Shown here: one piece after another, positions 1 through 64,000 of the stretch | Position numbering within the stretch: position 1 is the first letter of the stretch | Layout of the letters: each line of letters starts with the position of its first letter | IMG/VR virus record: IMGVR_UViG_3300028805_000089 | Coordinates: 1-64,000 of that record | Reading direction: 5' to 3' (one strand) | Source of the DNA: a virus | Lineage: Duplodnaviria; Caudoviricetes | DNA length: 64,000 nucleotides | Notes under the pieces: model-generated | Told to the model about the DNA's origin: nothing | Seen by the model: the letters and a program-made list of their open reading frames with translations, nothing else | The model's database searches: none | Position numbers and translations under genes: made by a program

Positions 1-503
1 GCCTGCTAAAGTATTAAAGGACTGTCTCTATCTGGTAATTGATACTACGTAACGAACTATAGACTACAACTTATTATTATATAATATATAACGAAACATC
101 CGCGCAAGTTGATCGGATCCGGTCAGTCGCTGCCGGTCCGGCGGAGCCGAGGCCAGGAAAGTATATATCGCCTATCGTTATATCGACAACCGATATATAA
201 GCTGCTGCGTCCTATTGCATTATTGGATCGTCAATATAATAGAAGAAAGACGCTCCATTGATATTTTCCTACTATTATAAGTATAGGAACACGTTTTTAT
301 GATCGGCCGTTTTTCCCTGGCCAAAGGGAACGGCCGTTTTTTTGTGTAACAATAACAAATAAAAAAGAATAAAGCAAACAGGATGAATAAATAAAAACGC
401 AATAGAAAATGGAAATGACCAAATAAGACAAATAAAAAACCATTGCAAACATGCAGGAAAGGAAATAAACCAAAATTGATCAAAAATTTTTATCAAAAAG
501 CTA

Positions 504-532
504 TTGACTTAAGTCTTATGTCGTGTTATGAT
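504..532 (+). promoter_or_regulatory. Sigma-A-type promoter with extended -10
   Basis: TTGACT-N17-TATGAT with TG at -15/-14, upstream of the GGGAGG RBS of the 588 gene. Confidence 0.7.
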
Positions 533-587
533 TGTATTGTCAAAAGGAACTGACACAAAACGAACGAAACAAGGGAGGCAAAAAAAA

Positions 588-908
588 ATGATCAAGCAAA
601 CACTATCAATCGGATTAAATGACAAGGAAACAAAAAAGCAAGAAATTGAAACAGAGATGGCTTTAGAGATTATTAAAGACTCTATCATGGATTTCGGCTT
701 TGACGGCGCGACAATTATTCCGGGGGCAATCGGAATTTTCCGGCATGCAGACGGGACTGTAGTTATTGAAAACAGTGTCCAGGTTGTTTTTTACGGGGCG
801 GATTCTGCCAACGTCAAGGCGCTTGCCTCAAAGCTCCGGACGGCATTAAATCAAGAGTCTATCGCATATGAAGAGCAAGAAATTTATTCCGAATTTATTG
901 AGGCGTAA
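588..908 (+). CDS. Small early protein, SAM-lyase (T3 SAMase)-like by motif
   Basis: RBS GGGAGG then ATG 588; GIFRH..IENSVQV..ALA..NQESI resembles the G-x-Y/F-R..E-x-T/S-V..LA..Q-D/E pattern of phage SAM lyases (recalled, not searched). Confidence 0.45.
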   Translation: MIKQTLSIGLNDKETKKQEIETEMALEIIKDSIMDFGFDGATIIPGAIGIFRHADGTVVIENSVQVVFYGADSANVKALASKLRTALNQESIAYEEQEIYSEFIEA

Positions 909-1017
909 ACGTGATGTAAACGTGATTTCCTGGACAGGCCCCGCGCTGCGGAGCCTGCGCAGGGCACCAGGTGCCCGGTGTATAGACAAAATCCACAACA
1001 AAAGGAGGACACAAAAA

Positions 1018-1644
1018 ATGTTTAACACAGAATTGGACGCGACGTATCAGAGGGATTTACAGAAGGTATGGCACGGAAACGCACGCATGATTAAATACTG
1101 CACCGACAAAGCCGCACAGATTGTCGGCATGGAAAACGGACGCTATTTCATCATCGAAAAAAAGAAAATCCGGACGGATTTCTGTTTCGGATATTCTCTC
1201 AGCAGATATGACACAGAAGACTTTGACAGAGCAAATGCAGCCGCCAGACACGCAAGCGAAAATACGGATTATTTCATCCGTGAAAATATGAAAGAAATCA
1301 CCGGTCCATTGGATATGCTGGACGACGATCGTTATATGCCTGTGCTTTATGAGCAATATGATTCCGTATACGGCTGCCCGAACCTCTGCGCTCTCAATTT
1401 CCGCCGCGTTGTCGAAATCCTTGAGGACTGCGGAGGATCCGCATACCTGGAAGAACTGAAAGGCACCGACAAGAAAGAAGCAAGAGGCGGAAGAAAATAC
1501 CACATCCTTTCCGACGAAGAAAAAGAGGCGGTCCGAAATGCCTTCAAAGAAGCTGCCGCAAGGCACGAGAAAAAAGTGTTGGCGTATTTGAAGCGATACG
1601 GTCTCAGCAAGGTAAATTCCTGGTCATACTGGCAGGACGAATAA
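1018..1644 (+). CDS. Hypothetical phage protein
   Basis: AGGAGG RBS before ATG 1018; open to TAA. Confidence 0.8.
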   Translation: MFNTELDATYQRDLQKVWHGNARMIKYCTDKAAQIVGMENGRYFIIEKKKIRTDFCFGYSLSRYDTEDFDRANAAARHASENTDYFIRENMKEITGPLDMLDDDRYMPVLYEQYDSVYGCPNLCALNFRRVVEILEDCGGSAYLEELKGTDKKEARGGRKYHILSDEEKEAVRNAFKEAAARHEKKVLAYLKRYGLSKVNSWSYWQDE

Positions 1645-1665
1645 GCAGAAAGGGGAGAAAAAACC

Positions 1666-1893
1666 ATGACAACGAAAGTCAAGCATAACCGCATCCCGCG
1701 CAATTTTAAAAAGATCATCGGCCACATGATCGTTGATTCGTCGGCAGGCAAGCCTGCGCAATGGGAAATTATCAAGCGCACGGACGACGGCGCATACATC
1801 GGGACAAACCTTGAAACCAGAAAAGAGTATCGTATGTTCGTTTCACATCTTCGGAACCCGAATATCTTCAGAATCCAAAACATAATCGTTTAA
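1666..1893 (+). CDS. Hypothetical protein
   Basis: GGGGAG RBS; operon-like spacing. Confidence 0.7.
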   Translation: MTTKVKHNRIPRNFKKIIGHMIVDSSAGKPAQWEIIKRTDDGAYIGTNLETRKEYRMFVSHLRNPNIFRIQNIIV

Positions 1894-1907
1894 AAGGGGG
1901 CATTACA

Positions 1908-2090
1908 ATGAAAAAACGCGGAAAATATTATAAAAGTCTGAAAGAATGGATCAATGCAGGCGGGAACTACAGCATATTACACGCGCCCTGCATTCACATA
2001 TCCGGAAGCGTTCGCGGAATGCGGAAATTGTTCTGGGGCTATGTCTGCGACGTTGTGCGCATCGGAAACTATATCTACAAAGCGTCATAA
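1908..2090 (+). CDS. Hypothetical protein
   Basis: AAGGGGG RBS; operon-like spacing. Confidence 0.65.
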   Translation: MKKRGKYYKSLKEWINAGGNYSILHAPCIHISGSVRGMRKLFWGYVCDVVRIGNYIYKAS

Positions 2091-2108
2091 TAACGGAGGA
2101 AGAAAAAA

Positions 2109-2882
2109 ATGAACATCTCTTCGATGATTGAATCCATAAACCGCATTGACTCCGAAACGTCCGACGCGATAAATAAGCTTGACGAAAATACAAGATTCCT
2201 TTTCAACAAACTGTTGGCCGAGATCGAATCATTCAAGAAGGCGTTAATAAACGAACAATTCCGCCAGAACGCCTCCCGCGCAGGATACAACACTGAATAC
2301 AAGGCCGCATGCCGTCTTCTGAAAAATGCAGCCCGTGACGATCTGCATTTGGCATGGAAGAATGAAAAAGGCCAGGTCTGTGCCTGTGATGGATTTACAG
2401 GCATTCGTCTTACAGAACCGAAGTACGCGCTGCCCTTGCTGGATCATCAAGCCATAGACCTCGACGCCCTTTTCGACAAAACTATTTCCGGAATCTCTGC
2501 AGAAGAAGAAAATATGCCCGATTATTCCGCACTGAAAACGTATTTCAAAACCGTCACCGCAGAATTTAAGGCCAAACACAGTTCCAAAACTCTTTCTGCA
2601 ATCAAATCATGCCACAACGGACTTTTGCCCATCTATTACAGGTTTGAAACCAACGGCGCATATGTATCTGTTGAGTATTTGCTCACGGCCATAGAAATTG
2701 TGCCGGACGCAAAATTATTCACTACGCCGTCTGCTTTCACCCCCGTATACCTGAAAGGGGAAAATGCGGAGGCGATTGTCCTGCCGGTCCGCGTAAACGC
2801 AGATTCCGAATATAGCAGCCGCGCCAATGCAGACAGCGCCGCGCTTCGGTCCGGAACGTACTTTAGCACTATCCCCGTATAA
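2109..2882 (+). CDS. Hypothetical protein
   Basis: GGAGG RBS; 257-aa ORF. Confidence 0.8.
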   Translation: MNISSMIESINRIDSETSDAINKLDENTRFLFNKLLAEIESFKKALINEQFRQNASRAGYNTEYKAACRLLKNAARDDLHLAWKNEKGQVCACDGFTGIRLTEPKYALPLLDHQAIDLDALFDKTISGISAEEENMPDYSALKTYFKTVTAEFKAKHSSKTLSAIKSCHNGLLPIYYRFETNGAYVSVEYLLTAIEIVPDAKLFTTPSAFTPVYLKGENAEAIVLPVRVNADSEYSSRANADSAALRSGTYFSTIPV

Positions 2883-2919
2883 CATTACAAAATTACGAAC
2901 AAACAAGGAGGAAGAAATC

Positions 2920-3708
2920 ATGCTGTATACTACTGACCACACCTGGACCATCCGCGAAATCGAAGCACTGACCGAAGACGAAGCCCGCGCCCTCTCCCTG
3001 GAAACTGTATCCATCAAAGGGCACACCGTTTATCTGGTTGACTTCGGCGGATATTTCAAATACTCAGCGCTGGTATTTCACAGCGGACGCCATATTTACT
3101 ACGCAAACCAGTACGAACTACACTTCAACGGTTATACCCGTGAAGCGCTCCGCTCCCGCTTCATCGAGATCCTTAACGGGAAACTCTTCACGGACGAAGA
3201 AATCACCGGCCCGCTGCACTCATACGCCGAGTACACCAATAAGGCATATTTCATCCGGAATTATTACCCGATGCGCAGAGAATACATTTCCAACTTTTTC
3301 ATCGGACCGGAATCCGAGCGCCAGGCAATTCGCAAAAAAACTGAAACCATGCTGTTTTCTCCGCTTGCATGCGCATGGTTCAGCCCGCAGGAAAAGCCCT
3401 TTGTGGATCACATGCACGCGCTTTACAAAGCCCTGGCGTCTCAGCGCAAAGCCATGGAAACCGATCCGGAATATCTCAAAACCGCGATCCTGTACGAAAT
3501 GTACAACCATGAATACGGCATCAACTGGCAGGGAAACTGGGACGTCCTTTCCTGCTTCGGGACCATCCGCTTCAACGAAAGCGACAATCCCGTTCCGTAT
3601 TTTGATCAACTGAAATGGACCGATTCCCAGCGGTCCGCATTCTGGGCTGCCCGCGCACAGTATAACAAAGAGCAGCGTGAACGGGAAGAGCGGGAGGAAA
3701 CCGCCTGA
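2920..3708 (+). CDS. Hypothetical mobile-element protein
   Basis: AGGAGG RBS before ATG 2920; long ORF with a YEMYNHEYGINWQ motif. Confidence 0.8.
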   Translation: MLYTTDHTWTIREIEALTEDEARALSLETVSIKGHTVYLVDFGGYFKYSALVFHSGRHIYYANQYELHFNGYTREALRSRFIEILNGKLFTDEEITGPLHSYAEYTNKAYFIRNYYPMRREYISNFFIGPESERQAIRKKTETMLFSPLACAWFSPQEKPFVDHMHALYKALASQRKAMETDPEYLKTAILYEMYNHEYGINWQGNWDVLSCFGTIRFNESDNPVPYFDQLKWTDSQRSAFWAARAQYNKEQREREEREETA

Positions 3709-3839
3709 ACCGGGATAAAACGCCGCGCCCGTCCGGCGGAAACAATAGGCGGGCACAACGCCGCCGCATTGCCTGAAAAAACAATTGCCACAGCACATCA
3801 ATGCGTGATAGAATAACATAATCAGAGGAGGATCACATC

Positions 3840-4154
3840 ATGATTTCAATCGGTTACTATAACGGCAAAACGAACACTTCTCCTTACTGCGGCCCCACCG
3901 TCAAAACGATTGCCGAGGCACAAATCTGGCTAAAAAACAATCTCGATTTTCTCGTAAAAAATTCCTATGGCGTTTCGATCTGGGAAACAAACTCATGGGA
4001 TCGCGGCCCCGGCCAGCGTGCCGGAAAACCCAAAGTATATCTTTCATGGCACCGGGACGGGTCTGATTGCTACGGCCAGCTTTTCAATCCGGATACCGGA
4101 TGGCGTTTCACCGTCGGATCGGATAACAAAATACACGAGGATTTTGTAAAATAA
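3840..4154 (+). CDS. Hypothetical protein
   Basis: GAGGAGG RBS; possible promoter TTGCCA-N18-TAGAAT at 3785-3814. Confidence 0.7.
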   Translation: MISIGYYNGKTNTSPYCGPTVKTIAEAQIWLKNNLDFLVKNSYGVSIWETNSWDRGPGQRAGKPKVYLSWHRDGSDCYGQLFNPDTGWRFTVGSDNKIHEDFVK

Positions 4155-4166
4155 AGGAGGTCCGCC

Positions 4167-4394
4167 ATGCCACGAAGCGAAGCCAGCAAAAAACAGCAGT
4201 ACGCTTACAGCAAGGAATACCAGAAAAATTTTGTGGTCCAGAAGAAATTGATCCTGAACCTGAAAAATGAAGAAGACGCCGCTCTGGCTGCATGGATCGA
4301 ATCTCAGCCGGAAATCACGACACAATATATCCGTCGCCTTATCCGTGAGGACATGTCCCGCGCCGCCTCCGAAAAGGAAAAGGCCGAACGATAA
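4167..4394 (+). CDS. Small ribbon-helix-helix-like DNA-binding protein
   Basis: AGGAGG RBS; strand-helix-helix pattern LILNL..EDAALAAWI..TTQYIRRLIRED. Confidence 0.55.
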   Translation: MPRSEASKKQQYAYSKEYQKNFVVQKKLILNLKNEEDAALAAWIESQPEITTQYIRRLIREDMSRAASEKEKAER

Positions 4395-4417
4395 ATCACG
4401 TTTGAAGGGTGATACCA

Positions 4418-4972
4418 ATGCTCAGCGAAAAAGAAAAAGCACGCCGCAAAAACTATCTGCAAAATAATGTCACCGCTTTTGATCTCAAGTTCAGCCTTGT
4501 GAAAGACGGCGATATCCTCGCCAGGCTTGATACAGTTTTTAGCAAGCAAGGATATATCCGGGCTTTGATCCGTAACGACCTTATATCAAAGGGAATTATA
4601 CCCGGGCCCTTTGAACACTACGAATTTCTCAGCCATAGAGGTCCCATAAAGGCCGGACCCTATATGCAGCGTGTCACGCTTAAACTTGTTACCGGCGGCC
4701 CCGATCAGCCGATCATTGACTATCTAAATCAATGCCCCAGCCGCATGAATTATCTTCGCGGGCTAATCCGCCAGGATATTGATTCCGGCGGAATTATAGC
4801 GGAGCGAATGACCGAGGAAAAGCCGTATGTCACCGTCGAAAACGTCTTGGCGTCAGCGGAACGAACCTACGCCCTGCTGCGTGATTTTGTAGCCCAGGAC
4901 AATCAGAACAACACCCAAACAGCGTCCGACGCAATCAAATCCATAACCGCCTGGATCGATGAAAACAAGTGA
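4418..4972 (+). CDS. Protein with two tandem RHH-like units
   Basis: FDLKFS..DILARL..QGYIRALIRND and VTLKL..PIIDYL..NYLRGLIRQD repeats. Confidence 0.55.
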   Translation: MLSEKEKARRKNYLQNNVTAFDLKFSLVKDGDILARLDTVFSKQGYIRALIRNDLISKGIIPGPFEHYEFLSHRGPIKAGPYMQRVTLKLVTGGPDQPIIDYLNQCPSRMNYLRGLIRQDIDSGGIIAERMTEEKPYVTVENVLASAERTYALLRDFVAQDNQNNTQTASDAIKSITAWIDENK

Positions 4973-5002
4973 AAAAACTTTGCGGGAAATCCAATTTCCT
5001 GC

Positions 5003-5031
5003 TTGACATCCGGTGTAAACATGTGTATAAT
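5003..5031 (+). promoter_or_regulatory. Consensus sigma-A promoter
   Basis: TTGACA-N17-TATAAT, with TG dinucleotides at the end of the spacer, upstream of the recombinase RBS. Confidence 0.85.
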
Positions 5032-5060
5032 AAACTTATCAAACGAAAGGAGAAACCGCC

Positions 5061-6008
5061 ATGAAGACCACGCTTTCCACCCTGATCCAGACTTTCCTCG
5101 CCGACTGCGCCACCAACGGAAAGTCCGCATGCACCCTCCAGAATTACCGCACGTCCCTTAACAAATTCCTCGCCTGGGCCGGGGAAGAAACTGAAATCGA
5201 CGGAATCCGCACCGCTGATATCGCGGCCTTCAAGGTTTCCATCGGCGATGTAAAGATCACCACACTGAACTTCCATCTCGAACACCTGCGTATCTTTTTC
5301 GACTGGGCCGTTGGCATGGAAATCATCCCGGTCTCTCCGGTAAAAACCTTCCTCTTCCCGAACAAGAAGAACATCTCCACGGTCCGTAACCGCCCCATCG
5401 AAGAAAAACTGACCGTGGAGGAAGCGGTCAAAATGCTCACGACCGCCAAGCCCACCTGGATGCGCACCCGCACATTCCCCCGGAACCAGGCCGTCTGCGC
5501 GATGCTCATTACTGGTGGTTTCCGCAATCAGGAATTGGCAGCAATAACACCCGCTGACATTGACTTCGAAGTCGGATGTGTAACGATCCGTCACGGCAAA
5601 GGAAACAAATTCCGCACCGTTCCTTTCCCGCTAATTGCGCAGAGCCTCGTTCGCGCCTACCTCGCGTCCGGCTACCGTCCATCCAACCTTACCGACTGGG
5701 ACCCTCTCTTCGGCACCGTCCCGAAGTCCGGCACTGGCTGGACCGTCCTCGACCGTCACGCCCTGTCTGAGATCGTCCGCAGGACCGTGGAAGCTGTTAC
5801 CGACAAGGACAAAATCCGCAGCCACAAACTCCGTCACGCCTTCGCTTCTGTCTCCCGCGAGATGGGCATGGCCAAAGAAGACATTCAGGAATGCCTGGGC
5901 CATGCATCCCTTGATACCACCGAACGCTACCTCGACCGGCTCAATCCCGAAGCTGCCCCGAAGCGTATGAGCGACATGTGGGATCATCTTGGAACCGCCG
6001 CCGGTTAA
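5061..6008 (+). CDS. Tyrosine recombinase (XerC/D-like)
   Basis: Full catalytic set: R (GGFRNQEL), K (GKGNK), HxxR (HKLRH), H (LGHAS), Y (TERYL); N-terminal core-binding domain. Confidence 0.92.
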   Translation: MKTTLSTLIQTFLADCATNGKSACTLQNYRTSLNKFLAWAGEETEIDGIRTADIAAFKVSIGDVKITTLNFHLEHLRIFFDWAVGMEIIPVSPVKTFLFPNKKNISTVRNRPIEEKLTVEEAVKMLTTAKPTWMRTRTFPRNQAVCAMLITGGFRNQELAAITPADIDFEVGCVTIRHGKGNKFRTVPFPLIAQSLVRAYLASGYRPSNLTDWDPLFGTVPKSGTGWTVLDRHALSEIVRRTVEAVTDKDKIRSHKLRHAFASVSREMGMAKEDIQECLGHASLDTTERYLDRLNPEAAPKRMSDMWDHLGTAAG

Positions 6009-6020
6009 TCCGAAATTCTT

Positions 6021-6046
6021 ACCGCCCTGCGGGGCGGTCTTTTTTT
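6021..6046 (+). terminator. Rho-independent terminator
   Basis: ACCGCCC-TGCG-GGGCGGT hairpin followed by a T-tract. Confidence 0.85.
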
Positions 6047-6375
6047 ATTTTCTCCAAATTCAAATCTTTCTTCGTCACGGGGAATAAGTCCCCAGACTTA
6101 GAAGGAAATCCTGTCACGTTTTCTGCCTGGAATTCGTGACATCGCGTCACGGTTCCGTGCTTTTTCTTTTTACCCCTTGCAATCCTGTCAGAAACGGCCC
6201 TGTTTTTCGTCCGGGCGCGTTTTCCCTTGCAACTTATCGTCAAAAATTCAAACGGCTCTATGCCCCTTAAAATCACAACTGAGTATTGCTGTATAATTTG
6301 CATAATATACCATAGCGCGAGGGGACTCCCCTGTGATGGGAGTAGACAATGGTATTATTTTCCATACAGAAAACG

Positions 6376-6402
6376 GGTAACCACGTAGGTAACCATAGAA
6401 AA
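6376..6402 (+). repeat. Integrase arm-type site, left arm
   Basis: GGTAACCACG-TAGG-TAACCATAG; near-identical copy at 6647-6668 on the other side of the core. Confidence 0.7.
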
Positions 6403-6517
6403 TCATTTTTCAAAACGAATCATAATTTTTTATAACGTTTCCATAAATGCCCAGAAGAAAATCTTGTACCGATTCTTTAAACAACCACAATATATAGTAT
6501 ATAAACACAATAAAATA

Positions 6518-6541
6518 CCCTACATCCTGATCGATGTAGGG
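6518..6541 (-). terminator. Terminator downstream of the tRNA 3' fragment
   Basis: CCCTACATC/GATGTAGGG inverted repeat followed on the - strand by a T-rich tract. Confidence 0.7.
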
Positions 6542-6548
6542 TCTCTGA

Positions 6549-6606
6549 CGGAGAAGCCGGGATTTGAACCCGGGCTGCCTTTAACAGCACTACTCCCTTA
6601 GCAGGG
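6549..6606 (-). other. att core: 3' half of tRNA-Ser(GCT)
   Basis: - strand CCCTGCTAAGGGAGTAGTGCTGTTAAAGGCAGCCCGGGTTCAAATCCCGGCTTCTCCG gives anticodon arm, long variable arm, T arm and acceptor 3' strand; no 5' half; 70 bp from the integrase stop. Confidence 0.85.
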
Positions 6607-6646
6607 CTGTCGGAAATGGCTTTATTCCTACGTTTTTGCCCCAAAA

Positions 6647-6668
6647 GGTAACCACGAGATAACCATAG
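6647..6668 (+). repeat. Integrase arm-type site, right arm
   Basis: GGTAACCACG-AGA-TAACCATAG. Confidence 0.7.
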
Positions 6669-6676
6669 CAAAAATA

Positions 6677-7786
6677 TCAAATTCTGTCCACCGCTGCCCT
6701 TTTATCATCCAGCGGCACCCGCACATAATTTTTCAGCGTGGTAAGGTATGACGCATGCCCGCCGACCTCCGCGATAATCCCGCCCTGGACGCCAGCCGAC
6801 GTAAGCCGGGAGAAGAAGAAGTGTCTGCACGTATGCGGCGGCAGTTCCCTGAGACCAGCCCTCCGGATCGTCTTCCAGTACTCAGCGTAGAAATTATCCT
6901 CGTTCATCTCAAGCAGCTTGGACTTTCGCTTCGCCATCAGCACTTCCACTACAGGCACGATGCGCGTATGGATAGGGATTTCCCTGTCTATCCCGGCCTC
7001 CGTTTTGATGCCGCCAACCATGTACCGTTCCTTCAGGAAAATGTTCTCCAGGGGGATAGTCGCCAGTTCCCCGTACCTAAGTCCGGCATAGCACATGATG
7101 AGGATATACCCAGTAAACTGATGGGTCTTATAATCCCCCCACAGCGCGTCCACCTCTTCCTGCGTCCAGCACTCGCGCTTGGCCTTGGGCGCATCGAAGG
7201 GGATGTCCACATACTGCGTCCGGTTGATCTGCACGATGTCACGTTTAATCGCAAGGTCGTACAGGTGCGACAGCAGCACCTTCATATCCCGGGCCGGGTA
7301 GAAGGTAGATGTCCTTAACTCTATCTGCTCTTCGATATCCGAAACCGTCAGGCTGGAAATATCCCTGTATTCGATTTCTGAAAACCGTTTCCATGCGTAT
7401 CCCATCTTGTCCCTTTGCGACCCCGAAAGCTGTTTATACTCATACGTCCCAGTGTATACCGTATACAACTCAATCAGTTTCATGTCCTTAACTTTGGCAG
7501 CGCCAAGCGATTCCGCCTTCATCCCGGCCAGGGCCATGGTGGCGTCCGATTTTTTCGCGAACGTCCTGGTCTTCCTTTTCCTCCGGATTTTTCCGTCCCC
7601 ATCGATCCATGTAGCCACGTTGATGATGGCCTTATATCTTCCGTTTTTTAATTTGATTACAGTTCCGGTCCCGTTGGCCCGTTTCCTGCGGGTCACCGCC
7701 TTCTCCTGCTTCGCCCCGCAGTAAGGACAAAATCCCGCGCCTTCGATATCCGGGATCTCTTTCCCGCACTTCCTGCACTCCTCCAT
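6677..7786 (-). CDS. int: Phage tyrosine integrase
   Basis: R (AGLRYGEL), K (GIKT), HxxR (HTCRH), H (GGHAS), Y (KNYV); N-terminal Zn ribbon and arm-binding domain; AGGAGG RBS. Confidence 0.95.
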   Translation of the reverse strand: MEECRKCGKEIPDIEGAGFCPYCGAKQEKAVTRRKRANGTGTVIKLKNGRYKAIINVATWIDGDGKIRRKRKTRTFAKKSDATMALAGMKAESLGAAKVKDMKLIELYTVYTGTYEYKQLSGSQRDKMGYAWKRFSEIEYRDISSLTVSDIEEQIELRTSTFYPARDMKVLLSHLYDLAIKRDIVQINRTQYVDIPFDAPKAKRECWTQEEVDALWGDYKTHQFTGYILIMCYAGLRYGELATIPLENIFLKERYMVGGIKTEAGIDREIPIHTRIVPVVEVLMAKRKSKLLEMNEDNFYAEYWKTIRRAGLRELPPHTCRHFFFSRLTSAGVQGGIIAEVGGHASYLTTLKNYVRVPLDDKRAAVDRI

Positions 7787-8042
7787 GTCAACCTCCTACC
7801 CGCAAAAGAAAAAAGAAAAGAAGCAAAAGAAAAAAGAAAAGAGATACTATTAACCTATCTATCCATCCATCCGATATATACTAAGCAGCTATCTATAACC
7901 CGATACTTAATATTATACCAAGTAACGGGTTATAAGAAGGGGGGTCTGGGGGGGAACAAACCGCCTATTCCCGGATTTTTATGCAGTTTTACAGACAAAC
8001 TCCGCATTATATTTGTGCATTCTCCACAAAAAACAGCCTTCA

Positions 8043-8300
8043 AAAACCAATTTGGTTTTTCAAAATAACCAATTTGGTTTCTGAAAACCAATTTGGTTTT
8101 CTGTCGGCGATATTTGTACACATTGCCCTAACTGAAACCACAGATATTGTGCGATTAATACAAAAACCCCCGCTTAAAAACCAATTTGGTTTTCTCAAAA
8201 ACCATTTTGGTTTTCGCCTAAAAACCAATTTGGTTTTCCAATAACCAATTTGGTTTTGCCCTGAAAACCAATTTGGTTTTCCAATAACCAATTTGGTTTT
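8043..8300. repeat. Nine copies of the near-palindromic motif (A/T)AACCAATTTGGTTTT
   Basis: Copies near 8043, 8066, 8084, 8177, 8198, 8221, 8242, 8264 and 8285; about 20-22 bp spacing within the two clusters. Confidence 0.9.
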
Positions 8301-8721
8301 TGTCCGGCCTGGATTCTTCTTCACAATCCCCATCGATGCCCTTGCGTATCCGTTCCAGTACCTCCAGGATTTCGTCCCGTTCCTGGTCCCTGGCCAGCAT
8401 GTATTGTTCCACGGCGGATATCAAACATATGATACTTATAAATCCTAAAACAACACCCGCAATGCCGCATACAAACCGTTCCAAACTGTCCGGCTCAAAC
8501 ATAATATAACAAAGATACACAACAGGCCCAAAGATAAAACAGCATACAATCACGGACGTTAAATATGTGGCTGCTTTCCGGTAGATCCAGCGCGGTCGCG
8601 GGGCAGAGTCCCTGTTCCACCCGGAACTTTTTTCCTTTTCAGGCTTTGGCGTCATTGGCGACATCTGCATTGTCAACACTCCCGTTTTCAGGCATTTTTG
8701 TGCATTTTTCAAAATTTCCAA
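8218..8721 (-). CDS. Two-TM membrane protein (possible immunity/exclusion protein)
   Basis: Two hydrophobic helices; downstream of the repressor on the same strand; C-terminus runs into the repeat cluster and ends at TAG. Confidence 0.55.
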   Translation of the reverse strand: MEILKNAQKCLKTGVLTMQMSPMTPKPEKEKSSGWNRDSAPRPRWIYRKAATYLTSVIVCCFIFGPVVYLCYIMFEPDSLERFVCGIAGVVLGFISIICLISAVEQYMLARDQERDEILEVLERIRKGIDGDCEEESRPDKNQIGYWKTKLVFRAKPNWLLENQIGF

Positions 8722-8910
8722 TATTAACTAACTATCTGTGTATAATCGGAAACCAATTGTGGATAAATTAACGCAATGTGCGAAAATAAGCGAAAGCCAT
8801 ATTGCGCATCTTGCGTAAATGCGCTATGCTTTTTTCTGACAGGCCGGTCACATCTTATGGATCTTCTGGACGTTAGTTAGGATCATCCGATCCGGAAAGG
8901 AAACCCGTTT

Positions 8911-9102
8911 ATGTTCACTGAATCCCAAATCAAACAGTTCAACATCCACCCGGATACCGTTGAATTATTTGCCATGATCGCTGAAATGACGCCGGAGCAG
9001 TTTAGGAAATTCATCAATCTTGCTCGTGCTTACTTGAAAGATAAGCAAGACGTTTCAATGCGGCGCGGGTCTCAGGATCATGGCAATAGATCATCAGCAT
9101 GA
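8911..9102 (+). CDS. Small hypothetical protein
   Basis: GAAAGGA RBS; 63 aa; overlaps the repressor 3' end. Confidence 0.5.
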   Translation: MFTESQIKQFNIHPDTVELFAMIAEMTPEQFRKFINLARAYLKDKQDVSMRRGSQDHGNRSSA

Positions 9103-9493
9103 CAGTTTCAAACACGTCGTTCCATTCCTCTTTCGGGATCCCTGCAGCCTGTGCCAAATCCTCAACGTCGTGCTTCAGTTTTGCTTCAAGCAGTAATTTA
9201 ACATCAATGCCCTGTCCGCCGGTTAACCTTCCAAAGGACAACACCGGTCTTGTCTTTTCATCAGTGCTGCCGTTGAGCCAGTTTTCTTCGACCCCTAATG
9301 TCTCCGCCAGGCGAATCATTTTTTCATGCTTCGGCATATACAGCTTTCTCTTTAAGTTGCTGATCACATCTTCGCCGATGCCGCTTTGCTTTGCCAAATC
9401 CGCCTGAGACATCCGGGCGTCCCGCAGCGCTTCCATTAGCCGCTCTGACGCTATCTCCAGACGCTGTTTTGTTGTTCGCCCCACGGTGCACAC
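9014..9493 (-). CDS. XRE-family HTH repressor (CI-like)
   Basis: MSQADLAKQSGIGEDVISNL..LAETLGV HTH; AGGAGG RBS; divergent from cro. Confidence 0.88.
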   Translation of the reverse strand: MCTVGRTTKQRLEIASERLMEALRDARMSQADLAKQSGIGEDVISNLKRKLYMPKHEKMIRLAETLGVEENWLNGSTDEKTRPVLSFGRLTGGQGIDVKLLLEAKLKHDVEDLAQAAGIPKEEWNDVFETVMLMIYCHDPETRAALKRLAYLSSKHEQD

Positions 9494-9565
9494 CCTCCTT
9501 TTTGTGAATAGTGTACAACTTTAGCTTTCTCTATTCAAGCAATTTAACAGAAATGTCAAAAAAGC

Positions 9566-9642
9566 TTGAGAAAATTCAAGAATAGTACTTGCAAACGTCA
9601 AAAAGGTGTGATATGATTTCATCGAAAGTTGAGAAATCTCAA
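9566..9642. promoter_or_regulatory. Lytic promoter and operators of the switch
   Basis: TTGCAA-N17-TATGAT (9589-9617) flanked by the palindromes TTGAGAAAATTCAA (9566) and TTGAGAAATCTCAA (9629); a related site at 9874. Confidence 0.7.
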
Positions 9643-9662
9643 GCCAAAAGGAGGTGAAGCGC

Positions 9663-9935
9663 ATGGAATACCGTTACCCACGATTACGCGGGCGCATTCG
9701 CGAAATCCTGGTTACACAGGGAAGACTCGCGGAACGGTTGGGGATTTCTCAGACAAGCCTGACGAACAAACTAACGGGCCGGACGGAATTCAACCGGGAT
9801 GAAATCATCCGAATCGTGGACCTCCTGAATATTCCCAAGTCCGAAGTGTACGATTATTTTTTTGCTGGACAGATAGAGAAATCTCAAGGCAAAGGAGGCC
9901 CGAAATGCCCAAGCCGATCAACTGGGACCTCGTAA
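9663..9935 (+). CDS. Cro-like HTH protein (DUF739-like)
   Basis: YPRLRGRIRE..TQGRLAERLGISQTSLTNKLTGRTEF; GGAGGTG RBS. Confidence 0.85.
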   Translation: MEYRYPRLRGRIREILVTQGRLAERLGISQTSLTNKLTGRTEFNRDEIIRIVDLLNIPKSEVYDYFFAGQIEKSQGKGGPKCPSRSTGTS

Positions 9936-10040
9936 CCCACCTGATGCGCACCTACTACCCACGCGAATACATGCGCATCCTCGCAGAACAGCAAACCACC
10001 CTCCCGTTGCCGCCACCCGATACGAAAGGAGACTCACGAC

Positions 10041-10295
10041 ATGACACCCAAAGTGACACCCGAAGTGACACCCAATATGACACCCGAAATCGCCGCCCTC
10101 GTCAAAAGCGAAAAGCCCCTGATATCTTCGGCTGAAGCAGCCCGTGCGCTGCACGTCACCCCGTACATTTTCAACATACAGTTAAAACAGGGAATGCTCC
10201 CTTTCCCGGCCCTCAAGGTCGGCAGCCGGGTCAAGATTCCCCGTATCCCCTTCCTGCGCTACATCGGATACGACGGAGGAACCACCAATGCCTGA
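10041..10295 (+). CDS. Excisionase-like HTH protein
   Basis: LISSAEAARALHV..PFPALKVGSRVKIPR winged-HTH pattern. Confidence 0.7.
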   Translation: MTPKVTPEVTPNMTPEIAALVKSEKPLISSAEAARALHVTPYIFNIQLKQGMLPFPALKVGSRVKIPRIPFLRYIGYDGGTTNA

Positions 10296-10530
10296 CGACA
10301 TCGAAGCGCCCTGGCTCGATCCCGATTGGCCAGCATGGCCCGAAAAGCCGCTCTGCGAATGTTCCATCTGCCACGAACCTCTCTGCGAAGGCGATGATGT
10401 AGTCTTTACGGATGCCGGACCCATTTGCACGGTATGCGTTTCCGAAATGGATTGGCGTCGGTTCATCGGTCTTGCCGGACTCAGCATCGAGACGCTTACC
10501 CGTGACAACGCGACTATAAGAAATTACTGA
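10288..10530 (+). CDS. Small Zn-finger protein
   Basis: CxxC..CxxC; GGAGG RBS. Confidence 0.65.
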   Translation: MPDDIEAPWLDPDWPAWPEKPLCECSICHEPLCEGDDVVFTDAGPICTVCVSEMDWRRFIGLAGLSIETLTRDNATIRNY

Positions 10531-10686
10531 GGAGGTGATCCAAACGAAACTCACAGCTTACTTCGCCGAACGCCGCATCATCCGGGAGGACCGCCGCAGG
10601 CTTCGCCGCCTGTTCACCGCAGACTTCCAGTTTTCCCGAATTTTCGATGACACCTGGTACCGCCGCCGCCGGATGACGAAAGCGGG

Positions 10687-11448
10687 GTGGAGGAGAAATT
10701 GATTGAACGCCAGATGCCGCCAAAGTTCCATGCCATATTCGAGTATTGGAAAGATAAAGCAATCCTTCCCGATGGAACCGTAGTGACAGACCCACCGGAC
10801 ATGACACCGGAAACAGTTCCGAAGGACTCGATAGCAGTCGTGGAAGACTGGGGTGAACCAAGTTGTTTTGCTTGTGACAGCTTTGGACTCAGAAGTGCAT
10901 ATTACAAAAGCGGCAAATACGACAGCGATCTTCAAGAACACAACTACAAACGCATCTGGTCCGAAAGCAATATAACCAGATTGCAGAAAGCACACATTGT
11001 ACCTCATAGCCTGTGCGGTTTGAATACACCGAACAATTTCTTCCTCCTTTGCGAATCTTGCCATAAGGACTCACCGGATACGATATTTGAAAAAGAATTT
11101 TTCAAATGGGTTTATAAAAGGCGTCACCACAATCCGCTTTGGGAGATGGTACAGAATTCCCTCCTAAGATATCCGGAAGAAGTTTACAAGAACGTAAGTA
11201 TACCATCCGCAGAGTCGATACGAAGATTTGCAAAGTCTACAACAACTACACATTACGGAGGGTGCGCACCGGCAACGATAGAAGCAATCGTAAATCATAC
11301 TATAGATTCTATAGTTAATGGAACATTTCAAGACGAAGCGCTTCTTTACTTAGACGAAGGGGGTGGAAAAAACAATGACTGTAGCTATGACAAACCCGGT
11401 TCTAAAAATAGACCCGGAATTTCAGGCAAAGATACCCCCGTTGTCTGA
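10687..11448 (+). CDS. HNH endonuclease-like protein
   Basis: CFAC..HIVPHS..N..LLCESCH; AT-richer than its neighbours. Confidence 0.75.
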   Translation: MEEKLIERQMPPKFHAIFEYWKDKAILPDGTVVTDPPDMTPETVPKDSIAVVEDWGEPSCFACDSFGLRSAYYKSGKYDSDLQEHNYKRIWSESNITRLQKAHIVPHSLCGLNTPNNFFLLCESCHKDSPDTIFEKEFFKWVYKRRHHNPLWEMVQNSLLRYPEEVYKNVSIPSAESIRRFAKSTTTTHYGGCAPATIEAIVNHTIDSIVNGTFQDEALLYLDEGGGKNNDCSYDKPGSKNRPGISGKDTPVV

Positions 11449-12436
11449 AGCAGAATTCAAGCAGCTGGAAGAAAACATTCTGCGTGACGGCGAAGTGTAC
11501 GACCCCATCGTCATCTGGAACGGCACCATCGTTGACGGACACAACCGCTACCGGATCATCCGGGCCCACCCGTGGCTGGAATGGCGCGTCCGGGAAATGC
11601 AGTTCGCGGACAAGTGGGAAGCGTTCGACTGGATGTGTGCGAACCAGCTTGGTCGCAGGAACCTGACCGACGAACAGCGCACGTATTTGATTGGGAAAAT
11701 GTACGAGGCGCGGAAACACACAAATATAGGCGCGCCAGTTGGGAATACAAACGCAAAAAAACAATGTACCCAAAATGGGAACATTGAAGCCAAGCGGGTT
11801 TCCGAACAGATTGCGGACGAACTGGGCATCGCAAAAAACACCGTTATCCGGGCTGAACGATTTTCCAAAGGGATTGATGCTGTTCGATCTGTTTCCCCGG
11901 AGACCGCAGAAAAAATATTAACCGGCAAGCAGAAGATCCAGAAACAAACAGTCCAGCACATCGGCACCGCCCCCGAACCGGACCGCCCCGCCCTGATTTC
12001 CGCCGTCGTCGAGGGCAGGCCCATCCCGAAGGAAGACCCCAAACCGAAGCCCGCGTCCGCCTTGCCCCCACCCCAGCCCGCGCCTGCGCCTTCTGCCCTC
12101 GACAAGCCAATGACAGCGCCCCAGGAAGAGCGCGGAGGACAGGACGTCACGCAGACGACCGACTTTTCAAAAATCAACTGGCGCTCTGCCGAAGGCCGTC
12201 GTGTCAAAGAGCAGATCGACCATGCGATCCGGGAAAGCTACAGCGATAAAACGCCGGAATTCACGCTCCCGATGCTGATCGAGGAATTGAATCTCGACAT
12301 CCGGGACTTCACCGAAAAACTGTCGCGAATGCTCACTGACCGCGCCGACATTATTACCGAATCGATTCGTATCGAGACAAAAAATCTTTTGCACAACCTA
12401 AAAAAATATAAGGAGGCTCTGAACAATGGGAAATAA
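11363..12436 (+). CDS. ParB N-terminal-domain protein with HTH
   Basis: PIVIWNGTIVDGHNRY ParB/Srx motif; NQLGRRNL; HTH at EQIADELGI. Confidence 0.8.
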   Translation: MEKTMTVAMTNPVLKIDPEFQAKIPPLSEAEFKQLEENILRDGEVYDPIVIWNGTIVDGHNRYRIIRAHPWLEWRVREMQFADKWEAFDWMCANQLGRRNLTDEQRTYLIGKMYEARKHTNIGAPVGNTNAKKQCTQNGNIEAKRVSEQIADELGIAKNTVIRAERFSKGIDAVRSVSPETAEKILTGKQKIQKQTVQHIGTAPEPDRPALISAVVEGRPIPKEDPKPKPASALPPPQPAPAPSALDKPMTAPQEERGGQDVTQTTDFSKINWRSAEGRRVKEQIDHAIRESYSDKTPEFTLPMLIEELNLDIRDFTEKLSRMLTDRADIITESIRIETKNLLHNLKKYKEALNNGK

Positions 12437-13196
12437 CCGTCACAACTCTGAAATCAAATGGCTGCGTCCTTCTCAGGTTAAGGTTGACATCGATCTTTAT
12501 CAGCGTGAGGCAACGAATCAGCGTGTTAAAAAGATTCTCGACGATTGGAATTACGATCTTGTCAACATGCCCAAGGTGTCCATGCGCATGGATGGTTCCA
12601 TGTATGCGTTCGACGGACAGGCGACGCTGAAAGCGTGGGGGATCCACGAAAGCGACGCTCCCATCAAATGCCTTGTCTTCCATGGCCTGTCCAAAGAAGA
12701 CGAAGCGAGGCTGTTTGTTCAGCAGAATGGAGCGGCGTCCCCCGTAAATACCCGCGATAAAATGCGTGCGCAGTATAACATCGGCGAACCGGAAATCGTT
12801 GAATTGGTCAACGCGGCAAAAAGCGCCGGTATCGAATTGCGGCTTACCAATTCAACCGGAGGTGATGGACGCTGTCACGCCCTGGCTGCGTGCAAGCGTT
12901 CCGTGCAGCGCATCGGTCTTTGGCAGTTCCAGCAGGCGCTCGACACCATCGTTCAGGCATGGGGCGGGGTGCAGGAATCTCTTTCCAACGGTTTTATCGA
13001 TGGGATGACTGAAATCTACGCCACGAACCAGACGCAGTTTGACAAGAAGGAACTCATCAAAAAGCTTTCCCATTTCCCGCCGTCCTATTACATCCGGGAA
13101 TCCAAGGAATATACGGGAAGCAAGGGTAAACGCTTTGCCGCAGTCTTCCGCAAGGTATACAACCGCAACAGGCGCGTAAATGTTCTCGGCGCGTGA
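12426..13196 (+). CDS. Second ParB/Srx-like protein (DUF6551-like)
   Basis: YQRE..PKVS.R.DG..YAFDGQ motif. Confidence 0.65.
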   Translation: MGNNRHNSEIKWLRPSQVKVDIDLYQREATNQRVKKILDDWNYDLVNMPKVSMRMDGSMYAFDGQATLKAWGIHESDAPIKCLVFHGLSKEDEARLFVQQNGAASPVNTRDKMRAQYNIGEPEIVELVNAAKSAGIELRLTNSTGGDGRCHALAACKRSVQRIGLWQFQQALDTIVQAWGGVQESLSNGFIDGMTEIYATNQTQFDKKELIKKLSHFPPSYYIRESKEYTGSKGKRFAAVFRKVYNRNRRVNVLGA

Positions 13197-13219
13197 AAGC
13201 GTTCTCCCTTTGAAAGAAG

Positions 13220-14374
13220 GTGATGCCCGCTTTGATCAAGGCATTTAAGATTCGTCTCTATCCCACCAAAGAACAGGAAGCACTCATGTGGCGGCACGTC
13301 GGTGCCTGCCGGTTCATCTGGAACCACTTCCTCAACCTTCAGGAAGAACGCTACAAGGCCGGGGAAAAGTTCATGTCCGCTTTCGATATGTCCTACCTGA
13401 TGCCGCCCCTCAAAAAGCAGGAAGAGTTCCAATGGCTCAATGACATCGCCGCGCAGACGCTCAACCGTGAACTGGCCGACCTTGCAGACGCGTACAAAGA
13501 CTTCTTCAAAAAGAAAGCGCGGCACCCGAAATACAAGAGCCGCAAAAGAAGCAAAGCGTCTTTCCCGACAGCGCAGATCATTTACTTCGAGGATGGGAAA
13601 GTCACCGTCGGCAAGATAGGGAAGGTCAAGTACAAAACAGACTTCGATCTGCCACAGGGTAAAGGGAACAAGTTCACCAACCCGCGCATCTCAAACATCT
13701 GCGGCAAATGGATGCTTTCCTTCGGGATGGATTGCCCGGAAGAACACCCGGAACTGAACGCAGGAACATCGGTTGGAATCGACCTCGGCATCAAGGAACT
13801 TGCCGTTGCGTCTCATCAAAAGCAGATGATAACGGTCCCCAACATCAACAAGACCGACGAAGTCCGGCGGCTTGAAAAAAATCTCCGTCACCTTCAGCGC
13901 TCGGTTTCCAGGAAGTACGAAGCGGCGAAGAAGCGCACCGGGCGGTACGAAAAGTCGAACAACATTCTCAAGGAAGAGGAAAAGATTCGCCGCCTCCACC
14001 ACCGTCTCGACTGCATCCGTCAGAACCACGTCCACCAGGCAACCCACTACTTTGTTTCCCTACTTCCGGAACGCATCGTCATGGAAGACCTCAACGTCAC
14101 CGGGATGATGAAAAACCGCCACCTCTCCAAGGCCATCGGCCAGCAGGGGTTCGCGGAGTTCCGAAGGCAGATCGCTTACAAGTCCGATTGGAACGGCATC
14201 GAAACCGTCTATGCCGACCGGTTCTATCCATCCTCCAAGACATGCAGCGTCTGCGGCCACATCAAGCCGGACCTTAAACTCAGCGACAGGACGTATGTGT
14301 GTTCTGAGTGCGGCGCGGTACTCGACAGGGATTTCAACGCCGCCGTGAATCTTGAGAACTATGTCCCGCAATAG
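13220..14374 (+). CDS. tnpB: TnpB-like RNA-guided nuclease (candidate compact Cas12-like effector), 384 aa
   Basis: N-terminal KAFKIRLYPT HTH; RuvC-I GIDLG, RuvC-II VMEDL, Zn finger CSVC/CSEC, RuvC-III DRDFNAA all intact; no adjacent tnpA. Confidence 0.93.
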   Translation: MMPALIKAFKIRLYPTKEQEALMWRHVGACRFIWNHFLNLQEERYKAGEKFMSAFDMSYLMPPLKKQEEFQWLNDIAAQTLNRELADLADAYKDFFKKKARHPKYKSRKRSKASFPTAQIIYFEDGKVTVGKIGKVKYKTDFDLPQGKGNKFTNPRISNICGKWMLSFGMDCPEEHPELNAGTSVGIDLGIKELAVASHQKQMITVPNINKTDEVRRLEKNLRHLQRSVSRKYEAAKKRTGRYEKSNNILKEEEKIRRLHHRLDCIRQNHVHQATHYFVSLLPERIVMEDLNVTGMMKNRHLSKAIGQQGFAEFRRQIAYKSDWNGIETVYADRFYPSSKTCSVCGHIKPDLKLSDRTYVCSECGAVLDRDFNAAVNLENYVPQ

Positions 14375-14383
14375 GGATCGATA

Positions 14384-14485
14384 AAGGGGCGTCGTCACGT
14401 CCTGAAGCTGCGGAGCGTTATACAAACCCAAGTAGCCTCGGCAAAAGGGAACGCTGTGAAACAGTAACTTGCGCGTAAGCGGGTG
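14384..14485 (+). ncRNA. tracrRNA/omegaRNA-like scaffold 1
   Basis: Hairpin GGGGCG-TCGTCA-CGTCCT; AGCGTT/AACGCT stem; anti-repeat CTTGCGCGTA (14468-14477) complementary to repeat TACGCGCAAG. Confidence 0.75.
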
Positions 14486-14570
14486 AGATAGCAAACGTGA
14501 GGTGACGGTACTGCTGTAACCGAACGCGAGGATGACGGGTGTGACCCACGCCTTTTTCCCTCCTCTTTCT

Positions 14571-14723
14571 TCCGTCTCTCCCGTGCTCGCACACGATGAC
14601 GGTGCATTGACGCCTTCAGTTCCTGCCCGCACCTCCAGCGCACGCACAAGATGACGGCACTATGTCGGTAGCATGGTCCTTGTCACCGGTCGTTGCACCT
14701 TCCGCGTACGCGCAAGATGACGG
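14571..14723 (+). CRISPR. Mini array 1: three 32-nt repeats (first degenerate)
   Basis: Repeats 14571-14602, 14626-14657 and 14692-14723; last two end CAAGATGACGG, first ends CACGATGACGG; spacers 23 and 34 nt. Confidence 0.7.
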
Positions 14724-14764
14724 GGACAACGAATGAAAACATGAAATCAAATCATAAGCACATT

Positions 14765-14868
14765 AAGGGTGTCGTCACACCCCAAAGCTGTGGAGCGTCA
14801 CACCTCCTGAGTAGGTTCGCCGAAAGGGGACGCTGAGAAGCAGTAATTCGAGCGCCATGCGAGGTGCG
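14765..14868 (+). ncRNA. tracrRNA/omegaRNA-like scaffold 2
   Basis: Paralog of scaffold 1 with compensatory stem changes (GGGTG/CACCC, AGCGTC/GACGCT); anti-repeat TTCGAGCGCCATGCGAGGTGCG (14847-14868). Confidence 0.75.
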
Positions 14869-14913
14869 TGAAATGACGGGGAGTGATAGAAAGGTGATCC
14901 GCTGATCCTGTAA

Positions 14914-15201
14914 GTCGCACCCCGCGCACGCGCACGAGATGACGGACCTTCCAAGTCCTATTCATGCGTTCCTTCCACTATCACACCTCGCACACGCGCA
15001 CGAAATGACGGTTGACAGCGTTTCCCGCATGAGCAGAAACGCAGACATCACACCTCGCACACGCGCACGAAATGACGGACCTGACGGTTAAGGTCCTGCC
15101 GGTTGCACCTCGCGCACGCGCACGAAATGACGGGTATCCAGCGCGAAACGGTTGCTGTAGATACGCCGCGTCGCACCTCGCGCACGCACCCGATATTACG
15201 G
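14914..15201 (+). CRISPR. Mini array 2: five 32-nt repeats, consensus GTCGCACCTCGCGCACGCGCACGAAATGACGG
   Basis: Repeats 14914-14945, 14980-15011, 15047-15078, 15102-15133 and 15170-15201; unique spacers of 34, 35, 23 and 36 nt. Confidence 0.85.
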
Positions 15202-15233
15202 ACACATACACATACACACGAAAGGAGTCCCCC

Positions 15234-16175
15234 ATGCCCATCACAAAAACACCTACCTCCTCTCACGACGAATGGATTGCCCTTCGCTCCAAGTACATTG
15301 GCGGCAGCGATGCCGCTGCCGTCGTGGGCCTGAACGCCAACTGCACCCCCTTCTCCCTGTGGATGGAAAAGACCGGACAGCAGCCACCGTTTGAAGGGAA
15401 CCTCGCCACCAAGACCGGCACCTTCCTTGAACCCTTCGTGGCCCAACTCTTTGAGGAGCAGACCGGCAAGAAAGTCCGGCGCGAAAACGCTTCCCTGTTC
15501 AACAGCGATTACCCCTGGGCCATCGCCAACGTGGACCGCATGGTGGTTGGGGAGGACGCAGGGCTTGAGATCAAGACCACCTCGGCCTTGTCCACAAAGA
15601 AATTCCGTAACGGCGATTATCCTTCAAATTATTATGTGCAATGCATGCATTACCTCGCCGTCACCGGGAAATCTAAATGGTATCTGGCCGTCCTCATCGG
15701 CAACTTCGACTTCCGCGTCTACGAAATCGAACGCGACGAAGACGAAATCGCCGCCCTGATGGCTGCTGAAAAATCCTTCTGGGAAGATTACGTCCTCACA
15801 AAAACCGCCCCACCTCCCGACGGCCAGGAACCCACGGACGAATCCCTCCGCATCCTTTACCCGGAATCCAACGGCGAGTCCATGTCCCTCTTCGGGCGCG
15901 ACTCCCTCCTCGACCGCTACTTTGACCTTGCCGACCAGATCAAGGAACTCCAGCGCCAACAGGACGAGATCAAGCAGACAATCCAACTGGACATGGGGGA
16001 GACGGAAACCGCCCTGGCCGACAATTACAAGGTCATCTGGAAAACCCAGACCCGCTCCACCTTCGACGCAAAGAAATTCACTCAGGACCACCCCGATATC
16101 AAAACCGATGATTACTGGAAGACAAGCACATCCCGCGTCTTCCGGATCAATAAGAACAAGCCCAAGGAGGACTAA
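15234..16175 (+). CDS. YqaJ-family viral recombinase exonuclease
   Basis: WIALRSKYIGGSDAAA, ANVDR, GLEIKT, YYVQCMHYLAV; AAGGAG RBS. Confidence 0.93.
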   Translation: MPITKTPTSSHDEWIALRSKYIGGSDAAAVVGLNANCTPFSLWMEKTGQQPPFEGNLATKTGTFLEPFVAQLFEEQTGKKVRRENASLFNSDYPWAIANVDRMVVGEDAGLEIKTTSALSTKKFRNGDYPSNYYVQCMHYLAVTGKSKWYLAVLIGNFDFRVYEIERDEDEIAALMAAEKSFWEDYVLTKTAPPPDGQEPTDESLRILYPESNGESMSLFGRDSLLDRYFDLADQIKELQRQQDEIKQTIQLDMGETETALADNYKVIWKTQTRSTFDAKKFTQDHPDIKTDDYWKTSTSRVFRINKNKPKED

Positions 16176-16178
16176 CCT

Positions 16179-17276
16179 ATGGCAAACGCAGGAATCATTC
16201 AGCAGACTCAGGCCAAGAAGAACGTAGTCAGCACGGCTCAGAAACCTAAGACCATGCGGGACTACATCAAGTCGATGGAAGGCGAAATCGCCAAGGCGCT
16301 GCCCTCCGTCATCACCCCGGAGCGCTTTACCCGCATCGTCACCACCGCCCTTTCCTCCAACCCGGAACTGGCCAACACCACCCCTGCTTCCTTCCTCGGC
16401 GCGATGATGACAGCCGCGCAGCTCGGCCTCGAACCCAACACGCCCCTGGGGCAGGCTTACCTCCTGCCGTACCGCAACAAAGGCGTCCTGGAAACCCAGT
16501 TCCAGCTTGGCTGAACACTTTACGGTCAAGTAAAACTGCGTGAACCCTATTACTCAGGGGTGTACGGCGTAAGCCGTGCTAACGGGGAAACCCGCCGTCA
16601 AAGGGCAATCCCGTGCCACATACCCAGAATGTGGTGTAGAGACTATCGCTGATGAATGTAAGCGAGTAGGACCGAAGATGAGTTACGGTCCCAAGTGCGC
16701 AGCTTCCGCAAGGAAGAAGATATAGTCCGGCCCAACGGGATGGGAAACCGTGGGATCGCTGATAAAGGTTTAATCGACCTCGCCTACCGCTCCGGAGAAA
16801 TCCAGATCATCCAGGCCCACGCTGTCTACGAGAACGACGAATTTGAATACGAATTCGGCCTTGAACCCAAACTGAAGCATAAGCCCGCCGTGCAGGATCG
16901 CGGCGAACCCATCGCCTTCTACGCCATGTTCAAGACGAAGGATGGCGGTTACGGATTCGATGTGATGAGCGTTGATGATGTCCGCGCCCACGCCGCCAAG
17001 TATTCCAAATCCTACGGCAGCAGTTTCTCTCCGTGGAAAACCAACTTCGTAGAAATGAGTTTAAAAACTATTTTGAAGCGCGTCCTCAAGTACGCCCCCC
17101 TCAAGACCGAATTCGTCCGTGGAATCACGCAGGATGAAACCGTCCACGACACCATCGGCGCGGACATGACCCTGGAAGAGACCCGTCAGGTTGAAGGTGA
17201 CGGCGAGATTTCCGAATCCGTAGAATACGTCGATGCTGAGACCGGCGAGGTCGCCGGGGAAGCGCCCAAAGCATAA
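16179..17276 (+). CDS. recT: RecT-family ssDNA annealing protein, interrupted by a group I intron (exons 16179-16512 and 16762-17276; 282 aa spliced)
   Basis: Joining the exons restores ETQFQLG-Y-KGLIDLAYRSG; also contains LGLEPNTPLGQAYLLPY. Confidence 0.93.
16513..16761 (+). ncRNA. Group I intron, 249 nt, no homing endonuclease
   Basis: Exon ends in T, intron ends in G; P1 CTTGGCT/GGTCAAG with a U-G pair at the splice site; core elements AAACTGCGTGAA, AATCCCGTGCC, GTAGAGACTAT, AAGATATAGTCC. Confidence 0.92.
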
Positions 17277-17296
17277 CGATTTTAAGGGGGTAGCAT

Positions 17297-18052
17297 GTGC
17301 TTAAAAAGGTGTCGATACCATTGCAGGTCCTCGACTCCATGCTCGCCCTTGCCCCGGAGGAAATGCGCTCATCCCTGTCCGTGATATGCGACGCGGCGCA
17401 CGCCGACGCGGGGGAACCCCTCCTCCCGGAACGATGCGCCGTCTGGCCGGACATGTCCTCCGAAATCTCCCGCCAGCACCGTGCCGCGCAGATGCATGCG
17501 CGGTGCGGCGTCCGGGGAGGCCGCCCCCGGCGGGACGTTATCGCTCCGGTTTCCATCGCCCCCGATCCCGTCCCCGGTCCCACTCCCGCCGAAGACTACG
17601 ACGACGGCGTCACCGCATTCACCGCGTCCCTTGAAAAACCCGCTGCCGCCGACGCCGCGTCCTACATCGTCAATTCCGGTTTCCGCATGACCCCGAATTA
17701 CTGGGACGAATTCCGGGAATTCACCGAAGACTCCGGTCTCCCGGACGATCTCGTCATCTGGGCCTGCGACAGGGCGGCGGCGAAGGACGCCGGATGGCCC
17801 TACATCAAAGCGATCCTCGACCGCTGTATCACCCGTGGGATATTCACCCGCGAGCAGGCTATCACCGAATCGGTGAAACACGCCGCCGAAGTGAAGGCCG
17901 AAAAAGAGAAACAGCAGCAGGACACACAAAAAATCAAGCAGGTCACCGCCCACAAATTCCCCCAGCGCGAATATGAAGAATCATCCCTTGAAGACCAGGT
18001 TTACGGAGAATTCTTCCGTTTCGCCGGGATCAAACCGCCGGTAAAGGAGTAA
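17297..18052 (+). CDS. DnaD-domain replication protein
   Basis: LVIWACDRAA..GWPYIKAILDRC..RGI..EQA DnaD-like motif; follows recT. Confidence 0.75.
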   Translation: MLKKVSIPLQVLDSMLALAPEEMRSSLSVICDAAHADAGEPLLPERCAVWPDMSSEISRQHRAAQMHARCGVRGGRPRRDVIAPVSIAPDPVPGPTPAEDYDDGVTAFTASLEKPAAADAASYIVNSGFRMTPNYWDEFREFTEDSGLPDDLVIWACDRAAAKDAGWPYIKAILDRCITRGIFTREQAITESVKHAAEVKAEKEKQQQDTQKIKQVTAHKFPQREYEESSLEDQVYGEFFRFAGIKPPVKE

Positions 18053-18184
18053 ACAAACTATGCTTCCTCCTCCGTACCCCGTCCTCATTTACCTTATGTG
18101 CGCGTCCTTTTTCCTCGGTATGCTCTTCTACCGCACAATTCACATCCTTGTCATGCGGCGCGTCCGCAGGAAGGAGAAAATCCG

Positions 18185-18706
18185 ATGACAGCACGCGTCT
18201 ACAAATCAGTTCCATCCTATCCGGAAAACATCACGGAAACGCGGGGACGCAAGCCGTTCACCCCCACGCAGGAACAAATAGAACGCGCATGCCAGCTTCT
18301 CGAAACGGGAAAGATCCCCGGCAAAATGCTCTGGCGTATCACGGGATTCTCCGGCGAAAAAACGTGCCGCAAGGCATTGTCAGAGCATCTCATGGGCAGC
18401 CCGGATTATTCCTGGGTCCAGCTTTACACCTACTGCGCTGTCCGAAAGATGCAGGAATCTCCGGAATCGGCAAAGTCCATTCCCACCGTACTGTGCGGCG
18501 ACTGCCCATTCTTTACCCCGGACGAACACCTGACCCGCATCAACAACTGTTATCTCAGATTCGGCGATTGTTCCGAATCAGGCAGCCGCACGGAGCGCTG
18601 CTCACATTGCATCTACGGCATTTATGAGGATTCCTGCTACCCCGACCAGGATTACATCGTTCATGAAGGGAGACATATCAAGAATGGCCCAAAGCGAAAA
18701 TGGTGA
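18185..18706 (+). CDS. Hypothetical Cys-rich protein
   Basis: AAGGAG RBS; CGDCPFF motif. Confidence 0.65.
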   Translation: MTARVYKSVPSYPENITETRGRKPFTPTQEQIERACQLLETGKIPGKMLWRITGFSGEKTCRKALSEHLMGSPDYSWVQLYTYCAVRKMQESPESAKSIPTVLCGDCPFFTPDEHLTRINNCYLRFGDCSESGSRTERCSHCIYGIYEDSCYPDQDYIVHEGRHIKNGPKRKW

Positions 18707-19019
18707 CCGCGCCGTCGCCCTTACAAGACGCGCTCACGAAGACCTGGAGCGGCGATACCGCATTCACCGTCCCCGCGTCACCGACGACCAGGCGGGGGAG
18801 ATGCTCCTCCTCTTCTGCCACTTCGGCCTGTCCAATCAGGACATCTCCGAACGCCTGTCCATCCCCATCGAAACGGTCCGCGCCGTTATCTCCTACGCCT
18901 GTTCCCTTTCCCTGAACCTCTATAGCTGGCACAAGGACGCGAACGACGTCCGTTCCGGAAAAGGCGCTCTACCGCCTTCCAACGCCAACGCCTACAAGCA
19001 CTACGCCCCGCACGTCTGA
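18684..19019 (+). CDS. HTH-containing hypothetical protein
   Basis: GLSNQDISERLSIPIETV sigma-70 region-4-like HTH. Confidence 0.6.
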   Translation: MAQSENGDRAVALTRRAHEDLERRYRIHRPRVTDDQAGEMLLLFCHFGLSNQDISERLSIPIETVRAVISYACSLSLNLYSWHKDANDVRSGKGALPPSNANAYKHYAPHV

Positions 19020-19033
19020 AAGGAGAAATTCAC

Positions 19034-19270
19034 ATGACCGAATCCGAACGCAACCTTCTCCTCGCCGAACTGACGGCCAAGACCAAAATCCTTGTCCAGA
19101 TGAAACTCGACCGCCGCGCCGGCAAATACGTTTCCCGCTCCCGGATGGAACGGATCACGGCACAAATCAATAATCTTAGGGATACTCTATATCCGCATAT
19201 CAACTGGGAGAATGCACGGAAAAGGATGAATCGCGGAATGGGAGACGCCCAGGGAAACGGAACGATCTGA
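19034..19270 (+). CDS. Hypothetical protein
   Basis: AAGGAG RBS. Confidence 0.6.
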   Translation: MTESERNLLLAELTAKTKILVQMKLDRRAGKYVSRSRMERITAQINNLRDTLYPHINWENARKRMNRGMGDAQGNGTI

Positions 19271-19297
19271 ATCAAATAGAAAGGAATCCGACCTATA

Positions 19298-20617
19298 ATG
19301 AGGGAAATCGTTGTCGATAATTTTGCCGGGGGTGGCGGCGCGTCAACCGGAATCGAAATTGCCATCGGCCGCAGCGTTGATATCGCAATTAACCATGATC
19401 CGGCTGCAATTGCGATGCACAAAGTCAATCATCCTGACACAAAGCATTACACGGAGGATGTGTGGGCGGTTGACCCGGTGGAAGCGTGTGAAGGGCGGCC
19501 GGTGGCGCTGGCATGGTTCAGTCCTGATTGTAAACACTTCAGTAAGGCAAAGGGCTCCAAGCCGGTAAGCAACAAAATCAGGGGCCTTGCATGGGTGGCT
19601 GTCAAGTGGGCTAAAAAAGTACGTCCCAGGGTGATCATGCTGGAAAATGTTGAAGAGTTTCAGGATTGGGGCAGGCTCCGCAAAGAAGACAGTAAACCCG
19701 ATCCTGCATACAAAGGCGAAACATTCAAGCGCTTCGTAAAGCAATTGGAACATCTCGGGTATCACGTCGAGTATCGCCTTCTCCGCGCATGCGATTACGG
19801 TGCTCCAACTACAAGAAAACGTTTCTTCCTGATTGCCCGTTGCGATAATCGCCCTATAGTTTGGCCCGAACCGACGCATGGCGATCCTGACAGCATCGAG
19901 GTCCTGACCGGGTTAAAGAAACCCTGGGTGCCCGTTTCCGAATGTATCGACTGGTCGATACCGTGTCCTTCGATATTTGCCACGAGCCAGGAAATATACG
20001 AGCAATATGGGATCCGTGCTGTCCGGCCGCTGGCAAAAAATACACTCAAACGCATTGCTGCCGGAATTGAAAAATTTAAGGATAAGCCATTCCTTATTCA
20101 ATATCATCAGTCCAGCGAATTTCGCGGTCAGTCAACTGATGAACCGTTAATGACGGTTGACGCATCTAACAGGTATGGTTTGTGTATGACGTTCATTACA
20201 CAGTTTAACAACCATTGCAAAGGAACCAACCCGGATGAACCAATCCCGACACTTACGGCTAAATCGAACCACTTTGGCCTTTGCAAAGCGTTTTTGACAA
20301 GTTATTACGGCAACGGAAGTCAAAGCGATGTTTCCGAACCGATGCCGACGCAAACCGGACATGACCGATTCGGACTTGTTCAAGTCTATGGAAATGAATA
20401 TCAAATCGCAGATATTGGTCTCCGCATGCTGACACCGCGAGAACTGTTCGATGCCCAGGGTTTCCCTCACGATTATATAATCGATCATGATGCCGACGGA
20501 AATGATTATCCCAGGTCAGAACAGGTAGCAAAATGCGGCAATGCGGTTTGCCCCCCGATCCCAACCGCTTTAGTCCGTGCGAATCTTCCTGAACTCTGCA
20601 GCGAAGCAGCAGCGTAA
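19298..20617 (+). CDS. C5-cytosine DNA methyltransferase
   Basis: Motif I DNFAGGGG, IV SPDC, VI ENV, VIII RKRFF, X CGNAV. Confidence 0.95.
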   Translation: MREIVVDNFAGGGGASTGIEIAIGRSVDIAINHDPAAIAMHKVNHPDTKHYTEDVWAVDPVEACEGRPVALAWFSPDCKHFSKAKGSKPVSNKIRGLAWVAVKWAKKVRPRVIMLENVEEFQDWGRLRKEDSKPDPAYKGETFKRFVKQLEHLGYHVEYRLLRACDYGAPTTRKRFFLIARCDNRPIVWPEPTHGDPDSIEVLTGLKKPWVPVSECIDWSIPCPSIFATSQEIYEQYGIRAVRPLAKNTLKRIAAGIEKFKDKPFLIQYHQSSEFRGQSTDEPLMTVDASNRYGLCMTFITQFNNHCKGTNPDEPIPTLTAKSNHFGLCKAFLTSYYGNGSQSDVSEPMPTQTGHDRFGLVQVYGNEYQIADIGLRMLTPRELFDAQGFPHDYIIDHDADGNDYPRSEQVAKCGNAVCPPIPTALVRANLPELCSEAAA

Positions 20618-20692
20618 TCTCTGTGCTTCCCGTCCCCCGCAGCAGTTTTATCCGTTTTTCTCTGCAATCATGGATGAACTTGAAAAAAGAAG

Positions 20693-22084
20693 GTGATGAT
20701 TATGTCAACCGCATACGACGAATTCCTGAAAAACAAAACATTCATTCTTGAATCTAAAGGATTTGACATCGACCAAAATCAACTCAACCCCAAATTGTTT
20801 CAGTTTCAGAAAGATATTGTCAGATGGGCGTTAGCAAAAGGAAGGGCTGCAGTCTTTACGGACTGCGGCACAGGAAAAAGCGCAATTCAACTGGAATGGG
20901 CAGATAAAATTCACACCTTCACGAATGGCGATGTGCTTATCGTTTCACCCCTGGCGGTTGTGGATCAGACGCGGCGGGAAGGCATCAAGTTTAATATCAA
21001 CGTAAACATCTGTGCAACCCAGGATGATGTCAAGCCGGGGATCAACATTACGAATTATGAAAAACTTGATCATTTCACATCAAAGCATTTTATAGCCGTT
21101 GTTCTGGACGAAAGTTCCATTCTGAAAAGCTACTCCGGAAAGATCAGAAATCAAATCATCGATTGTTTCCGGGAAACACCGTATAAACTGGCTTGCACTG
21201 CAACACCCGCGCCGAACGATTATATGGAACTTGGAAATCACAGTGAATTTGTTGGCGTGATGACGCGGGCGGAAATGCTGTCGATGTTTTTCTGCCATGA
21301 TGGCGGAGATACATCCAAATGGCGTTTGAAGGGGCACGCCAGAGACCTTTACTGGCAATGGATGGCGTCATGGGCCGTGTTCATGGATAATCCGAAAACG
21401 CTTGGATACAGCATGACCGGTTATGACCTTCCTCCGCTCAATGTAGAACAAGTCATCGTGGATGGCACGGAGACTATCAATACACCAATGAGTCTCACTG
21501 AACGTCGTGATGCAAGAAGAGCTTCGCTTGACGAACGATGCAAAGCTGCCGCTGATATGGTGAATAACAGCAATGAGCAATGGATCGTATGGTGTGATCT
21601 GAACGCCGAAAGCAACCTTCTTCATAAACTTATTCCGGATAGTATAGAAATACAGGGCAGTGATACACCGGAAAGGAAGGCGCAGGCTGTTATTGACTTT
21701 ACCGATGAAAAAGTGCGTTGCATGGTCAGTAAATCCAGCATATTCGGTTTCGGAGTCAATTGGCAGCAGTGTCATAACGTTATTTTCGTCGGTCTCAGTG
21801 ATTCTTATGAACAGTATTATCAGGCTGTACGCAGGTGCTGGAGATTCGGACAGACAGAAATCGTCAACGTGTATATCGTTATTTCAAAAAATGAAGGTGC
21901 CGTCCTTGATAATATCAATCGTAAGGAAGAAGACAGCCGCATCATGATCATGGAAATGGTGAAATACACTAAAGAGATCACCAAAAAAGAACTTAAAAGA
22001 ACAAGCCGTCTAAGTGCTCCATATGATCCGCGAAAAAGAATGATTTTGCCGAAATGGGAGGAATTCAAAAATGAATGTGCTTGA
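20693..22084 (+). CDS. SF2 (SNF2-like) helicase
   Basis: DCGTGKS, VLDESS, TATP, FGFGVNWQ, QAVRRCWRFGQ. Confidence 0.9.
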   Translation: MMIMSTAYDEFLKNKTFILESKGFDIDQNQLNPKLFQFQKDIVRWALAKGRAAVFTDCGTGKSAIQLEWADKIHTFTNGDVLIVSPLAVVDQTRREGIKFNINVNICATQDDVKPGINITNYEKLDHFTSKHFIAVVLDESSILKSYSGKIRNQIIDCFRETPYKLACTATPAPNDYMELGNHSEFVGVMTRAEMLSMFFCHDGGDTSKWRLKGHARDLYWQWMASWAVFMDNPKTLGYSMTGYDLPPLNVEQVIVDGTETINTPMSLTERRDARRASLDERCKAAADMVNNSNEQWIVWCDLNAESNLLHKLIPDSIEIQGSDTPERKAQAVIDFTDEKVRCMVSKSSIFGFGVNWQQCHNVIFVGLSDSYEQYYQAVRRCWRFGQTEIVNVYIVISKNEGAVLDNINRKEEDSRIMIMEMVKYTKEITKKELKRTSRLSAPYDPRKRMILPKWEEFKNECA

Positions 22085-23015
22085 TCAGGTTGTCAATAAT
22101 AAGTATGCGATTTATAACGGTGATTCATGTGAAGTAATTAAAGGAATCCCGGACAACAGCATCCATTACACCATCTTTTCGCCGCCATTCGCGTCACTCT
22201 ATACCTATTCTAACAGCGACCGTGATATGGGTAACTGCAAAGGCGAAGAGGAATTTGCAGAACACTTCCATTTCTTGATTGACGAACTTTATCGCGTAAC
22301 CATGCCTGGACGTTTGCTGTCATTCCACTGCATGCAATTGCCTCTGTCAAAAGAGCGGGATGGAGTGATCGGTCTGCGTGATTTCCGGGGCGGATTGATC
22401 AGGATGTTTCAGCAGGCGGGGTTCATTTATCACAGCGAAGTTACAATATGGAAAAACCCCGTTACGGCAATGCAGCGTACAAAAGCGCTTGGTCTCCTGC
22501 ATAAACAGTTGAAAAAAGATTCCTGCATGAGCAGGCAGGGCATTCCGGATTACCTGGTAACCATGCGCAAACCCGGAGACAACCCGGAAAGAGTATCGCA
22601 TACGAACGAATCTTTCCCCGTATATGTCTGGCAGCACTATGCCAGCCCTGTGTGGATGGACATCAAAGAATCAGACACCCTTCAACGCAAGTCCGCCAGG
22701 GAAGAAAAGGACGAACGTCACATCTGCCCGCTGCAATTGGAGGTCATTCGCAGGGGTATCGAATTGTGGACGAATCCGGGTGACATCGTTCTGGACCCTT
22801 TCACAGGCATCGGTTCTACAGAATACGTCGCTTTACGCTCTGGACGCAGAACAATCGGCTGCGAACTGAAACCAAGCTATTATAAGCAGGCAGTTGCAAA
22901 TTGTATTGCCGCGCTCCAGGAAGATGTTTTGACGGATCTGGATGAAGCAAAGTCGCAATACGCAGAAGATAAAAGAACGAATGAGGCTTTTGAACAAATA
23001 TCAATTTCAATTTAA
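22071..23015 (+). CDS. N4-C/N6-A DNA methyltransferase (beta class)
   Basis: Catalytic SPPF precedes the SAM-binding DPFTGIGST. Confidence 0.92.
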   Translation: MNVLDQVVNNKYAIYNGDSCEVIKGIPDNSIHYTIFSPPFASLYTYSNSDRDMGNCKGEEEFAEHFHFLIDELYRVTMPGRLLSFHCMQLPLSKERDGVIGLRDFRGGLIRMFQQAGFIYHSEVTIWKNPVTAMQRTKALGLLHKQLKKDSCMSRQGIPDYLVTMRKPGDNPERVSHTNESFPVYVWQHYASPVWMDIKESDTLQRKSAREEKDERHICPLQLEVIRRGIELWTNPGDIVLDPFTGIGSTEYVALRSGRRTIGCELKPSYYKQAVANCIAALQEDVLTDLDEAKSQYAEDKRTNEAFEQISISI

Positions 23016-23204
23016 GCTGGGCAATCCCCGTCCCCCGCAGCACCCGCCGTGGCCGTATGCAAAACCCCGCGTATGTACGACATAAATACATGCTCGGTCC
23101 TCCTTTGGCATAGGTGCCGGTCACGGAACGTCAGGTTTCGTATGCTTTTCCGGGCGCTCTGCAAATGACCGGCTGCTTCGGGGGACGTTTTCAAAAGGAG
23201 ACGT

Positions 23205-24209
23205 ATGAAAATAGCCCTTATCGACGTAGACGCCGGTCTGAATCCTGAAAAGGCAAAGTTTCCAAACCTTGCGCTTATGCGAATCAGCGCCTACCACAAA
23301 TCAAAAGGAGACGACGTGGAATGGTGGTGGTCGGATTTTGTACACTATGACATCGTCTATATGTCCAAGGTATTTTCGGACGTCTATACAAAAGACATAC
23401 CCCCACCCACAAATGCGGACACGGTTATTCGCGGCGGAACGGGATACGCCATATCTCTCGGTCCGGACGGTCTGGAACATTTCGATACATCAAAGCACAA
23501 AAACCTTCCTCCCGAGATGGAAAAAATGTTTCCGGATTACTCGATATATCCCCAGTTCAATTTCGCCGTGTCCATGACGTCACGCGGATGTCCGCGAGGT
23601 TGCTCGTTCTGTCACGTTGCTGCCAAAGAGGGCAGGCGTTCTGTCAAAGTTGCGGACGTCGCAGATTTCTGGAACGGGCAGCCCGAAATAAGAATCCTTG
23701 ACCCTAATATAACGGCATGCCGTGATAAGCGGGACTTAATGAAACAGTACATCGAAACCAAGGCGATGCTTGACTTCACGCAGGGACTGGACATTCGGTT
23801 GCTTAACGACGACGACATTGCCGATATAAATAAAATGCGCCTGCGTTATATACACTTTGCTTGGGACCATCCGTCAGAAAACCTAGTACCAAAGTTCGCA
23901 AACTTTGCAGCACGTTTCCGCAGAAAGACGGACATCGGAACGGTATATTGCCTGACAAATTATGAGCAAAACTGTACTGTACAGGACCACGTCGAACGTG
24001 CATTATATCGAATTTATACATTGCGTGACATGGGATACAAACCGTATCTAATGATTTACAACAAACCATCCGCTCCGAACGAACTTCGTAAAATGCAGCA
24101 ATGGTGCAATAACAAAATTATTTTCAGAAAAGTCGAGCACTTTGAAGATTTTGTTGAATTTGAAAAAACGCGATATCAAATGAGAAAGCAAAAAAAATTA
24201 TCTAAATGA
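23205..24209 (+). CDS. Radical SAM domain protein
   Basis: SRGCPRGCSFC (CxxxCxxC). Confidence 0.9.
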   Translation: MKIALIDVDAGLNPEKAKFPNLALMRISAYHKSKGDDVEWWWSDFVHYDIVYMSKVFSDVYTKDIPPPTNADTVIRGGTGYAISLGPDGLEHFDTSKHKNLPPEMEKMFPDYSIYPQFNFAVSMTSRGCPRGCSFCHVAAKEGRRSVKVADVADFWNGQPEIRILDPNITACRDKRDLMKQYIETKAMLDFTQGLDIRLLNDDDIADINKMRLRYIHFAWDHPSENLVPKFANFAARFRRKTDIGTVYCLTNYEQNCTVQDHVERALYRIYTLRDMGYKPYLMIYNKPSAPNELRKMQQWCNNKIIFRKVEHFEDFVEFEKTRYQMRKQKKLSK

Positions 24210-24222
24210 AGGAGGCAAGCCC

Positions 24223-24597
24223 ATGTACGTCACTCCATCTTCAGGTTCCCGCCCATCCCCCGTCGAACACATCGTCACCCTCGCCATTAACATCGACGAC
24301 GATAAAATCATCCGTGGCGTCGAGGAGGCCGCGCAGTCCCAGATCATCCGCGAACTCAAGTCCGATTTCGTCAAGGCCATCTTCCAGTCAAGGTATAACT
24401 ATAGAACAGGCAAGGATGATGTTGATTATTATTCGGTGCAAAGATGGGTCGAATGCGAATTCGAATCCTTCCTTGAAGAAAACAAAACCGCAATCATCGA
24501 AGCAGCCGGAAAGTACCTCTGCGAAAAACTCGTCCGCACGAAAGCTGTAAAGGAAATGGTCGTGAAGCAGACGAAAGGAGCGGACCGGGATGAGTAA
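24223..24597 (+). CDS. Hypothetical protein
   Basis: AGGAGG RBS. Confidence 0.7.
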   Translation: MYVTPSSGSRPSPVEHIVTLAINIDDDKIIRGVEEAAQSQIIRELKSDFVKAIFQSRYNYRTGKDDVDYYSVQRWVECEFESFLEENKTAIIEAAGKYLCEKLVRTKAVKEMVVKQTKGADRDE

Positions 24598-25132
24598 ACT
24601 GCCGAAGATCCGTCACATCCCCGCCCTGGACGACCACACCCGCACCGAAGCGCGGGGCGAGGAACTCCGCGCCGTCGAAATGTTCGCATACTACCAGAAC
24701 GCCCTGCACTTCTTTGAGGACCGTCTCAAGCCCCGCCTGCGTACCCGCAAAAACGCCTGGCGGCAGTTCCGGATGATCGAATCCTGCGCTGACAAACTCC
24801 TGATGCAGCTTTACGACACGCTGCCCAACTCCACGATGGACCGCATCATCGCCGGAGCAAACTCCCTTGAAATTCGCATCTGCCCTAAATCCGTTCGCCG
24901 TCCGGAGGAATACACCATGTTCAAGACCTCGGACCTTATCACGCTCATGAAGGCCGTCGGCGCGGGGGAGTGTGCTATGTGTCTCGGTGACCGGCAGACC
25001 GCAAACGCTTGTCCGCTCCGCAGGATCATCAAGGATTACTACGCTCCGGATTGTCCACCGTCGCGCTTTGGAAACTGCCCCTATGCGGGCGGCGCTCTGG
25101 AAGCGGCGATGGAACAGGCCGCGAACGAATGA
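24590..25132 (+). CDS. Hypothetical protein
   Basis: Overlapping start/stop coupling; C-terminal Cys cluster. Confidence 0.7.
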   Translation: MSKLPKIRHIPALDDHTRTEARGEELRAVEMFAYYQNALHFFEDRLKPRLRTRKNAWRQFRMIESCADKLLMQLYDTLPNSTMDRIIAGANSLEIRICPKSVRRPEEYTMFKTSDLITLMKAVGAGECAMCLGDRQTANACPLRRIIKDYYAPDCPPSRFGNCPYAGGALEAAMEQAANE

Positions 25133-25142
25133 GGTGACCCTG

Positions 25143-25490
25143 ATGAAAAACGCCCGCGCCTATAAGACCGGGACCATGCGTTCCATGTTTGGTCCCGGCC
25201 CGGACGGGGAGATATGCAAATCATGTGCGCACCTCGTTTACCTCCAGTATAGCAAACGCTATTACAAGTGCCGTGCCTACGGAACCTCCTCCTCTGAATC
25301 CACCGACTGGAGCTGCACCTGGCCCGCCTGCGGCCTGTTCACATACGACGAGGAAGCGCCGCTACCGCCCGGATTCATCCCCGTTGTCGAATCCCGTAAA
25401 CACGCCCCGCGCCCGAAGAAAATGGAACCGGAACTTCCGGGCCAGATCGATATGGAAGAACTGATGAAAGGATGTGAAGACAATGCCTGA
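25143..25490 (+). CDS. Hypothetical Cys-rich protein
   Basis: GAGGTG RBS; CKSCAH..YYKC..W..ACG. Confidence 0.7.
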   Translation: MKNARAYKTGTMRSMFGPGPDGEICKSCAHLVYLQYSKRYYKCRAYGTSSSESTDWSCTWPACGLFTYDEEAPLPPGFIPVVESRKHAPRPKKMEPELPGQIDMEELMKGCEDNA

Positions 25491-25803
25491 ATACATCGCC
25501 AAGGAACGCGCAATGGACTGCGTCTACGAAGCTATTAAAGCCACGGACGCGAACGCGCAGGATTTGTACGCGATCCGCAGGAAGATTGCGAAGGAACCCG
25601 GTATCGGCTGGGTGAGCGTTGACGACGTGTTACCAGAGGAAGATACGGACGTTATGGTCTGGAATGGTTGTGGGATGGAAATAGCGGCCTATACAACAAA
25701 TCCGGCTAAACGATGGTATACATATACAGGGCAAAAGGTGTTTGTTGAATATTGGATGCCCCTCCCGGAACCGCCGAAGGAGGAAGACCATGAGACCGAT
25801 TGA
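25483..25803 (+). CDS. DUF551-like protein
   Basis: WVSV.D.LP..YWMPLPEPP. Confidence 0.75.
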   Translation: MPEYIAKERAMDCVYEAIKATDANAQDLYAIRRKIAKEPGIGWVSVDDVLPEEDTDVMVWNGCGMEIAAYTTNPAKRWYTYTGQKVFVEYWMPLPEPPKEEDHETD

Positions 25804-26122
25804 TGCTGATGTATTAAAGCAAGATTTGACGCGCTTTTATGATGGCGAAGTGACGGCTAAAGAATTGATTGACGCGCAACCAACCGTTGGCTGCTGGGTC
25901 TCGGTCGGGGACAGGATGCCAGAAGAAAGGCCCGGGCGGTTTGAGGGGGAAATGGAATCCGATTTCGTCCTGTGCTGTGCAAAATCGGAAGAAGAAACGA
26001 TAATTGATATAGGCTATACGGTTAATGGTGAGTGGGAATGTGAAAGCGGTTATGTTAATGATTGTTGCGAAGTTACTCATTGGATGCCGCTTCCCGCGCC
26101 GCCGGAGGAGGACGAGAAATGA
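25790..26122 (+). CDS. DUF551-like protein
   Basis: MRPIDAD..WVSV..VTHWMPLP. Confidence 0.75.
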   Translation: MRPIDADVLKQDLTRFYDGEVTAKELIDAQPTVGCWVSVGDRMPEERPGRFEGEMESDFVLCCAKSEEETIIDIGYTVNGEWECESGYVNDCCEVTHWMPLPAPPEEDEK

Positions 26123-26472
26123 GACTGATTGATGCAGACGCGCTGGAGCGTGTGATTATGATGATGCCTTATGAAGAACTGTGCGCGGATTGTTGTTATA
26201 ACGTACTTACGAAACTGGACGATGCTCCGACCGTTATCGGCTGGGTCAGCGTACAGGAAAGACTGCCGGAGAAGAGCGGATGGTATCTGGTATCACTTGT
26301 AAATACATGCACGGGACACAGATGGGAAGTGCCAGTACCTGCTGACTACAGCCACGGAGAGTGGGATTACGCATATGTCGGAGGAAAGGATGCTACTTGG
26401 ATGCTGAATAACATGGTAACCCATTGGATGCCGCGCCTGGAACCGCCAGAGGAGGTAAACGAGGATGCCTGA
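26119..26472 (+). CDS. DUF551-like protein
   Basis: MRLIDAD..WVSV..VTHWMP. Confidence 0.75.
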   Translation: MRLIDADALERVIMMMPYEELCADCCYNVLTKLDDAPTVIGWVSVQERLPEKSGWYLVSLVNTCTGHRWEVPVPADYSHGEWDYAYVGGKDATWMLNNMVTHWMPRLEPPEEVNEDA

Positions 26473-26782
26473 CAGGGAGAAAGTGATAAAGGGCTTAGGG
26501 TGCTGTAGCGCGATGAGTGGTGATGAATGCCGAAGGTGCCCATATAGTTCAGAATGTCTTGACGAGTATTTCCCGGTTGGTATGTCACATCTTGCTAATG
26601 ACGCACTGGAACTGCTTAAGGAGCAGGAACAAGAAATAAGTCGATTGAAACACCACGTGGATTGTGACACTGCAGAAAAACTACTGTCTGGATGTGTTGG
26701 CTACGGGAGAGGGCTTAATGACGATGAACCGTGCGAAACGTGCAAAGCGTGCGAAAAATACAATGGATATGGCGAAGAGTAA
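26465..26782 (+). CDS. Hypothetical Cys-rich protein
   Basis: MPDREKVIKGL..C..CPY. Confidence 0.7.
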   Translation: MPDREKVIKGLGCCSAMSGDECRRCPYSSECLDEYFPVGMSHLANDALELLKEQEQEISRLKHHVDCDTAEKLLSGCVGYGRGLNDDEPCETCKACEKYNGYGEE

Positions 26783-26970
26783 AGGCGGTGAAGTGGAATG
26801 ATGGTGACTGACCACGACAAATGTGAAAAAACATGTTTTACTTGTTCAAACGCTTTTGTTGACGAAGACCAATATCATGATACATATCTTTGCTGTGTGT
26901 TGAGAGATGGTGAAGTTGTAGAGGACAATGATAGTTGTGACGATTGGAATTAAAGGAGAGAAATAATAAC

Positions 26971-27234
26971 ATGTTTAACTCGCGTGAGATTATCAAGGTC
27001 GTCGATCAATTGATTGGCCCCACGACCACCGTTGGCAGTTCAGCCTTTGATAAAGAAATCGATAACAATCTGAAAAATCTGATCGACCTTGTGAACTGGG
27101 CCTTGGACGGCATTGCCGACAGCGCAAGGACGCGCCATCGCTTTGAAACAAGCATGAGGATCACAGGCGAACGTGCGTTTTCCGCGCTGTGTGAATGGAA
27201 GGACTGGATTGAAACAACGATAAATCTCGATTGA
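26971..27234 (+). CDS. Hypothetical protein
   Basis: AAGGAG RBS. Confidence 0.65.
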   Translation: MFNSREIIKVVDQLIGPTTTVGSSAFDKEIDNNLKNLIDLVNWALDGIADSARTRHRFETSMRITGERAFSALCEWKDWIETTINLD

Positions 27235-27286
27235 TTGTTTCATGTGAAACAACTGCGCAACTTACGCAAAAAAGGAGAGTGTTGAA

Positions 27287-27667
27287 ATGGGCTGGGGATA
27301 CTATATCGACGCCCGAAAGAACCACGGCACACCAAACGAGCAGCGCCGCGAACTCGTCGACTGGCACAAGTTTGACGAACTCTATGCCAACATCCGGCAC
27401 ATCGTCCGCTACGAGGCCCCGGACGCTTCCGCGTCACCGGACGGTAAACTCCCCCCGGAAAAAGTCCTCACCAAAGATCAGCTTATCGACATCCTGCACG
27501 AACTTGAGCGCCTCCCGGATTACTGGGCCGACTACGAAGGCGAAGTTCTCGTCCCCGGCGTCCGATCCACCAACGGTTTCAAAACTGTCGAGCGGCTCTG
27601 CGAGATCATCTGCCAGTACGACCTGATTACCGAAGAAGGGTGGGAAATCGTTTTCTATTATGGATAA
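27287..27667 (+). CDS. Hypothetical protein
   Basis: AAGGAG RBS. Confidence 0.7.
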   Translation: MGWGYYIDARKNHGTPNEQRRELVDWHKFDELYANIRHIVRYEAPDASASPDGKLPPEKVLTKDQLIDILHELERLPDYWADYEGEVLVPGVRSTNGFKTVERLCEIICQYDLITEEGWEIVFYYG

Positions 27668-27905
27668 CGCTAATCTTCCCGATCCGGTCAAGGTCTTCGA
27701 CACCCTCAAACGTCACGCTGGCGCTTACGATTACGGCTGCTGGAATCATCACGACGGCGAGATATACGATAAATGCCCCTATTTCGGGTCAGACCATTGC
27801 GTTATGGATTCCTGCGCCGACGCCGTCACCGTTCTCAAAATCCTTCTTGCCAACCAGAGCGAATCCTCACCGTATTACAACGTCAAACTCCCATCAACAT
27901 CTTAA
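27660..27905 (+). CDS. Hypothetical protein
   Basis: Translational coupling with the upstream gene. Confidence 0.55.
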   Translation: MDNANLPDPVKVFDTLKRHAGAYDYGCWNHHDGEIYDKCPYFGSDHCVMDSCADAVTVLKILLANQSESSPYYNVKLPSTS

Positions 27906-27967
27906 CCATTCCAAAACTCCACTCTCCACTCTTCACTCTCCACTCTTACCGACATAAGGAGGCCCAT

Positions 27968-28312
27968 ATGTCCGGAGGACACTTCAACTACGCGAATAAT
28001 TCACTTAAGCAGGAAATCTTCCCCTATTCCTGGACCGGAACCCGCGACCCCCGCGACGATCCCTTCCACGACCTTGAAGTCTCAGACCTTGTCTTCGATG
28101 TATTCAATATGATCCATGACCTGGATTATTACGAGTCCGGCGATTACGGCGAAGGGACTTACCGCAAGGAAATCACCGTCTTCAAGGAAAAGTGGTTTGG
28201 CAAAGGCAGCCGCGCAAAGCGCATGACCAAATACATCGACGAATCCATCGCCGCCCTTCGCGCCGACCTGATCGCGATGGTCACCGGCCAGCCCACATCG
28301 GAGGAACACTAA
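27968..28312 (+). CDS. Hypothetical protein
   Basis: AGGAGG RBS; MSGGHFNY start. Confidence 0.7.
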   Translation: MSGGHFNYANNSLKQEIFPYSWTGTRDPRDDPFHDLEVSDLVFDVFNMIHDLDYYESGDYGEGTYRKEITVFKEKWFGKGSRAKRMTKYIDESIAALRADLIAMVTGQPTSEEH

Positions 28313-28731
28313 TGGAATACAAATACCGTCTCACTGCCCGCCCCGTCGTTCCCTCCATCCTCCCGCCCGGAGGACTCATCCGTGCCGACCTCTGCTTTGA
28401 TAAGCCATGCCCGAATTCCGGCTGGGGCGTCACAGTCTACGACAGGCCCCTTACCGAAGAGGAAGCGAAGGAATACCACCTGGATATCATCTCCGGTCCC
28501 CAGCCCAGGCCGAAGCACCCGAAGGGGGTCATCCTGCACAACCGCGCCAAGTGCCTTGCCTGCGGTGATATCCTCGAATCGACATCTGTACATGATTTTG
28601 TCACATGCTCCTGCGGCAACGTCTCCGTTGACGGCGGTCACGATTACCTCAAGCGTTCCGTCAAAGACTGGTCAAAATATCAGGACCTGTCCGTTACGAT
28701 TTTCCCCCAGCTTTCCGAACCAGAAGATTAA
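28312..28731 (+). CDS. Hypothetical protein with a C-terminal Zn-binding module
   Basis: NRAKCLACGD..VTCSCG..VDGG. Confidence 0.7.
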   Translation: MEYKYRLTARPVVPSILPPGGLIRADLCFDKPCPNSGWGVTVYDRPLTEEEAKEYHLDIISGPQPRPKHPKGVILHNRAKCLACGDILESTSVHDFVTCSCGNVSVDGGHDYLKRSVKDWSKYQDLSVTIFPQLSEPED

Positions 28732-28747
28732 GGAGGCCCGACCGACT

Positions 28748-29080
28748 TTGTCCAGACCGAAGAAAGATCCCTATGTCGTTTCCAAAGCGACGTGCAAAGG
28801 GTGCATCCATTACGCGCCCCTGGCCGACTGCTCCATTTCATCCACCTGGTGCTGCACCTACATCCTGGATACGGGGCATCGCCGCCCGGAAGGGGAGACC
28901 TGCGCGGAATGCTCCGTCAAGGAAATCCGCGAAGGCCCGCGCCAGCCGCGCCGCGTCCAGATACACATCGAAAAATCCACGTCGCCCTTCAGCCAATGCG
29001 ACCGTAGCGAATACTCGTCCAATGAGATCGTCAACTCGTCCACGCAAACCATCAAATCCATCATGGAGGGAAAACTGTGA
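28748..29080 (+). CDS. Hypothetical Cys-rich protein
   Basis: AGGAGG RBS; TTG start. Confidence 0.55.
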   Translation: MSRPKKDPYVVSKATCKGCIHYAPLADCSISSTWCCTYILDTGHRRPEGETCAECSVKEIREGPRQPRRVQIHIEKSTSPFSQCDRSEYSSNEIVNSSTQTIKSIMEGKL

Positions 29081-29535
29081 AGAAGGTTTACTGTGATATC
29101 TGCGGCGGTCTGATCCACCGCGATGCCGCACCCCACCGTCTCATCCTGCCCACCTGGAACATGATCACCCACACCGTTGAAGTGAAGGAATACCCGGATG
29201 TCTGCGATTCCTGCGCGGAGGATATTTCCGTTTATATTGCTGCAATATTCAACCACGCGTCGGAACAGACCGTCCCGGAGCAGGACGAATCCACCGCCGT
29301 CGAATGGCACCCGGTTTCCGAATGCCCTCCCGCCGCCGGTCGCTACCTTGTCGCGGATACCCGTCTCAACGTATCAGGCCGTCCCCACGTCAGCATCGCC
29401 ATGTATGATGACGACGAATGGGCCACCAACGCCCTGATCCATCCGGAGGATATCATCTGCTGGACGGACATTCCGGAAACGCCGGATCGTTTCTTCAAGG
29501 AGAAAGATTTGATTGAGGAAGACGACGAGCAGTAA
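29077..29535 (+). CDS. Hypothetical protein
   Basis: GGAGG RBS; CDIC..CDSC. Confidence 0.65.
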   Translation: MKKVYCDICGGLIHRDAAPHRLILPTWNMITHTVEVKEYPDVCDSCAEDISVYIAAIFNHASEQTVPEQDESTAVEWHPVSECPPAAGRYLVADTRLNVSGRPHVSIAMYDDDEWATNALIHPEDIICWTDIPETPDRFFKEKDLIEEDDEQ

Positions 29536-29803
29536 AGACGAATCGCCCTGGCACGATGTCACGGAATCCCTTCCGCCGTCGCCCGGTCTGTATTTCTGCC
29601 TTGTCTGTTTCCGTCCCATTGCCGGGGACCACGCGTCCCCGGCCCTTTTTCCGGATGTCCAGCGTTTCCTGCCGGATGAGGACCCGCCCCGCTTTTCCGG
29701 CGAGACCCTTCACGGCCTCCGCGTCCGTTACTGGATGCACATCCCCCCGCTTGCTGTTCCACTTTACCTCGAACGCCCCGAATCCGAACTCTTCCCAAAG
29801 TAA
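29513..29803 (+). CDS. Hypothetical DUF551-like protein
   Basis: WHDVTESLP..VRYWMHIP. Confidence 0.5.
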   Translation: MRKTTSSKDESPWHDVTESLPPSPGLYFCLVCFRPIAGDHASPALFPDVQRFLPDEDPPRFSGETLHGLRVRYWMHIPPLAVPLYLERPESELFPK

Positions 29804-29819
29804 CAGGGGACGGTTCCAC

Positions 29820-29901
29820 AAAGTAACAGGGGACGGCTCCCTGTTCCACGCCCACTTTATAAAGTAACAGGGGACGGCTCCCTGTTCCACGCCCACTTTA
29901 T
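29820..29901 (+). repeat. 41-bp tandem direct repeat
   Basis: AAAGTAACAGGGGACGGCTCCCTGTTCCACGCCCACTTTAT twice, plus a partial copy upstream. Confidence 0.9.
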
Positions 29902-29997
29902 TAATTCCAAAACGCAGCCTTTCCCATACCCCATGTTATAATATTCCTATAGTGTAACCATTGTAACCTTCGACCTATTAAAGGAGACTAACTGCTT

Positions 29998-30468
29998 ATG
30001 GAACGAGACGAATGGGAAGACTTTATCAACTTTGTAGACGGAATCATCAAAGGCAAATCGGACAAACCCGATCCTCCCGCGCCCAAACCGGATTTGAAAA
30101 CCACCCCCTCCGGCGACGATAAGCCCGTCAAGGTCAACATGTCCCCGGACGGCAAGTATACCACCCAGACCTACGCCAAGCGGGAACAGCCGAAGCACGG
30201 CGAACACCTCCCGCGCTACGTCGGCAAAGTCCGGTGTATCGACTCTGCCGGTGACCGCTGCCAGCTTTTCGTCCGCGTGGACGATCCGGAGGAAGGCAGC
30301 CCGTCAAACCGCTCCATCATTCATATCGGATTCGCCATGGACGGCGATGCCGAAGGCCCGGACGATTATTATTTGGATATCACCTCGGAACAGTCGCTTG
30401 CCCTTCGAAGCATGCTCGAACAGGCAGAGTATTACACCATTATCGGCGACGTTAACGACGTGGAGTGA
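29998..30468 (+). CDS. Hypothetical protein
   Basis: AAGGAG RBS. Confidence 0.7.
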   Translation: MERDEWEDFINFVDGIIKGKSDKPDPPAPKPDLKTTPSGDDKPVKVNMSPDGKYTTQTYAKREQPKHGEHLPRYVGKVRCIDSAGDRCQLFVRVDDPEEGSPSNRSIIHIGFAMDGDAEGPDDYYLDITSEQSLALRSMLEQAEYYTIIGDVNDVE

Positions 30469-30959
30469 CCGCCATGCTGATCTTCGCCATCGATCCCGGT
30501 TCCACCCAGTCGGCCTATTGCATGATGGGGGAGGACGCGCTTCCGATTTCCTTCGACAAGCGCCCGAACGAAGACCTCATCGCGCTTCTCCGCAACTACG
30601 GCAAAAGCCGCCCCACCGTGGTCATCGAACGCGTCGCGTCCTACGGCATGCCCGTCGGGCGCGAGGTCTTCGACACTTGCGAATGGATCGGGCGTTACAC
30701 CCAGGTTGCCAAGGACCTTGCCCTCGACGTGGAATACATCCTCCGTCAGGAAGAAAAACTCCACATCTGCAAATCCCCCAAGGCCAACGACGCCACCATC
30801 CGCAAAGCGCTCATCGACCGCTTCGCAAAGCACGATTTCAAAACCGGGAAAGGCAATTCCCATAATCCGGATTTCTTTTACAACTTTAGAGCAGACATCT
30901 GGGCAGCATTCAGTATAGGGGTAACCCATTTAAATAAAAAGGGGATGATCGAACTATAA
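30465..30959 (+). CDS. RuvC-like Holliday junction resolvase
   Basis: IFAIDPG, VVIERV, ADIWAA. Confidence 0.75.
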   Translation: MTAMLIFAIDPGSTQSAYCMMGEDALPISFDKRPNEDLIALLRNYGKSRPTVVIERVASYGMPVGREVFDTCEWIGRYTQVAKDLALDVEYILRQEEKLHICKSPKANDATIRKALIDRFAKHDFKTGKGNSHNPDFFYNFRADIWAAFSIGVTHLNKKGMIEL

Positions 30960-31003
30960 GCGCACCGATTATAAAAGACGAAGTAGGGAAAAAATACGGA
31001 AGA

Positions 31004-31867
31004 TTGACCGTGCTTGAGTATGCAGGAATGAACGACCGACATAATGCTCTGTTTTTATGTCAGTGCGAATGTGGTGGGCAGAAAATAGCAACTGGGTCTG
31101 GATTGCGCGATGGGACTATAAAAAGTTGTGGATGTCTTCGGAAAGAAAAAAACATTCAAAACATAACAGGATACAATCAAAGCGGCGCTAACATTACGCA
31201 CGGAAAAACGAAAACACGTTTATATACCATTTGGCGTGCAATGAAGAGGAGATGCTATCAGAAGAACGCTACTAATTATTATAGATATGGTGGTAGAGGA
31301 ATTGAAGTCTGTGATGAATGGCGCAACAATTTTCAAGAATTTTATGATTGGTCTCAGGCAAACGGATATAATGACGCATTGACAATCGACCGCATAGACA
31401 ACGATAAAGGATATTCGCCGGATAATTGCAGATGGACAACACAAAAAGAACAAGTTAAAAACCGTTCTGTAACTATAATGTATACACACAATGGAGAAAC
31501 TAAGCCTCTAATCGATTGGGCCAATAAGTATAATGTACCGGAACGTCTTGCTTACGAAAGGTATCAAAAGGGCCTGAAGCATGAATCCATTTTTCGCGAA
31601 TATTATGGGTTGCCAGACGATATTACCGGAAACCAGATGGGAGTATACATTTGCTACGATCCAAGTGTCCGTATTGTTCGGAACAGAATCAAGTGTGTAC
31701 ATTGTGGCGCAATTATCGAATCCAAAAATCTGTATGGCGAAAAATGGTGTCCATGCAGAAGTGTTGTAATCGATGGCGGCACATCGGTTCTAAAGCGGTC
31801 TTTTCTTAATTCAATGTCTGATTATATCGAACTCTCAGAGACAAAAGCAAATGAGGAAAAGACATAA
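31004..31867 (+). CDS. HNH homing-endonuclease-like protein with a C-terminal Zn module (start uncertain)
   Basis: CQCECG, KSCGC, YGGRGI.VC.EW, TIDRIDNDKGYSPDNCRW; low GC. Confidence 0.75.
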   Translation: MTVLEYAGMNDRHNALFLCQCECGGQKIATGSGLRDGTIKSCGCLRKEKNIQNITGYNQSGANITHGKTKTRLYTIWRAMKRRCYQKNATNYYRYGGRGIEVCDEWRNNFQEFYDWSQANGYNDALTIDRIDNDKGYSPDNCRWTTQKEQVKNRSVTIMYTHNGETKPLIDWANKYNVPERLAYERYQKGLKHESIFREYYGLPDDITGNQMGVYICYDPSVRIVRNRIKCVHCGAIIESKNLYGEKWCPCRSVVIDGGTSVLKRSFLNSMSDYIELSETKANEEKT

Positions 31868-31900
31868 CGGGGGACAGTTCTTTGTTCCTCCGTCCAACGC

Positions 31901-31972
31901 GGGCATATAGCACAGAGGTAAGTGCGGTGGCCTTATAAGCCATTCATCATGGTTCGACTCCATGTATGCCTA
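31901..31972 (+). tRNA. tRNA-Ile (anticodon TAT), no encoded CCA
   Basis: Cloverleaf: GGGCATA/TATGCCT acceptor, GTGGC-CTTATAA-GCCAT anticodon arm, CATGG-TTCGACT-CCATG T arm. Confidence 0.85.
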
Positions 31973-31975
31973 TCC

Positions 31976-32056
31976 GCCAACGTAGCGCAACCGGCAGCGC
32001 ATCGGCCCTGTAATCCGGACCGGAGGTTGCGGGTTCAACTCCCGCCGTTGGCTCCA
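31976..32056 (+). tRNA. tRNA-Thr(TGT)-like, atypical
   Basis: GCCAACG/CGTTGGC acceptor with CCA; loop CCTGTAA (C33), one stem mismatch, enlarged variable region. Confidence 0.6.
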
Positions 32057-32131
32057 GCCAGCATAGTTCAGCGGCAGAACATCGGTTTTGTAAACAGGGT
32101 GTCGTGGGTTCAAATCCCTCTGCTGGCTCCA
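32057..32131 (+). tRNA. tRNA-Thr(TGT)
   Basis: GCCAGCA/TGCTGGC acceptor with CCA; loop TTTGTAA; one anticodon-stem mismatch. Confidence 0.7.
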
Positions 32132-32261
32132 AGACCATCATACGCAGCAATCAGGCGTATGAAAAAAACCGGTCAGCGGCATGACGGCGCGTGATTGCCA
32201 CGCCGTCCTGTCACGATGCGGTCAGGACCGTGGAGTGGTTACAATTCACCGCATCATTCAT

Positions 32262-32509
32262 ATCGGCGTGGCGGAATAGACATCCATCACTCCCACGGGA
32301 AGTAAACAGGGACGCGGCTTCCGGTTAAATACACCTGATGAACAGGGGCGCGGGTCACGGATGGTAAAGGTCTCGATGAACTTCGGGCCAATAGTAGACG
32401 CATAGTAAGCGGCCCTGGCCGAACAGGCTGCGCTTTAGAGGGTGCGTAATCCCGTACGAGACGCATTAGCCTGGTGCGTTATGCGGGGTGCAAATCCCCG
32501 CCGCCGATC
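32262..32509 (+). ncRNA. Large tRNA-like structured RNA (GOLLD-like candidate)
   Basis: 7-bp closing stem ATCGGCG/CGCCGAT, split D-arm-like GCGGAATAG..GTAGACGC, T-arm-like GCGGGG-TGCAAAT-CCCCGC, large inserts; inside the tRNA cluster. Confidence 0.6.
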
Positions 32510-32572
32510 TTCAAACCAATTACATCTTCACTCTTCACTCTCCACTCTTCACTCTTGAAAGGACGGTGACTC

Positions 32573-32896
32573 ATTATCTCCCGCGATTACGAAACCTCCG
32601 TTACCTACACCTCGACCACCGCGTTCTTCTCTTCCGACGAAAAGCGCTGGATCAACCGCATCCGAAAACTCAAGGAATCCAATCCGGACAAAGTCCATAT
32701 CCTTGAAGAACCGGAGAACAACGACGGCTGCATATACGCAACCGTCCCAAGTAACTGGTTGAAAATCGCCCCGCCCCGTCAGCTTTCCTACACGGACGAG
32801 CAACGGGAAGCGATGGGCGAACGCCTCAAAAACTACCGCAAAACCAAAGCTGAGTTGAACGATCCCGACGGGGAACAGGAGGATGATGACGAATGA
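32573..32896 (+). CDS. Hypothetical phage protein (probable ATT start)
   Basis: Open frame YETSVTY..SSDEKRWINRIRKL..GCIYATVP..WLKIAPPR behind the AAGGACGGTG RBS. Confidence 0.6.
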   Translation: MISRDYETSVTYTSTTAFFSSDEKRWINRIRKLKESNPDKVHILEEPENNDGCIYATVPSNWLKIAPPRQLSYTDEQREAMGERLKNYRKTKAELNDPDGEQEDDDE

Positions 32897-33552
32897 AAAT
32901 AGTTCCCCAATCCTTCTCGATCCTGACGCCCGTCCACCTGGATAAGGAATCCGTATCCCAACTTTATCAGCAAATCGAAACGGCGGGCCGCACATGCTAC
33001 AAATCCCAGCTTGCCATCACCGAAGATTCCGCACGTCAGTTCGTAAAAAGGCTGACAGAAAACCGGCACGAGGCAATGCTTGAACACGCGTCGATTACCG
33101 TGCGTTTCGTCACATCCCGTGCCGTTTCCCACGAACTCGTCCGTCACCGCATGGCATCCTTCGCCCAGCTTTCCCAGCGATATGTCAATTACTCCAAAGA
33201 GAAATTCGGCCACACCATTCCCTTCGTCAGGCCGACGAACATCACACCAGGCACACGCGCTGACGAGTGTTTTCTGCTGGCATGTCAAGCGTGCGAAAAC
33301 GCATATTTCGCCATGCTTGACGAAGGCTGTCCCCCGGAGGATGCCCGTTCTGTCCTGCCCAACGCAACGGCAACGGAAATCGTCGTGACGGCCAACCTCC
33401 GCGAATGGCGGCACATCCTTTCCCTTCGCGCAGCGGGCACAACAGGCAAACCCCACCCAGATATGCAGGCGCTCATGCTCCCCGTCCTCTCGGATTTCAG
33501 CGCCATGATGCCCGAAGTCTTCGGGGATATCCAACTCCCGACACACAAGTGA
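32893..33552 (+). CDS. thyX: FAD-dependent thymidylate synthase
   Basis: RHEAMLEH, SHELVRHRMASFAQLSQRY, EDARSVLP. Confidence 0.95.
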   Translation: MKIVPQSFSILTPVHLDKESVSQLYQQIETAGRTCYKSQLAITEDSARQFVKRLTENRHEAMLEHASITVRFVTSRAVSHELVRHRMASFAQLSQRYVNYSKEKFGHTIPFVRPTNITPGTRADECFLLACQACENAYFAMLDEGCPPEDARSVLPNATATEIVVTANLREWRHILSLRAAGTTGKPHPDMQALMLPVLSDFSAMMPEVFGDIQLPTHK

Positions 33553-33578
33553 TAAAGTGATAATAGGAGGATTCAAAA

Positions 33579-34022
33579 TTGAACCGCATAACCCTGATCG
33601 GAAACCTCTGTTCTGATCCTACGAGCCGCACCACACAGTCCGGCATCACCTACACCACGTTTACTTTGGCGGTCAACCGCCGCAACCGTTCCCAGAACGC
33701 GTCCGAAGGCCAGCCGGAGGCCGACTTCTTCCGCGTCACGGCATGGCGTCAGCTTGGCGATATCTGCGCGAAATACCTGGCCAAAGGCCGCAAGGTCGCG
33801 GTCGTCGGCCCCGTCTCCCTGAACACCTTTACCGGCAAAGACGGCGCTACCCACGCTACCATGGAAGTCACCGCCGACGACGTGGAATTCCTTTCCTCCC
33901 GTTCCGATGCCCCCGCCCAGGCAGCTGCCGCTCCGGACGCGGCTCCCGCCGACGCTCCCGCAGCGGAAAAGAAAGCGCCGTCCAAATACGTCGAAGTCGA
34001 TGATGAGGAATTGCCATTCTAA
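33579..34022 (+). CDS. ssb: Single-stranded DNA-binding protein
   Basis: NRITLIGNL..FTLAVNR..ADFF..WRQLG..KGRKVAVVG; acidic DDEELPF tail. Confidence 0.95.
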   Translation: MNRITLIGNLCSDPTSRTTQSGITYTTFTLAVNRRNRSQNASEGQPEADFFRVTAWRQLGDICAKYLAKGRKVAVVGPVSLNTFTGKDGATHATMEVTADDVEFLSSRSDAPAQAAAAPDAAPADAPAAEKKAPSKYVEVDDEELPF

Positions 34023-34031
34023 ATCCCGGAG

Positions 34032-34454
34032 GTGACCCTATTGAACTTTCCCTTCCAGGTTTTTCTCTGTCTCCTTTTCGGCGTGGTCTGCGTGGTCTTC
34101 ATTGTCTGGGTCTTCCGTCAGGACAACGCCGGTTACATCACCACAGAAATCCCGATACCCGCGCAGAGGGGGAAGGCCATGACACCCCCTCCCGCTTTCT
34201 CCCCGCCCTACGGGGACATCTCCTTCACCAATATGCGTCTGCTCGTCTACTACGCCAACATCGCCGTCATCGCGGCGTCAGGCCGCAAGGGCAAGCCGCC
34301 CGAAGAAGACCTCCCGGATATCCGCGAAAAGGCCATCGACATGGTACTTGCCTTTTGTCAGGCCGACGGATATGAGATCGACGCCGCCGCCCGCGCAGCC
34401 ATTCCATTCATTGTCGATTACCGCATCAACGAACTCTACGCCCCGCTGTTCTGA
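34032..34454 (+). CDS. Membrane-anchored hypothetical protein
   Basis: N-terminal TM helix; GGAGGTG RBS. Confidence 0.65.
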   Translation: MTLLNFPFQVFLCLLFGVVCVVFIVWVFRQDNAGYITTEIPIPAQRGKAMTPPPAFSPPYGDISFTNMRLLVYYANIAVIAASGRKGKPPEEDLPDIREKAIDMVLAFCQADGYEIDAAARAAIPFIVDYRINELYAPLF

Positions 34455-34468
34455 AAGGAGGAACCCAT

Positions 34469-34723
34469 ATGAACTTTGCCGATGCTCTTCTTGCCATGAC
34501 GCACGGCGAACGTGTCCGCCTTCCATGGTGGCGCGGATACTGGTACATCCGCAAGGATACCATCGTTGTCCACCTCAAAGACGGCGACGAATTCGATATC
34601 CGCGAATCCACGGACATCCTCGAAACCGTTTCCTATATGACCTCGGATTCATGGCAGCTTGTTCCTGACCATTCCGTCATGCACGATCTTCAGCAGGAGA
34701 TGAACGAACTCTGCAAAACATGA
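34469..34723 (+). CDS. DUF2829-like protein
   Basis: MNFADALLAMTHGERVRLPWWRG..SDSWQLV. Confidence 0.75.
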   Translation: MNFADALLAMTHGERVRLPWWRGYWYIRKDTIVVHLKDGDEFDIRESTDILETVSYMTSDSWQLVPDHSVMHDLQQEMNELCKT

Positions 34724-34790
34724 TTTGCCAAAACATGATTTACCAAAGCATGATTTGCCGAAAAATAATTCCCTGAAATACAATTCTGCA

Positions 34791-34813
34791 AACGGCCTTC
34801 GGGCCGTTTTTTT
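34791..34813 (+). terminator. Terminator at the early/late convergence
   Basis: AACGGCC-TTCG-GGCCGTT followed by a T-tract. Confidence 0.85.
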
Positions 34814-35025
34814 ATTATCCGATTTTATCTCCACTCTCCACTCTTCACTCTCCACTCTGTTCTGTCCTCTTCACTCTAAAATAAAAAAAGCCCCGCGCAC
34901 AGGCTACGCTGCCCATGCACGGGACCCCGAAAGGAGGTGATGCTGTTTCGGGACCGCCACTTCCCGAACGCATACTCATCATACCTTCTTTACGTCTTCA
35001 CTTCAATCCTTCGTCCAAATAAACA

Positions 35026-35361
35026 TCAGTCCTCAAAATCCCCGTATACTTCCATCGTGCTGTCGGCGCTGGCGTTGACAACCTTCACGTAATTCACCCC
35101 GCCCATCGGGACCTTGTAAAGCCCCGCCACGCTGATGCTGTCGTCAACGCTGCCGTCCAGCAGATTGATAGGGGAGTCGAACCACACCCCGTTAACGGGA
35201 TCATTCCCGGTATGTACCTTCACGGTCAGGCTTGGTATCCCGTCGCTGAGTACCGTCAGGTATAGCGCCCTCGCGCCCATCTCGTTCTTCACGGGGCCGC
35301 CGTCCGTCAGGCCGCTTCCCTTCTTAATAAATTCCGCGCTCTGTACTCTCACCCGGATCAC
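35026..35361 (-). CDS. Hypothetical late protein
   Basis: GAGGAG RBS; coupled to the holin stop. Confidence 0.65.
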   Translation of the reverse strand: MIRVRVQSAEFIKKGSGLTDGGPVKNEMGARALYLTVLSDGIPSLTVKVHTGNDPVNGVWFDSPINLLDGSVDDSISVAGLYKVPMGGVNYVKVVNASADSTMEVYGDFED

Positions 35362-35627
35362 TCCTCTTCTTTCTTCTCTTCCTCTTCACCGTCATTGCCG
35401 ACATAAACATCGCCCTCATAGAAATCCCCGCCCGCGCTGGCGGCGTCGGTGAGTCCTTCCCCGATGATGTACGCGACAACCTACGCTCCGGCCATGATAA
35501 TGCCGCTGATCTGCGTCACGGTCTGCTCGTCCATGTGCAGGGCCAGCAGCAGCCCGCTCACAAATCCCACGATTGCCATCCAGAATTTCCTGCTCGTCAG
35601 TTTGCTTACCCAGTCGATGTTCCTCAT
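35358..35627 (-). CDS. Holin-like membrane protein, 89 aa, one in-frame TAG (35481-35483)
   Basis: MRNIDWVSKLTSRKFWMAIVGF..GIIMAGA*VVAYIIGEGLTDAA..acidic tail; ends TGA; missing from the ORF track because of the TAG. Confidence 0.8.
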
Positions 35628-35745
35628 AAATCTTCGCTCCTCTCATTTTCGTCCCGGCGCGCCGGGTCAGTTACTTCCAAACAGGGGACGGTTCTCTGTT
35701 CCCTTCAAACCGTCTCCATCTCAACTCTCAACTCTTCCCCGTTAC

Positions 35746-35994
35746 TTAACGCCTCCATGGATAATCGTAGCTCATTGCCCGTTCGCTGTCCCCGACGCCC
35801 TCCGTGGTCGGATCGATCAGGACGCCCAGCAAGCCGAGCAGCGTCAGCACATGGCTGATGATGTCCATCACGGTGCTTTCCTCAACCGGCACCACGATGC
35901 CAAGGGATTTACAGACATTGTATCCGAAGCCCACGATCAGGCTCAGGAAGGTCGCCAGCCAGACCTTGTTCCGAAAACGCACTTTCCAATTCAT
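35746..35994 (-). CDS. Phage holin (phi LC3-like)
   Basis: MNWKVRFRNKVWL..LGVLIDPTTEGVGDSERA. Confidence 0.88.
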   Translation of the reverse strand: MNWKVRFRNKVWLATFLSLIVGFGYNVCKSLGIVVPVEESTVMDIISHVLTLLGLLGVLIDPTTEGVGDSERAMSYDYPWRR

Positions 35995-35998
35995 ACTC

Positions 35999-36223
35999 TT
36001 ACCCCACTTTCTTCGACAGTTCTTCTACGTCTTTGACGACGTCGTCCACGCGCTGCTCCAGTTTGATGGTCCGCTCCACCACCTGGTTGTGTTTTTCCAC
36101 CTTGATCTCCAACTGTTCCAATCGGTACGCTATCAGGGCCGCCTGTTTACGGTTACTAATAAACGTCCCCAGGAACGCGCCAAGCGCGGTAATCACCGCC
36201 ACCACGATCGTTGTCCAGTTCAT
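35999..36223 (-). CDS. Small membrane protein (holin/hemolysin-like)
   Basis: N-terminal TM helix then LIAYRLEQLEIKVEKHN. Confidence 0.75.
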   Translation of the reverse strand: MNWTTIVVAVITALGAFLGTFISNRKQAALIAYRLEQLEIKVEKHNQVVERTIKLEQRVDDVVKDVEELSKKVG

Positions 36224-36478
36224 AGGATCACCCCCTCAATTATTTGTATTTTGCTAAAATAACCGTACCTCTTATTTTAAATAACTGCCCATCTCTGAAA
36301 TAAGGAAGACCCCGTAAGCCTTCCCCTCAGGGGAAGGTGGCTGCGACCGCAGGGAGCAGACGGATGAGGTTCCCCGTCGTTCCCGTCCGTTTCCGTCCGT
36401 TCCTTCCCCGTTATCAAACAGGGGACGGTTCCTCGTGTTCTCTCCATAATCCCTTTTACCATGTTCACTTCAACGATC

Positions 36479-37378
36479 TCAGCAGCACGTAATCGTGAAT
36501 TCCGCCATCTGTGCGTCCGTGGCGTTGTTGAAGTCGCTGAACGGGCTGTTCTCTGCGTCGAGCTTCCACATCACAATCACGGAATCGTACCCGCTCGGAA
36601 TGTCGAATTCCGTCTCGGGCCCCGTCTCCCACGGCCAGGAGGCAATATCCGTCGAAGTCGACCCGGACCACGTCCCCGTTGGTTTCCTGGAGGCCACGTA
36701 TCCGCCGCAGTATTCGGACGCCACGTTCTTTTTGAAATACATCACGATGCTCTTGAATGTTGCGTCAAGCGATGTCACCCTGATCTTCGATGTGTTCGGG
36801 GCAAGCGGGATCGGCACGACCCAGCCGAATTTATACGAGGTCGGCCTGCTTCCGACGGGCTTGACCGTCGCGCTCGCCGAAGTGTCGGTGGTCATGAGGT
36901 AGTCGACCAGCAGCTTGGTCTCTTCATCGTCTACGTCGAGCGCCGTACAGTAAGCCGTATACCAGGAATCTGTGGGATACGCATACATCCCGGTGATGTC
37001 GTTACTGGTGCTCGGCGGATAAGCGTAGGTGTGCGTCGCTTTAACAAACCCGCTCAGCACCACCTCGCACGTCACGGCGCAGGTCGCGGTAACGGTGCCG
37101 GATGTCGCCGTAATGTTGCAGGTGCCCGCGCCGGCGATGGTCACAAGGCCCGTCTGCGATACCGTCGCCACGTTTGTATCGGACGATGCCCAGTATATGC
37201 CGTCGATCGAATCCAAAGGGATAACGCTTGCCGTAAGCTGAGTCGTCGCGCCGATCGCGCTGGCGCTTATCGTGTTCTGAGAAAGCGTGACCTGGCTTGT
37301 ATGCTCGCCTTCAAACGTCACCGTGTCCAGTTTGTTCGTGTTGAAATCCGCGCCCTTGATGACCAGTGTTTTTGCCAT
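36479..37378 (-). CDS. Ig-like (Big_2) domain tail-associated protein
   Basis: TQLTASV.P..WASSDTNVATVSQTGLVT..AGTCNITAT. Confidence 0.8.
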   Translation of the reverse strand: MAKTLVIKGADFNTNKLDTVTFEGEHTSQVTLSQNTISASAIGATTQLTASVIPLDSIDGIYWASSDTNVATVSQTGLVTIAGAGTCNITATSGTVTATCAVTCEVVLSGFVKATHTYAYPPSTSNDITGMYAYPTDSWYTAYCTALDVDDEETKLLVDYLMTTDTSASATVKPVGSRPTSYKFGWVVPIPLAPNTSKIRVTSLDATFKSIVMYFKKNVASEYCGGYVASRKPTGTWSGSTSTDIASWPWETGPETEFDIPSGYDSVIVMWKLDAENSPFSDFNNATDAQMAEFTITCC

Positions 37379-37381
37379 TGC

Positions 37382-39493
37382 TCAATACCTCCACTTCAGT
37401 TTGATGAATGCCCTCGCAGAAGCCGTTGCGTAAACCACCTTGCCGATGGCCGCGTCCGGGTCGTTCACTTTCGCCAGTTTGCAGTCCGCGTCCAGGCCGA
37501 TGTAATCCCCTATGGACAGCCCTGTCAGGCCGGCCCTGTCGGCCGCGATATACCCACGCGTCTGGATGTATGTGTCGCTGGCGGTCTGGTACGCGACGAC
37601 GCCGTACACTTTGTCCAGGGCTGTGGCTTTCTGCCAGTCCTGACCGCTCCGCAGGTTGTAATACTCCACGGCGGTCCCTACGGGCAGGGAGTTTTTGACC
37701 GCGCACTGCACGTCCGCGGTGTTATAGTAAGTCGCCGGCGACGTGTTGTACATCGGCGAACTCCCGCCGCAGCCCATGATCACGATATGCGGATACGTCT
37801 GATCGGCGCCAGGGTCTTTCGATGCCGACAGTATCGTAAAATCGCAGTTGTCGAACACATACACCACCACGTCGTCCGGGTCGGTCGTCTCCAGGTAGTC
37901 GTACATGCTGAAGTTGTACCCCTTGCAGTTGTACAGGTACACCCTCGGAAGGTTGGGCAGTGAAGGCCGCGTGTGCAGCCCGCCGAGATGGCCGAAATCA
38001 ACATTATAAAATTCATATTCCATACCACACTGGGCGATCCCGGCCCCGTATGTGTGCGGAGGATTGTAGGACATCGCGCCATACGCCCGGAGGACGATGT
38101 TTTTCATGGTCCTGTGCAAAACTTTCCCGATCGGGCAGTGGAAATCGTCGTGGATGCAGTACCGGATGTTCTCCGCGAGGATCGTCAGGTTTTCGATCCC
38201 GCCTCCGCCCTGGAGGTTCAGAGTGCTGATTGCGTTCCGTACATCACTCGAATAATCGGTGGTGTTCAGAGACGCTGTCAGGATGATCTCCTCCGGCTTG
38301 CCCATGCCGATCAGGCTCATTCCGTTGAGCAGTTTCGGCCCCACGAATCCGGTCTGGTTGAAATACGCTGCCTGGATCTCCTCCTCGGTATAGTCTTCCA
38401 GCACGTCATACGTCCCCGGATAGATCTCGATGCGGTACGGGTTCAGCACATCGTTGGCGCTTGTCCCGATCGCGTCCAGCGCGTCTCTAAGATTTGTGTA
38501 ATCCCCTGTGCCGTCTTTTTTGATGCTGACCACGGTCGGCCTGATCGGCACATCCCCGAGAACGCTGACCTCGAACGTGACGGTCCGACCGTTGTTGATC
38601 GCCCCCGCGGCATATACCGCGCTAATGCTTTCCGCGTCCTCGGTCAGGGTGTATTCGTACCACGAACAGTCGCACCTTGCGGAAACAATGGTTGTATTGT
38701 CGTGCTTGTATGTGATGTTTACCCCGTCTTCCCACGGCATTGCCCCGCGCTCAATGTGGAGCACCAGCCGATCTCCCGCTTTGAAATTTCGCGTGATGGT
38801 CAGCGTCAGCCCCTGGCCGCTCGCGGCGGTCCCGCGCACGGAATAAGTCACGTACTTCCTGCCGTCAAATACCTTGGTCACGATCCCGCCGTCGGCGAAA
38901 CGCCCGAGCACATGCCCGTATGGATCCACGATGTCCAAGTCGGTCCCCGTGGCCTCGCTGTCCTTGATCAGGTCGGCGCTGTTAAAATTTTTCGTGACAA
39001 TATGCCCGTTTTCTAACCTGACAATCACGTTCCCGGAAGGGTCTGTAATGTCCAGGTCTGCCGTCCCGTCGCTATCAAGCACGCTTGGAATCTTGTTATT
39101 TATTTTATACGTTGCATCATCAGTTGCGCTCTTTAAGTCACTAACCTCCCCGCCCACGTTCACTTGCGTCCAATGGCCGGATGTCCATGCTTCGCCCGAC
39201 GCGATTGCCGTCGTACATCTGTAAAGCAGCCCGTTGTGGATAACGTAATCGCCGACGGCATATGATGCGCTGGCAGAGTACGTCGGCGCAAAGTTCGCCA
39301 CGGTATCCGTAAAATCCTGCGGAAGCGACTCCGTCAAACTCTGCGCCCTGTCGGCTGCTTCAGCCGCGATCTGTGCGTTCTCCTATGCGTTCCCGATTGC
39401 TTCAGCCCACTCGGCCTTGCTCCCGGTGTACCCTTCCTGCACCGCAATGGCATACGCGGATATCGGGCCGATTACTTTCGTCTGTGTTGCCAT
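37382..39493 (-). CDS. Receptor-binding/tailspike protein A (703 aa), one in-frame TAG (39383); pectinesterase-like C-terminal region
   Basis: N-terminus MATQTKVIGPISAYAIAV shared with the 41153 gene; CBM-like YAVGDYVIHNGLLYRC; KKDGTGDYTNLRDAL. Confidence 0.75.
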
Positions 39494-39497
39494 CTCT

Positions 39498-41063
39498 TCA
39501 TCCCTCCATGTTTGCCATACGCGCATCCGCGATGGCGCGGTCCATCTGTTCCAGCGTCCTGTGCAGTTCAGCGCTTACGTCTTCAAGCCTGCGAAGGATT
39601 TCTTCCATGCCGCCCTTGATATCATCGTCGCCGCCGCTTTCGCCCTTCTTCCCTTCGTCCCCGCCGATGCCAAGTTCCTTCTCGATCTCGTTCCACGTAA
39701 GCTAACCCACGATTCCGTCGGCCTTCAGCCCGTGATTCACCTGGAACTTCTTCACGGCCAAATCCGTCTGCGTCCCGAATATCCCGTCCGGTCTCCCGCA
39801 GTCATATCCAAGCTGGTTCAGCCACTCCTGCAGTTGCTTCACCGCGTCGCCGTTGCTGCCCTTCTTTACCGTTACCATCAGGATCACCTTTCCCGCTTCC
39901 GCGATTTCTTCCGGCGTGTAAAGTCCTTTCGGTATCCCGTAGTTCGTCCAGGATGTGTCGCTCAAGCTTCCGTACTTAACCCCGCCGTTCCCGGTGCAAT
40001 GGATGATAACGCCGTCCCCGATGTGGATTCCCGTGTGCGAATAATTTTTGTTCGCGGAGTTGTACTTAAAAAGGCAGCACACCACATTCGGCATCCCGGC
40101 GGTCTTACCGCGCTGTTCCCAGTTTCTCGGCGTTTCATACTGCGTCGTGCATCCCTCGCCGTAAAGGTCAATGCCAGCGCCATGCTCCATCACATAATGC
40201 GTAAACCCCCGGCAGTCGTAGCATTGATGCCCCTGCCACTTACACCCGTCGCAGGTCTTCTGCTTGTTCTACAGCACCGGGCATTCCCCGTAGATTTTGC
40301 TCTTATACTCCGGGCGATAACCGGCGTATTTCTTCCGCGTCTCCGGGGTGCATTCCTGCCCCCACGCGCCAAAGACATACGGGTCGCCGATTTTGCTTTC
40401 AGCCAGTTCTACCACATCCCGCGCCTTATCGTTTAACAACACTTTATCCGTCACATGCACCGCCTCCCTCAGTACCAGTCCTCCGTAGTTGTCCATCACG
40501 GCACATCCCGGATAATAAAACGCCAGAATGTCCCTGTACCAAATCCCGTGCTTCGCGGCCACCCGCGCACCGCGCTGGCTCATGCCCACGCCGTGTCCGT
40601 ACTTTTTGTGTCCGTCCTCCCTGTCCCATGGGTCTTCCTGCTCGATCAGGTAGGGATAATCCCCGCCCCACCGTTCCTTGGACGAAGTCGTTCTCCCGCC
40701 GTTGTTCGCGCTGAAGTGGGCGACGGCAATGCCGCCGCCGTACATCAGCACCTCGCCTTTGGTATCCATCGCGGCACGGTACGATATGGGATATTTCCCA
40801 TAATCACACCGCGCCGCCCGGTATGCCATCGTGGTCTATGCGTCGTCGCTCACCGCCAGCCCCCGCAGCGCCCCTCTGGATATCGCCAGACTCCGCGCCG
40901 CAACGGCCTGCGCTTTGCACGCTTCCATGCCGGACTCCCCGATTTCGGACGCGGTCACCGCCGCGACGTATTCCTCAAAGTCCACGTTTACCGTATCCCC
41001 GATATTCACCCCGAAGAATTCCGCGTTCTCCCTTTGCGTTATTCTTACCGTTATCTCAGGCAT
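39498..41063 (-). CDS. Modular endolysin (521 aa), three in-frame TAGs (40836, 40269, 39702): SpoIID-like, NlpC/P60-like and PG_binding_1 domains
   Basis: ACKAQAVAARS, HGVGMSQRGA, YDCRGF, HTGIH, DGIFG..VKKFQ..GLKADGIVG*LTW; three track ORFs join in one frame and end at TGA. Confidence 0.85.
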
Positions 41064-41152
41064 TGTCCGTCTCCTTATGCATTTAATAGGGGAGAAGCAG
41101 AAGTGACCCTGCCCCTCCCCCTTGGCAGGGAGTTGGTTACTTAAAGCCTCCG

Positions 41153-43216
41153 TCAATTGTTCAACGCCCTCGGCGAGTTGTATCTCGCAAACATCCACTG
41201 CCGCCCCTGGCTGATCAATCTCCTGATCTCATGTGTCCAGTATTCCGCCACGACCAGATTGCCGCCCGTGCCAAAGTGAAGTCCGTCATACGGATGGAGC
41301 CATGTGTGGTTTGTTGGCGTCGCACCGTCATGCGAAAATTCGCCCGTGAATTCAGCGACGCCCACCACGTTCATCGGATAAAGGGCGGCGATCTGGTGGA
41401 TCACGTTATTCGTAACGTCCACATCGCCGTTTGATGCCCACACCGTGCCAAGATAGATCCGCGCCGTGTTTTTCTGTGAAATAATTTTTGAGATGATCTT
41501 GCAATAATATCCGGTTTCGGTTTCGGCGAAATCATTATAATTGGTGTACGGAGTGACATCGGTTGATAGCGTATCGGTTAGTCCGTTGTTCGTCCCAAGC
41601 CATATAATAAAATCCTTATACTGGCTGTATGTATAGGAATCGCTATACTCGGTATACCAGTTTGATGCGGAGTACCCGCTTTTCCCGGCGTTCGTTACGG
41701 TTGCCCCCGTGAATTTTGCCAGAAATTGCGGATACGATACGTCCGTATGCGGAGGATTGCCGTTGCCGTGCCAATAGGATTCAGTCAGGCTGTCACCAAT
41801 GCACAGAACGTTTTGAAGATAATATTCGTATCTCGGTTCAAGCCGGTCAATGATTGTTCCTGAGGTAACGGAATTGTCAAGGTATGCGCTCTTAACGGTA
41901 TACCGATATGACGCAGGGAGATAGATTTTTGTGGATGACGTTGTCATCTCGCTGGCCCGGAAATATTTCGCGCCGCTCGGCACGATGATCGTGGTCAGGC
42001 AGTCAAGCTGTTTGTTCCACTGGTTCGTTGCTCCGGATATATAGGTCCGGTCGGCATCATAAAACGCGATCCCGGCGGCATCCCTATACCCGCACTGCAG
42101 TTTCATCGTGTCTGTATGGATCGGCAGGAAATCCGTATAGTTGAAATTGACGCTGTCCGTAAGTTCGCCTGTGCTCGCAACAACGTATTTGCCGGCTTTC
42201 CACAGCACGGGCATCTCAAACCACCTGTCGTATTTTTCATCCGTGCTTCCGTTCATTGCGGCGTATACGTCCTCGGCGGCAGTATAATACACCGTTACCA
42301 CGCCAAGCGTCTTTGAGCATGATATCACGATGTATTCGGCGTTAGCAGGGATCGTCGGCACGATCAGGTATGCATCCGTATATGTCCCGGTAAAACCGTC
42401 AAGATAACCCAAATCAGCATCATAAAAAGAAACGCCCGCAGAGTTGTTGTTAAGTTTGGTACGGAACCCGATCAGGTTTTTCACAGGCAGGAATGTCGTT
42501 GTGTAATAGGATGTATTGGTTGCCGCCACCCCGGTGGAATAATCCCTGTACCTGTTCTGTATCAGTGTCGGCGTATATGCCACTGCCGTGTCGATATTAT
42601 CAATCGCGCTCTTTAAGTCATCAACATCCCCCGCCAGAGCATCGGTCACCGTCTTGATTCCTGCGCTCGTTACGGGGTTGCTGCTGCCTGCGGTCGGCGT
42701 GGAGTCAAACGTCAGTTTGTCCTGTTTCCCCGTTTCCAAATCGCTGATTTGTGTACTGTGAAAGTCAACGGTCATCTGGTCGGCAGCCTGGATATTGTTT
42801 CTGGCAGCGCTCCTTTGGGCCGAAGTCAGGTTCTGGGTTTCATGCCACACGGCCTTTGAAAGGTCCTCGCCGACGCTCACCTGTACCCAATGCGCGGGTG
42901 TCCACGCTTCTGCCGTCGTGATTTTAGTAGTACACCTGTAAAGCGATCCGTAGTGGATTACATAAGCGCCGACCGCGTATGTCGAGCTGGTGGAATATGT
43001 CGGTGCAAAGTTTGCAATCGTATCCGTAAAATCATCAGGCAGCGACTCTGTCAGGTTCTACACCCTGTCTGCCGCAGCTTCTGCTGCCGCCGCGTTCGCC
43101 TACGCGTTGCCAATTTCCGCAGCCCATTCGGACTTACTGCCGGTGTATCCTTCCTGCACCGCAATGGCATACGCTGAAATAGGTCCGATCACTTTTGTCT
43201 GTGTCGCCATTTTCAT
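41153..43216 (-). CDS. Receptor-binding protein B with an SGNH/GDSL hydrolase domain, two in-frame TAGs (43100, 43058)
   Basis: Shared N-terminus with RBP A; CIGDSLT, GKSG, LGTNN, DGLH blocks. Confidence 0.8.
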
Positions 43217-43266
43217 TCCTCCTCATTTCATCAAACAGGGGACGGTTCTCCGTTCCCCGTCCTCCG

Positions 43267-44592
43267 TTACTCCATCCCCTCGCTCCCCGCCGTCTCCTCT
43301 TCGTCCTCGTACACCGGCGGCCACGTTTCCGTCGTCACGTCCGGGAAGTCGTTAACACTCGTCGCGTTGATTGTCATCGTTCCATCCTGTGCCAGACTTC
43401 TTTCAAACCCGCTCACCAGATGCCTCTCCAGCGGATATCCTTCCTTGTCCGGTCTCCGCAGCGTAATCAGTTGGTTCTCCTGTATATGGAAAATCTGCCC
43501 GCATTCGATGCTCACGTTTTTCTTCAGCGTCGTATACCGCTTCAGCCTGAACCGCGCCAGACTCTCGCACACTTCGCGGCTGTAATATCCGCTCTGCGCT
43601 TCCCTTATCAGCTTCCTGCCAAGAATATATATGTTCGTGTCGCTCTTCGGGTCGGTATTGATTGCCCTGCCGCCAATCACGCCGTGGTCGCTCAGACTTT
43701 GCCCTTCGATGATAACGTCATTGTACATTTCCCCGTTAAGGATTGTATATGTCGTGCCAAGGAACCGGCTGTTGTCCGGCGATATCTCGTATACCACCGG
43801 CTTTTCGCTGTCGTTCACGTCATCCTGACTCGGCTCCACGCAGAGCCGCCCGGTGCAGTCATACCCGATGCACCCGGCCAGCATCGTGTTCAGTTCCAGC
43901 ATCACGTCGGCATAGGTCTGTCCGGCGCTTTCAGCCCGGTATGTGTAAGGCGCGTCCGTCAGATACCCGACCGACCCGTCCTCAAGTTCCTGCGTCTTCC
44001 CATTGTAATAATCGGTAAACATCGGAGGTACGGAGTCAATCTTCAACCAGCTTTCAGGAGGGATGTTCTGTCCGTACCCCCGTGGGAGATTTAGCAGCCC
44101 CTGCATCGCCTGAAAAATCGGCGTTCCCACCGTCACCTCATAAATGCCGTCCAGATTGCCAAACAATGTCCCGTCAAGGTAACTCCACTTGTCGTACAGG
44201 TCCCACGTCACCGTGTTGCCCTACGGATCGACCGCCTCCTGCGGGTCCTTAATGTAAAACACGCCCTGCGGCAAATAGAATTCTTCGCCGTTTGGCAGCA
44301 CCAGCCCCTCACTCAACCGCACCTGCGTCCCGAACCAGATCTTGTTCACTTCATAACTGAACGCACCGTCGATGTTCGCCAGCGTCACGCTTGCGTTTCT
44401 CCTCTGCCCGTTGTTAAAGTTAACGGTCAGCGTCCCGTCCTGAATAAACGCCCTGCTCTTTGGGTTGTCCGGGTTGTTGTCAACCACAAAATTTACCGTT
44501 CCGTCGGGCCACAAAAACTCCAGTTTCGCCAGCTTCTGAAACGGCCCCTTCAGCGCCTCCAGATACAAATTCCACTTTTCGCTCTGTGTCAC
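43267..44592 (-). CDS. Tail/baseplate hub-like protein, one in-frame TAG (44221)
   Basis: Two track ORFs join (AVDP*GNTVTWDLYDKW); LPQGVFYI motif; position after the tail genes. Confidence 0.7.
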
Positions 44593-44903
44593 TCTTTCAC
44601 CCCCAGACACCCACATGATTATTTTTCAAACGAGTTTTTCTGCCATCGTAATTTTTTTCAACCGACTTCTAAACATTGCCGCAGGAGCGTCTCCATCGCC
44701 TTCTCCGTTTGGGGGCCTGGAGCGCCCGGAAAACAGTCCGGTGGACTGTTTTCAGCGAAAGGCGGGCGGTAGCCCCGGACGGTGTCAGTGCCATCGTAAG
44801 ACGCTTAGGTCACGGGACACCCCGGCCTACTTCGTCGGCCACCCCGTGGCAAGGGATGAGGTTCCCCGTCCATCCGTCAACTTCACTCTCCACTCTTCAC
44901 TCT

Positions 44904-45107
44904 TCACTCTTTTCTCCGTTTATCCCTCTTGATCTCCTGGTCCGTCCTCCGCGCCACCTTGCCGTTTCCCGTCAGCTTATACATCGGCACGACTTCGTCC
45001 AGCAGCGTCCATCCGGTCATGTCCTCATCAACCACGGTCCATCCGTCCCGCTCCTCTTTGGATGCCTCCCATATTCTCCGCTTTTCGTCAACCCTTACCC
45101 AGCACAT
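44904..45107 (-). CDS. Small hypothetical protein
   Basis: GGAGG RBS; ends TGA. Confidence 0.6.
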   Translation of the reverse strand: MCWVRVDEKRRIWEASKEERDGWTVVDEDMTGWTLLDEVVPMYKLTGNGKVARRTDQEIKRDKRRKE

Positions 45108-45119
45108 ATCCAGCCTCCG

Positions 45120-46781
45120 TCAAATATTATACGTCACGGTCAGCGTGCATCCCGCCCGCATGAATGTAAAGAATTCGGTCGGGCTGTTCATGCCCACGGC
45201 AAATCCTTTAATCGTCCCGTTCTGAAGCAGATAAAACTTTTCGGGCGGGAATTCAAACGTCCCGGTTTCTCCGGGCGCGATATACTGCATCGGCGCTCCG
45301 ACGGACAAATACCAGTCTCCGCTCTGCTATGAATAACTCCACGGGTCGCAGGATCCGGCGTAATTATGTATCGTCGCCGCCGTCAGGTTGTGATAATACG
45401 GCCTGATAACAACGCCGCTGCTGCTCCCGCCGCTGCTTGTCCTTTTGATGCTCACCGTCGCCTTGGTTATCGTGGCCCCGGCCAGCGTCTGCGCAATCGT
45501 ATCCGCGTCGTCAAACAGCCAAAGACCGGCCATATATTTTTTGCTCCCGCTGTTGTATCCCATTCTTGGATTGTTCGTTCCGTCGCCGCGCCATCCGATG
45601 GCCTTTCCAAGGTACGCCTCCGTGCCGGTCTTGGAACTCTCGGTAAAGTATCCGCTGCTGCTTGTCCATGTGCTGGTCACCTCGGTCACGGCGGGCGGTG
45701 CTTCTCCGCCGCTCGTCACCTTGGTCACCGTACCGGAGCATGTGAACGGATAACCGTTGCTCTCATACCCCGTCCCGGCGGAATCTGTCCCGGCGGGAAT
45801 CGTTCCCTTCGCGTTCACATATCCGCCGTCGGGGCTGATGACTACGCCGTTCACAAGGTTCGCAAGCGTCGTTTCGTCCGTGCTGAACGCGCCGCCAGCG
45901 CAGTCAACGATATCGGCATGCGCATGTTCCACATAGATCGCCGCGCCCGTCCGGTCGATCAGGCATCCGTCGATAAAGGCGTAGCTGCCGTCCCTCACAT
46001 AAACGCCGTATGCCTGCCCGTCGTCCCCGGCCTCGCGTTCTACGCCGTGGATTTCAATGCCGCTCACCTTCACGAATCCGTTTCCGCGCAGGTCAACCAC
46101 CGCGTCCTCCAGCACGCCCATGAACTGCGTCGTGTCCGTCCCGTCGGTATCGCCCGTGATGTTTACCCTGTTGTTCCCGGATATCACCCAGTCGCCCTTC
46201 ACCACGGCAGCCTTGTCAAGGTTCAGCGTCAGCGTCCCGTTCCCGCTGAACCCGGAGATATCCACGTCCTCGACGTATGTCCCTTCAGGTACGGCGATGA
46301 CCACATCCCCGGTCAGGTGCTTTCCAAGCCCGTCGATCACATCCTGTATTTTGCCGTTTACCGTCGCGGTCTTCGCACCCTGTATATTGATAATGTCGCC
46401 GCCGATATGCCCGTCAACCGAGAGGTTGTCAAGCACAAGGCTTACGCCGTTTTCGTCGGCTGAAATAAAAGTCTTTTTCCAGCTTCCGCTGTTCACAGCG
46501 CAGGCGTTCCCAAGCCCGTAAGCCCATTCCACCCACACGCTTTCACCCGGCTGCGCGTTGTAAAGGTCCGGCACAAACGGCACGTCGAACGGCTCTCCGA
46601 ACGCCTCCCGCACGGTCAGGACCACGTTTCCGTTTTCGTCTTCATGCGCTCCCTGTACAACGTACATTTTTTTCCTGCGCACAAAGTCCGTGGAATATTC
46701 CTTCAGGATATCCGTCACAACGTTTTCGATGCCGTTCAGCATCATTTTGTTTTCGACGATTCTGTTTCTTCCGTTATCCAT
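45120..46781 (-). CDS. Minor tail protein with a beta-helix-like region, one in-frame TAG (45327)
   Basis: Track ORFs 45327-46781 and 45120-45308 are in frame (SYS*QSGDW). Confidence 0.75.
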
Positions 46782-48570
46782 TTTGCTCGTCCGCCTTTAT
46801 CACGGTCTCGACCTTCAGTTTGCCCTCGCTGTCAATCTCAAGGTCTGCTGGAACATATTCCATGCTGTTGTCATACACCTGCTCAAGCTGACCGCCGTCG
46901 CTCATCTGAATCTCGCTGCCGACGTACCCATCGTCGTTCATCGTCCACGTCACATATCCGTCCTGATCTACGCTGATAGCCGTCGCCGTGTCGATTATGT
47001 CGTCGCCCCGCGCCATCAACCCGTCCGTCAATAGACTTACGATCTGGCAGTCCTTCGCGTCCCCGACCTCGACCCACGGAATCTCTATCTGCACGGGCTG
47101 TTCCGCGTATTTGTCCTGCGTCTCTTTCACGATGGCGTCGCTTATCTCTATCATCCGCAGGTTGCCCTTCCGGTCCCGCAGGAACTTGACGGTATTCCGC
47201 GTGCTCATGTCCATCAGATCATCGACCATCTGCACGCTGTCCCTGAACTGCGTATCCTTCACGCCGCCGACCCACGCCCGCAGCTTTCCGCTCAGTCCTT
47301 TCCGTCCCACCTTCTGCACGGTTGGGTAGGGGGTAAAGTTGTTCTCCACATACGGCGTGTTCTCATTGCTTATGCTACCGCTGTCCACGTTCGCCTGAAA
47401 CTGGTGTACGCACTTTACATGGTACAGGGTATTGTATATCGTTATATATTGTATCTCTTCTTCGTATGCACCGGCAATCGGGAATTTCATGTATTCCGTG
47501 TTGGCGGGAGTTGCTTCTATTATTGCCCAGTTCCAGTAATAGCGCATTTTCATTGGTCTTTCGGATGTCAGCGTGTATCCTTCGTAGTTCGTCGCGGCAT
47601 AATAAGCTTTGTAAATATACTCGGTATTATTGCACGCGCCGAAGTCATACATCTCCGTTTGACCGGGCGGGATCAGTCCAGCCTTTTCCACGGCGTTTGT
47701 CTGTGTGTTTATCCGGTAAATGTCCCATCCCTTTTGCGGCTGCGGCACTTCGTATCCTTCGTCCGCGCTTATCCGCAGGAAAAACGCCGGGTTATCCCGC
47801 ACATAATAAACTTCCAGATGGACCCCTTCCAGCGGCGTCTCAGGCCACGCGACGGTAAAGTCTTCCCAGTCGGTCTGCGCTGTAATCCCGTTTTCAAACG
47901 TACCGGTAAGCTGTATGGAATAATTCGTATGGTTTTTCATCAAACCATAGAAAACAAACGGGGCGCGTGACGCGTATATGTCGCCCGTGTCTTTTAATAT
48001 CTCATGCTCCGAATCCTATTTTGCCAGTTTCCATCTGTATGATATCAGCGGGTTGCCAGGTTGTTCGTCTGATATAAGTCCGCCGAAATAAGCGCAGCGT
48101 CCCTGATATAAATATCCGTTTGGTATCGTAAATGTCGGCCTTTTGCTTGTCAAAAAAAACACGGGACTGATATTGACAAGTCGTTTGAATACAAAGTCTG
48201 TACTATCGACATAAAACTGGTCTATGCGAAGTTTATAACCGTATTGATAACCGTTGACGATACCGGCGTTTGCAAGGTCTGCTGCCGTGATCGTGTCCTA
48301 AAACGGAACGGGATTCCCGCGTTCGTCCTTGCCGTATATAGGCATTTCATACACTCTTTCGGAGCCGGGTATGTGATAATACTTCGCCCTCACTTCGCTT
48401 CTGTATACTTCTGTACTTTCCGGCGTGTTTTCCAGAATAAAGAACTGCCACGAAACCATCGGCTGCGTCCCGTTAATCTGCCACGTCACCGTCATATCCT
48501 GTGTCGCGTCTATAACGCCCGTCCCGTTAAGCTATGACGGCGTAATGACGGTCGGTTGATAAAGCCCCAT
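46774..48570 (-). CDS. Distal tail-like protein (598 aa), three in-frame TAGs (48532, 48298, 48016)
   Basis: AGGAGG RBS; MGLYQPTVITPS*LNGTGVIDATQDMTVTWQING; no TAA/TGA in frame until 46774. Confidence 0.75.
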
Positions 48571-48961
48571 ATCCTTTTATCCTCCTTCTCCGTCCGCCTT
48601 TCCGGGACGGTCATGCGTTTTGGCACTTTTTATTCAAATTGCCGGTCTGCACGGGGCAGGGGAGAGGTCTCCCTCTCCCCGCCCCAAACAGGGGACGGTT
48701 CTCCGTCTCTCGGTTCTCCGTCACGCTCCAAACAGGGGACGGTTCTCCGTTCTCATTTATCCGTGTCCGTTCCTGTCCGTTCATGTACGTCCATGTACGT
48801 CCATGTACACTTGTGTACACCAAACTTAGTCGGCGTGATGCCTTCCCCGATTGGGGAAGGTGGCACCGCGCCTAAAGCGCGGTGACGGATGAGGTTCCCC
48901 CGTCCCCGTCATCTCAACTCTCAACTCTCAACTCTTCTGTCAGGATCTCAACTCTTCCTCT

Positions 48962-51900
48962 TTACCTGTTTCTGTACAGCCTGTGCCTGCCCAGAATGTC
49001 CGTCATCGTTTTCGCGTCGCTTCCGTCAATCGTGATGCCGTCCACGATAATCGTCGTGCTTTGGTCCACGCTTGAATAGCTTCCGTACTTGCCCTGCTCC
49101 GGCGAATACTTGCCGATGTCGCCCACCGTAATGGCGTCCCACGTCGGGGCCAGCGCGTACAGCGCGTCAAGCAGTTTCACGGTCCCTTCCATCTGCGCAA
49201 CGTAATTCTCTCCGGCACCCATCATTTTCTGAAGCGCGTCCGTCAGGCTTTCCAGCGGCACCTCCACAGCGTCCACCAGTCTCTGGTAATACTTGTCGAG
49301 GTCGTCGTAGGTCTGCTGCAGCTTGTCCAGCGCATCCTGCAATGGGTCGATGCTCTCTCCGTACTCGTACTCAATTTTCGTCCTCTCATGCTCAAGGTCT
49401 TCCTGCTTGCGTTCGATTACTTCCTCCTGATCCTCAAGCGCTTCGATTTGTTCCTTGTACTGGTCTTCGATGGCATCCCGTTCCCGCTTCAGCGTCGTGA
49501 TTTCAAAGTCGGCCAGCGCGTCAGCATACGCCTCCTCGGCCTCCTTAATCGCCTTCGCGTCGGCCATCCATTCCCATTGCCCGGTTTCTTCATTAAAGTA
49601 CCTTATCGTCCTCTGGTGCCTTGCGTCCTCCAGCGCCTGCCGTTTTTCCTCAAGGTCGATGTTTTCCTTGTTGATGTCCCGCTCTTTTTCAAGCCGCTCT
49701 ATTTCCTTGTTCAGCGGTTTGATGGCGTCGTCCCTCGCCCTTTCAAGCAGCGTCACTTCATACTGCAGCATCGACAGGCTGTAGTCCAAATCCTCCAGTT
49801 CCTCTTCGATGGGCTTGAGCAATTCATCCCTTGCCCGTTCGATGGCCGTGATATCATCCTGATAACTATCGATCTGGTACTGGATTTTCTTCAGCCCATA
49901 ATCGATATACTTCCGAATGATATCCCAGAAATCTTCCTGTTCTCCTTCGTCGCTGCTCTGGGTTTGGGAACCCTGGCTCTGTTCCCATTCCTCGCGTTCG
50001 CTCTTTTTTTCTTCTTCGTCCTTCTTTTTATCCGGAGGAGGGGTCACGGTCAACTTCGTGGAATCTCCGAACATTTTGCCGAAGAATCCTCCCACAAGGT
50101 CCATGAAGTTATTCCCGCCGTTTGTTCCGTCGGCATAAGCGGGGATGCTCATCTTTCCGCCAAGCAGCGACGCCGTTTCCTTCGCGGTATAGATCGTCGC
50201 GCCTTTCGGGATCTTTGCGATAGTCGGGAATCCGTTTGCGTAAATCTACGCCAGCCCATTCCCGGCAACCAACTCCGGCCCTTCCTCGTTGATCAGGGCA
50301 TATCCGCCTTTGAAGTCGGAAGCGCCGTTTGCCGCCTTTGGTAGGTTGAACAAGTCTTTGAGTCCTTCAAGAACGCCGCCTGACGGCGATTTTGTATTCG
50401 TCGTTACGGTTATCGTCTTGTTCTTGATTCCCTCCAGCGTGGTTTTCAGGCGGTTCAGTTTGCTCTGGCTGTCAGAAACGTTTGCGTTAACGCTGAAACT
50501 GATTGTCCTTTCGATAAATTCCTGAAGTTCTTCAATGGACTCAAGTTCTGTATAAGCGTTTCCTTCAGCGTCAATGGTCAGCGTGGTATGTTTTCCGTTC
50601 CCTTGCGTATCGCCAAAGAATTCGTCGATGATTTGCGTCCCGTCGCCCTCAGTTACAATCTTGACCCTGTGAACGGTACCGGCAGCTTCATCGATTTCCG
50701 TAATAATGTCCATAACGGCGTCGCTGTCTTCCACCTGGAATTGCGCGGTGTATACCATCGTGCCGTCTTCAGTCATAAACGAATCTTCGCTGAGTTTGAT
50801 TCCGGCGACCGGAAGTTCAGCTGGATTTTGCCCAAGATTAGCCTGCACAACAGAGGAAGCTTCTTCTGCGGCACTCTTTGCAGAAGACTCATCGGCTGTC
50901 ACTTTCAGTTCTATCCCGGCATACATATCTTTAAGCGATCTGCCCTTCGTGGGATCAGGAGAACCGGTGTTCAGCGGACTTGAGGGATTTAATATCGGAC
51001 TTAAAGCAAATAGCGACCCGGTGAATGGGTCATCATCAAAAACGGCGCTCAAATGATAATGATAAGATTCGTCTGTAGTATTGATGCTGTCGGCAATCAG
51101 TTTTTGTGCCGCCGCGACGCCCGCCTCGACGCCGTCAGTTGTTGCTTCCAGATCATAAGTGCCAAACTCGCCGCTGTTTACCGCTCCCGTGCTGGTCACT
51201 ACATTTTTTTCGACTTTATCAAGGGCTTCGACGGCACCGTCATCATTTCCCGTAACATTGATAACAGCCTTGTTGCTTGCGGCGTTGGCTTTTTCTTCTG
51301 CGGTTACGACGACCTGGTCGGCCTTATTATTAAATTTATCGAGATCGCCGTCATAATGGATCATCCGTACCGTTTGCGTCGGCCCGTTTGCGGTTTCTTC
51401 AAGTATAACGATCATAGCGTTCAGCATATCGCCGTTCGCGCTGTATTCAATCTCCCTTACACCTAAAACAGAATTGGCGTTTGCGTCCGTGATCGAAAGA
51501 TTTGCCACCTGACCGTTTGTCTTGTAATAAATATCGCGAATGCGTCCGGCTTGATTGGCAATAAATTCCACGTCCTGAATATTATCGATCTGTCCGTCCG
51601 TCGTGAATGTAACATGTCTGTCTTTTGTCAATGTGTCCATGTTCCATTCAAACACGTCCGCGTCTCTTAACGTGCCGTCCGTATAAAAGCCGACTTTCCG
51701 TTGCGTTATATTCGCCAGCGTTGTATCTATGACGTCGATATTGTTGACTTTGCCGGTAGAGTCAAACTGTATTGTTCTGGTCTCGGCGGCGGCTTCGGCA
51801 CCGGCAAGTATTTTGTCGATTGTCATTTGCGCTGTGCCGTCCTGATCGACTTCAAAACTGATTTTGTATGTCGTGCCGTCGTTTTCAAATATGTTTAATC

Positions 51901-54900
51901 CATTCGGCGTCTATGCGGCTGTCGCCATTCCGCTGTTGTTGATAAGCTTTCTGAGATACTCCCAATCCGCGTCGTTTCCGGATGCGTCTTTGATTGCCGT
52001 GATTTTACCTTCGACCATTTCAAGGGAACCGCCTGCGGCCTCGGCGGCCGCCTGCATTCTCGCAAGCATTTTGTCGGCTCCCTCGGCATTCCCGTTCAGA
52101 CGCATCTGGTCAAGATACGCGTTCATGGACGCGACCTGCTCGGTCACGTTTTCATATCCGCTTACGTCAACGGGCAGTCCAAGCGCTTCCGGTGTACTTT
52201 CGGCGGCGATCTGCGCGGCGTTTGAGAGTTCTTCCCGGACGGTCTGCGCGTCTTCCGCAGCATGCTCCGTGGCGTCTTCCATTTTTTCGGTGTAATCGGC
52301 GTAATTTTGCCATCCGCCCTCAACGTCAGGAACACCTTGTATCTCGACTTCGCCGATTTCGTTCAGCAGATAAAGCCATTCCTTCATCTGCATCCACTCG
52401 GATGAACCCATTCCGGAATTCTCGGCGAACGCAAGCAGCTTGTCATAATCTATTGTCAGCAGACCTTCTTCTGTTTCAGCCGCAAACCCGGCTGCCTTGC
52501 CCATTTCCTTCAGTTGTGCCGTGAAATTTTTTACGTCCGATTCAAGGTCGCCGTATACGCCCAGGGCCTTGATGGCATCCCATGTCTGATCGATACTGAG
52601 ATGAGTCGCCTCGGCAAGCCCCTGCAAATCAGAAACGGTAAACTCTATTTGCCCGTTTACTTCTTTGTAGGACGCGACGACTTTGTCATTCAGCTTGATC
52701 TCGCCCGTCTTCTTGTCGGCGATTTTTGCAAGCACGGCAAGGAATCCCTCGCCGTAAGTCTTTTCCGCGTCGCCGTACATTGTTTTGTACGGTCCGTTTG
52801 CCATGAACGCGTTGACGCCCTTATAACCTTTTTCGCGGTACAGCGTATCGAAATCCGTCCCGCTCCCGGCCATCAAATATCGCGCCGCAGCCATTGCTTT
52901 CTGGCTGTTCACGCGTCCCGCCTCGATCTCCTCGGCGTATGTCGCGTATGCGCTCTGGTAATCCGCGAATCCTTTATTTTCCGCGTCGCGTTCCATTGCG
53001 GCGTCAAAGGCCGTCTTGGCTTTTGTCGCGGCGCTTAATGCGGCTGTAAGTTTGTTTACGCTTGCGGCTGCTTTATCGGTACTATTTGCCATTCCGGCGG
53101 CACCATCGAATTCGGTAATCCTTAACCATTCTTTATATACTTGCGGATACCTCTACGCAAATAATTCGAGAAACGCTGTTCTTATATATTTGGCATAACC
53201 CGGATAATTGTTTTCGTCAATTGTATTGAATAGCGTTTCCATTTCTCTTGCATATTCGCGCAGCGTATCTATATCTACATCTCCACCGGAATTAATAATG
53301 CCTTGTAAATTCTCCAGTTTAACCCAGTTTGGATTATCTATCTACATTAGGGAATTTGCCGCCGAATCAACATAGGCGTTTAATGCTGTTGACGCTCTTT
53401 CGTATGCGTCACTCGCGTCATCTAAATACTCAACGATTCGTGAGTAGCTTGGAACATCTGTCGCCTTAATATGATTGTCTAAGGCGTATTGCTCTATTTT
53501 AGCTTTTAAAAGCTTTACAGATTCGTACTGCTCATAAAGTTCTTTTGCATCAAGTCTCCAATAATCAGTTAACCACGCGGTATAAGATGGTTGATTCGTT
53601 CCCTATGGTGTAATAATATTGGCAATTTCTTCTCTGAAACCATCGAAAAGCTCTTTTAATTCATCTGTGTCGCCAAAGAAAAAACGATATGTCTTTGGCG
53701 TAAGTGGAACAGACATAACAGAAGTGCGGTTAAATTCATCAAGAGCGCCCTTGGCCGCCGCTTCGGCTGCCTTTATTTGCTCTTTTGTCATTTGACGAAT
53801 TTCGTCTCCCGCAGCTATCGCTTGATCTCTCGTTAGGCCAAGTGCGTCCGCCAATGCATAAAGTGCGGTGGTATACTCTTCCGTTCCTTCTTTGGCGGTT
53901 AAAAAATTGGCGTAAAGAGTCATTGTTTCAGTACTGTTTTGATTTGCTTTTTGTCCTGCTGCTACGGCGGCTTTTGCCTGTTTTTCAACATTCGCATTGT
54001 AATCCTGCAAAAGTTTATTTGCAACGCTTATTGCAACACCAGCAGCGGTCACAGCAAGTCCAAACCCTCGAATGTTTCCTGTCATGCCGGTGACCCAATT
54101 TGTATCTCTTCCGGTAAATCCAGCCCATAACGTTGCAATTCTTTGTGCTTTCAATGCCGTTACCAATCCAAGTACGATGGTTAGTGCATTTGCTAAATTG
54201 CCGACAGCTTGAACTGTGCCGTTTAACAAATCGAGAACGCCCTTGATCATTCCGGTAGAAACCGTATTATTGACCAGCGCGACCCAGCTTGCCTTCAATC
54301 GTTCCGTCTTGACGGTGATGGAATCCAAAGAGTTTTGTACCTCCCGGTCGATACTCCCGCTGGCACCTTCGTAGGTCTTCAGCATGCTCTCGTACATGTC
54401 CCAGTTCTTGATGAGTACCATCAACTGGTTTGTGCGCAGCTTGCCGCCGATATCGCTGACCATGCTGAACAGTTTCGCCTCGGTCAGGATGCCCTGCTGA
54501 TAGGATTTTGCCAACGCCCCGATGGCCTCCATCGGGTCGATCAGCGTTCCGGTCGCTTCGGCGGCGCGTACCACTTCGGGCGCGTACAGTTCCAGCACCT
54601 GGCGAAGTCCTTCTATTTCGCCTGCCGTCCATTTCGCGCCGTCCTCGATCTCCGTGGTCGTGTCGCCCATGATGTTCAGGAAAATTGCGCGGAGGGCGGT
54701 CGCCGCTTCGGTGCCGCTCCTCTGCGTAACGGCGGTAACGGTGCCAAGGGCGGCGGTCAGTTCGTTGATGCCTACGTGCGCGGTGGAAGCGATGGTCGCC
54801 AGTTTACCGATACCGGCGCTGATCTCTGCCACGTTCGTGGCGTATTCGTTGCCGATCTGGTTCGCGCCGTCCATCGCGGCGGTCAGGGCCTGGATGTTGC

Positions 54901-55423
54901 CGTTCAGCCCGTAAGCCTTGTCGATGGCCAGGATGTACTGGTTCGCAACGTCTGCGCTCACGTCGCCTGCCCTTTGCAGTTTAACGCTCAGTTCCGCAAG
55001 CCCCTCTGCCTGGTCCTTGTAACCTGCGCGTGTAAAGTCGGCCACGCCTGAAAGGTACTTGGACGCAGCTACGCCGTATGCCTGCGCCACCTTCATAGCG
55101 TTCTGCGTCATTCCGGCAAGTTCTTCGTTTGTCTTTCCGGTCACACGGCGTACCACGACCAGTTCGTCGTCGATGGCCTTGATTTCCTGATACGCGCTTT
55201 TCAGATTATTTGTAAACGTCTTCCACAATTTCGTGCCAAGGCTGTTCAGCATGTTTTCGTACAGTCTCGTGGTATAACCCACCATCTGGTTAGCCGCTTG
55301 CCCCATTCGTCCGCCCAGATTGATATTCGCCTGCTGCTGCAGCTGATTTAACTGCTGCTGAAGCCCGGCGACGACCGCCGACATATTGTCTACTGCGTTA
55401 ATATTTACGGTTACGGTTGCCAT
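48962..55423 (-). CDS. Tape measure protein (2153 aa), five in-frame TAGs (53603, 53342, 53153, 51911, 50246)
   Basis: TP901-type core (IDDELVVVRRVTG..GNEYAT..LRAIF); EEGPELV..*..IPKGATIY; four track ORFs in one frame, gaps read manually and free of TAA/TGA. Confidence 0.9.
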
Positions 55424-55554
55424 TTATTTCCCTCCCCGGATAATTCCTGAACTCACCTATTCAAAAATCGCCCTTGGAAGGGCTTTTCGTCTGCCGTCAC
55501 AAAATCCCTCGAACAGGGGACGGTTCTGTGTTTGCCGTTTATTTTTCCTGCACG

Positions 55555-56049
55555 TCACACGCCGGACAAATCCGCGTCGTTCACCACATGCGCCAGCGCG
55601 TTGTCAACAACGCCGCCGTCATTGCATCCTTCCTGTACGCCTATCTCCATATACGGCCTCGGCCCAGGCCAGTCCGGATCATGCCATCTTCGTCCGTTCG
55701 CGCCGGCTTCAATAATGTCGCTCAAATAAAACACAGGGTCAGGCGGCGGATTGATCATTCCGTTGTCCCCGGCAGGGGTGCGGTCTTCAATATCGATCCT
55801 CGCGCCCAGCATAGACCGAAGCGTTGTAGTCAACCAGTTGTCTTCATCCGCAAGACCGCCGCCTTCCATGCGCCGTGTATACACAGTACCGGCATACCCG
55901 TTGTAAACATGGTTGTGTACGGCCAATCGAAGCGCTTCCTTGCATGCGTCGTTCAGTTCGCCGCCCTCGCCGGATTGTCGTAGTATCACTTGCCTTATCT
56001 GCCGTATCGCCCGCGTTTGTATATTCTGCATCTCATTCCCGGCAATCAT
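55555..56049 (-). CDS. Hypothetical tail-associated protein
   Basis: AGGAGG RBS; PRPYME motif like neck/tail components. Confidence 0.6.
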   Translation of the reverse strand: MIAGNEMQNIQTRAIRQIRQVILRQSGEGGELNDACKEALRLAVHNHVYNGYAGTVYTRRMEGGGLADEDNWLTTTLRSMLGARIDIEDRTPAGDNGMINPPPDPVFYLSDIIEAGANGRRWHDPDWPGPRPYMEIGVQEGCNDGGVVDNALAHVVNDADLSGV

Positions 56050-56203
56050 CCCGCATCCTCCTTTCTCCGTGGTACAATATTCAATCCCCGCGTCGCGGAA
56101 CCTGAATGCTGTATCACAAAACACAGGGGACGGTTCTTTGTGTTTGCAACGGGGGAGGGCTTTTACGCCCTCCCCCTCGTATCGTTTGTGCTATTCTTTT
56201 TTA

Positions 56204-57274
56204 TCAGGCGGTAACGACCACGTTGGCCACAACACTCAGGTCGCCGTTTTCCACGGTGATCTCCGTGTTACCGGCGGCCGCGCCGGTCAGCACGCCCTTG
56301 TCGGAAACGGTCGCCTTGGAAGTGTCGGTCACGGTGTAGGTCAGGTCGCTGTAGTCCGGCTGCACCAGGCTGTCGTCGGCCATGACGTACTTCACGGGGA
56401 CCTGCACGGACTGCGAGGCGGCAACGGTCACGACGCCGCCGACGATGGCCATGCCCTTCACGTCCACCAGAGCGCCGCCCACGGGCATATCCACCATGTA
56501 AGCAAGGGCAAAGGACGCTTCGTCCACGCAGATGCCCTCGGCGGCAGCCTCTTCATAAGGCAGAGCGGAACCGGACAGGGTGTCAACATCAGCGTCGGTC
56601 TGGTCGCCCTTCACAGGCGCTTCGCCCTTGAACTGCATCCTCGGAATCCAGATGTAGCGGTCGCCCCACTTGGTGCCCTTGGTGCTGCCCTGGCCCTGAG
56701 TGGTGTACAGCGGCATACGGATCATGCAGATTTCGATGTTGGGTTCAAACACGCTGTCAACGCGCAGCTGATGGGCACTGGCGGCGCGGACGAAGTACCG
56801 CACGCAGTAGGTCTCGCCGACCACGGGAACGAAGTCCTACACGGCCTTGGTAGTGGGATCGATTTCGAAAGCGACGCCGCTCTTGTCCACGAAACCGTAA
56901 ATCTTGTCGGTTCCGTAGGGAGCCACGGGGGTCTGACTCACGATCAGCGCGGTCGCGCCGGAAGCGACGGTAATGGTCTCCAGTACGGGGATGATTCCGT
57001 TGTAGCTGAGTTCGCCGCCGACGGACAAGGCACGGCTCTCCAGGGTGGAGGTCGCGGCGGTGATTTCCAGTTCCAGCTTGGCGCTGTCAGGCAGGTTCAA
57101 CAGGACGGGGTTCCGCAGGGAGCCGTTGATCTCGCCCATGTTGGTGCTGGTTGTCAGACTGTTGGTCTGGATTTTGTTGGAATAGAAATCCAGGTTGAAA
57201 GTGGACGGGTTGAAAAGCCAAACGTCCATAGTGCCTTTCGCATAAATGGGAGTACTGTTGGTTGCGTAAGCCAT
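56204..57274 (-). CDS. Major tail protein paralog 1 with an Ig-like C-terminus, one in-frame TAG (56837)
   Basis: Track ORFs join at KAV*DFVPVVGETY; collinear with paralog 2. Confidence 0.75.
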
Positions 57275-57291
57275 AATCTTACATCTCCTCT

Positions 57292-58383
57292 TTAATCATT
57301 TGTAACATAAACAACAAGCGGCGCGAAATACGTTTCACCGTTCACGGTAATTCGCGCATCAACGTGTCCCATACCGGGACCTACGGCCATGAATATGCCG
57401 CTTTTTTCAAGCTGTCTTCCGGACGTCACAACAGTAGTCGGCCCGATATCGTACCTAAACAAACTGTAATCCGGTTGGGCCAGCGTTCCGTCCTTCATTA
57501 CATATTTAAGCGGAACGGTTGCAGACTGGCCGACTTTCATTTCCATATATCCGCCAACCATTACGATGCCTTCAAAATCGGCCCACGGTCCGGCTGCAGG
57601 CATGTCTACCATATACGCCAGCGCGAAGGACGCTTCGTCCACGCATACACCTTCGGCAGCCGCTTCCTCATAGGGAAGGGCGCTTCCGGACAGCGTGTCC
57701 ACATCGGCGTCGGTCTGGTCGCCTTTCACGGGCGCTTCACCCTTGAACTGCATCCGGGGAATCCAGATATACCGGTCTCCCCATTTCGTACCCTGTGTGC
57801 TTCCCTGTCCCTGGGTCGTATACAGCGGCATCCTTATCATGCATATCTCAATATTCGGCTCAAACACCGAATCGATACGCAATTGATGTGCGCTTGCGGC
57901 CTTCACAAAGTACCGCACACAATAAGTTTCACCGGCAGTCGCGGCGAAGTTTTTCACCTTCCGTGTGTCCGCGTCGATCTCGTAGGCGATGCCGCTCTTG
58001 TCCACAAATCCGTACACCGTGTCCGTGCCATAAGGCGCGACAGGGGTCTGACTTACGGTCAAATCAGCGCCGGACGCCGTAACGGTTTCCAGCACGGGAA
58101 TAATCCCGTTATACGTCAGTTCTCCGCCCACGCTCAATGCGCGGCTCTCAAGCGTCGATGTGGCTGCGGTAATCTCCAGTTCCAGTTTCGCGCTGTCCGG
58201 AAGGTTCAGCAGAACAGGGTTTCTCAGCTAACCGTTGATCTCTCCCATATTGGTCGAGGTCGTCAGGCTGTTCGTCTGCACCTTGTTGCTGTAAAAGTCA
58301 AGGTTGAACGTGGCCGGGTTAAACAGCCACACGTCCATCGTTCCCTTGGCATAAACAGGCGGGCTGTTTGTCGCGTAAGCCAT
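57292..58383 (-). CDS. Major tail protein paralog 2, one in-frame TAG (58228)
   Basis: MAYATNSPPVYAKGTMDVWLF..EING*LRNP; AAGGAG RBS. Confidence 0.75.
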
Positions 58384-58425
58384 GTTTATCTCCTTCTCTC
58401 ATAACACAGGGGACGGTTCTCTGTG

Positions 58426-59235
58426 TCAGCTTCCGGGCGGCATAAACTGTCCCATTCCGGCGGGCGCTCCGCTCTTTATCGTGTCGCCCATCTCCTTCTG
58501 CCACTTGTCCAGCCGCACCAGCCCGTGGTCCGGGTCGATGCGGTCGAACATCCAGTTCGGCGCGGGATTGCCTTTGCTGAACTTCGCTCCGTTTCCCTCT
58601 GCGATTGCGCAGATAACGTACATCAATCTCCGGTTGTGCGCGTGTTTCAGCCGCGTATACTCAAGGATGCTCATCTCTCTTATGTCGTTCATCCTCAGTC
58701 CGCTCACGGCAGCCACGCTTGCCATCTCGTCGTACAGATTGATGTCTAAGTTATTTTTTTGCCCCAGGCTTTTCAGGTCTTCCTCCGCCTGAATAATCTC
58801 CGCGTTATCGCTTTCGTCAGGCAGATCGACCCCGTTCATTTCAGCGATAGCCCTTCTTACGGCATCCAGTTGATACGGCATCAGCACGGCACGGTTTTCC
58901 CCGTACTGGACGATCACGCTTTTCAGCCCGTCCTGTGTGCCTACCTCCCGTATGCAGTTGGATATATCCTCTTCCGGAAGGCCCATGCTCAAGCCCATCA
59001 ACAGCTTGAACATCATATACCTTGTATCGCCTTTGTCCCGGAGCAATGTATATAACGCGTCGGCGTAGCATTTTACCGCATAGCGGGCAGGGAGCGTTGA
59101 CAGCCTTACCGTCAGCGCACCGCTAAACGTTATCCACGCCTGATACGCATTCATCGTCAGCGGGCTGAATGTCAGCCCGTACAATTCACGCGGGTCGCCC
59201 CACGCCTCGTTCATCCGGTCAAGCAGTTTTCCCAT
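58426..59235 (-). CDS. Tail assembly chaperone-like protein
   Basis: Next to the tail tube genes; MSILEY motif. Confidence 0.5.
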   Translation of the reverse strand: MGKLLDRMNEAWGDPRELYGLTFSPLTMNAYQAWITFSGALTVRLSTLPARYAVKCYADALYTLLRDKGDTRYMMFKLLMGLSMGLPEEDISNCIREVGTQDGLKSVIVQYGENRAVLMPYQLDAVRRAIAEMNGVDLPDESDNAEIIQAEEDLKSLGQKNNLDINLYDEMASVAAVSGLRMNDIREMSILEYTRLKHAHNRRLMYVICAIAEGNGAKFSKGNPAPNWMFDRIDPDHGLVRLDKWQKEMGDTIKSGAPAGMGQFMPPGS

Positions 59236-59266
59236 CGTTTATTCCTTCCTGCTCTTTTCGCCTGCG

Positions 59267-59611
59267 TCAGGCACCCTGCTGGTTGTTAAGCAGCGCCTGC
59301 CGCGCAACGTCTTTGAGGAACGTGTCGTACTTCTCCTGCGCGGCGACCGCAGTCGCCAGCGCGTCCTCCACGTCCCCGTTCAAGTGCTGTCCCGTCATGG
59401 ACTTGGCCATGATGGTCGTCAGTTTACACGTCGCATACTGAAATTCCGTGTTCAGTTTCTCCGCCTTTTCGCGGGCCTCGCTGATGGCCTGCATCCGTTC
59501 GATAAAGCGCTCCGTGTTTTTTCTTTCTTTATTGCCCTGATATGTTATCCACGCCACGATTATCGTGCAAAGCGGAGCGAACGCAATCCCGAAAATCTCA
59601 AGGAAGGTCAC
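59267..59611 (-). CDS. Membrane-anchored coiled-coil protein
   Basis: N-terminal TM helix; GHLNGDVE-like motif seen in phage holin-adjacent proteins. Confidence 0.65.
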   Translation of the reverse strand: MTFLEIFGIAFAPLCTIIVAWITYQGNKERKNTERFIERMQAISEAREKAEKLNTEFQYATCKLTTIMAKSMTGQHLNGDVEDALATAVAAQEKYDTFLKDVARQALLNNQQGA

Positions 59612-59796
59612 GTTCCGTCACCCCCCTTCCTCTCAAGATATTTCTCGCAGCTTTTATATCCAACGGTGATTTCATATGCCCTTCTGCTCGGACAGTATTG
59701 CTGTTTCAAACATATCTGCCCGTCCGCCTTGCATTGGAATATCCCGTTTACCTTGTCCATACGCACCGCATACGGGCATTGCCACGAAGTTCCCAT
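59608..59796 (-). CDS. Small Cys-rich protein
   Basis: Four Cys; coupled stop/start. Confidence 0.6.
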   Translation of the reverse strand: MGTSWQCPYAVRMDKVNGIFQCKADGQICLKQQYCPSRRAYEITVGYKSCEKYLERKGGDGT

Positions 59797-59811
59797 CGGT
59801 CATCCCTTCTC

Positions 59812-61170
59812 TCAATACCCGTACACGTTCACCGTCACGGTCTTTTCCATTCCGTGCGATGCAGCGCTTACGGTAATTTCACCCGGCAGGAATCCGGTAA
59901 CCGTTATCCGGTTCCCGTCCTGCTCCCATGACGCCGCGTTCATGTCCCATGTCCTCACGGTATATTCAACGGCTTCTTCGGTCTTCACGCCGCCGACAAA
60001 CCACGCGGCCTCCAGAGTAACACTCTGGTATTGTGCGCATTTCTCGGCCTTCTGCAGCCATTCAAGCCCTTCGATGATTTCCCCGTCCACCGTGATTGCG
60101 GCCTCGCAGGTTATCTTTTCGTTCTCCTCAAGTGTAGCGCGGATGACGCATTCGCCCTCGCCGACGGTCGTAATAACACCGTCTCCGTTTACCGTCGCCA
60201 CGTTCTCGTCCGTGCTTTCATACCGCCATGTCAGCGGATATTCTCCCAGCCGTTCCACTCCTCCGTCAGCGGTCGTTCCGTAGGTCACGCCGTCAATGAT
60301 GGATAGTATCTGGCCGTTTCGCACGGTCTCGATCCCGGTCTGATAAGTTTTGCCGGGAATCGCTTTTGCGGGAACGCCCGTAAACGAGGCGTGCATGTCA
60401 AAACTTTTTCCGTCGGCCACCCTGTTCTCCAGGTCGTCGCTTTCGATGGGTTCCTGGCTCTGCAAGTCGAAATACAGGATATGCGTGGAATCCGCGTTCC
60501 CTGTCTCGCTCTGCAAAAAGTCGATCAGGCCCCTCACCATATAAGCCATCGTCCCAAGGATCATCCGGCGGTTCGTCAGCAGGTCCTTCGTATCCTCGTT
60601 CAGCTGCATCACGCATTTCTGGTAAAGGTTCGGGGATACGATGTAGTCCATATATTCGTTTGCGCTGGCCTGGCTCTGGTTCTTCGCCCAGTAAAACGGC
60701 TCTTCCTTGATGTTGCCGTAAAAGTCCAGCCGCCGCCATGTCACGTTGCACCTTCTGCACACCGCAGTCGCCTGCGCTCCGTTCGCTTCGTCCGGGTTCT
60801 ACACGATGTATGTATCCCCGTTCACTTCGATCTTCGCGCCAAGCCCCACGGCGTTGATCTTTGAACTTTCAAACTTTATCTTTTTCCAGTCCTCAATGAT
60901 ATTGGTGGTCGTGCCGTGCCTTACCATGACCTACATACGAATCCGCGTCCTGAACCATTTATAAAAATCGTCCTCGTCGATACCCTGGACCCGCGCCATG
61001 TACATATCCTACGCGTATTTCAGATTCCTGTTGTTGTAATCCGATGTGTTCCGCGTGAACCCGTACTACCTCTGCAGCCCTTCGTTTTCGGAAGGGGATT
61101 TCACCCCGGCGCGTTTTCTGTACGGCACCATGCTCTTCGCGTTGCCTATCCTTTTCTCTATCCCTTCCAC
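59812..61170 (-). CDS. Structural protein with a C-terminal Ig-like domain, four in-frame TAGs (61066, 61009, 60931, 60799)
   Basis: AAGGAGGAG RBS and GTG 61170; frame open to TGA 59812 apart from the TAGs; STDENVATVNGDG Big_2 motif. Confidence 0.75.
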
Positions 61171-61283
61171 GCCGTCTCCTCCTTCCTTCTTTTTTAAACT
61201 CCGCTGTCATTATCGCGTTTCATTCAGGTTCCCCGCGCCCAAACTCTCGGACCATTCCAAAACTCCACTCTTCACTCTTAAAT

Positions 61284-61982
61284 TCAAACCGGAGGTTTAA
61301 ATTTCTTCCCGCTCGGCAGCGTCTCCATTGCCGCCAGCCCCTGCTCAAAGCTGACCAACGCGCTGTTCAGTTGCCCGTAAATCGTCTTCAGCCTTTCCGT
61401 TCCCTTGGCGATCCAGTTGCTCTCGTTGCCCACGTCAAAGCTGTCGTCCTTTATCTTCGGCGTCCTCGGGAGAAAGTCGTTGTTGAACCTCCGCTCCCAT
61501 ACGTACTGTACGCACAGTCCCAGAATGTTCTTCATTTCGTCCGTCAGGTCGTTCTCAAAATACCCGTCGGTATAGAAATCGAACTGCACGCTCCTGCCGC
61601 CCTCCACTACCTGGTTCACGGTTACGCTCCCGGTCTCCGGGTCGTATGTGATATCAAGCGGCACATACACCGGCGTACCAAGGTCGTCTTCTTCGATCAC
61701 CCCGGCGCTGCATATTTCAAACCCCGTGATTCCCGTCTCGATCACGTCGCCCTAATCCAGCATCGTGGTCGTTTCGATTTCCGTATCCTCCCAGTCCGGG
61801 TCCGTGTGGGCAAGCCATGTTTTCGCCTCCGGTGGCCGGTTGAACATCGGTATTCCGTTCTTCATGTACAGCGCCATCTTCCTGAAGAATCCGGCGGGGT
61901 TCTCGTCCATCTCGTCCTGAAGACGCACGTCTTCTTGCTGCACCATAAAATAGTCGCAGATGATCTCCGTATATGCTGTCAT
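61284..61982 (-). CDS. Head-tail connector-like protein, one in-frame TAG (61752)
   Basis: Track ORFs join at TTMLD*GDVIETG; AAGGGGGG RBS. Confidence 0.65.
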
Positions 61983-61999
61983 ATGAACGTTCCCCCCTT

Positions 62000-62671
62000 T
62001 CACACGCTCGGCGTATGCGGGGGAGTGTCGCTGTCCCCGTATGTCACGCCGAATATCACTCTTCGTCCGATGTTCTGCGCGGAGTCCATAATATTCTCGG
62101 ACCCCGTTTCCGAAAGCTGCTGACGGTCTATATAAAACGTGCCGATGCCGTCGATGTTCACGCCGCTCAAGCATTCCCACAGGCATTGCTCAATGGCCAC
62201 GCACCTGGACTGCGCAAGCGTCTTTGTGTTCGTGTCCATCTGCATGTTCGACAATATGTCGAATATGATGCCAATCTGCACGATGTTTTGGTTCAGCGGC
62301 TTGATGTTCCCGATAAAACACTTCAGTATCGTCTGCCCCCGCGTCTGCGCCTGCGGCACGTAGCTTACCGGGTAGATCCGATATCCCCTGTCCGTCGGCA
62401 TGATGTCCGGCTTGTCCGTATCGAAAACCAGCTTCAGCTTTTCGGCGGGGGAGGGGATGGGATTATCCAATGGATTCGGTCCGTCGTAATACAGATACTT
62501 CATCAGCCTGCATCGCGGATAGGTATTGTCGTCCGGCGGGGTGTACCCCGGCAGCGGCAAATCCATAATGTAATCCAGAATCAGTTTCGGCAGCGTATCC
62601 AGGTGGTTCATCCACGCCGTATTGATTACCCGTTCATACGGATAAGTTGCGCTCCGCCTGTCGGTGTTCAT
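62000..62671 (-). CDS. Tail terminator-like hypothetical protein
   Basis: Position in the neck module; ends TGA. Confidence 0.55.
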   Translation of the reverse strand: MNTDRRSATYPYERVINTAWMNHLDTLPKLILDYIMDLPLPGYTPPDDNTYPRCRLMKYLYYDGPNPLDNPIPSPAEKLKLVFDTDKPDIMPTDRGYRIYPVSYVPQAQTRGQTILKCFIGNIKPLNQNIVQIGIIFDILSNMQMDTNTKTLAQSRCVAIEQCLWECLSGVNIDGIGTFYIDRQQLSETGSENIMDSAQNIGRRVIFGVTYGDSDTPPHTPSV

Positions 62672-63339
62672 TTCGCCTCACCCTTTTTCATCGCGGCTGC
62701 CTTCCCGGCCATCTCCAGTATCCTCGCGGCCCGCTCCAGTTCCTCCGGCTTGGGTTCCCGTGACTTCCTTTCGGCCTTCGCCGTATCCCCGGCGATGCGT
62801 CCGGCCTTGCGCTTCTCATAGTCGCTCACCGCCACGCCAATGGCCTTCAGGTCTTCGCTCAGTTCTTCCAGGTTCTGCGGATCGTTCATCGAAAGCGCCA
62901 CAAACGTCCTGCCAAGGCCGTCATTGTAATGTCCCAGCCGCGAATAGATTTCTGTGTTCAGCATTTTTTTCAGTTCGCCGTAATCATACAGGATGTTGAA
63001 CACCTTGTCCCGGATGTCCCGGTCGCCCTTCAGCCTTTCAAGCTGATTGATAAGGTGGCTCGACAGCACCTCGTCGTAATCCTTTTCCTGAAGCACAGTT
63101 TCCTCCGGATACAGCTTCAGGTAATTTACCGACAGGGCGCTCGCCAGCGCCATCTGCCGCGCCATCGTGTTTTCCTCATACCGGTCCGGCGTCGCGAACG
63201 CGGATTCGCTCTTGTCTCCGCCGTTGATGGTCACGTTCTGGATGGCCACGCTTGCCACGTTCCTGCACCAGATGTGCTTCCGCTGAAGCGGGATATAATC
63301 ATTTGCCTTTTCGATGATCTCTTTCGTCAGGGTAATCAT
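62668..63339 (-). CDS. Hypothetical late protein
   Basis: GAGGGAG RBS; ends TGA. Confidence 0.7.
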   Translation of the reverse strand: MITLTKEIIEKANDYIPLQRKHIWCRNVASVAIQNVTINGGDKSESAFATPDRYEENTMARQMALASALSVNYLKLYPEETVLQEKDYDEVLSSHLINQLERLKGDRDIRDKVFNILYDYGELKKMLNTEIYSRLGHYNDGLGRTFVALSMNDPQNLEELSEDLKAIGVAVSDYEKRKAGRIAGDTAKAERKSREPKPEELERAARILEMAGKAAAMKKGEAK

Positions 63340-63431
63340 GTTTTCTTTCTCCCTCTTGTTTTATAACGGCGTACCGTTGCATAAGGAGTTTTCCAAAACT
63401 CCACTCTTCACTCTCCACTCTTCACTCTTGC

Positions 63432-64000
63432 TCAAAACGCCGCGTCCTTCGCGTTCAGCTTCTCGATCACGCTGTAAAACGCGCCCTGTTTCGGGAACTT
63501 CGGGTCCTGCTTGCTCAGTTCGTTCAGCGCCACCACCAGCTGCCTGTTGTGTGCGCTCGGATGGTTCTCTTCAAACCCGGAAATGAACCTCCGGGCGATC
63601 ATTTCCTTATGCTCGTGGCACAGTGCCGGAAATACGGCGATCAGGTCTTCGCCCATGTCAAGCATTTTCACAAACGCCTTTTCGTCCAGGAGTTCCCCTT
63701 CCCGGTACATGCAGTTGTTCATTTCCCGCTCTTCGTCCGTAAGCCCGGAAAGGACAATCAGCATCCGCTTTTTGATAAAGCCCTTCATGCTCTCGTCCAG
63801 GAACTTGCTCCATTCGCTCTTCGGTACGGAAGCGTACCCGGTCTTCCCGGTGATGCTCCCGTACACGCCGTTCGGTCCCAGATTCAGCACGTTCTCCTCG
63901 GCCACCTCTGCCTGCCAGCGGAGGTTCACCTTCTCCACGTCGGCCATTACCTGGACCACCTGCGGCTTGGCCATCGCCAACTGCTCCTGCATCATCTGAA
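63432..64000 (-). CDS. Hypothetical late protein, 5' end outside the window
   Basis: Open frame to the window edge; ends TGA. Confidence 0.7.
   Translation of the reverse strand, partial: QMMQEQLAMAKPQVVQVMADVEKVNLRWQAEVAEENVLNLGPNGVYGSITGKTGYASVPKSEWSKFLDESMKGFIKKRMLIVLSGLTDEEREMNNCMYREGELLDEKAFVKMLDMGEDLIAVFPALCHEHKEMIARRFISGFEENHPSAHNRQLVVALNELSKQDPKFPKQGAFYSVIEKLNAKDAAF

What the first reader, a model, noticed from the sequence alone, without database searches (positions are those of the whole stretch)
13220..15201. Phage-encoded miniature CRISPR system built on a TnpB-like nuclease
Seen: a 384-aa TnpB-like gene with an intact RuvC D-E-D triad and Zn finger, no tnpA and no cas1/cas2, immediately followed by structured RNAs and eight 32-nt repeats with unique 23-36 nt spacers. 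The repeat 5' part (GTCGCACCTCGC) resembles type I-C repeats, while the 3' end is a conserved (A)TGACGG (last repeat degenerate). Knowledge: Cas12 effectors arose repeatedly from TnpB by array recruitment and splitting of the omegaRNA into tracrRNA and crRNA. Inference: this is such a transitional TnpB-to-Cas12 system, domesticated in the early operon of a phage, probably for competition with other elements, and relying on host adaptation machinery for spacers. It is a candidate very compact programmable nuclease.
Basis: partly seen in the sequence, partly recalled or inferred. Interest (0 to 1): 0.93.

Follow-up and report, generated by a model that had tools for sequence, protein, structure and literature searches.

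The report
Phage TnpB nuclease with guide arrays
A temperate gut-type phage has tamed a 380-residue transposon nuclease (TnpB), kept its folded guide-RNA scaffold in two copies and grown short CRISPR-like arrays behind them. The spacers match rival phages and mobile elements, so this is a real example of the already described step from transposon to CRISPR.

Summary
An intact IS607-type TnpB (13220/13232-14374) is followed by two RAGATH-18 guide-RNA scaffolds. Each scaffold ends in ATGACGG and is followed by a guide and by 32-nt repeat/spacer units (3 + 5).

The whole 88.7-kb phage has no tnpA, cas1 or cas2.

The array marks a small clade of temperate-phage TnpBs (74-89% identical). The clade is monophyletic (100/100) and under purifying selection (dN/dS 0.05-0.21). 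It is always wedged into the early operon upstream of yqaJ-recT. Spacers differ between phages.

The nearest sister lineages (about 60% identical) are IStrons, a group I intron fused to an IS607 element. They have one scaffold and no array.

Each repeat carries two docking sites. One is the pseudoknot strand UGACGG, which pairs with the scaffold's 5' hairpin loop (100% paired, two compensatory pairs). The other is 8-10+ nt complementary to the segment just after RAGATH-18.

Three spacers have protospacers in other phages or elements, all preceded by 5'-RTTY.

The kind is already published, as TranC (Jin et al., Cell 2025) and type V-U* (PNAS 2023), and this scan has met similar phage modules on other DNA.

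Use of host adaptation machinery and the resemblance to type I-C repeats remain untested.

The parts
13220..14374 (+). TnpB gene. IS607-type RNA-guided nuclease, 384 aa from GTG 13220; likely start TTG 13232 gives 380 aa. Stop codon is TAG at 14372-14374.
   Evidence: Pfam and NCBIfam guided_TnpB. PDB 8iaz_A at E 2.6e-70. D188/E289/D369 and two CxxC pairs present. dN/dS 0.05-0.21 within the clade.
14385..14403 (+). Scaffold A 5' hairpin. Its loop UCGUCA (14392-14397) is the partner of the UGACGG repeat ends (pseudoknot PK2).
   Evidence: Pair counts on alignment A2: 100% of cells paired, two pairs with compensatory changes. PK2 is described in the ISFba1 cryo-EM structure (PMC11061315).
14407..14467 (+). 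RAGATH-18 motif, copy A.
   Evidence: Rfam RF03064, 59.5 bits against a gathering score of 44.9.
14468..14482 (+). Anti-repeat A, directly 3' of RAGATH-18. Complementary to the 3' part of repeat A3 (14 of 15, first 10 contiguous).
   Evidence: In-register pairing and duplex energy, z = -4.0 against shuffles.
14483..14538 (+). Rest of the scaffold A 3' flank, with two TGACGG-ended termini (14508 and 14538). The second closes the 3' stem in cis, so scaffold A is a complete single-guide RNA.
   Evidence: Sequence layout and fold.
14539..14723 (+). Module A. Cis guide 14539-14570; repeat A1 14571-14602; spacer 14603-14625; repeat A2 14626-14657; spacer 14658-14691; repeat A3 14692-14723.
14724..14766 (+). 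A/T-rich linker between the two modules.
   Evidence: No promoter above chance.
14767..14879 (+). Scaffold B. 5' hairpin 14767-14783 (loop UCGUCA 14772-14777); RAGATH-18 14787-14846; anti-repeat 14847-14868; terminal TGAAATGACGG 14869-14879.
   Evidence: Rfam 48.8 bits. The MFE fold gives 5' hairpin, RAGATH-18, 3' hairpin and a free AUGACGG. Duplex with B repeats z = -2.9 to -5.1.
14880..15201 (+). Module B. Cis guide/spacer 14880-14913; repeats B1 14914-14945, B2 14980-15011, B3 15047-15078, B4 15102-15133, B5 15170-15201 (degenerate, TTACGG). Spacers 14946-14979, 15012-15046, 15079-15101, 15134-15169.
   Evidence: Spacer 15012-15046 matches IMG/VR contig L077.
15202..15233 (+). Trailer and yqaJ 5' UTR, (ACACAT)n plus the ribosome-binding site. 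Conserved after the last repeat in L016 and L022. Probably the ancestral transposon-flank guide.
16500..16536 (-). Protospacer plus 5'-GTTT PAM in this phage, matched 30 of 33 by spacer 3 of the sister phage L023. It spans the junction of recT exon 1 with its intron-like insert.

Best explanation
This is a phage-domesticated, IS607-derived TnpB working as a TranC-like (transposon-to-CRISPR intermediate) RNA-guided DNA nuclease.

**Proposed mechanism**
1. The early operon transcript encodes TnpB. Its 3' region holds two RAGATH-18 guide-RNA scaffolds.
2. Each scaffold is a complete single-guide RNA that ends in AUGACGG and runs into a guide (the cis guide).
3. Each downstream 32-nt repeat carries the two elements needed to dock on a scaffold in trans. 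Its last six bases, UGACGG, pair with the UCGUCA loop of the scaffold's 5' hairpin (pseudoknot PK2). The 9-22 nt before them pair with the anti-repeat that lies directly 3' of RAGATH-18.
4. This places the following spacer exactly where the cis guide sits.
5. The ribonucleoprotein then finds targets flanked by a short 5'-RTTY motif and cuts them with its intact RuvC site.
6. The targets are rival phages and mobile elements met during lytic growth.
7. The repeat's own 3' end (CGG) is not a PAM, which protects the array from self-targeting.

**Shown:** the anatomy, the homology, clade-wide conservation of the array, the complementarity, the protospacers and the shared flank.

**Inferred:** RNA processing, trans docking, cleavage and the biological role.
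For: **Protein and RNA family**
- TnpB is intact and closest to PDB 8iaz_A, taken as ISFba1.
- RAGATH-18 is found twice, both above threshold.
- Published ISFba1 biology sets the scaffold/guide layout and PK2.

**Pairing**
- The PK2 helix is 100% paired in 16 scaffolds. Two compensatory pairs separate the array clade from the IStrons. Slid controls give 33-63%.
- Anti-repeat/repeat runs of 8-10 bp lie in register in all six loci, with duplex z about -3 to -5 for the well-formed repeats.
- The repeats are unstructured on their own.

**Conservation**
- The array-bearing clade is monophyletic (100/100) inside phage IStron-type TnpBs. Its sisters have no array.
- dN/dS is 0.05-0.21.
- Synteny is the same in all members and spacers differ between phages.

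**Targets**
- Window spacer 15012-15046 matches a resolvase gene on an unrelated IMG/VR contig, 31 of 35 with the first 22 exact.
- L023 spacers match recT and an early ORF of sister phages. L023's own copy of that ORF carries 4 mismatches in the first 13 nt.
- All three protospacers are preceded by RTTY.
- There is no self-targeting in the phage genome.
Against: - There are no RNA or activity data.
- Only 1 of 6 window spacers tested has a database match. Nothing was found in GenBank phages or plasmids.
- Scaffold A does not discriminate between A and B repeats.
- All scaffolds can still close their 3' stem in cis. Complementarity to the repeats could therefore be partly inherited from duplication rather than selected.
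- The PAM rests on three protospacers and was defined after the fact.
- Spacer lengths are irregular, and no acquisition mechanism is evident.
- Being in the early operon, the system would be silent in a lysogen unless it has its own promoter. None was found above chance.
Confidence: 0.72

Rival explanations
1. Fossil right ends. The 'array' is a pile of duplicated IS607/IStron right-end segments and old flanks left by past insertions and recombination. Only the cis guide(s), or none, are used. TnpB is kept for homing or retention of the cassette.
For: - IS607 ends carry sub-terminal repeat units and terminate in CGG (review PMC13565253).
- The repeat 3' halves are copies of the scaffold 3' end.
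- In L018 the last repeat abuts a fragment of the yqaJ 5' end, like a transposon flank.
- Spacer lengths are irregular.
- Every scaffold is still a complete single-guide RNA.
Against: - No tnpA is left to bind such repeats.
- The repeats keep both docking elements across a clade with dS above 1, while the spacers turn over.
- Spacers match foreign phages and elements with a common 5' flank, not local flanks.
- The trans duplex is longer than the cis stem in several loci.
Confidence: 0.13
2. RNA-guided homing or marker-exclusion drive rather than simple interference. The guides cut close relatives near the homologous locus. The adjacent YqaJ/RecT recombinase then copies the TnpB-array cassette into the cut genome.
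For: - The cassette always sits next to yqaJ-recT.
- Both L023 protospacers lie within about 2 kb of the TnpB locus in sister phages.
- The ancestors are homing elements, IStrons.
- The terminal guide equals the yqaJ upstream flank.
Against: - The window spacer with a match targets an unrelated element that shares no homology.
- Ascertainment bias is strong. For most sister phages only a few kb around the locus were available.
Confidence: 0.08
3. Phage-borne mini-array of host (type I-C-like) CRISPR repeats that feeds the host's Cas proteins. The neighbouring TnpB is unrelated to it.
For: - The repeat is 32 nt, most spacers are 32-36 nt, and the 5' end reads GTCGCACC. This resembles type I-C repeats as I recall them; that is memory, not a test.
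Against: - The repeats lack any hairpin.
- They end in ATGACGG, the IS607 reRNA terminus and PK2 strand, not in a type I-C handle.
- Their 3' halves derive from the scaffold.
- No similar repeats were found in 401 Clostridia genomes.
- The array co-occurs strictly with this TnpB clade.
Confidence: 0.03
4. RNA-guided repressor (TldR-like) that regulates phage or host genes.
For: TnpB has repeatedly been tamed as a repressor (PMC13565253). Other phage modules found in this scan have altered RuvC sites.
Against: The RuvC triad and zinc finger are intact and conserved. No spacer matches the phage's own genome.
Confidence: 0.03

Closest known systems
ISFba1 and other IS607 TnpBs guided by RAGATH-18-derived reRNA (Ren et al. 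2024, PMC11061315). PDB 8iaz is taken here as its structure.
   Same: Same protein family: E 2.6e-70 with an end-to-end alignment at roughly half identity, same size, and the same RuvC and zinc-finger residues. Same RNA: RAGATH-18 just downstream of the gene, 5' hairpin, 3' stem, PK2, then the guide.
   Different: No TnpA, no transposon ends, a single copy fixed in a phage operon. Two scaffolds instead of one. Repeat-spacer arrays instead of one guide. The candidate target motif is RTTY rather than the published AGGAG or GAGGG. Scores below NCBIfam's IS607_TnpB cut-off (192 against 350 bits).
TranC, transposon-CRISPR intermediates (Jin et al., Cell 2025; known to me only through PMC13565253 and bioRxiv 10.64898/2026.03.27.714800; LaTranC is PDB 9jfo)
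   Same: A TnpB-sized effector with a short downstream array, no cas1 or cas2, and a guide RNA split into a scaffold (tracrRNA) and a repeat-borne crRNA while the ancestral single guide is kept. Repeats of 32-38 nt and arrays of 3-20 units. Some are phage-borne and target phages.
   Different: Only distantly related to LaTranC (E 1e-15, C-terminal part only). At 380 aa it is shorter than the smallest reported clade (clade 9, mean 414 aa, 38-nt repeats). It has two tandem scaffold-plus-array modules. Whether it falls in a published clade could not be checked.
Group B IStrons: a group I intron fused to an IS607 element with TnpB and reRNA (Tourasse 2014; Zedaveinyte 2024, as summarised in PMC13565253)
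   Same: They are the nearest sister lineages (58-61% identity), also in phages, with the same RAGATH-18 scaffold and a right end terminating in CGG.
   Different: IStrons carry the intron upstream, sit inside host genes, and have one scaffold, one guide and no array. Their PK2 reads UCGUUG:CAACGG rather than UCGUCA:UGACGG.
Type V-U* and Cas12f/Cas12n miniature effectors (Altae-Tran et al. 2023, PMC10691335)
   Same: TnpB-derived, with the array downstream of the gene, usually no adaptation genes and short arrays. Array origin by serial duplication of guide-RNA segments has been proposed.
   Different: No REC or WED expansion. All type V profiles score far below their cut-offs. The tracrRNA is an unmodified transposon scaffold.

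Membership tests
IS607 TnpB / RAGATH-18 reRNA (OMEGA) system | TnpB homologous to ISFba1, with the RuvC D-E-D triad and a zinc finger | tested here: met
   PDB 8iaz_A at E 2.6e-70 over residues 5-381. D188, E289, D369 and two CxxC pairs present. NCBIfam guided_TnpB 305 bits against a cut-off of 100.
IS607 TnpB / RAGATH-18 reRNA (OMEGA) system | RAGATH-18 RNA just downstream on the same strand, with PK2 between the 5' hairpin loop and the guide-adjacent end | tested here: met
   Rfam 59.5 and 48.8 bits. PK2 100% paired with two compensatory pairs.
IS607 TnpB / RAGATH-18 reRNA (OMEGA) system | Part of a mobile IS607 element: serine-recombinase TnpA (or its pseudogene), a left end, and several copies | tested here: not met
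   No resolvase domain in the 88.7-kb phage. Single copy. The gene starts 23 nt after the upstream ORF. Same syntenic site in all clade members.
IS607 TnpB / RAGATH-18 reRNA (OMEGA) system | NCBIfam IS607_TnpB model above its curated cut-off | tested here: not met
   192 bits against a cut-off of 350.
TranC (transposon-CRISPR intermediate) | TnpB-like effector stably associated with a downstream CRISPR-like array | tested here: met
   Repeat-spacer units are present in every clade member whose downstream DNA extends beyond the scaffold: window, L016/17/100, L018, L019-21, L022, L023, L090. L024's contig ends 30 nt after the scaffold. The clade has 100/100 support.
TranC (transposon-CRISPR intermediate) | Guide RNA split: the reRNA-derived scaffold carries an anti-repeat complementary to the repeat | tested here: met
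   In-register runs of 8-10 bp. Duplex z about -3 to -5 against shuffles for the well-formed repeats in all loci. This is computational only.
TranC (transposon-CRISPR intermediate) | Both crRNA and ancestral reRNA guide DNA cleavage | not testable with these tools
   Needs RNA-seq and cleavage assays.
TranC (transposon-CRISPR intermediate) | Placement in one of the published TranC clades | not testable with these tools
   The Cell 2025 paper and its sequences are not held. No supplement is held for the bioRxiv paper. LaTranC matches only at E 1e-15.
Type V CRISPR-Cas (Cas12f / V-U and others) | Effector matches a curated Cas12 subtype model above its cut-off, or has REC/WED expansion | tested here: not met
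   C2c8 76 bits against 350; Cas12f2 64 bits against 450. The protein is 380 aa and collinear with the 384-aa 8iaz chain.
Type V CRISPR-Cas (Cas12f / V-U and others) | Spacers match foreign genetic elements next to a conserved motif | tested here: met
   Three protospacers, each with a 5'-RTTY flank.
Type V CRISPR-Cas (Cas12f / V-U and others) | Adaptation genes cas1 and cas2 | tested here: not met
   No hit at E <= 1 in the whole phage. Many type V variants also lack them.
Type I-C CRISPR repeat family | Repeat with an internal hairpin and a conserved 3' handle | tested here: not met
   The repeats fold no better than shuffles (z +0.35 to +1.0). They end in ATGACGG. The type I-C consensus itself is from memory only.
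TldR (nuclease-dead TnpB repressor) | Inactivated RuvC site | tested here: not met
   The D-E-D triad is intact.

The most novel reading that the evidence does not exclude
The arrays grow without Cas1-Cas2, by duplication of the guide-RNA 3' end together with captured DNA. The system also works as a multi-guide homing or marker-exclusion drive. It would cut sister phages close to the homologous early region, including an intron-bearing recT allele, and the adjacent YqaJ/RecT recombinase would then copy the cassette across. The series from IStron, to a domesticated single-guide form, to a cis-plus-trans array form would then be a living record of how a CRISPR array is born from a transposon end.
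Probability: 0.18. Interest if true: 0.85.

Novelty: new member of a known kind. Interest (0 to 1): 0.55.

Why it matters
- It gives a clean natural series for the birth of type V CRISPR. Mobile IStron TnpBs with one guide sit next to a sister clade that lost mobility, kept the unmodified RAGATH-18 scaffold and grew arrays.
- In that clade each repeat is recognisably the scaffold's own 3' end, and both cis and trans guide forms persist.
- At about 380 aa the effector is as small as the smallest TnpBs. It appears to use a short T-rich flank instead of the 5-nt AGGAG/GAGGG motif. If confirmed, that would make it a useful compact editor scaffold.
- The spacer matches show phage-against-phage use. 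One spacer is aimed at an exon-intron junction of a rival's recT.

Tried and rejected
- **GenBank phages and PLSDB plasmids** searched with the whole array: no spacer target.
- **Exact 22-mer scans of IMG/VR** for spacers at 15134, 14946, 14658, 14880 and 14539: no hit. Only the spacer at 15012 hit.
- **Repeat scans.** IMG/VR gave no other array. JGI metagenomes gave ten single chance hits in GC-rich contigs and no array.
- **GTDB genomes.** No relative above 59% identity, so the host was not identified. 'Relatives' cannot be drawn for a virus record.
- **Host-type repeats.** The search in 401 Clostridia genomes gave chance-level single hits equal to the reversed-pattern control.
- **Module specificity.** RNAduplex energies are only partly selective. 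Scaffold B prefers B repeats and scaffold A does not discriminate. I therefore do not claim strict one-scaffold-one-array co-variation.
- **Automated PK2 test** across distant IS607 reRNAs: inconclusive, because MFE folds mis-called the hairpin loops. It was replaced by explicit pair counts on 16 alignable scaffolds.
- **Promoter and terminator scan:** nothing above shuffles.
- **Tandem Repeats Finder** does not see the array, as expected for unique spacers.
- **Literature.** The TranC paper and the bioRxiv supplement are not held.
Full report
**Where the window lies**

The window is the first 64 kb of an 88,717-bp IMG/VR virus record that CheckV rates complete. Close relatives of the region lie beside an integrase and a CI-like repressor. 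The element is therefore a temperate phage, and the finding lies in its rightward early operon. The gene order is a DUF6551 gene (12426-13196), TnpB, a non-coding stretch of about 860 nt, a yqaJ exonuclease (15234-16175), recT, and a DnaB_2-like replication gene.

**The protein**

- The ORF 13220-14374 is 384 aa from GTG. TTG 13232 is the likelier start (380 aa). It has a ribosome-binding site at proper spacing and matches the gene starts called in L016 and L018.
- It carries the three TnpB Pfam domains.
- It passes NCBIfam guided_TnpB but none of the narrower IS607, IS200 or type V models.
- It aligns end to end with PDB 8iaz_A at E 2.6e-70. I take that chain to be the IS607 TnpB ISFba1 of Ren et al. 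2024, from its length and from the paper's catalytic residues falling on the conserved motifs. The entry title is only 'Transposase'.
- LaTranC matches only at E 1e-15, over the C-terminal third.
- The RuvC residues (D188, E289, D369, matching ISFba1 D194, E290, D371) and both CxxC pairs are present.
- The whole phage has no Cas1, no Cas2, no resolvase-type TnpA and no second TnpB.

**The RNA scaffolds**

Rfam finds RAGATH-18 twice on the + strand, at 14407-14467 and 14787-14846, both above the gathering score. RAGATH-18 is the core of the guide RNA (reRNA) of IS607 TnpBs. In the published layout a 5' flank, RAGATH-18 and a 3' flank are followed directly by the guide, and a pseudoknot (PK2) joins the 5' hairpin loop to the guide-adjacent end (PMC11061315).

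Both copies here have that layout:
- a 5' hairpin with loop UCGUCA;
- RAGATH-18;
- a 3' stem;
- a terminal AUGACGG.

Scaffold B folds exactly so as a minimum-free-energy structure.

**The repeats**

Behind scaffold A (ending at 14538) come a 32-nt guide-like segment and three repeat-spacer units. Behind scaffold B (ending at 14879) come a 34-nt segment and five units. The last unit is degenerate.

RATGACGG is strongly clustered. Nine of the window's 19 copies lie within 603 nt on one strand, against 6.5 expected for the whole window. Taken alone, the repeats fold no better than shuffles.

**What the repeats are made of**

1. *The last six bases, UGACGG, are the PK2 strand.* On an alignment of 16 scaffolds (8 from the array clade, 8 IStrons) all six PK2 pairs are standard pairs in every sequence. 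Two pairs differ by changes on both sides (C-G to U-A and A-U to G-C). Sliding the partner by 1-3 columns drops pairing to 33-63%. These two changes probably represent one evolutionary split, so this counts as modest but clean covariation on top of a solved structure.
2. *The 8-10 nt before ATGACGG pair in register with the segment directly after RAGATH-18.* This holds in all six loci. In module B a second helix extends the duplex to about 19 bp. Duplex energies for the well-formed repeats lie about 3-5 sd below shuffled repeats.
3. *The 3' halves of the repeats are near-copies of the scaffold's own 3' end.* This is clearest in L016 and L019. The repeat is therefore the 3' strand of the scaffold's last stem plus the PK2 strand.

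This is what is expected if the single guide RNA was split at that stem. Specificity between the two modules is only partial, because scaffold A pairs about as well with B repeats.

**Relatives**

- A protein search gives nine cluster representatives at 74-89% identity, then a large group near 60%.
- I fetched seven of the nine close representatives. Each lies in the same early-operon position in a temperate phage. Wherever downstream DNA extends beyond the scaffold, the scaffold is followed by 1-5 repeat-spacer units.
- L024's contig ends 30 nt after its scaffold, so its array status is unknown.
- Spacers differ between phages. L018 and L023 share two proximal spacers and differ distally. L016 has the same two-module layout as the window but different spacers.
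- In a maximum-likelihood tree the window plus these nine form a 100/100 clade on a 0.31 branch. The clade is nested in a 100/100 group of phage TnpBs.
- The nearest sisters are IStrons: a group I intron immediately upstream, one RAGATH-18, a 21-29-nt 3' flank ending in CAACGG (CAGCGG in L007), and no array.
- Within the array clade dN/dS is 0.05-0.21 even where dS exceeds 1.
- No member above 59% identity is found in GTDB genomes. The repeat is absent from other IMG/VR and JGI contigs. The clade is therefore rare.

**Targets**

No spacer matches the phage's own genome. Three spacers have matches elsewhere.

| Spacer | Target | Match | 5' flank |
|---|---|---|---|
| Window 15012-15046 | Resolvase gene on IMG/VR contig L077 | 31 of 35, first 22 exact | TTATTT |
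| L023 spacer 3 | recT junction in this phage (16500-16532, minus strand), L016/L100 and L019 | 30 of 33 in this phage; 31 of 33 in L016/L100; 24 of 27 in L019 | CAGTTT or CGGTTT |
| L023 spacer 4 | 83-aa early ORF of sister phage L024 | 28 of 29 | CAGTTC |

- L077 shares nothing else with this phage. By my rough estimate of the collection's size, an exact 22-mer is expected there about 0.01 times by chance.
- The recT target spans the junction of recT exon 1 and an insert of about 250 nt.
- L023's own copy of the 83-aa ORF has four mismatches in the first 13 positions.
- The three independent protospacers therefore share 5'-RTTY. This differs from the AGGAG or GAGGG reported for IS607 TnpBs and resembles the short T-rich PAMs of Cas12.
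- The motif was defined after seeing the data and rests on three sites.

**Interpretation**

The evidence fits a TranC-like system: a transposon TnpB that has become a phage gene, with its guide RNA functionally split while the single-guide form is retained. I rate this at about 0.72.

The main rival is that the array is a fossil pile of right ends. Several observations weaken it:
- both docking elements are retained over long divergence;
- spacers turn over between phages;
- spacers match foreign DNA with a shared flank;
- no TnpA remains that such repeats would serve.

A homing or marker-exclusion role is an attractive variant. The cassette sits next to YqaJ/RecT, and the L023 targets lie near the homologous locus. 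The sampling is biased, however, because only short flanks of most sister phages were available.

**What is not supported**

- Nothing supports the idea that host Cas1-Cas2 feeds the array.
- The resemblance to type I-C repeats is from memory only.
- The repeats lack a hairpin, and their 3' half is scaffold-derived.
- A sample of 401 Clostridia genomes holds no similar repeat.
- Spacer lengths in relatives range from 15 to 39 nt.

**Novelty**

- Independent births of type V systems from TnpB, arrays arising by duplication of guide-RNA segments, and 40 V-U* branches were described in 2023 (PMC10691335).
- TranC systems, derived from IS605 or IS607 TnpBs and using both crRNA and reRNA, were described in 2025. 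I know that work only through citations.
- A 2026 preprint reports phage-borne TranC with mean length 414 aa as the smallest CRISPR-associated nucleases.
- This scan has also met phage TnpB-plus-array modules on other DNA, including multi-module and RAGATH-18-related ones, though none similar in sequence to this one.

I therefore file it as a new member of a known kind. Its particular features are:
- an unmodified RAGATH-18 scaffold used as tracrRNA;
- two tandem scaffold-array modules;
- a 380-aa effector;
- an IStron sister group;
- direct phage-versus-phage spacer matches.

Whether the clade is already in the published catalogues could not be checked.

Noticed in passing
window 16512-16760 (recT 16179-16514 and 16695-17276): recT is split by an intron-like insert of about 250 nt. 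Exon 1 matches L018 RecT residues 4-110, and the second part resumes at residue 112. L019 and L020 carry a GIY-YIG endonuclease ORF between the two recT parts, apparently at the same site. L018 has an uninterrupted recT. Rfam finds no group I intron here. Spacer 3 of sister phage L023 targets exactly this exon-insert junction.
   Followed up: partly
window 14372-14470: TnpB ends in TAG. Earlier notes of this scan report that this phage reads TAG as serine in late genes. Read-through would add 31 residues, reach TAA at 14468-14470 and have ribosomes run across the RAGATH-18 A scaffold. L018 uses TAA instead.
   Followed up: partly
L003-L010, L015 (IMG/VR), L025, L088: The TnpBs at about 60% identity are IStrons. 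A group I intron (Rfam 70-91 bits) lies immediately upstream of TnpB and a single RAGATH-18 lies downstream. They are inserted in phage genes. They are common, with thousands of database proteins.
   Followed up: partly
L018 5875-5925: After the last repeat comes a fragment homologous to the 5' end of yqaJ, then an extra 98-aa ORF, then a complete yqaJ. This looks like the footprint of the original insertion of the element into or next to yqaJ.
   Followed up: no
window 14618-14625, 14906-14913, 15094-15101; L016 6570-6577: Several spacers end in TCCTG(TAA/CCG) just before the repeat, and six of the eight window spacers contain TCCT. Either some repeat units are really 40 nt long (repeat finder family D1), or this is a mark of how spacers are captured. 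Unexplained.
   Followed up: no
window 15202-15218: An (ACACAT)n microsatellite lies between the last repeat and the yqaJ ribosome-binding site. It is conserved in L016 and L022.
   Followed up: no
L077 969-1733 (IMGVR_UViG_3300031555_010722): The element targeted by the window spacer is a 12-kb viral contig with a small serine recombinase, a GIY-YIG protein and a tyrosine integrase. Its G+C is 51%, close to this phage's 52.7%, and it shares no other similarity with this phage.
   Followed up: partly

Follow-up and report, generated by a model that had tools for sequence, protein, structure and literature searches.

A TnpB protein, two guide RNA scaffolds and two short repeat-spacer arrays lie together in the genome of a temperate phage, where they probably form a domesticated, TranC-like system that derives from an IS607-family IStron and would serve in phage–phage conflict by cutting rival phages. 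As judged from its sequence features, the system would constitute a new IS607-derived variant of TranC. The scaffold is recognizably the ancestral RAGATH-18 guide RNA, and its last stem is now predicted to arise by pairing of an anti-repeat with the 3′ arm of every repeat in the array. The arrays differ between close relatives, and some of their spacers match related phages.

Genome context

The stretch of DNA analysed (the window) covers positions 1 to 64,000 of a virus record of 88,717 bases, rated 100% complete. The genome carries two integrases, repressor and cro-like genes, yqaJ and recT, and tail genes, and is therefore that of a temperate phage. The scaffolds and arrays occupy the space between tnpB and yqaJ in the phage early operon (Table 1). 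A promoter scan found no convincing promoter directly upstream of scaffold 1 or scaffold 2. Searches of the complete genome found no serine-recombinase tnpA/resolvase (controls gave matches, 12/14) and no cas1 (the search control gave matches). The assemblies that contain two related phage proteins bear the label Lentisphaeria bacterium, and the sample tags suggest the ruminant gut as the origin of this phage. AcrIC5 anti-CRISPR genes are found in related phages (L132:819-1061 and the contig of P0123), which fits hosts with type I-C systems; the AcrIC5 search of this genome gave no match, its positive control being silent as well.

Table 1. Features of the tnpB module and its surroundings (positions in the window)
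Feature	Position	Strand	Remarks
tnpB, IS607/RAGATH-18 type, 380 aa	13232..14374	+	TTG start; ORF open from 13220; stop TAG
Scaffold 1, 5′ hairpin	14384..14406	+	Pseudoknot loop TCGTCA (14392-14397)
Scaffold 1, RAGATH-18 core	14407..14467	+	Rfam RF03064, 59.5 bits
Scaffold 1, anti-repeat and tail to own TGACGG	14468..14508	+	Anti-repeat 14468-14477
Array 1, four TGACGG-ended repeats of mixed and partly decayed types	14509..14723	+	Repeat ends 14538 (partial), 14602, 14657, 14723; spacers ~14, 32, 23, 34 nt
Spacer-length segment after last array-1 repeat, into scaffold 2	14724..14763	+	Common to L023/L024
Scaffold 2, 5′ hairpin	14764..14786	+	Loop TCGTCA (14772-14777)
Scaffold 2, RAGATH-18 core	14787..14846	+	Rfam 48.8 bits; 73% identical to scaffold 1 core
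Scaffold 2, anti-repeat and cis hairpin to TGACGG	14847..14879	+	
Array 2, five 32-nt repeats	14880..15201	+	14914-14945, 14980-15011, 15047-15078, 15102-15133, degenerate 15170-15201
yqaJ and intron-split recT	15234..17276	+	Downstream; fixed module context in every relative with enough sequence

The TnpB effector and its ancestry

By their sequences, TnpB and its guide RNA belong to the IS607 RAGATH-18 TnpB family. In profile searches the protein scored above the cut-off for RNA-guided TnpB and did not reach those for Cas12f2 (63 vs 450 bits) or C2c8 (76 vs 350 bits). Its best match in the PDB is ISFba1 TnpB (8IAZ, E 2.6e-70), which is also the closest by fold (TM 0.73, 36% identity). The RuvC triad (D188/E289/D371, numbered from 13220) is intact both in the window and across the whole phage TnpB clade, so that on sequence grounds the protein is catalytically intact, whilst lacking the tnpA or intron that would make it mobile and keeping its place in the early operon. 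The positions with which ISFba1 TnpB reads its TAM, K80 and K83, align to Q and N in the phage protein, and the predicted TAM-contact region occurs as at least four alleles within the clade. Alleles of two TAM-contact segments (~65-80 and ~108-118; those of P0001, P0003, P0009 and the window) are common to otherwise different proteins, a sharing that suggests recombination of specificity modules.

In the nearest large group of relatives (~60% identity), the hairpin and RAGATH-18 core are the same and are followed by a short closed stem, one A, CAACGG and then unrelated flanks. A group I intron lies upstream in these sisters, which are therefore IS607-type IStrons, and their guides are one-piece. 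IStrons of this type terminate in CGG, and their insertion point follows a GG (PMC13565253). Set apart from this group is a phage clade of nine protein clusters (74-89% identity, members up to 100%), whose 14 proteins form one branch (SH-aLRT 100) in a TnpB tree made by a quick method without bootstrap. Its loci were recovered only from ENA/Logan/JGI assemblies; scaffold-pattern scans of GTDB genomes and IMG/VR returned only chance matches inside unrelated genes. Eight distinct loci could be told apart, three with two scaffolds (the window, L014/15/127 and L023/24) and five showing one, and a scaffold with an array was present in all seven of the distinct loci long enough to show one (7/7). 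The clade loci share the early-operon position before yqaJ, carry neither intron nor transposase, and gave no match to the IStron 5′ part. Identity as a mobile IS607 transposon or group B IStron was ruled out by the absent tnpA, the lack of an IStron 5′ match and the fixed position in the phages. Spacers differ almost entirely even between phages whose TnpBs are 98% identical.

The stop codon of tnpB is a TAG, and among the tRNAs of the genome is one of 88 nt with the anticodon CTA (genome 74105-74192). Amber read-through would append 30 residues encoded across scaffold 1 (window 14372-14467). This extension is not conserved, a TAA standing at the same place in three relatives, and a coding-density comparison gave no discrimination. 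Three further tRNA genes lie in tandem at window 31901-32131, with the anticodons TAT, TGT and TGT.

Scaffold RNAs and their pairing with the repeats

The RNA directly 3′ of tnpB is a RAGATH-18 RNA, of the kind already known to form the core of IS607 TnpB guide RNAs (PMC11061315). Both scaffolds exceed the Rfam gathering score for this family (44.9 bits) and thus lie far beyond chance. The original prediction, which held that two scaffolds pair with the repeats of their own arrays, missed that the scaffolds are RAGATH-18/IS607 RNAs, that half of the repeat is of type I-C and that spacers match phages, but its motifs are all present: CTTGCGCGTA lies at 14468-14477 as the exact reverse complement of 14707-14716 in the repeat 14692-14723, the scaffold-2 segment was located as 22 nt at 14847-14868, and the TCGTCA loops begin at 14392 and 14772. 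The compensatory changes described for the hairpin stems were also recovered: one C-G pair has become T-A through a double change, one G.T has become G-C, and all 19 sequences keep the stem fully paired (100%), a result for helix 1 only. The scaffolds do not end in the anti-repeat, as had been claimed. Each continues to a TGACGG of its own (14508, 14879), either tail can fold back in cis, and each scaffold is also a complete one-piece guide (for scaffold 2, 14847-14879 plus 14880-14913).

The pseudoknot that had been proposed between the hairpin loop and the 3′ end, as in omegaRNA, found support: loop and end covary across five sequence variants. In the sisters TCGTTG would pair with CAACGG, in the window TCGTCA would pair with TGACGG, and more distant elements show three other combinations. 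Since this covariation extends across sister elements, the pseudoknot is well supported and is inherited rather than new. In every locus, the nucleotides that immediately follow the RAGATH-18 core base-pair with repeat positions -8 to -16, and this is the register of the ancestral closed stem; the split stem likewise retains its ancestral form of 8-9 bp, one A and a hexamer whose partner is the loop of the 5′ hairpin.

Three types of anti-repeat and repeat exist among the loci, and comparison across homologous loci, suggested beforehand as a check, found that the anti-repeats covary with their own repeats: the in-register score was 7.34/9 for cognate and 5.07 for non-cognate combinations, with a permutation p of 0.00045 that overstates independence because the loci are related. 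A dual-RNA module of scaffold and repeat-spacer serving one TnpB is supported, as a matter of predicted pairing. The claim that the two pairs in the window are orthogonal fared worse. Scaffold 1 scores 6.6 with its own repeats and 6.0 with array 2, cofolding gave it no discrimination (ddG -9 to -17 kcal/mol with its own repeats, -13 to -16.5 with array 2), and in a fold of the whole transcript it pairs with an array-2 repeat at 0.53 and with the best of its own at 0.3. Scaffold 2 alone discriminates, scoring 7.5 with array 2 vs 4.1 with array 1. Discrimination in the window is thus one-way, scaffold 2 preferring its own array and scaffold 1 not. At L014 both pairs are orthogonal in register (8.0 vs 2.3 and 7.0 vs 1.0). 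Only one array-1 repeat matches scaffold 1 perfectly over 10 bp, the other three reaching 4/9, 6/9 and 8/9 in register.

The module had been regarded as duplicated. A second scaffold is indeed present, but the limited identity of the two cores suggests import from another lineage over local duplication, and the single scaffold of five of the eight distinct loci makes any duplication optional. Scaffold 2 is nearer to the single scaffolds of L016/L020 (84%) than to scaffold 1, and in L021 a scaffold-1 core is joined to a scaffold-2-type anti-repeat, tail and array. The simplest reading is that phages exchange scaffold-array cassettes and that matched pairs are kept by linkage, and are not selected as insulated channels.

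Repeats, spacers and phage targets

Nine repeats in all end in TGACGG or TTACGG; scaffold 1 is followed by four of them and scaffold 2 by five. Many of the repeats and spacers of array 1 are eroded. Array 2 extends beyond the range first given for it, which left out the fifth, degenerate repeat; it also contains a 9-nt stub ending at 15087, and its spacers are of 34, 34, 35, 14 and 36 nt. Its repeats consist of a type I-C-like part (nt 1-14) and a second part (nt 15-32) that holds the partner of the anti-repeat and an IS607-type CGG end. Compared with real type I-C repeats, pre-selected to begin GT/AT, nt 1-14 score 11.9/14, several being one base off, against 6.4 for shuffles (best shuffle 7.6); the last 18 nt are unlike type I-C (7.7/18). 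The I-C arrays were collected by a 3′-half repeat pattern, a full I-C-repeat pattern having given no matches, and one of them was verified beside cas5c, cas8c, cas7c, cas4 and cas1c. Intact phage repeats are 32 nt long, as in type I-C, and full-length spacers are mostly 33-38 nt in both. The phage arrays share with type I-C the 32-nt repeat, the 5′ arm and spacers of 33-37 nt; identity as a type I-C array was rejected, the palindromic stem and conserved 3′ handle being absent from the repeat. True type I-C arrays are carried by several IMG/VR contigs (L159, L195, L196, L208, L212), and in L159 and L208 a Rha-family gene, rather than identified cas genes, lies near the array.

Four spacers of relatives match related phages, where 0.1 would be expected from shuffled spacers. 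One matches the recT intron junction, which is present in the window too, with the flank TTT. Another matches an early gene of L022 with the flank TTC, and the carrier's own near-self copy has seed mismatches. A third, a shortened spacer of the close relatives L023/L024, matches window 8889-8905 over 17/17 nt with the flank TCC, so that this phage may be a target of these sisters. The fourth matches an early gene of L128 with the flank AAA, and the locus that bears it has a TnpB with another TAM-contact allele. The putative pyrimidine-rich TAM is read from three matches, one of them only 17 nt long and none perfect over its full length; TTC, TTT and TCN are type I-C acquisition motifs (PMC5602111). 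A match of an L024 spacer to MT835534 was weak, with a non-matching flank and tail, and was discarded. No target was found for the spacers of the window among INPHARED phages and PLSDB plasmids or in their own genome and 16 related loci, nor for two of them in an exact scan of IMG/VR.

Proposed mechanism and alternative explanations

The module would be transcribed together with the early operon, and scaffold and repeat would then pair, either in trans after trimming or at long range in cis. TnpB would load the paired RNA, with the ~20 nt after TGACGG guiding the cut, and the targets would be co-infecting or resident related phages bearing the sequence beside a pyrimidine TAM (TTC, TTT, TCC). 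New spacers could come from the type I-C adaptation machinery of the host, or by recombination with I-C or sister arrays; a supply from type I-C is allowed by the I-C-like 5′ half, the 32-nt repeat and the 33-38 nt spacers. The second scaffold would have arrived with its own array through recombination between phages, and would add spacers and a matched anti-repeat, with one-way cross-talk in place of two insulated channels. It is possible, and we propose it tentatively, that the repeat is a functional fusion in which the I-C 5′ half draws spacers from host Cas4-Cas1-Cas2 or host-array recombination, the rest is the IS607 end that TnpB requires, and the target motif has been retuned from G-rich to a TTC-type PAM.

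Pairing in trans may be dispensable for the array, since each scaffold is by itself a complete one-piece guide, and this counts against the main reading. The one-piece guides could then work alone, each consisting of scaffold, own TGACGG and the next 20 nt, with the repeats as a reservoir of guide cassettes that a deletion or RecT-mediated recombination moves up to the scaffold. In favour of this, TGACGG closes every scaffold and most of the tails can form a cis hairpin; frequent recombination is evident from the mosaic repeats, the stubs and the short spacers, and the joint in L021 fits the same picture. We regard this as unlikely, because such hairpins have little stability and many wobble pairs (-2 to -12 kcal/mol), because Watson-Crick pairing with the anti-repeat is better preserved in the distal repeats, and because the phage-matching spacers are mostly distal. 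That selection has instead kept the two tracr:crRNA pairs of the window insulated, as orthogonal channels to a single effector, would agree with the preference of scaffold 2, the in-register orthogonality of L014 and the recurrence of the two-scaffold layout at three loci; it is made distinctly improbable by scaffold 1, which pairs with array 2 as well as with its own repeats, by the mixed repeat types of array 1 and the five loci that show one scaffold, and by linked inheritance of scaffold and array, which explains the covariation without selection for insulation.

There is very little likelihood that the array feeds a host type I-C Cascade, as a phage mini-array or an RNA anti-CRISPR, with TnpB using only the adjacent guide. 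The I-C-like 5′ half, repeat and spacer lengths, PAMs and AcrIC5 in relatives would all suit such a role, but the I-C 3′ stem arm and handle have been replaced by the anti-repeat partner and TGACGG, so that neither the I-C hairpin nor the crRNA 5′ handle can form, and the 3′ part of the repeat covaries with the TnpB scaffold instead. Decay is equally hard to credit: whilst the eroded array-1 repeats and the window spacers that lack targets might be expected of a leftover from repeated right ends of IStrons that no longer has a function, the RuvC site is intact across the clade, position and architecture are conserved at 73-99% protein identity, spacers turn over and match phages, and no IStron 5′ remnant is found. 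The domesticated TranC-like system set out above is the reading carried forward below.

Relation to known systems

TranCs (Jin et al., Cell 2025) are reported to have arisen repeatedly from IS605 and IS607 TnpB, according to the accounts in PMC13565253 and bioRxiv 10.64898/2026.03.27.714800. As they are portrayed there, TranCs, including the phage-encoded CauTranC9, share with the phage system a TnpB-sized effector, a guide split into a tracr-like scaffold and a short array, the lack of adaptation genes and spacers that match phages. The window contains a TnpB-sized effector with an adjacent array of variable spacers, and a tracr-like RNA derived from a reRNA scaffold in which the anti-repeat replaces the terminal stem in the same register as in the one-piece sisters. 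The preprint's descriptions set the phage system apart from TranC clades 3 and 9 (bioRxiv 10.64898/2026.03.27.714800); clade 9 is described with ~414 aa, 38-nt repeats and an ISDra2-like fold, against 380 aa and 32-nt repeats here. LaTranC matches the phage TnpB only over residues 254-378, with 18-21% structural identity. Compared with TranCs as described in these accounts, the phage system differs in its RAGATH-18 scaffold, its I-C/IS607 hybrid repeat, its scaffolds that are still complete one-piece guides and its optional second scaffold. Its distinctive features are the traced RAGATH-18/IStron ancestry, the hybrid of I-C and transposon in the repeat, the apparent change of TAM and the optional second cassette.

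With ISFba1 (8IAZ; Ren et al. 2024, PMC11061315) and group B IStrons, the system shares the protein family, an RNA core directly after the gene, the CGG 3′ end and a pseudoknotted scaffold. Those elements are mobile, take one guide from the flanking DNA and use G-rich TAMs (AGGAG, GAGGG), whereas the phage system has no tnpA or intron, a fixed position, an array, altered TAM contacts and pyrimidine-rich target flanks. Like Cas12f, Cas12n and the V-U TnpB branches (Altae-Tran et al. 2023, PMC10691335), it has an array downstream of the effector, tracr-type pairing and no cas1/2; unlike Cas12f and Cas12n, it falls below the family cut-offs, has no REC/WED expansion and shows 14-19% structural identity to Cas12f. 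Identity as Cas12f or Cas12n was ruled out by the family HMM cut-offs and the unexpanded REC/WED.

How CRISPR arrays first became attached to TnpB was left open, duplication of the omegaRNA guide segment and capture of a pre-existing array both having been considered (PMC10691335), and the phage repeat looks like a fusion of the two. Because the one-piece ancestor (60% identical) can be aligned with the split form and with type I-C, the apparent source of half the repeat, the step of array gain lends itself to direct testing. Few array-associated nucleases described are as small as this effector, which may use a short pyrimidine TAM, as against the 5-nt G-rich TAMs of its family. Were the fusion reading true, the locus would be a snapshot of a transposon nuclease gaining adaptive memory at 380 aa and without adaptation genes of its own, and one phage family would hold swappable TAM-contact alleles together with interchangeable scaffold-array cassettes.

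Other occupants of the same genomic slot

Sister phages that lack tnpB (L128:8655-9980 and L132:8345-9980, also L129-L137) have, ahead of yqaJ, a gene of 243 aa (phrog_4652) together with an array of GGY/NN pentamers, 600-900 nt long, a combination that resembles a VIPR system. The GGY/NN pentamer pattern is that of VIPR guide RNAs in inter-phage conflict (bioRxiv 10.64898/2026.04.26.720920). VIPR and the phage TnpB system are alike in being phage-encoded, RNA-guided and, for the TnpB system probably, directed against other phages; their proteins and RNA codes are unrelated, and VIPR silences whereas the phage TnpB has an intact nuclease site. Read with a 1-nt skip rule, a unit of the L132 array matches yqaJ of the TnpB-array phage L016 at 21/24 positions (shuffle 17). 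The predicted fold of the Vipr-like protein was uninformative (pLDDT 33). Taken with the phage-matching spacers, the VIPR-like slot points to competition among related temperate phages, and its sharing by the two systems points to a dedicated site for RNA-guided phage–phage conflict.

Downstream of yqaJ, recT is interrupted by an intron-like insert (window 16514-16760; ~200-250 nt, without an Rfam match), the 5′ junction of which is targeted by a spacer of L020. In the relatives L017 and L128, a GIY-YIG gene is found at the insert site.

Follow-up and report, generated by a model that had tools for sequence, protein, structure and literature searches.

The window analyzed here, a stretch of 64,000 nt, corresponds to contig positions 1-64000, that is, the first 64 kb of the 88.7-kb record IMGVR_UViG_3300028805_000089, from a phage of sheep and cattle gut. 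A plus-strand block encoded lysogeny, recombination, and replication functions along with a methylase, while packaging, head, tail, and lysis genes formed a minus-strand late operon that continued past base 64000, the window edge. Its gene content, which includes two tyrosine integrases as well as a CI-like repressor, looks like that of a temperate siphophage. PHROG and Pfam matches confirmed the late operon, identifying a tape measure, tail proteins, holins, and a SpoIID/NlpC-P60/PG_binding_1 lysin. The virion module appeared to resemble that of SPbeta, in that YomW, YonD_N, YomU_Tube, and YomN Pfam families occurred in syntenic order, based on precomputed matches on the relatives' orthologs. 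Otherwise, the tape measure had a single weak match in the phage collection (blastn), and we found no related loci for the 553-aa tail protein in IMG/VR or for the capsid protein alone among genome contigs. A 603-aa packaging protein, putatively the large terminase (named from position only), had no PDB match by sequence search.

The initial annotation had listed 24 CTA positions in the late operon as in-frame TAG codons of 12 genes, and each proved to lie in a minus-strand frame bounded only by TAA or TGA:

35358-35627, minus strand: holin-like protein, 89 aa (phrog_297 holin); TAG 35481, codon 49
37382-39526, minus strand: tail/fiber protein with CBM_5_12 (Pfam), 714 aa; TAG 39383
39498-41198, minus strand: lysin with SpoIID, NlpC/P60, and PG_binding_1, 566 aa; TAGs 40836, 40269, and 39702, codons 121, 310, and 499
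41153-43216, minus strand: GDSL-lipase/CBM virion protein, 687 aa; TAGs 43100 and 43058
43267-44616, minus strand: tail protein, 449 aa (phrog_1887); TAG 44221
45120-46781, minus strand: tail protein, 553 aa; TAG 45327, codon 485
46774-48570, minus strand: tail protein, 598 aa; TAGs 48532, 48298, and 48016
48962-55423, minus strand: tape measure, 2153 aa (phrog_4211 and phrog_28); TAGs 53603, 53342, 53153, 51911, and 50246
56204-57274, minus strand: tail-tube paralog 1, 356 aa (relatives' orthologs carry YomU_Tube); TAG 56837
57292-58383, minus strand: tail-tube paralog 2, 363 aa, 80% identical to paralog 1; TAG 58228, codon 52
59812-61170, minus strand: Big_2 virion protein, 452 aa; TAGs 61066, 61009, 60931, and 60799
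61284-61982, minus strand: virion protein, 232 aa; TAG 61752, codon 77 counted from ATG 61982

The last of these genes most likely starts not at 62186 but at ATG 61982, which has a ribosome-binding site and gives the 232-aa product.

The breaks were always TAG, none of the 12 genes being interrupted by TAA, TGA, or a frameshift, and all late-block genes (31 of 31) ended in TAA or TGA, again as first proposed. Read-through restored domain-continuous proteins, with Pfam domains and tblastn alignments crossing the TAGs. In the lysin, Pfam domains spanned codons 121 and 499; residues 1-1081 of the tape measure aligned with its L027 counterpart of 2660 aa across three TAGs; and full-length homologs of 548-580 aa covered 99-100% of the 553-aa tail protein. 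Gene calling under code 11 shortened this tail protein to 484 aa in recoded relatives, and split the 232-aa virion gene of L019 into products of 76 and 153 aa. Synthesis of the tape measure would need five read-throughs against release factor 1.

Sequencing error, named beforehand as a possible refutation, was addressed with assemblies from other samples. Five related assemblies (L019, L024, L025, L026, and L046) shared the TAG with this phage at many codons, and every in-frame stop in them was TAG. The TAG at 39383 was common to L024, L025, and L026, and all four TAGs of the Big_2 protein were also present in L019. Because the same TAGs recurred in independent assemblies from other samples, they are neither errors nor pseudogenes. 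A metatranscriptome contig likewise spanned 61009 and 61066 without a difference, in an alignment of contigs only with 351 differences not displayed, which backs the presence of TAG but not its uniformity.

Beyond the window, 10 kb past its edge and where the late operon begins, we identified a candidate decoder of these codons, together with two patterns directly before it:

contig 74291-74263, minus strand: promoter-like site, TTGACT-17-TATAAT with extended -10 TG (near-consensus match only)
contig 74226-74196, minus strand: terminator-like hairpin with an 11-bp GC-rich stem, GAAA loop, and T-run, directly before the tRNA (pattern match only)
contig 74105-74192 (10105-10192 in L001), minus strand: serine-type suppressor tRNA(CUA), length 88 nt (ARAGORN; Rfam tRNA model, 56 bits)

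TAG as a sense codon, the earlier proposal, was supported, and the suppressor need not come from elsewhere, as the phage encodes its own tRNA(CUA). The tRNA belongs to class II, having a long variable arm with a stem of 6-7 bp (ARAGORN), acceptor and T stems of 7 and 5 bp, and a D stem of 3 bp that includes C11-G24; its identity features were G73, G1-C72, G2-C71, and A3-U70. We compared it with 17 class II tRNAs (10 Ser, 6 Leu, and 1 Tyr) recovered from a pair of Clostridia genomes, and its seven best matches among the 17 were all tRNA-Ser. The discriminator base in these genomes was G73 in 10 of 10 tRNA-Ser and A73 in all seven Leu and Tyr tRNAs. The phage tRNA is a derivative of tRNA-Ser(UGA). 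Searches of IMG/VR with exact tRNA patterns returned no close copy. Serine-type tRNA(CUA) also occurred on other contigs; crude tests of these by coding density and longest frame lack discrimination where DNA is rich in G+C. L046, a recoded relative, retained promoter, hairpin, and tRNA alike, and the variable arm of its tRNA differed by compensatory changes.

The distribution of sense TAG followed the division of the genome. As had been noted for the early genes, the plus-strand block (1-34800) was without credible sense TAG, with 0 in 9377 codons vs 27 among the 12053 codons of late genes (Fisher p = 3e-7), and within genes sense TAGs were skewed toward the 5' end (19, 6, and 4 by thirds; p = 0.001). 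Moreover, two early-block genes probably end in TAG, one of them being TnpB-like:

13220-14374, plus strand: TnpB-like gene, TAG-terminated, with a Cas12f1-like_TNB Pfam match to residue 378 of 384 and TAG as codon 385

A RAGATH-18 RNA begins after this gene, at 14407. The TnpB-like gene is evidence that TAG still means stop outside the late operon. Further along the contig, credible sense TAGs were present in 66143-67705 (one), 70759-72570 (two), 74325-74807 (one), and 75451-75870 (one), and the gene at the window edge, 63432-64166 (minus strand), was without TAG. Of these, 74325-74807 and 75451-75870 are located upstream of the tRNA, which leaves the boundary between early and late not clean. 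Several other candidates were rejected: the TAG lay upstream of the real start at 55555-56235 (codon 15), 73556-73906 (codon 6), 75024-75497 (codon 2), and 11318-12436 (codon 12), and 18678-19013 and 28159-28641 (both minus strand) were spurious antisense open reading frames (ORFs).

We then asked which residue relatives carry opposite TAG. At 36 independent TAG sites the partner was Ser 13 times, Gln five times, Thr five times, and Ala four times. An empirical-substitution likelihood over these sites placed Ser first, with Thr 25.1 and Gln 32.3 natural-log units below, and Ser won 97.6% of bootstraps. Sites in the best-conserved surroundings were all Ser; they belonged to the 603-aa packaging protein (codons 60 and 224), the tube protein (codon 52), and the holin (codon 49), the last being opposite AGC in L026 and L027. 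Codon 52 of tube paralog 2 was Ser in five of five non-recoded relatives, and paralog 1 has TCC (Ser) where paralog 2 has TAG, within the fully conserved MGEING-x-LRNP. TAG was also replaced by TCG in L046, within a protein of 96.5% identity. Serine further occurred at codon 310 of the lysin (TCG in L026), codon 1726 of the tape measure (TCA in L026), and codon 91 of the 598-aa tail protein (L024 and L026). Elsewhere the partners varied, with Ala or Thr at lysin codon 499, Thr or Asn at TAG 44221, and, in the Big_2 protein, Thr, Ser, His, or Asp at 61009, Ser at 60931, and Ala or Ser at 60799. Taken as a whole, the explanation that virion and lysis genes are read with TAG as serine by the phage's own tRNA-Ser-derived tRNA(CUA), beside an early block in the standard code, is in our estimation very probable. 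Points that weigh against it are the sites with Gln partners, a lower share of Ser partners at TAG than at ordinary Ser codons, the five read-throughs that the tape measure demands, and the TAG-bearing genes upstream of the tRNA.

Four other explanations were weighed. Decoding could be ambiguous or different, with mischarging, modification, or several tRNAs giving another residue, or else Ser, Gln, and truncated product side by side. TAG sites were more variable than true serine sites: within one set of alignments, Ser was the partner at 36% of TAG sites vs 64% of ordinary Ser codons. Competition with release factor 1 must also yield some truncated product; however, the identity elements match SerRS, with other class II isotypes giving no fit, and the best-conserved TAG sites were uniformly Ser, making this explanation unlikely.

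We give still less credence to code 15, by which crAss-like, Lak, Garnet, and Topaz phages translate TAG as glutamine and which the initial annotation had favored. It is the reassignment reported for gut phages, and 5 of the 36 sites pair with Gln (CAG), at three of which TAG is in this phage; codon 35 of the Big_2 protein (TAG 61066) is opposite CAG in all relatives, and codon 53 of the GDSL-lipase/CBM protein in L025 and L026. Yet one transition turns CAG into TAG, and some Gln partners are therefore to be expected whatever TAG means. The likelihood deficit of Gln reported above, its 1.7% of bootstraps, and the sole tRNA(CUA) being of the long-arm serine type rather than the Gln type (class I, short variable loop) all argue against code 15 and for serine.

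It is highly improbable that TAG is already a sense codon of the host, or that the host provides a suppressor, with the phage only mirroring the host code. An alignment-based scan of genome contigs gave MAG matches to five contigs with inconsistent bin names (Clostridiales, Akkermansia, and Staphylococcaceae), the matches being only to loosely assigned Clostridia bins, which leaves this explanation some room. However, the early block wholly lacked sense TAG and included the two genes with probable TAG stops, the decoder tRNA is on the phage itself, and the non-recoded relatives L013, L016, L021, and L023, at 70-83% identity, use the standard code and are without a tRNA at the homologous place. 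The TAG-free early block and these relatives suggest a host with the standard code. Finally, a decayed prophage or assembly error, with TAGs as nonsense mutations or miscalls, can be dismissed, having nothing for it beyond the presence of stops and against it that they were TAG only, at least 28 times, with homology resuming downstream of each, the same TAGs in contigs from other studies and the metatranscriptome contig, and a matching suppressor tRNA.

Under serine decoding, a mechanism can be proposed. SerRS would recognize the long variable arm, G73, and acceptor stem but not the anticodon, and host SerRS should thus charge tRNA(CUA) with serine. Serine insertion at TAG would then compete with release factor 1, and before the tRNA builds up, late proteins would terminate at their TAGs. 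As these lie mostly in the first third of genes, the holin, lysin, tape measure, and tube proteins could not be completed early. Such timing control would be compatible with the genome layout. The tRNA itself may be gated by antitermination at the hairpin behind the promoter. In the late control of phage lambda, the pR' promoter is followed by the tR' terminator, which is overcome by the Q antiterminator. By consensus matches, the arrangement here appears similar, a predicted strong promoter being followed ~60 nt on, where the late operon starts, by a hairpin that resembles an intrinsic terminator; unlike in lambda, the first product past the hairpin is a tRNA. Moreover, we recognized no Q-like antiterminator gene among the ORFs scanned, many small ones of which were without annotation. 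The fullest version, a ruminant-gut clade of temperate siphophages with a natural UAG = Ser code (for which there is no NCBI table), in which tRNA-Ser(CUA) sits behind a constitutive promoter and intrinsic terminator and a single antitermination step unlocks the decoder together with those packaging, virion, and lysis genes that TAG holds back, is offered as a tentative possibility that we consider less likely than not to hold in full.

Serine-inserting amber suppressors have been known from the laboratory. Both E. coli supD (serU) and T4 psu1+, a mutant of a phage tRNA-Ser, are tRNA-Ser with a CUA anticodon that are charged by SerRS and insert Ser at UAG. Those are nonsense-suppressor mutants, whereas here the gene is natural and fixed, with ~30 codons of essential genes dependent on it. 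Recoding of late genes by TAG is likewise established, and it is serine as the residue that would differ from the glutamine reported so far. Among recoded gut phages with a code unlike the host's, only TAG = Gln and TGA = Trp have been reported (Borges et al., bioRxiv 10.1101/2021.08.26.457843; Peters et al., PMC9523058), and we did not find TAG = Ser in the open-access literature searched. Similarities with the recoded crAss-like, Lak, Agate, Jade, Garnet, and Topaz phages include the enrichment of sense TAG in structural and lysis genes, a phage-encoded suppressor tRNA, lysogeny or early genes in the standard code, closely related recoded and standard-code lineages, and a gut habitat. In contrast, tRNA and alignments point to Ser here, and this phage has an apparently SPbeta-like virion module and a ruminant-gut source, with no RF2 (nor an RF1 inhibitor or a synthetase of the phage) seen among the ORFs scanned. 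For gut-phage tRNA-Sup associated with theta ribozymes, the isotype was predicted as Gln in 69%, Trp in 19%, Ile in 10%, and Tyr in 1%, Ser being absent, and their phages, like this one, carry a tRNA(CUA), taken as the driver of a code switch before lysis (PMC10879173). An Rfam scan matched no ribozyme family beside the tRNA here.

If TAG is serine, such a lineage would represent a third route besides the published Gln and Trp ones, for which survey reasoning was built on GlnRS and TrpRS, and the route would need no synthetase change because SerRS ignores the anticodon. Code-15 pipelines, which translate TAG as Q, would put the wrong residue at ~30 positions per genome in such phages, and a natural, efficient Ser-inserting UAG decoder may interest genetic-code engineers. 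With both close standard-code and several recoded relatives available, the clade appears well suited to studying how a code change starts; in the standard-code relatives, TAG serves as the stop codon in 8 of 125 orthologs.

The virus record is a single contig of 88,717 bp (G+C 52.7%), the window being its bases 1-64000. It is made up of two gene blocks on opposite strands, and near-identical DNA is contained in gut metagenomes (sheep, bovine, and other) from 11 studies. The blocks are as follows:

About 500-34,700, plus strand: lysogeny, recombination, replication, and methylase genes, with two tyrosine integrases, a CI-like repressor, HNH and TnpB-like genes, YqaJ/RecT recombination genes, a DnaB_2-like protein, a helicase, two DNA methylases, ThyX, SSB, and three tRNAs
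87,100 down to 35,000, minus strand: in order, small genes, a PAPS-reductase/cysteine-desulfurase pair, two tRNAs, and packaging, portal, capsid, tail-tube, tape-measure, tail, and lysis genes

The virion module appears to be SPbeta-like, because orthologues in related phages, on which the Pfam matches lie, hold the families YonD_N, YomW, YomU_Tube, and YomN. The two tail-tube paralogues are in tandem (window 56204-58383, minus strand), with 80% identity over 322 residues and differing C-terminal Ig-like ends.

The 24 TAG positions listed in the initial annotation were all recovered as CTA on the plus strand, in frame in 12 minus-strand genes, and each lay in a frame delimited by TAA or TGA alone, such that no other stop breaks these genes. 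Coding density agreed, in that the called genes translated 60% of the genome when stopped at the first TAG and 86% when read through. The proteins continue across the TAGs, as had been proposed: two fall inside the lysin's SpoIID and PG_binding_1 domains, residues 1-1081 of the tape measure align to a 2660-aa protein of a relative while crossing three TAGs, and homologues of 548-580 aa match the 553-aa tail protein over its full length. Moreover, assemblies from other samples (the recoded relatives L019, L024, L025, L026, and L046) had TAGs at the same codon at many sites, and the in-frame stops of their well-aligned late genes were TAG in all. Judged by these sequence comparisons, the TAGs are not gene breaks; the TAG recoding of this temperate phage is genuine. 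The start of the last gene was corrected to ATG 61982, and further credible sense TAGs were present beyond the window:

Contig 66143-67705: one
Contig 70759-72570, 603-aa packaging protein: two
Contig 74325-74807, HAD_SAK_2 gene: one
Contig 75451-75870, DUF6275 gene: one

To assign the amino acid, relatives were retrieved via the capsid, tail, and small packaging proteins, and the residue opposite each TAG of this phage was read from standard-code relatives at 55-83% protein identity, with recoded relatives supplying the reverse comparison. One residue was counted per site, and substitution frequencies were estimated from the same alignments. Across 36 sites the partners were Ser (13), Gln (5), Thr (5), Ala (4), and others (9). 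Serine was the best-fitting meaning, with threonine 25.1 and glutamine 32.3 natural-log units below it, and won 97.6% of bootstraps. The sites with the most conserved surroundings were consistently serine in relatives, namely codons 60 and 224 of the packaging protein, codon 52 of the second tail-tube paralogue (57292-58383), and codon 49 of the holin gene (35358-35627). At codon 224, where this phage has TAG, the 96.5% identical protein of L046 has TCG, and the 80% identical tail-tube paralogues have TCC versus TAG within an otherwise invariant stretch. The weak point of the serine reading is that serine partners accounted for 36% of TAG sites versus 64% of ordinary serine codons; TAG therefore occupies more tolerant sites, a part of them derived from CAG.

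The window itself contained no suppressor tRNA, but the phage contig encodes its own tRNA(CUA) outside the window. ARAGORN placed this tRNA on the minus strand at contig 74105-74192, a placement with which the Rfam tRNA model agreed (56 bits). Its 88-nt sequence forms a paired variable arm that is long, 7/5 acceptor/T stems, and a D stem of 3 bp containing C11-G24, and it has the identity positions G1-C72, G2-C71, A3-U70, and discriminator G73. Two Clostridia genomes yielded 17 class II tRNAs for comparison; the seven closest to the phage tRNA were all tRNA-Ser, led by a tRNA-Ser(UGA) whose anticodon stem is almost the same. Position G73 was found in 10 of 10 Ser tRNAs of these genomes, while every Leu and Tyr tRNA had A73. 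SerRS does not read the anticodon, and supD inserts serine. Because it is serine-type and SerRS ignores the anticodon, the phage tRNA(CUA) should likewise insert serine. With considerable confidence, we consider that TAG is most likely reassigned to serine via this tRNA-Ser(CUA). The recoded, temperate phage of the initial annotation thus stands, while its code 15 (TAG = Gln) is not supported, given both the poorer fit of glutamine and the serine type of the phage's own tRNA(CUA).

Early genes were, as previously noted, free of credible sense TAGs, with none in 9377 codons of the plus-strand block versus 27 in 12,053 late-block codons (Fisher p = 3e-7). Upstream of the suppressor tRNA, the block of small genes had two in 3684 codons. 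TAGs also crowded the 5′ ends of genes (19, 6, and 4 across successive thirds; p = 0.001). The TnpB-like gene stops at a TAG six codons past its last Pfam domain, with a RAGATH-18 RNA 33 nt further, and a lysogeny-module ORF (8218-8721) also terminates in TAG. In the early block TAG is probably still a stop. Given this and the TAG distribution, the genome is written for two cell states, not for one uniformly new code.

The region around the suppressor tRNA is arranged, in minus-strand order, as follows:

74325, minus strand: stop of the HAD_SAK_2 gene
74291-74263, minus strand: promoter-like TTGACT-17-TATAAT with extended -10 TG, matching 11 of 12 consensus positions
74226-74196, minus strand: GC-rich 11-bp hairpin with GAAA loop and T-run, between the promoter-like site and the tRNA
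74192-74105, minus strand: suppressor tRNA, directly 3′ of the hairpin
73898-73825, minus strand: tRNA-Asn, between the suppressor tRNA and the packaging genes
Thereafter, minus strand: packaging genes

L046 retained the promoter, leader, hairpin, and tRNA almost unchanged, with compensatory changes in the variable arm and indels in the spacer 3′ of the tRNA, and the standard-code relatives had no tRNA at the homologous place. The promoter and hairpin resemble the layout of lambda pR'-tR', an analogy by which antitermination might conceivably gate the suppressor tRNA, a tentative idea that we regard as rather doubtful; no antiterminator gene was identified in the scanned ORFs of this phage.

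Borges et al. (bioRxiv 10.1101/2021.08.26.457843) describe a pattern matched here, of late-gene TAG recoding with a suppressor tRNA encoded by the phage and lysogeny genes in the standard code, and give only TAG = Gln and TGA = Trp for phages with a code unlike that of the host. The phage tRNA-Sup isotypes in a survey (PMC10879173) are Gln, Trp, Ile, and Tyr, and no natural phage with TAG = Ser was found described in the open-access literature searched. Late-gene TAG recoding is therefore already known, and the variant feature here is most likely serine as the reassigned residue. A pattern scan found about 14 further IMG/VR contigs with a Ser-type tRNA(CUA). A serine-type D arm and G73 were seen in the tRNA(CUA) of L047, L054, L057, L059, L066, L068, L075, L078, L081, L082, L088, and L090, and the viral contigs with serine-type versions ranged from 4.6 to 110 kb. 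The tRNA(CUA) of another scanned contig, L051, was Leu-like with A73, and the scan also gave many tRNA(CUA) genes of 90 nt that are Gln-like and contain long insertions.

Several other features were observed. Two tyrosine-recombinase genes on opposite strands (window 5061-7786), encoding a XerC/D-like protein of 315 aa and one of 369 aa with an N-terminal zinc ribbon, both adjoin the CI-like repressor. In window 13220-14846 (plus strand), the TnpB-like gene has HTH_OrfB_IS605, OrfB_IS605, and Cas12f1-like_TNB domains, and two RAGATH-18 RNA matches (14407-14467 and 14787-14846) come after it. RecT (window 16179-17276, plus strand) is in two same-frame pieces, 16179-16514 (Pfam RecT positions 1-61) and 16695-17276 (positions 63-188), separated by 180 bp with several TGA and TAA stops, which may be a small intron or other insertion. 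The early-block tRNA cluster (window 31901-32131, plus strand) comprises tRNA-Ile(UAU) and two tRNA-Thr(UGU), one of which is 81 nt with an unusual extra arm. A GIY-YIG/NUMOD homing-endonuclease gene directly follows the capsid gene in several relatives (L019 1329-2560, L023 11247-12421, and L046 19735-20751) and is absent in this phage. Finally, a cysteine-desulfurase-like class V aminotransferase of 413 aa adjoins a PAPS-reductase-family protein (360 aa) beyond the window (contig 76370-78956, equal to L001 12370-14956 in the remainder of the contig; minus strand); the pair is kept in relatives, resembles DndA/DndC, and may be a module for sulfur-based DNA or RNA modification.

Follow-up and report, generated by a model that had tools for sequence, protein, structure and literature searches.

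What residue does an amber codon specify when it falls in the middle of an otherwise invariant stretch of a virion protein? The question is raised by two minus-strand phage genes coding for tail-tube paralogs, of which the first (56204-57274; YomU-like) has the Ser codon TCC as its codon 52 (57119-57121) and the second (57292-58383) has TAG at the same codon (58228-58230), which we read as Ser. Matches to the PF27173 YomU_Tube family were recovered on homologs of these paralogs. As described in an earlier note on this DNA, the two proteins are identical over 54 residues (36-89) with position 52 as the single exception, and the synonymous divergence reported there is also real: 30 of the 54 codons in the shared block differ, with a nucleotide identity of 78%. 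Hence, the block has been held by purifying selection and is not the product of a recent duplication. In the column of TAG 58228, Ser is present in 33 of 34 close homologs and Ala in the other one, more distant homologs have Gly or Ser, and Gln is seen in none of 99 homologs; the codons that relatives use here are TCG, TCC, TCT or AGT. Paralog 1 has an amber codon of its own (56837-56839), which lies opposite Lys in the other paralog, as had been pointed out, and occupies a column rich in Lys and Gln.

The window, i.e. the whole stretch of 64,000 nucleotides that was analyzed, corresponds to bases 1-64000 of an 88,717-bp viral contig, and numbers above 64000 continue along that contig beyond the window. 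At least the first 100 bases of the contig are repeated at its end, and its CheckV completeness is 100%. Early functions (integrase, recombinase, methylases, helicase and ThyX) are encoded on the plus strand up to about 34.9 kb, and the head, tail and lysis genes on the minus strand, between about 74 and 35 kb; two tyrosine integrases and an attP-like site are also present. The contig represents the complete 88.7-kb genome of a temperate siphophage whose virion genes are SPbeta-like (Yom/Yon). The late genes of its relatives display the same order of Pfam families (YomU tube, YomN, YomW, YonB and YonD) as the SPbeta-like temperate siphophages, from which the present phages differ in their size of about 89 kb, their probable infection of Clostridia and the presence of recoding in one subclade only. 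Judging from sequence relationships, the host is probably a gut Clostridia bacterium using the standard code: distant prophage relatives sit in Flavonifractor, Flintibacter and Ruminococcus assemblies, and recoding is absent from these Clostridia prophages; an IS-borne tnpB of the phage, described below, ends in TAG. We also observed a gene for a class V aminotransferase (cysteine desulfurase-like) adjoining one of the PAPS-reductase family (76370-78956, minus strand; L001 12370-14956), and an early-region cluster of tRNAs for Ile(UAU) and two Thr(UGU) (31901-32131, plus strand); a Clostridia MAG locus, L061, has tRNAs for Gln, Ile(UAU), Thr(UGU) and Ser(UGA) in a row.

The earlier count of 24 in-frame TAGs in the window, all in late genes, proved correct, and the whole genome has 29, spanning 34.9-76 kb; none that is credible was found elsewhere, including the early genes. 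These 29 make up a small share of the roughly 700 Ser codons of the late genes, and the probable capsid gene, the portal gene and several other late genes are free of TAG. All the TAG-bearing genes lie on the minus strand, and single TAG coordinates below denote the lowest base of the codon. In the holin (phrog_297; 35358-35627), the TAG at 35481-35483 falls in the second hydrophobic segment, in agreement with the transmembrane position given in the earlier note, in a column with Thr, Ala, Ser and Ser among the homologs, the Flintibacter prophage having Ser. The genes for the tail-fibre/receptor-binding protein, cell-wall hydrolase and distal tail proteins (37382-46781) contain TAGs at 39383, 39702, 40269, 40836, 43058, 43100, 44221 and 45327. 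A tail protein (46774-48570) has three, at 48532, 48298 and 48016: codon 13 is Ser in all 19 close homologs, codon 91 is Thr in 17 and Ser in 12, and the variable codon 185 is Ala in 14 and Gln in 6. The gene for the 2153-residue tape measure protein (48962-55423) has TAGs at 50246, 51911, 53153, 53342 and 53603; those of its columns that fall in poorly aligned stretches carry no information and were dropped by the stricter filters described below. A 452-residue Ig-domain virion protein (59812-61170) has TAGs at 60799, 60931 and 61009, in Ser/Thr columns, and at 61066, in a conserved Gln column; its homolog P0109, which is 82% identical, has Gln, Ser, Ser and Ser at the four sites. A further late gene (61284-61982) bears TAG 61752, common to all four recoded phages identified here, and another (63432-64000) is truncated by the end of the window. 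Beyond the window, a 603-residue protein that, by its position, is probably the large terminase (70759-72570; no family match) has TAGs at 72391 and 71899, with the homologs showing Gly in 40, Ser in 14 and Thr in 5 at codon 224; the other TAGs lie at 67514, 74721 and 75583.

When TAG is read through, 57 ORFs collapse to 38, and the coding cover of the late region rises from 0.87 to 0.93. Most of the TAGs are shared, at identical columns, with between one and three relatives that were assembled independently, and hence are not assembly errors. Outside the late region, with about 79 genes, TAG clearly serves as a terminator only in an IS605-type tnpB (13223-14374, plus strand), besides two weak short ORFs; homology in TnpB stops at residue 380, directly before the terminal TAG, and the protein would gain about 31 residues with the suppressor on.

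To identify the residue, we performed a Codetta-style analysis in which the late proteins of four recoded phages, namely that of the window (W) and the relatives A (JGI 3300041553), B (ERZ28655101) and C, were aligned with standard-code relatives and database homologs. The profiles were built without the recoded loci, and the log-odds were summed per codon under five filters; in calibration, 61 of 61 sense codons were decoded correctly. Across the 12 to 35 TAG columns retained, Ser took the first rank whichever filter was applied, leading Gln by 27-36 nats, with Thr as the runner-up 7-9 nats behind in the pooled sets. The 35 columns gave scores of 6.6 for Ser, -2.8 for Thr and -29.5 for Gln, and the 12 best-aligned ones 11.8, 2.4 and -20.2, respectively; the window alone, with 20 columns, gave +10.8 for Ser and -18.0 for Gln. 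Ser was also on top for W, A and B each taken separately, under all five filters, while C by itself, with just one or two usable columns, allows no conclusion. When true sites for Gln, Thr, Tyr, Leu, Lys, Ala, Glu and Trp were resampled, none of 20,000 trials reached the observed margin. Readings of TAG as Tyr, Leu, Lys, Glu, Trp, Ala or Thr were rejected on this resampling.

Codon exchanges among the recoded phages are in line with these columns. At 24 well-aligned sites, TAG is swapped with Ser codons 13 times (TCG in 6, TCC and AGC in 3 each, TCT in 1), with Gln codons 4 times, with Thr codons twice and with others 5 times, and true Ser codons show a synonymous swap rate about equal to that of TAG. 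For instance, A has TCC opposite TAG 39383 and TCG opposite TAG 45327, and B has TCG at TAG 50246 of the tape measure gene. At TAG 43058, B has CAG, and we confirmed that this TAG also faces the CAG at 39341 within the window, the pairing that had been cited against serine.

The adaptor for such a reading lies 10 kb outside the window. ARAGORN found no CUA tRNA within the 64 kb, and a search of the rest of the genome, suggested in the earlier note, uncovered one at 74105-74192 on the minus strand (Rfam score 56 bits), followed downstream by a tRNA-Asn(GUU) (73825-73898, minus strand). It is the only CUA tRNA in the genome, and is of class II, with G73, C72, G2-C71, G4-C69 (R4-Y69), C11-G24, G30-C40 and a long variable arm, in addition to G1-C72 and A3-U70. 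All seven determinants in the table of bacterial Ser identity elements of Giege and Eriani 2023 (PMC9976931) are present in it, and Ser identity does not depend on the anticodon (PMC9976931). Among the 25 phage records listed as matching it, the 22 that are annotated are all tRNA-Ser, and in two host-like genomes the genes that match it best are those of tRNA-Ser(UGA). The pairing of the variable-arm stem is preserved between phages through a two-sided change. The recoded relatives A and B have a near-identical tRNA(CUA) at the same place, A's copy encoding the CCA, and the standard-code relative L060 has no tRNA at the corresponding place. ARAGORN, going by the anticodon only, labels this gene as a pyrrolysine tRNA, a label contradicted by its long variable arm and 5-bp anticodon stem; tRNA-Pyl has a very short variable loop and a 6-bp anticodon stem (PMC4695839). 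The spacer of about 170 nucleotides between the two tRNAs (73900-74100, minus strand; L002 ~1400-1600) is highly conserved in W, A and B; it matched no Rfam family and may encode a structured RNA or contain a small ORF.

We found no class II synthetase match in the genome and no RF-1 family match (PF00472) to a release factor in this 100%-complete record; hence, the tRNA would have to depend on the host SerRS and compete with the host RF1. The SerRS, being blind to the anticodon, would charge the phage tRNA with Ser, which would then be delivered to the 29 TAGs in virion, packaging and lysis genes. With the homolog columns favoring Ser over Gln and a CUA tRNA of the Ser type at hand, the serine part of the earlier proposal is upheld, and we consider it very likely, on sequence evidence, that the phage reads TAG as Ser in its virion and lysis genes by means of its own Ser-type tRNA charged by the host SerRS.

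A pattern search for comparable tRNAs served as a control. Long-arm CUA tRNAs were recovered from 17 further viral contigs; in most of these, the 1:72 pair is weak or mismatched and the flanks are seemingly TAG-recoded. Among the latter, a small sample in which both directions were counted, 8 swaps of TAG involve Gln codons and none a Ser codon. Thus, the test is able to return Gln, and a long arm is not diagnostic by itself; the argument that a long variable arm and G73 alone prove Ser is refuted by these contigs. At the level of sequence, it is the acceptor and D stems that distinguish the tRNA-Ser(CUA) of our phage from the control tRNAs. In L067, L068, L071-L079 and L081, which combine long-arm CUA tRNAs and a weak or mismatched 1:72 pair with TAGs that swap with Gln, the suppressors seem to carry Gln. 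Other variants include a CUA tRNA with a Ser-like body and U73 (L083 1954-2041), one with a Leu-like body and A73 (L082 7086-7172), two CUA tRNAs in a 608-kb contig (L069 4091-4256), and a supD-like CUA tRNA gene (L070 7318-7407).

Of the alternatives, the one that survives best, though we regard it as improbable, is an ambiguous reading, in which TAG is read as Ser for the most part but with an appreciable fraction of Gln, introduced by mischarging by the host GlnRS or by a near-cognate tRNA-Gln, or in which a relic of an earlier Gln phase persists. It draws on TAG 61066-61068, whose column has Gln in 34 of the 38 homologs having a residue there and which is fixed as TAG in W, A and B, and on the observation that under loose filters the TAG sites reach lower scores than Ser codons typically do (P ~0.01-0.05). 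Under the strict filter there is no deficit for Ser versus Gln (P 0.29), and a somewhat poorer fit under the loose ones is as expected of codons that arose recently. Moreover, phage C, which lies outside W/A/B and is itself recoded, with a TAG opposite a TCC of the window, keeps CAG at the 61066 column. The simplest order of events is hence that the Ser code came first and was followed by one CAG-to-TAG transition, with TAG 61066 representing a Gln-to-Ser change that postdates the code. Columns with a Gln majority amount to 2 of 16 after filtering, where Ser codons have about 3%; the excess is weak and is readily put down to mutation.

The reading of TAG as Gln throughout (translation table 15), as in the crAss-like, Lak, Garnet and Topaz phages, has the precedent of being the common and validated phage amber code. 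The same conserved Gln column, the four CAG-TAG swaps, and the occurrence of long-arm CUA tRNAs with G73 in phages whose TAGs swap with Gln also speak for it. Nevertheless, we hold it to be very unlikely: it falls 27-36 nats under Ser in the pooled columns, would place Gln in invariant Ser columns and in the Gly/Ser column of the probable terminase, and has to contend with a sole CUA tRNA displaying G1-C72, A3-U70 and C11-G24 rather than the weak 1:72 pair of a Gln-type acceptor stem. As CAG is the transition neighbor of TAG, one-step Gln-to-Ser substitutions are to be expected under the Ser code. Finally, that the TAGs are real stops in a decayed prophage, split genes or assembly errors, with the tRNA a bystander, might be suggested by the temperate look of the genome and the splitting of the TAG genes by standard gene callers, but can be set aside as hardly credible, given that the same TAGs, with the protein conserved before and after them, occur in assemblies made independently in different studies, that TAG alone breaks the compared genes, of which standard-code relatives hold full-length homologs, and that the tRNA(CUA) co-occurs with recoding in the relatives.

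Returning to the reading of TAG as Ser, the placement of the tRNA gene bears on when such a code would come into force. Upstream of it we found a promoter with an 11/12 match to the sigma-A type (74291-74263, minus strand) and a terminator-like hairpin (74226-74201, minus strand) ending about 9 nucleotides before the start of the tRNA. This stretch of about 100 nucleotides, comprising promoter, leader and hairpin, is nearly invariant in W, A and B, and a predicted alternative hairpin in the leader overlaps the 5' arm of the terminator. The leader matched no Rfam family, and terminator-like patterns in the region are not enriched (5 against 4.7 in shuffles). A short inverted repeat that encloses a second TTGACT immediately before the -35 box (about 74295-74310, minus strand; L002 ~1795-1810), kept through a two-sided change in A and B, is a possible operator. 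In the standard-code relative, the -35 hexamer and the GTGCCAA motif are both the same, and the first late gene is preceded at a short distance by a hairpin with a U-tract; no tRNAs are present in this leader, and its -10 box is non-consensus. From this one standard-code comparison we infer that the tRNA cassette was probably inserted behind a pre-existing late-gene leader. In lambda, the pR'-tR' region consists of a strong housekeeping-type promoter, a short leader and a terminator that precedes the late operon. The layout of the promoter-leader-hairpin of the present phage is alike, with the difference that an antiterminator protein was not identified in it.

The tRNA(CUA) is the first gene past the promoter, leader and terminator-like hairpin, at the head of the late genes. 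Late transcription passing the terminator would turn the code on, and before that, in the lysogen or in early infection, the holin and virion proteins would stay truncated. We regard it as an even bet that the code switch is timed in this manner by late transcription through the terminator. Two TAG-bearing genes (74325-74807 and 75451-75870) lie upstream of the tRNA promoter and are not explained by a strict late gate. The more encompassing proposal, that this is an undescribed and independently evolved temperate gut clade with TAG as Ser, in which the late operon and the new code are started together by read-through of one terminator, is offered tentatively, as somewhat less probable than the timing itself.

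In a FastTree phylogeny of six concatenated late proteins, midpoint rooted and with the locus L014 dropping out, W, A, B and C form one branch among standard-code phages (support 1.0), with C outside W/A/B. Matches of the tail-tube alignment in IMG/VR and JGI are nearly all distant (42-56%) and standard-code, and scans of IMG/VR with the exact tRNA and with single proteins gave no matches. The recoded B and C have a NUMOD-type homing endonuclease and a small HTH gene on the opposite strand after the capsid (L009 1547-2781; L034 3427-4664), an insertion absent from the phage of the window. As to the source of the tRNA, the attP-like site (6546-6606, minus strand) comprises the 3' portion of a tRNA-Ser(GCU) with a hairpin behind it, has short flanking repeats near 6376 and 6647, and is flanked by the two integrases (5061-6008, plus strand; 6677-7786, minus strand). 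It finds matches in 68 of 151 Flavonifractor-order genomes at 75-83% identity; the four best of these are tRNA-Ser(GCU) genes, and a tRNA-Ser(UGA) adjoins the tRNA-Ser(GCU) target in three of the four host loci checked. It is conceivable, if speculative, that the phage captured a Ser tRNA close to its attachment site; the same 151 genomes held no close bacterial donor of the tRNA(CUA) (E 1e-4).

The earlier note had further taken TAG as Ser to be a possible new phage code. The novelty does not stand: Bezerra et al. 2015 (PMC4695839) credit Ivanova et al. 2014 (Science 344:909) with the prediction that phage UAG is read as Ser and as Gln, with a Ser-tRNA(CUA). By that account, the amber-to-Ser phages of Ivanova et al. 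share with ours both the UAG assignment and a phage-encoded Ser-tRNA(CUA), and differ in also encoding an RF2, which has no match in the present phage. The remark that no validated TAG=Ser phage code is known still holds, as the sole proteomic validation that we found is of Gln at phage in-frame TAGs (Peters, PMC9523058). Our literature search returned no experimental test or clade description of phage TAG=Ser, the prediction itself being known to us through PMC4695839. Borges et al. (bioRxiv 10.1101/2021.08.26.457843) reported only TAG-to-Gln and TGA-to-Trp changes in phages with a code other than that of the host, and inferred that GlnRS and TrpRS lend themselves especially well to repurposing. 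The code-15 gut phages, which include the crAss-like, Lak and Agate phages and the temperate Garnet and Topaz (bioRxiv 10.1101/2021.08.26.457843; Yutin PMC7886860; PMC9523058), resemble the present phage in having in-frame stops mostly in late structural and lysis genes, a stop-free integrase, a phage suppressor tRNA, a host that in our case probably uses the standard code, and standard-code sister clades; they differ in the residue, which is Ser here, and in our tRNA having the full Ser identity set.

TAG=Ser in this phage is hence a case of a rare, predicted and apparently unvalidated kind and not a new code. What is new, as far as we could find, is its occurrence in a temperate SPbeta-like clade that probably infects Clostridia, with the suppressor tRNA behind a promoter-terminator leader. 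A cellular parallel is furnished by the E. coli suppressor supD (serU), a tRNA-Ser changed from CGA to CUA, which has a class II body and is charged by the anticodon-blind SerRS. It shares the class II Ser body and CUA anticodon with the phage tRNA, but supD is a host mutation suppressing nonsense alleles, whereas in the present case the tRNA is encoded by a phage, whose own essential genes rely on it.

The Ser case contradicts the glutamine-only picture of the large later survey of gut phages, and points to a second route to reassignment, via an anticodon-blind synthetase. A default annotation under code 15 would put the wrong residue in the proteins of this phage, and the combination of G1-C72, A3-U70 and C11-G24, as against a weak 1:72 pair, may quickly sort phage amber tRNAs into those for Ser and for Gln. 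With close standard-code sisters and ongoing swaps between TAG and TCG, the steps of a reassignment can be followed in this clade. Moreover, the position of the tRNA(CUA) offers a testable answer as to when a phage changes its code, and read-through of the late terminator, if true, would supply a mechanism for the timing of the switch.
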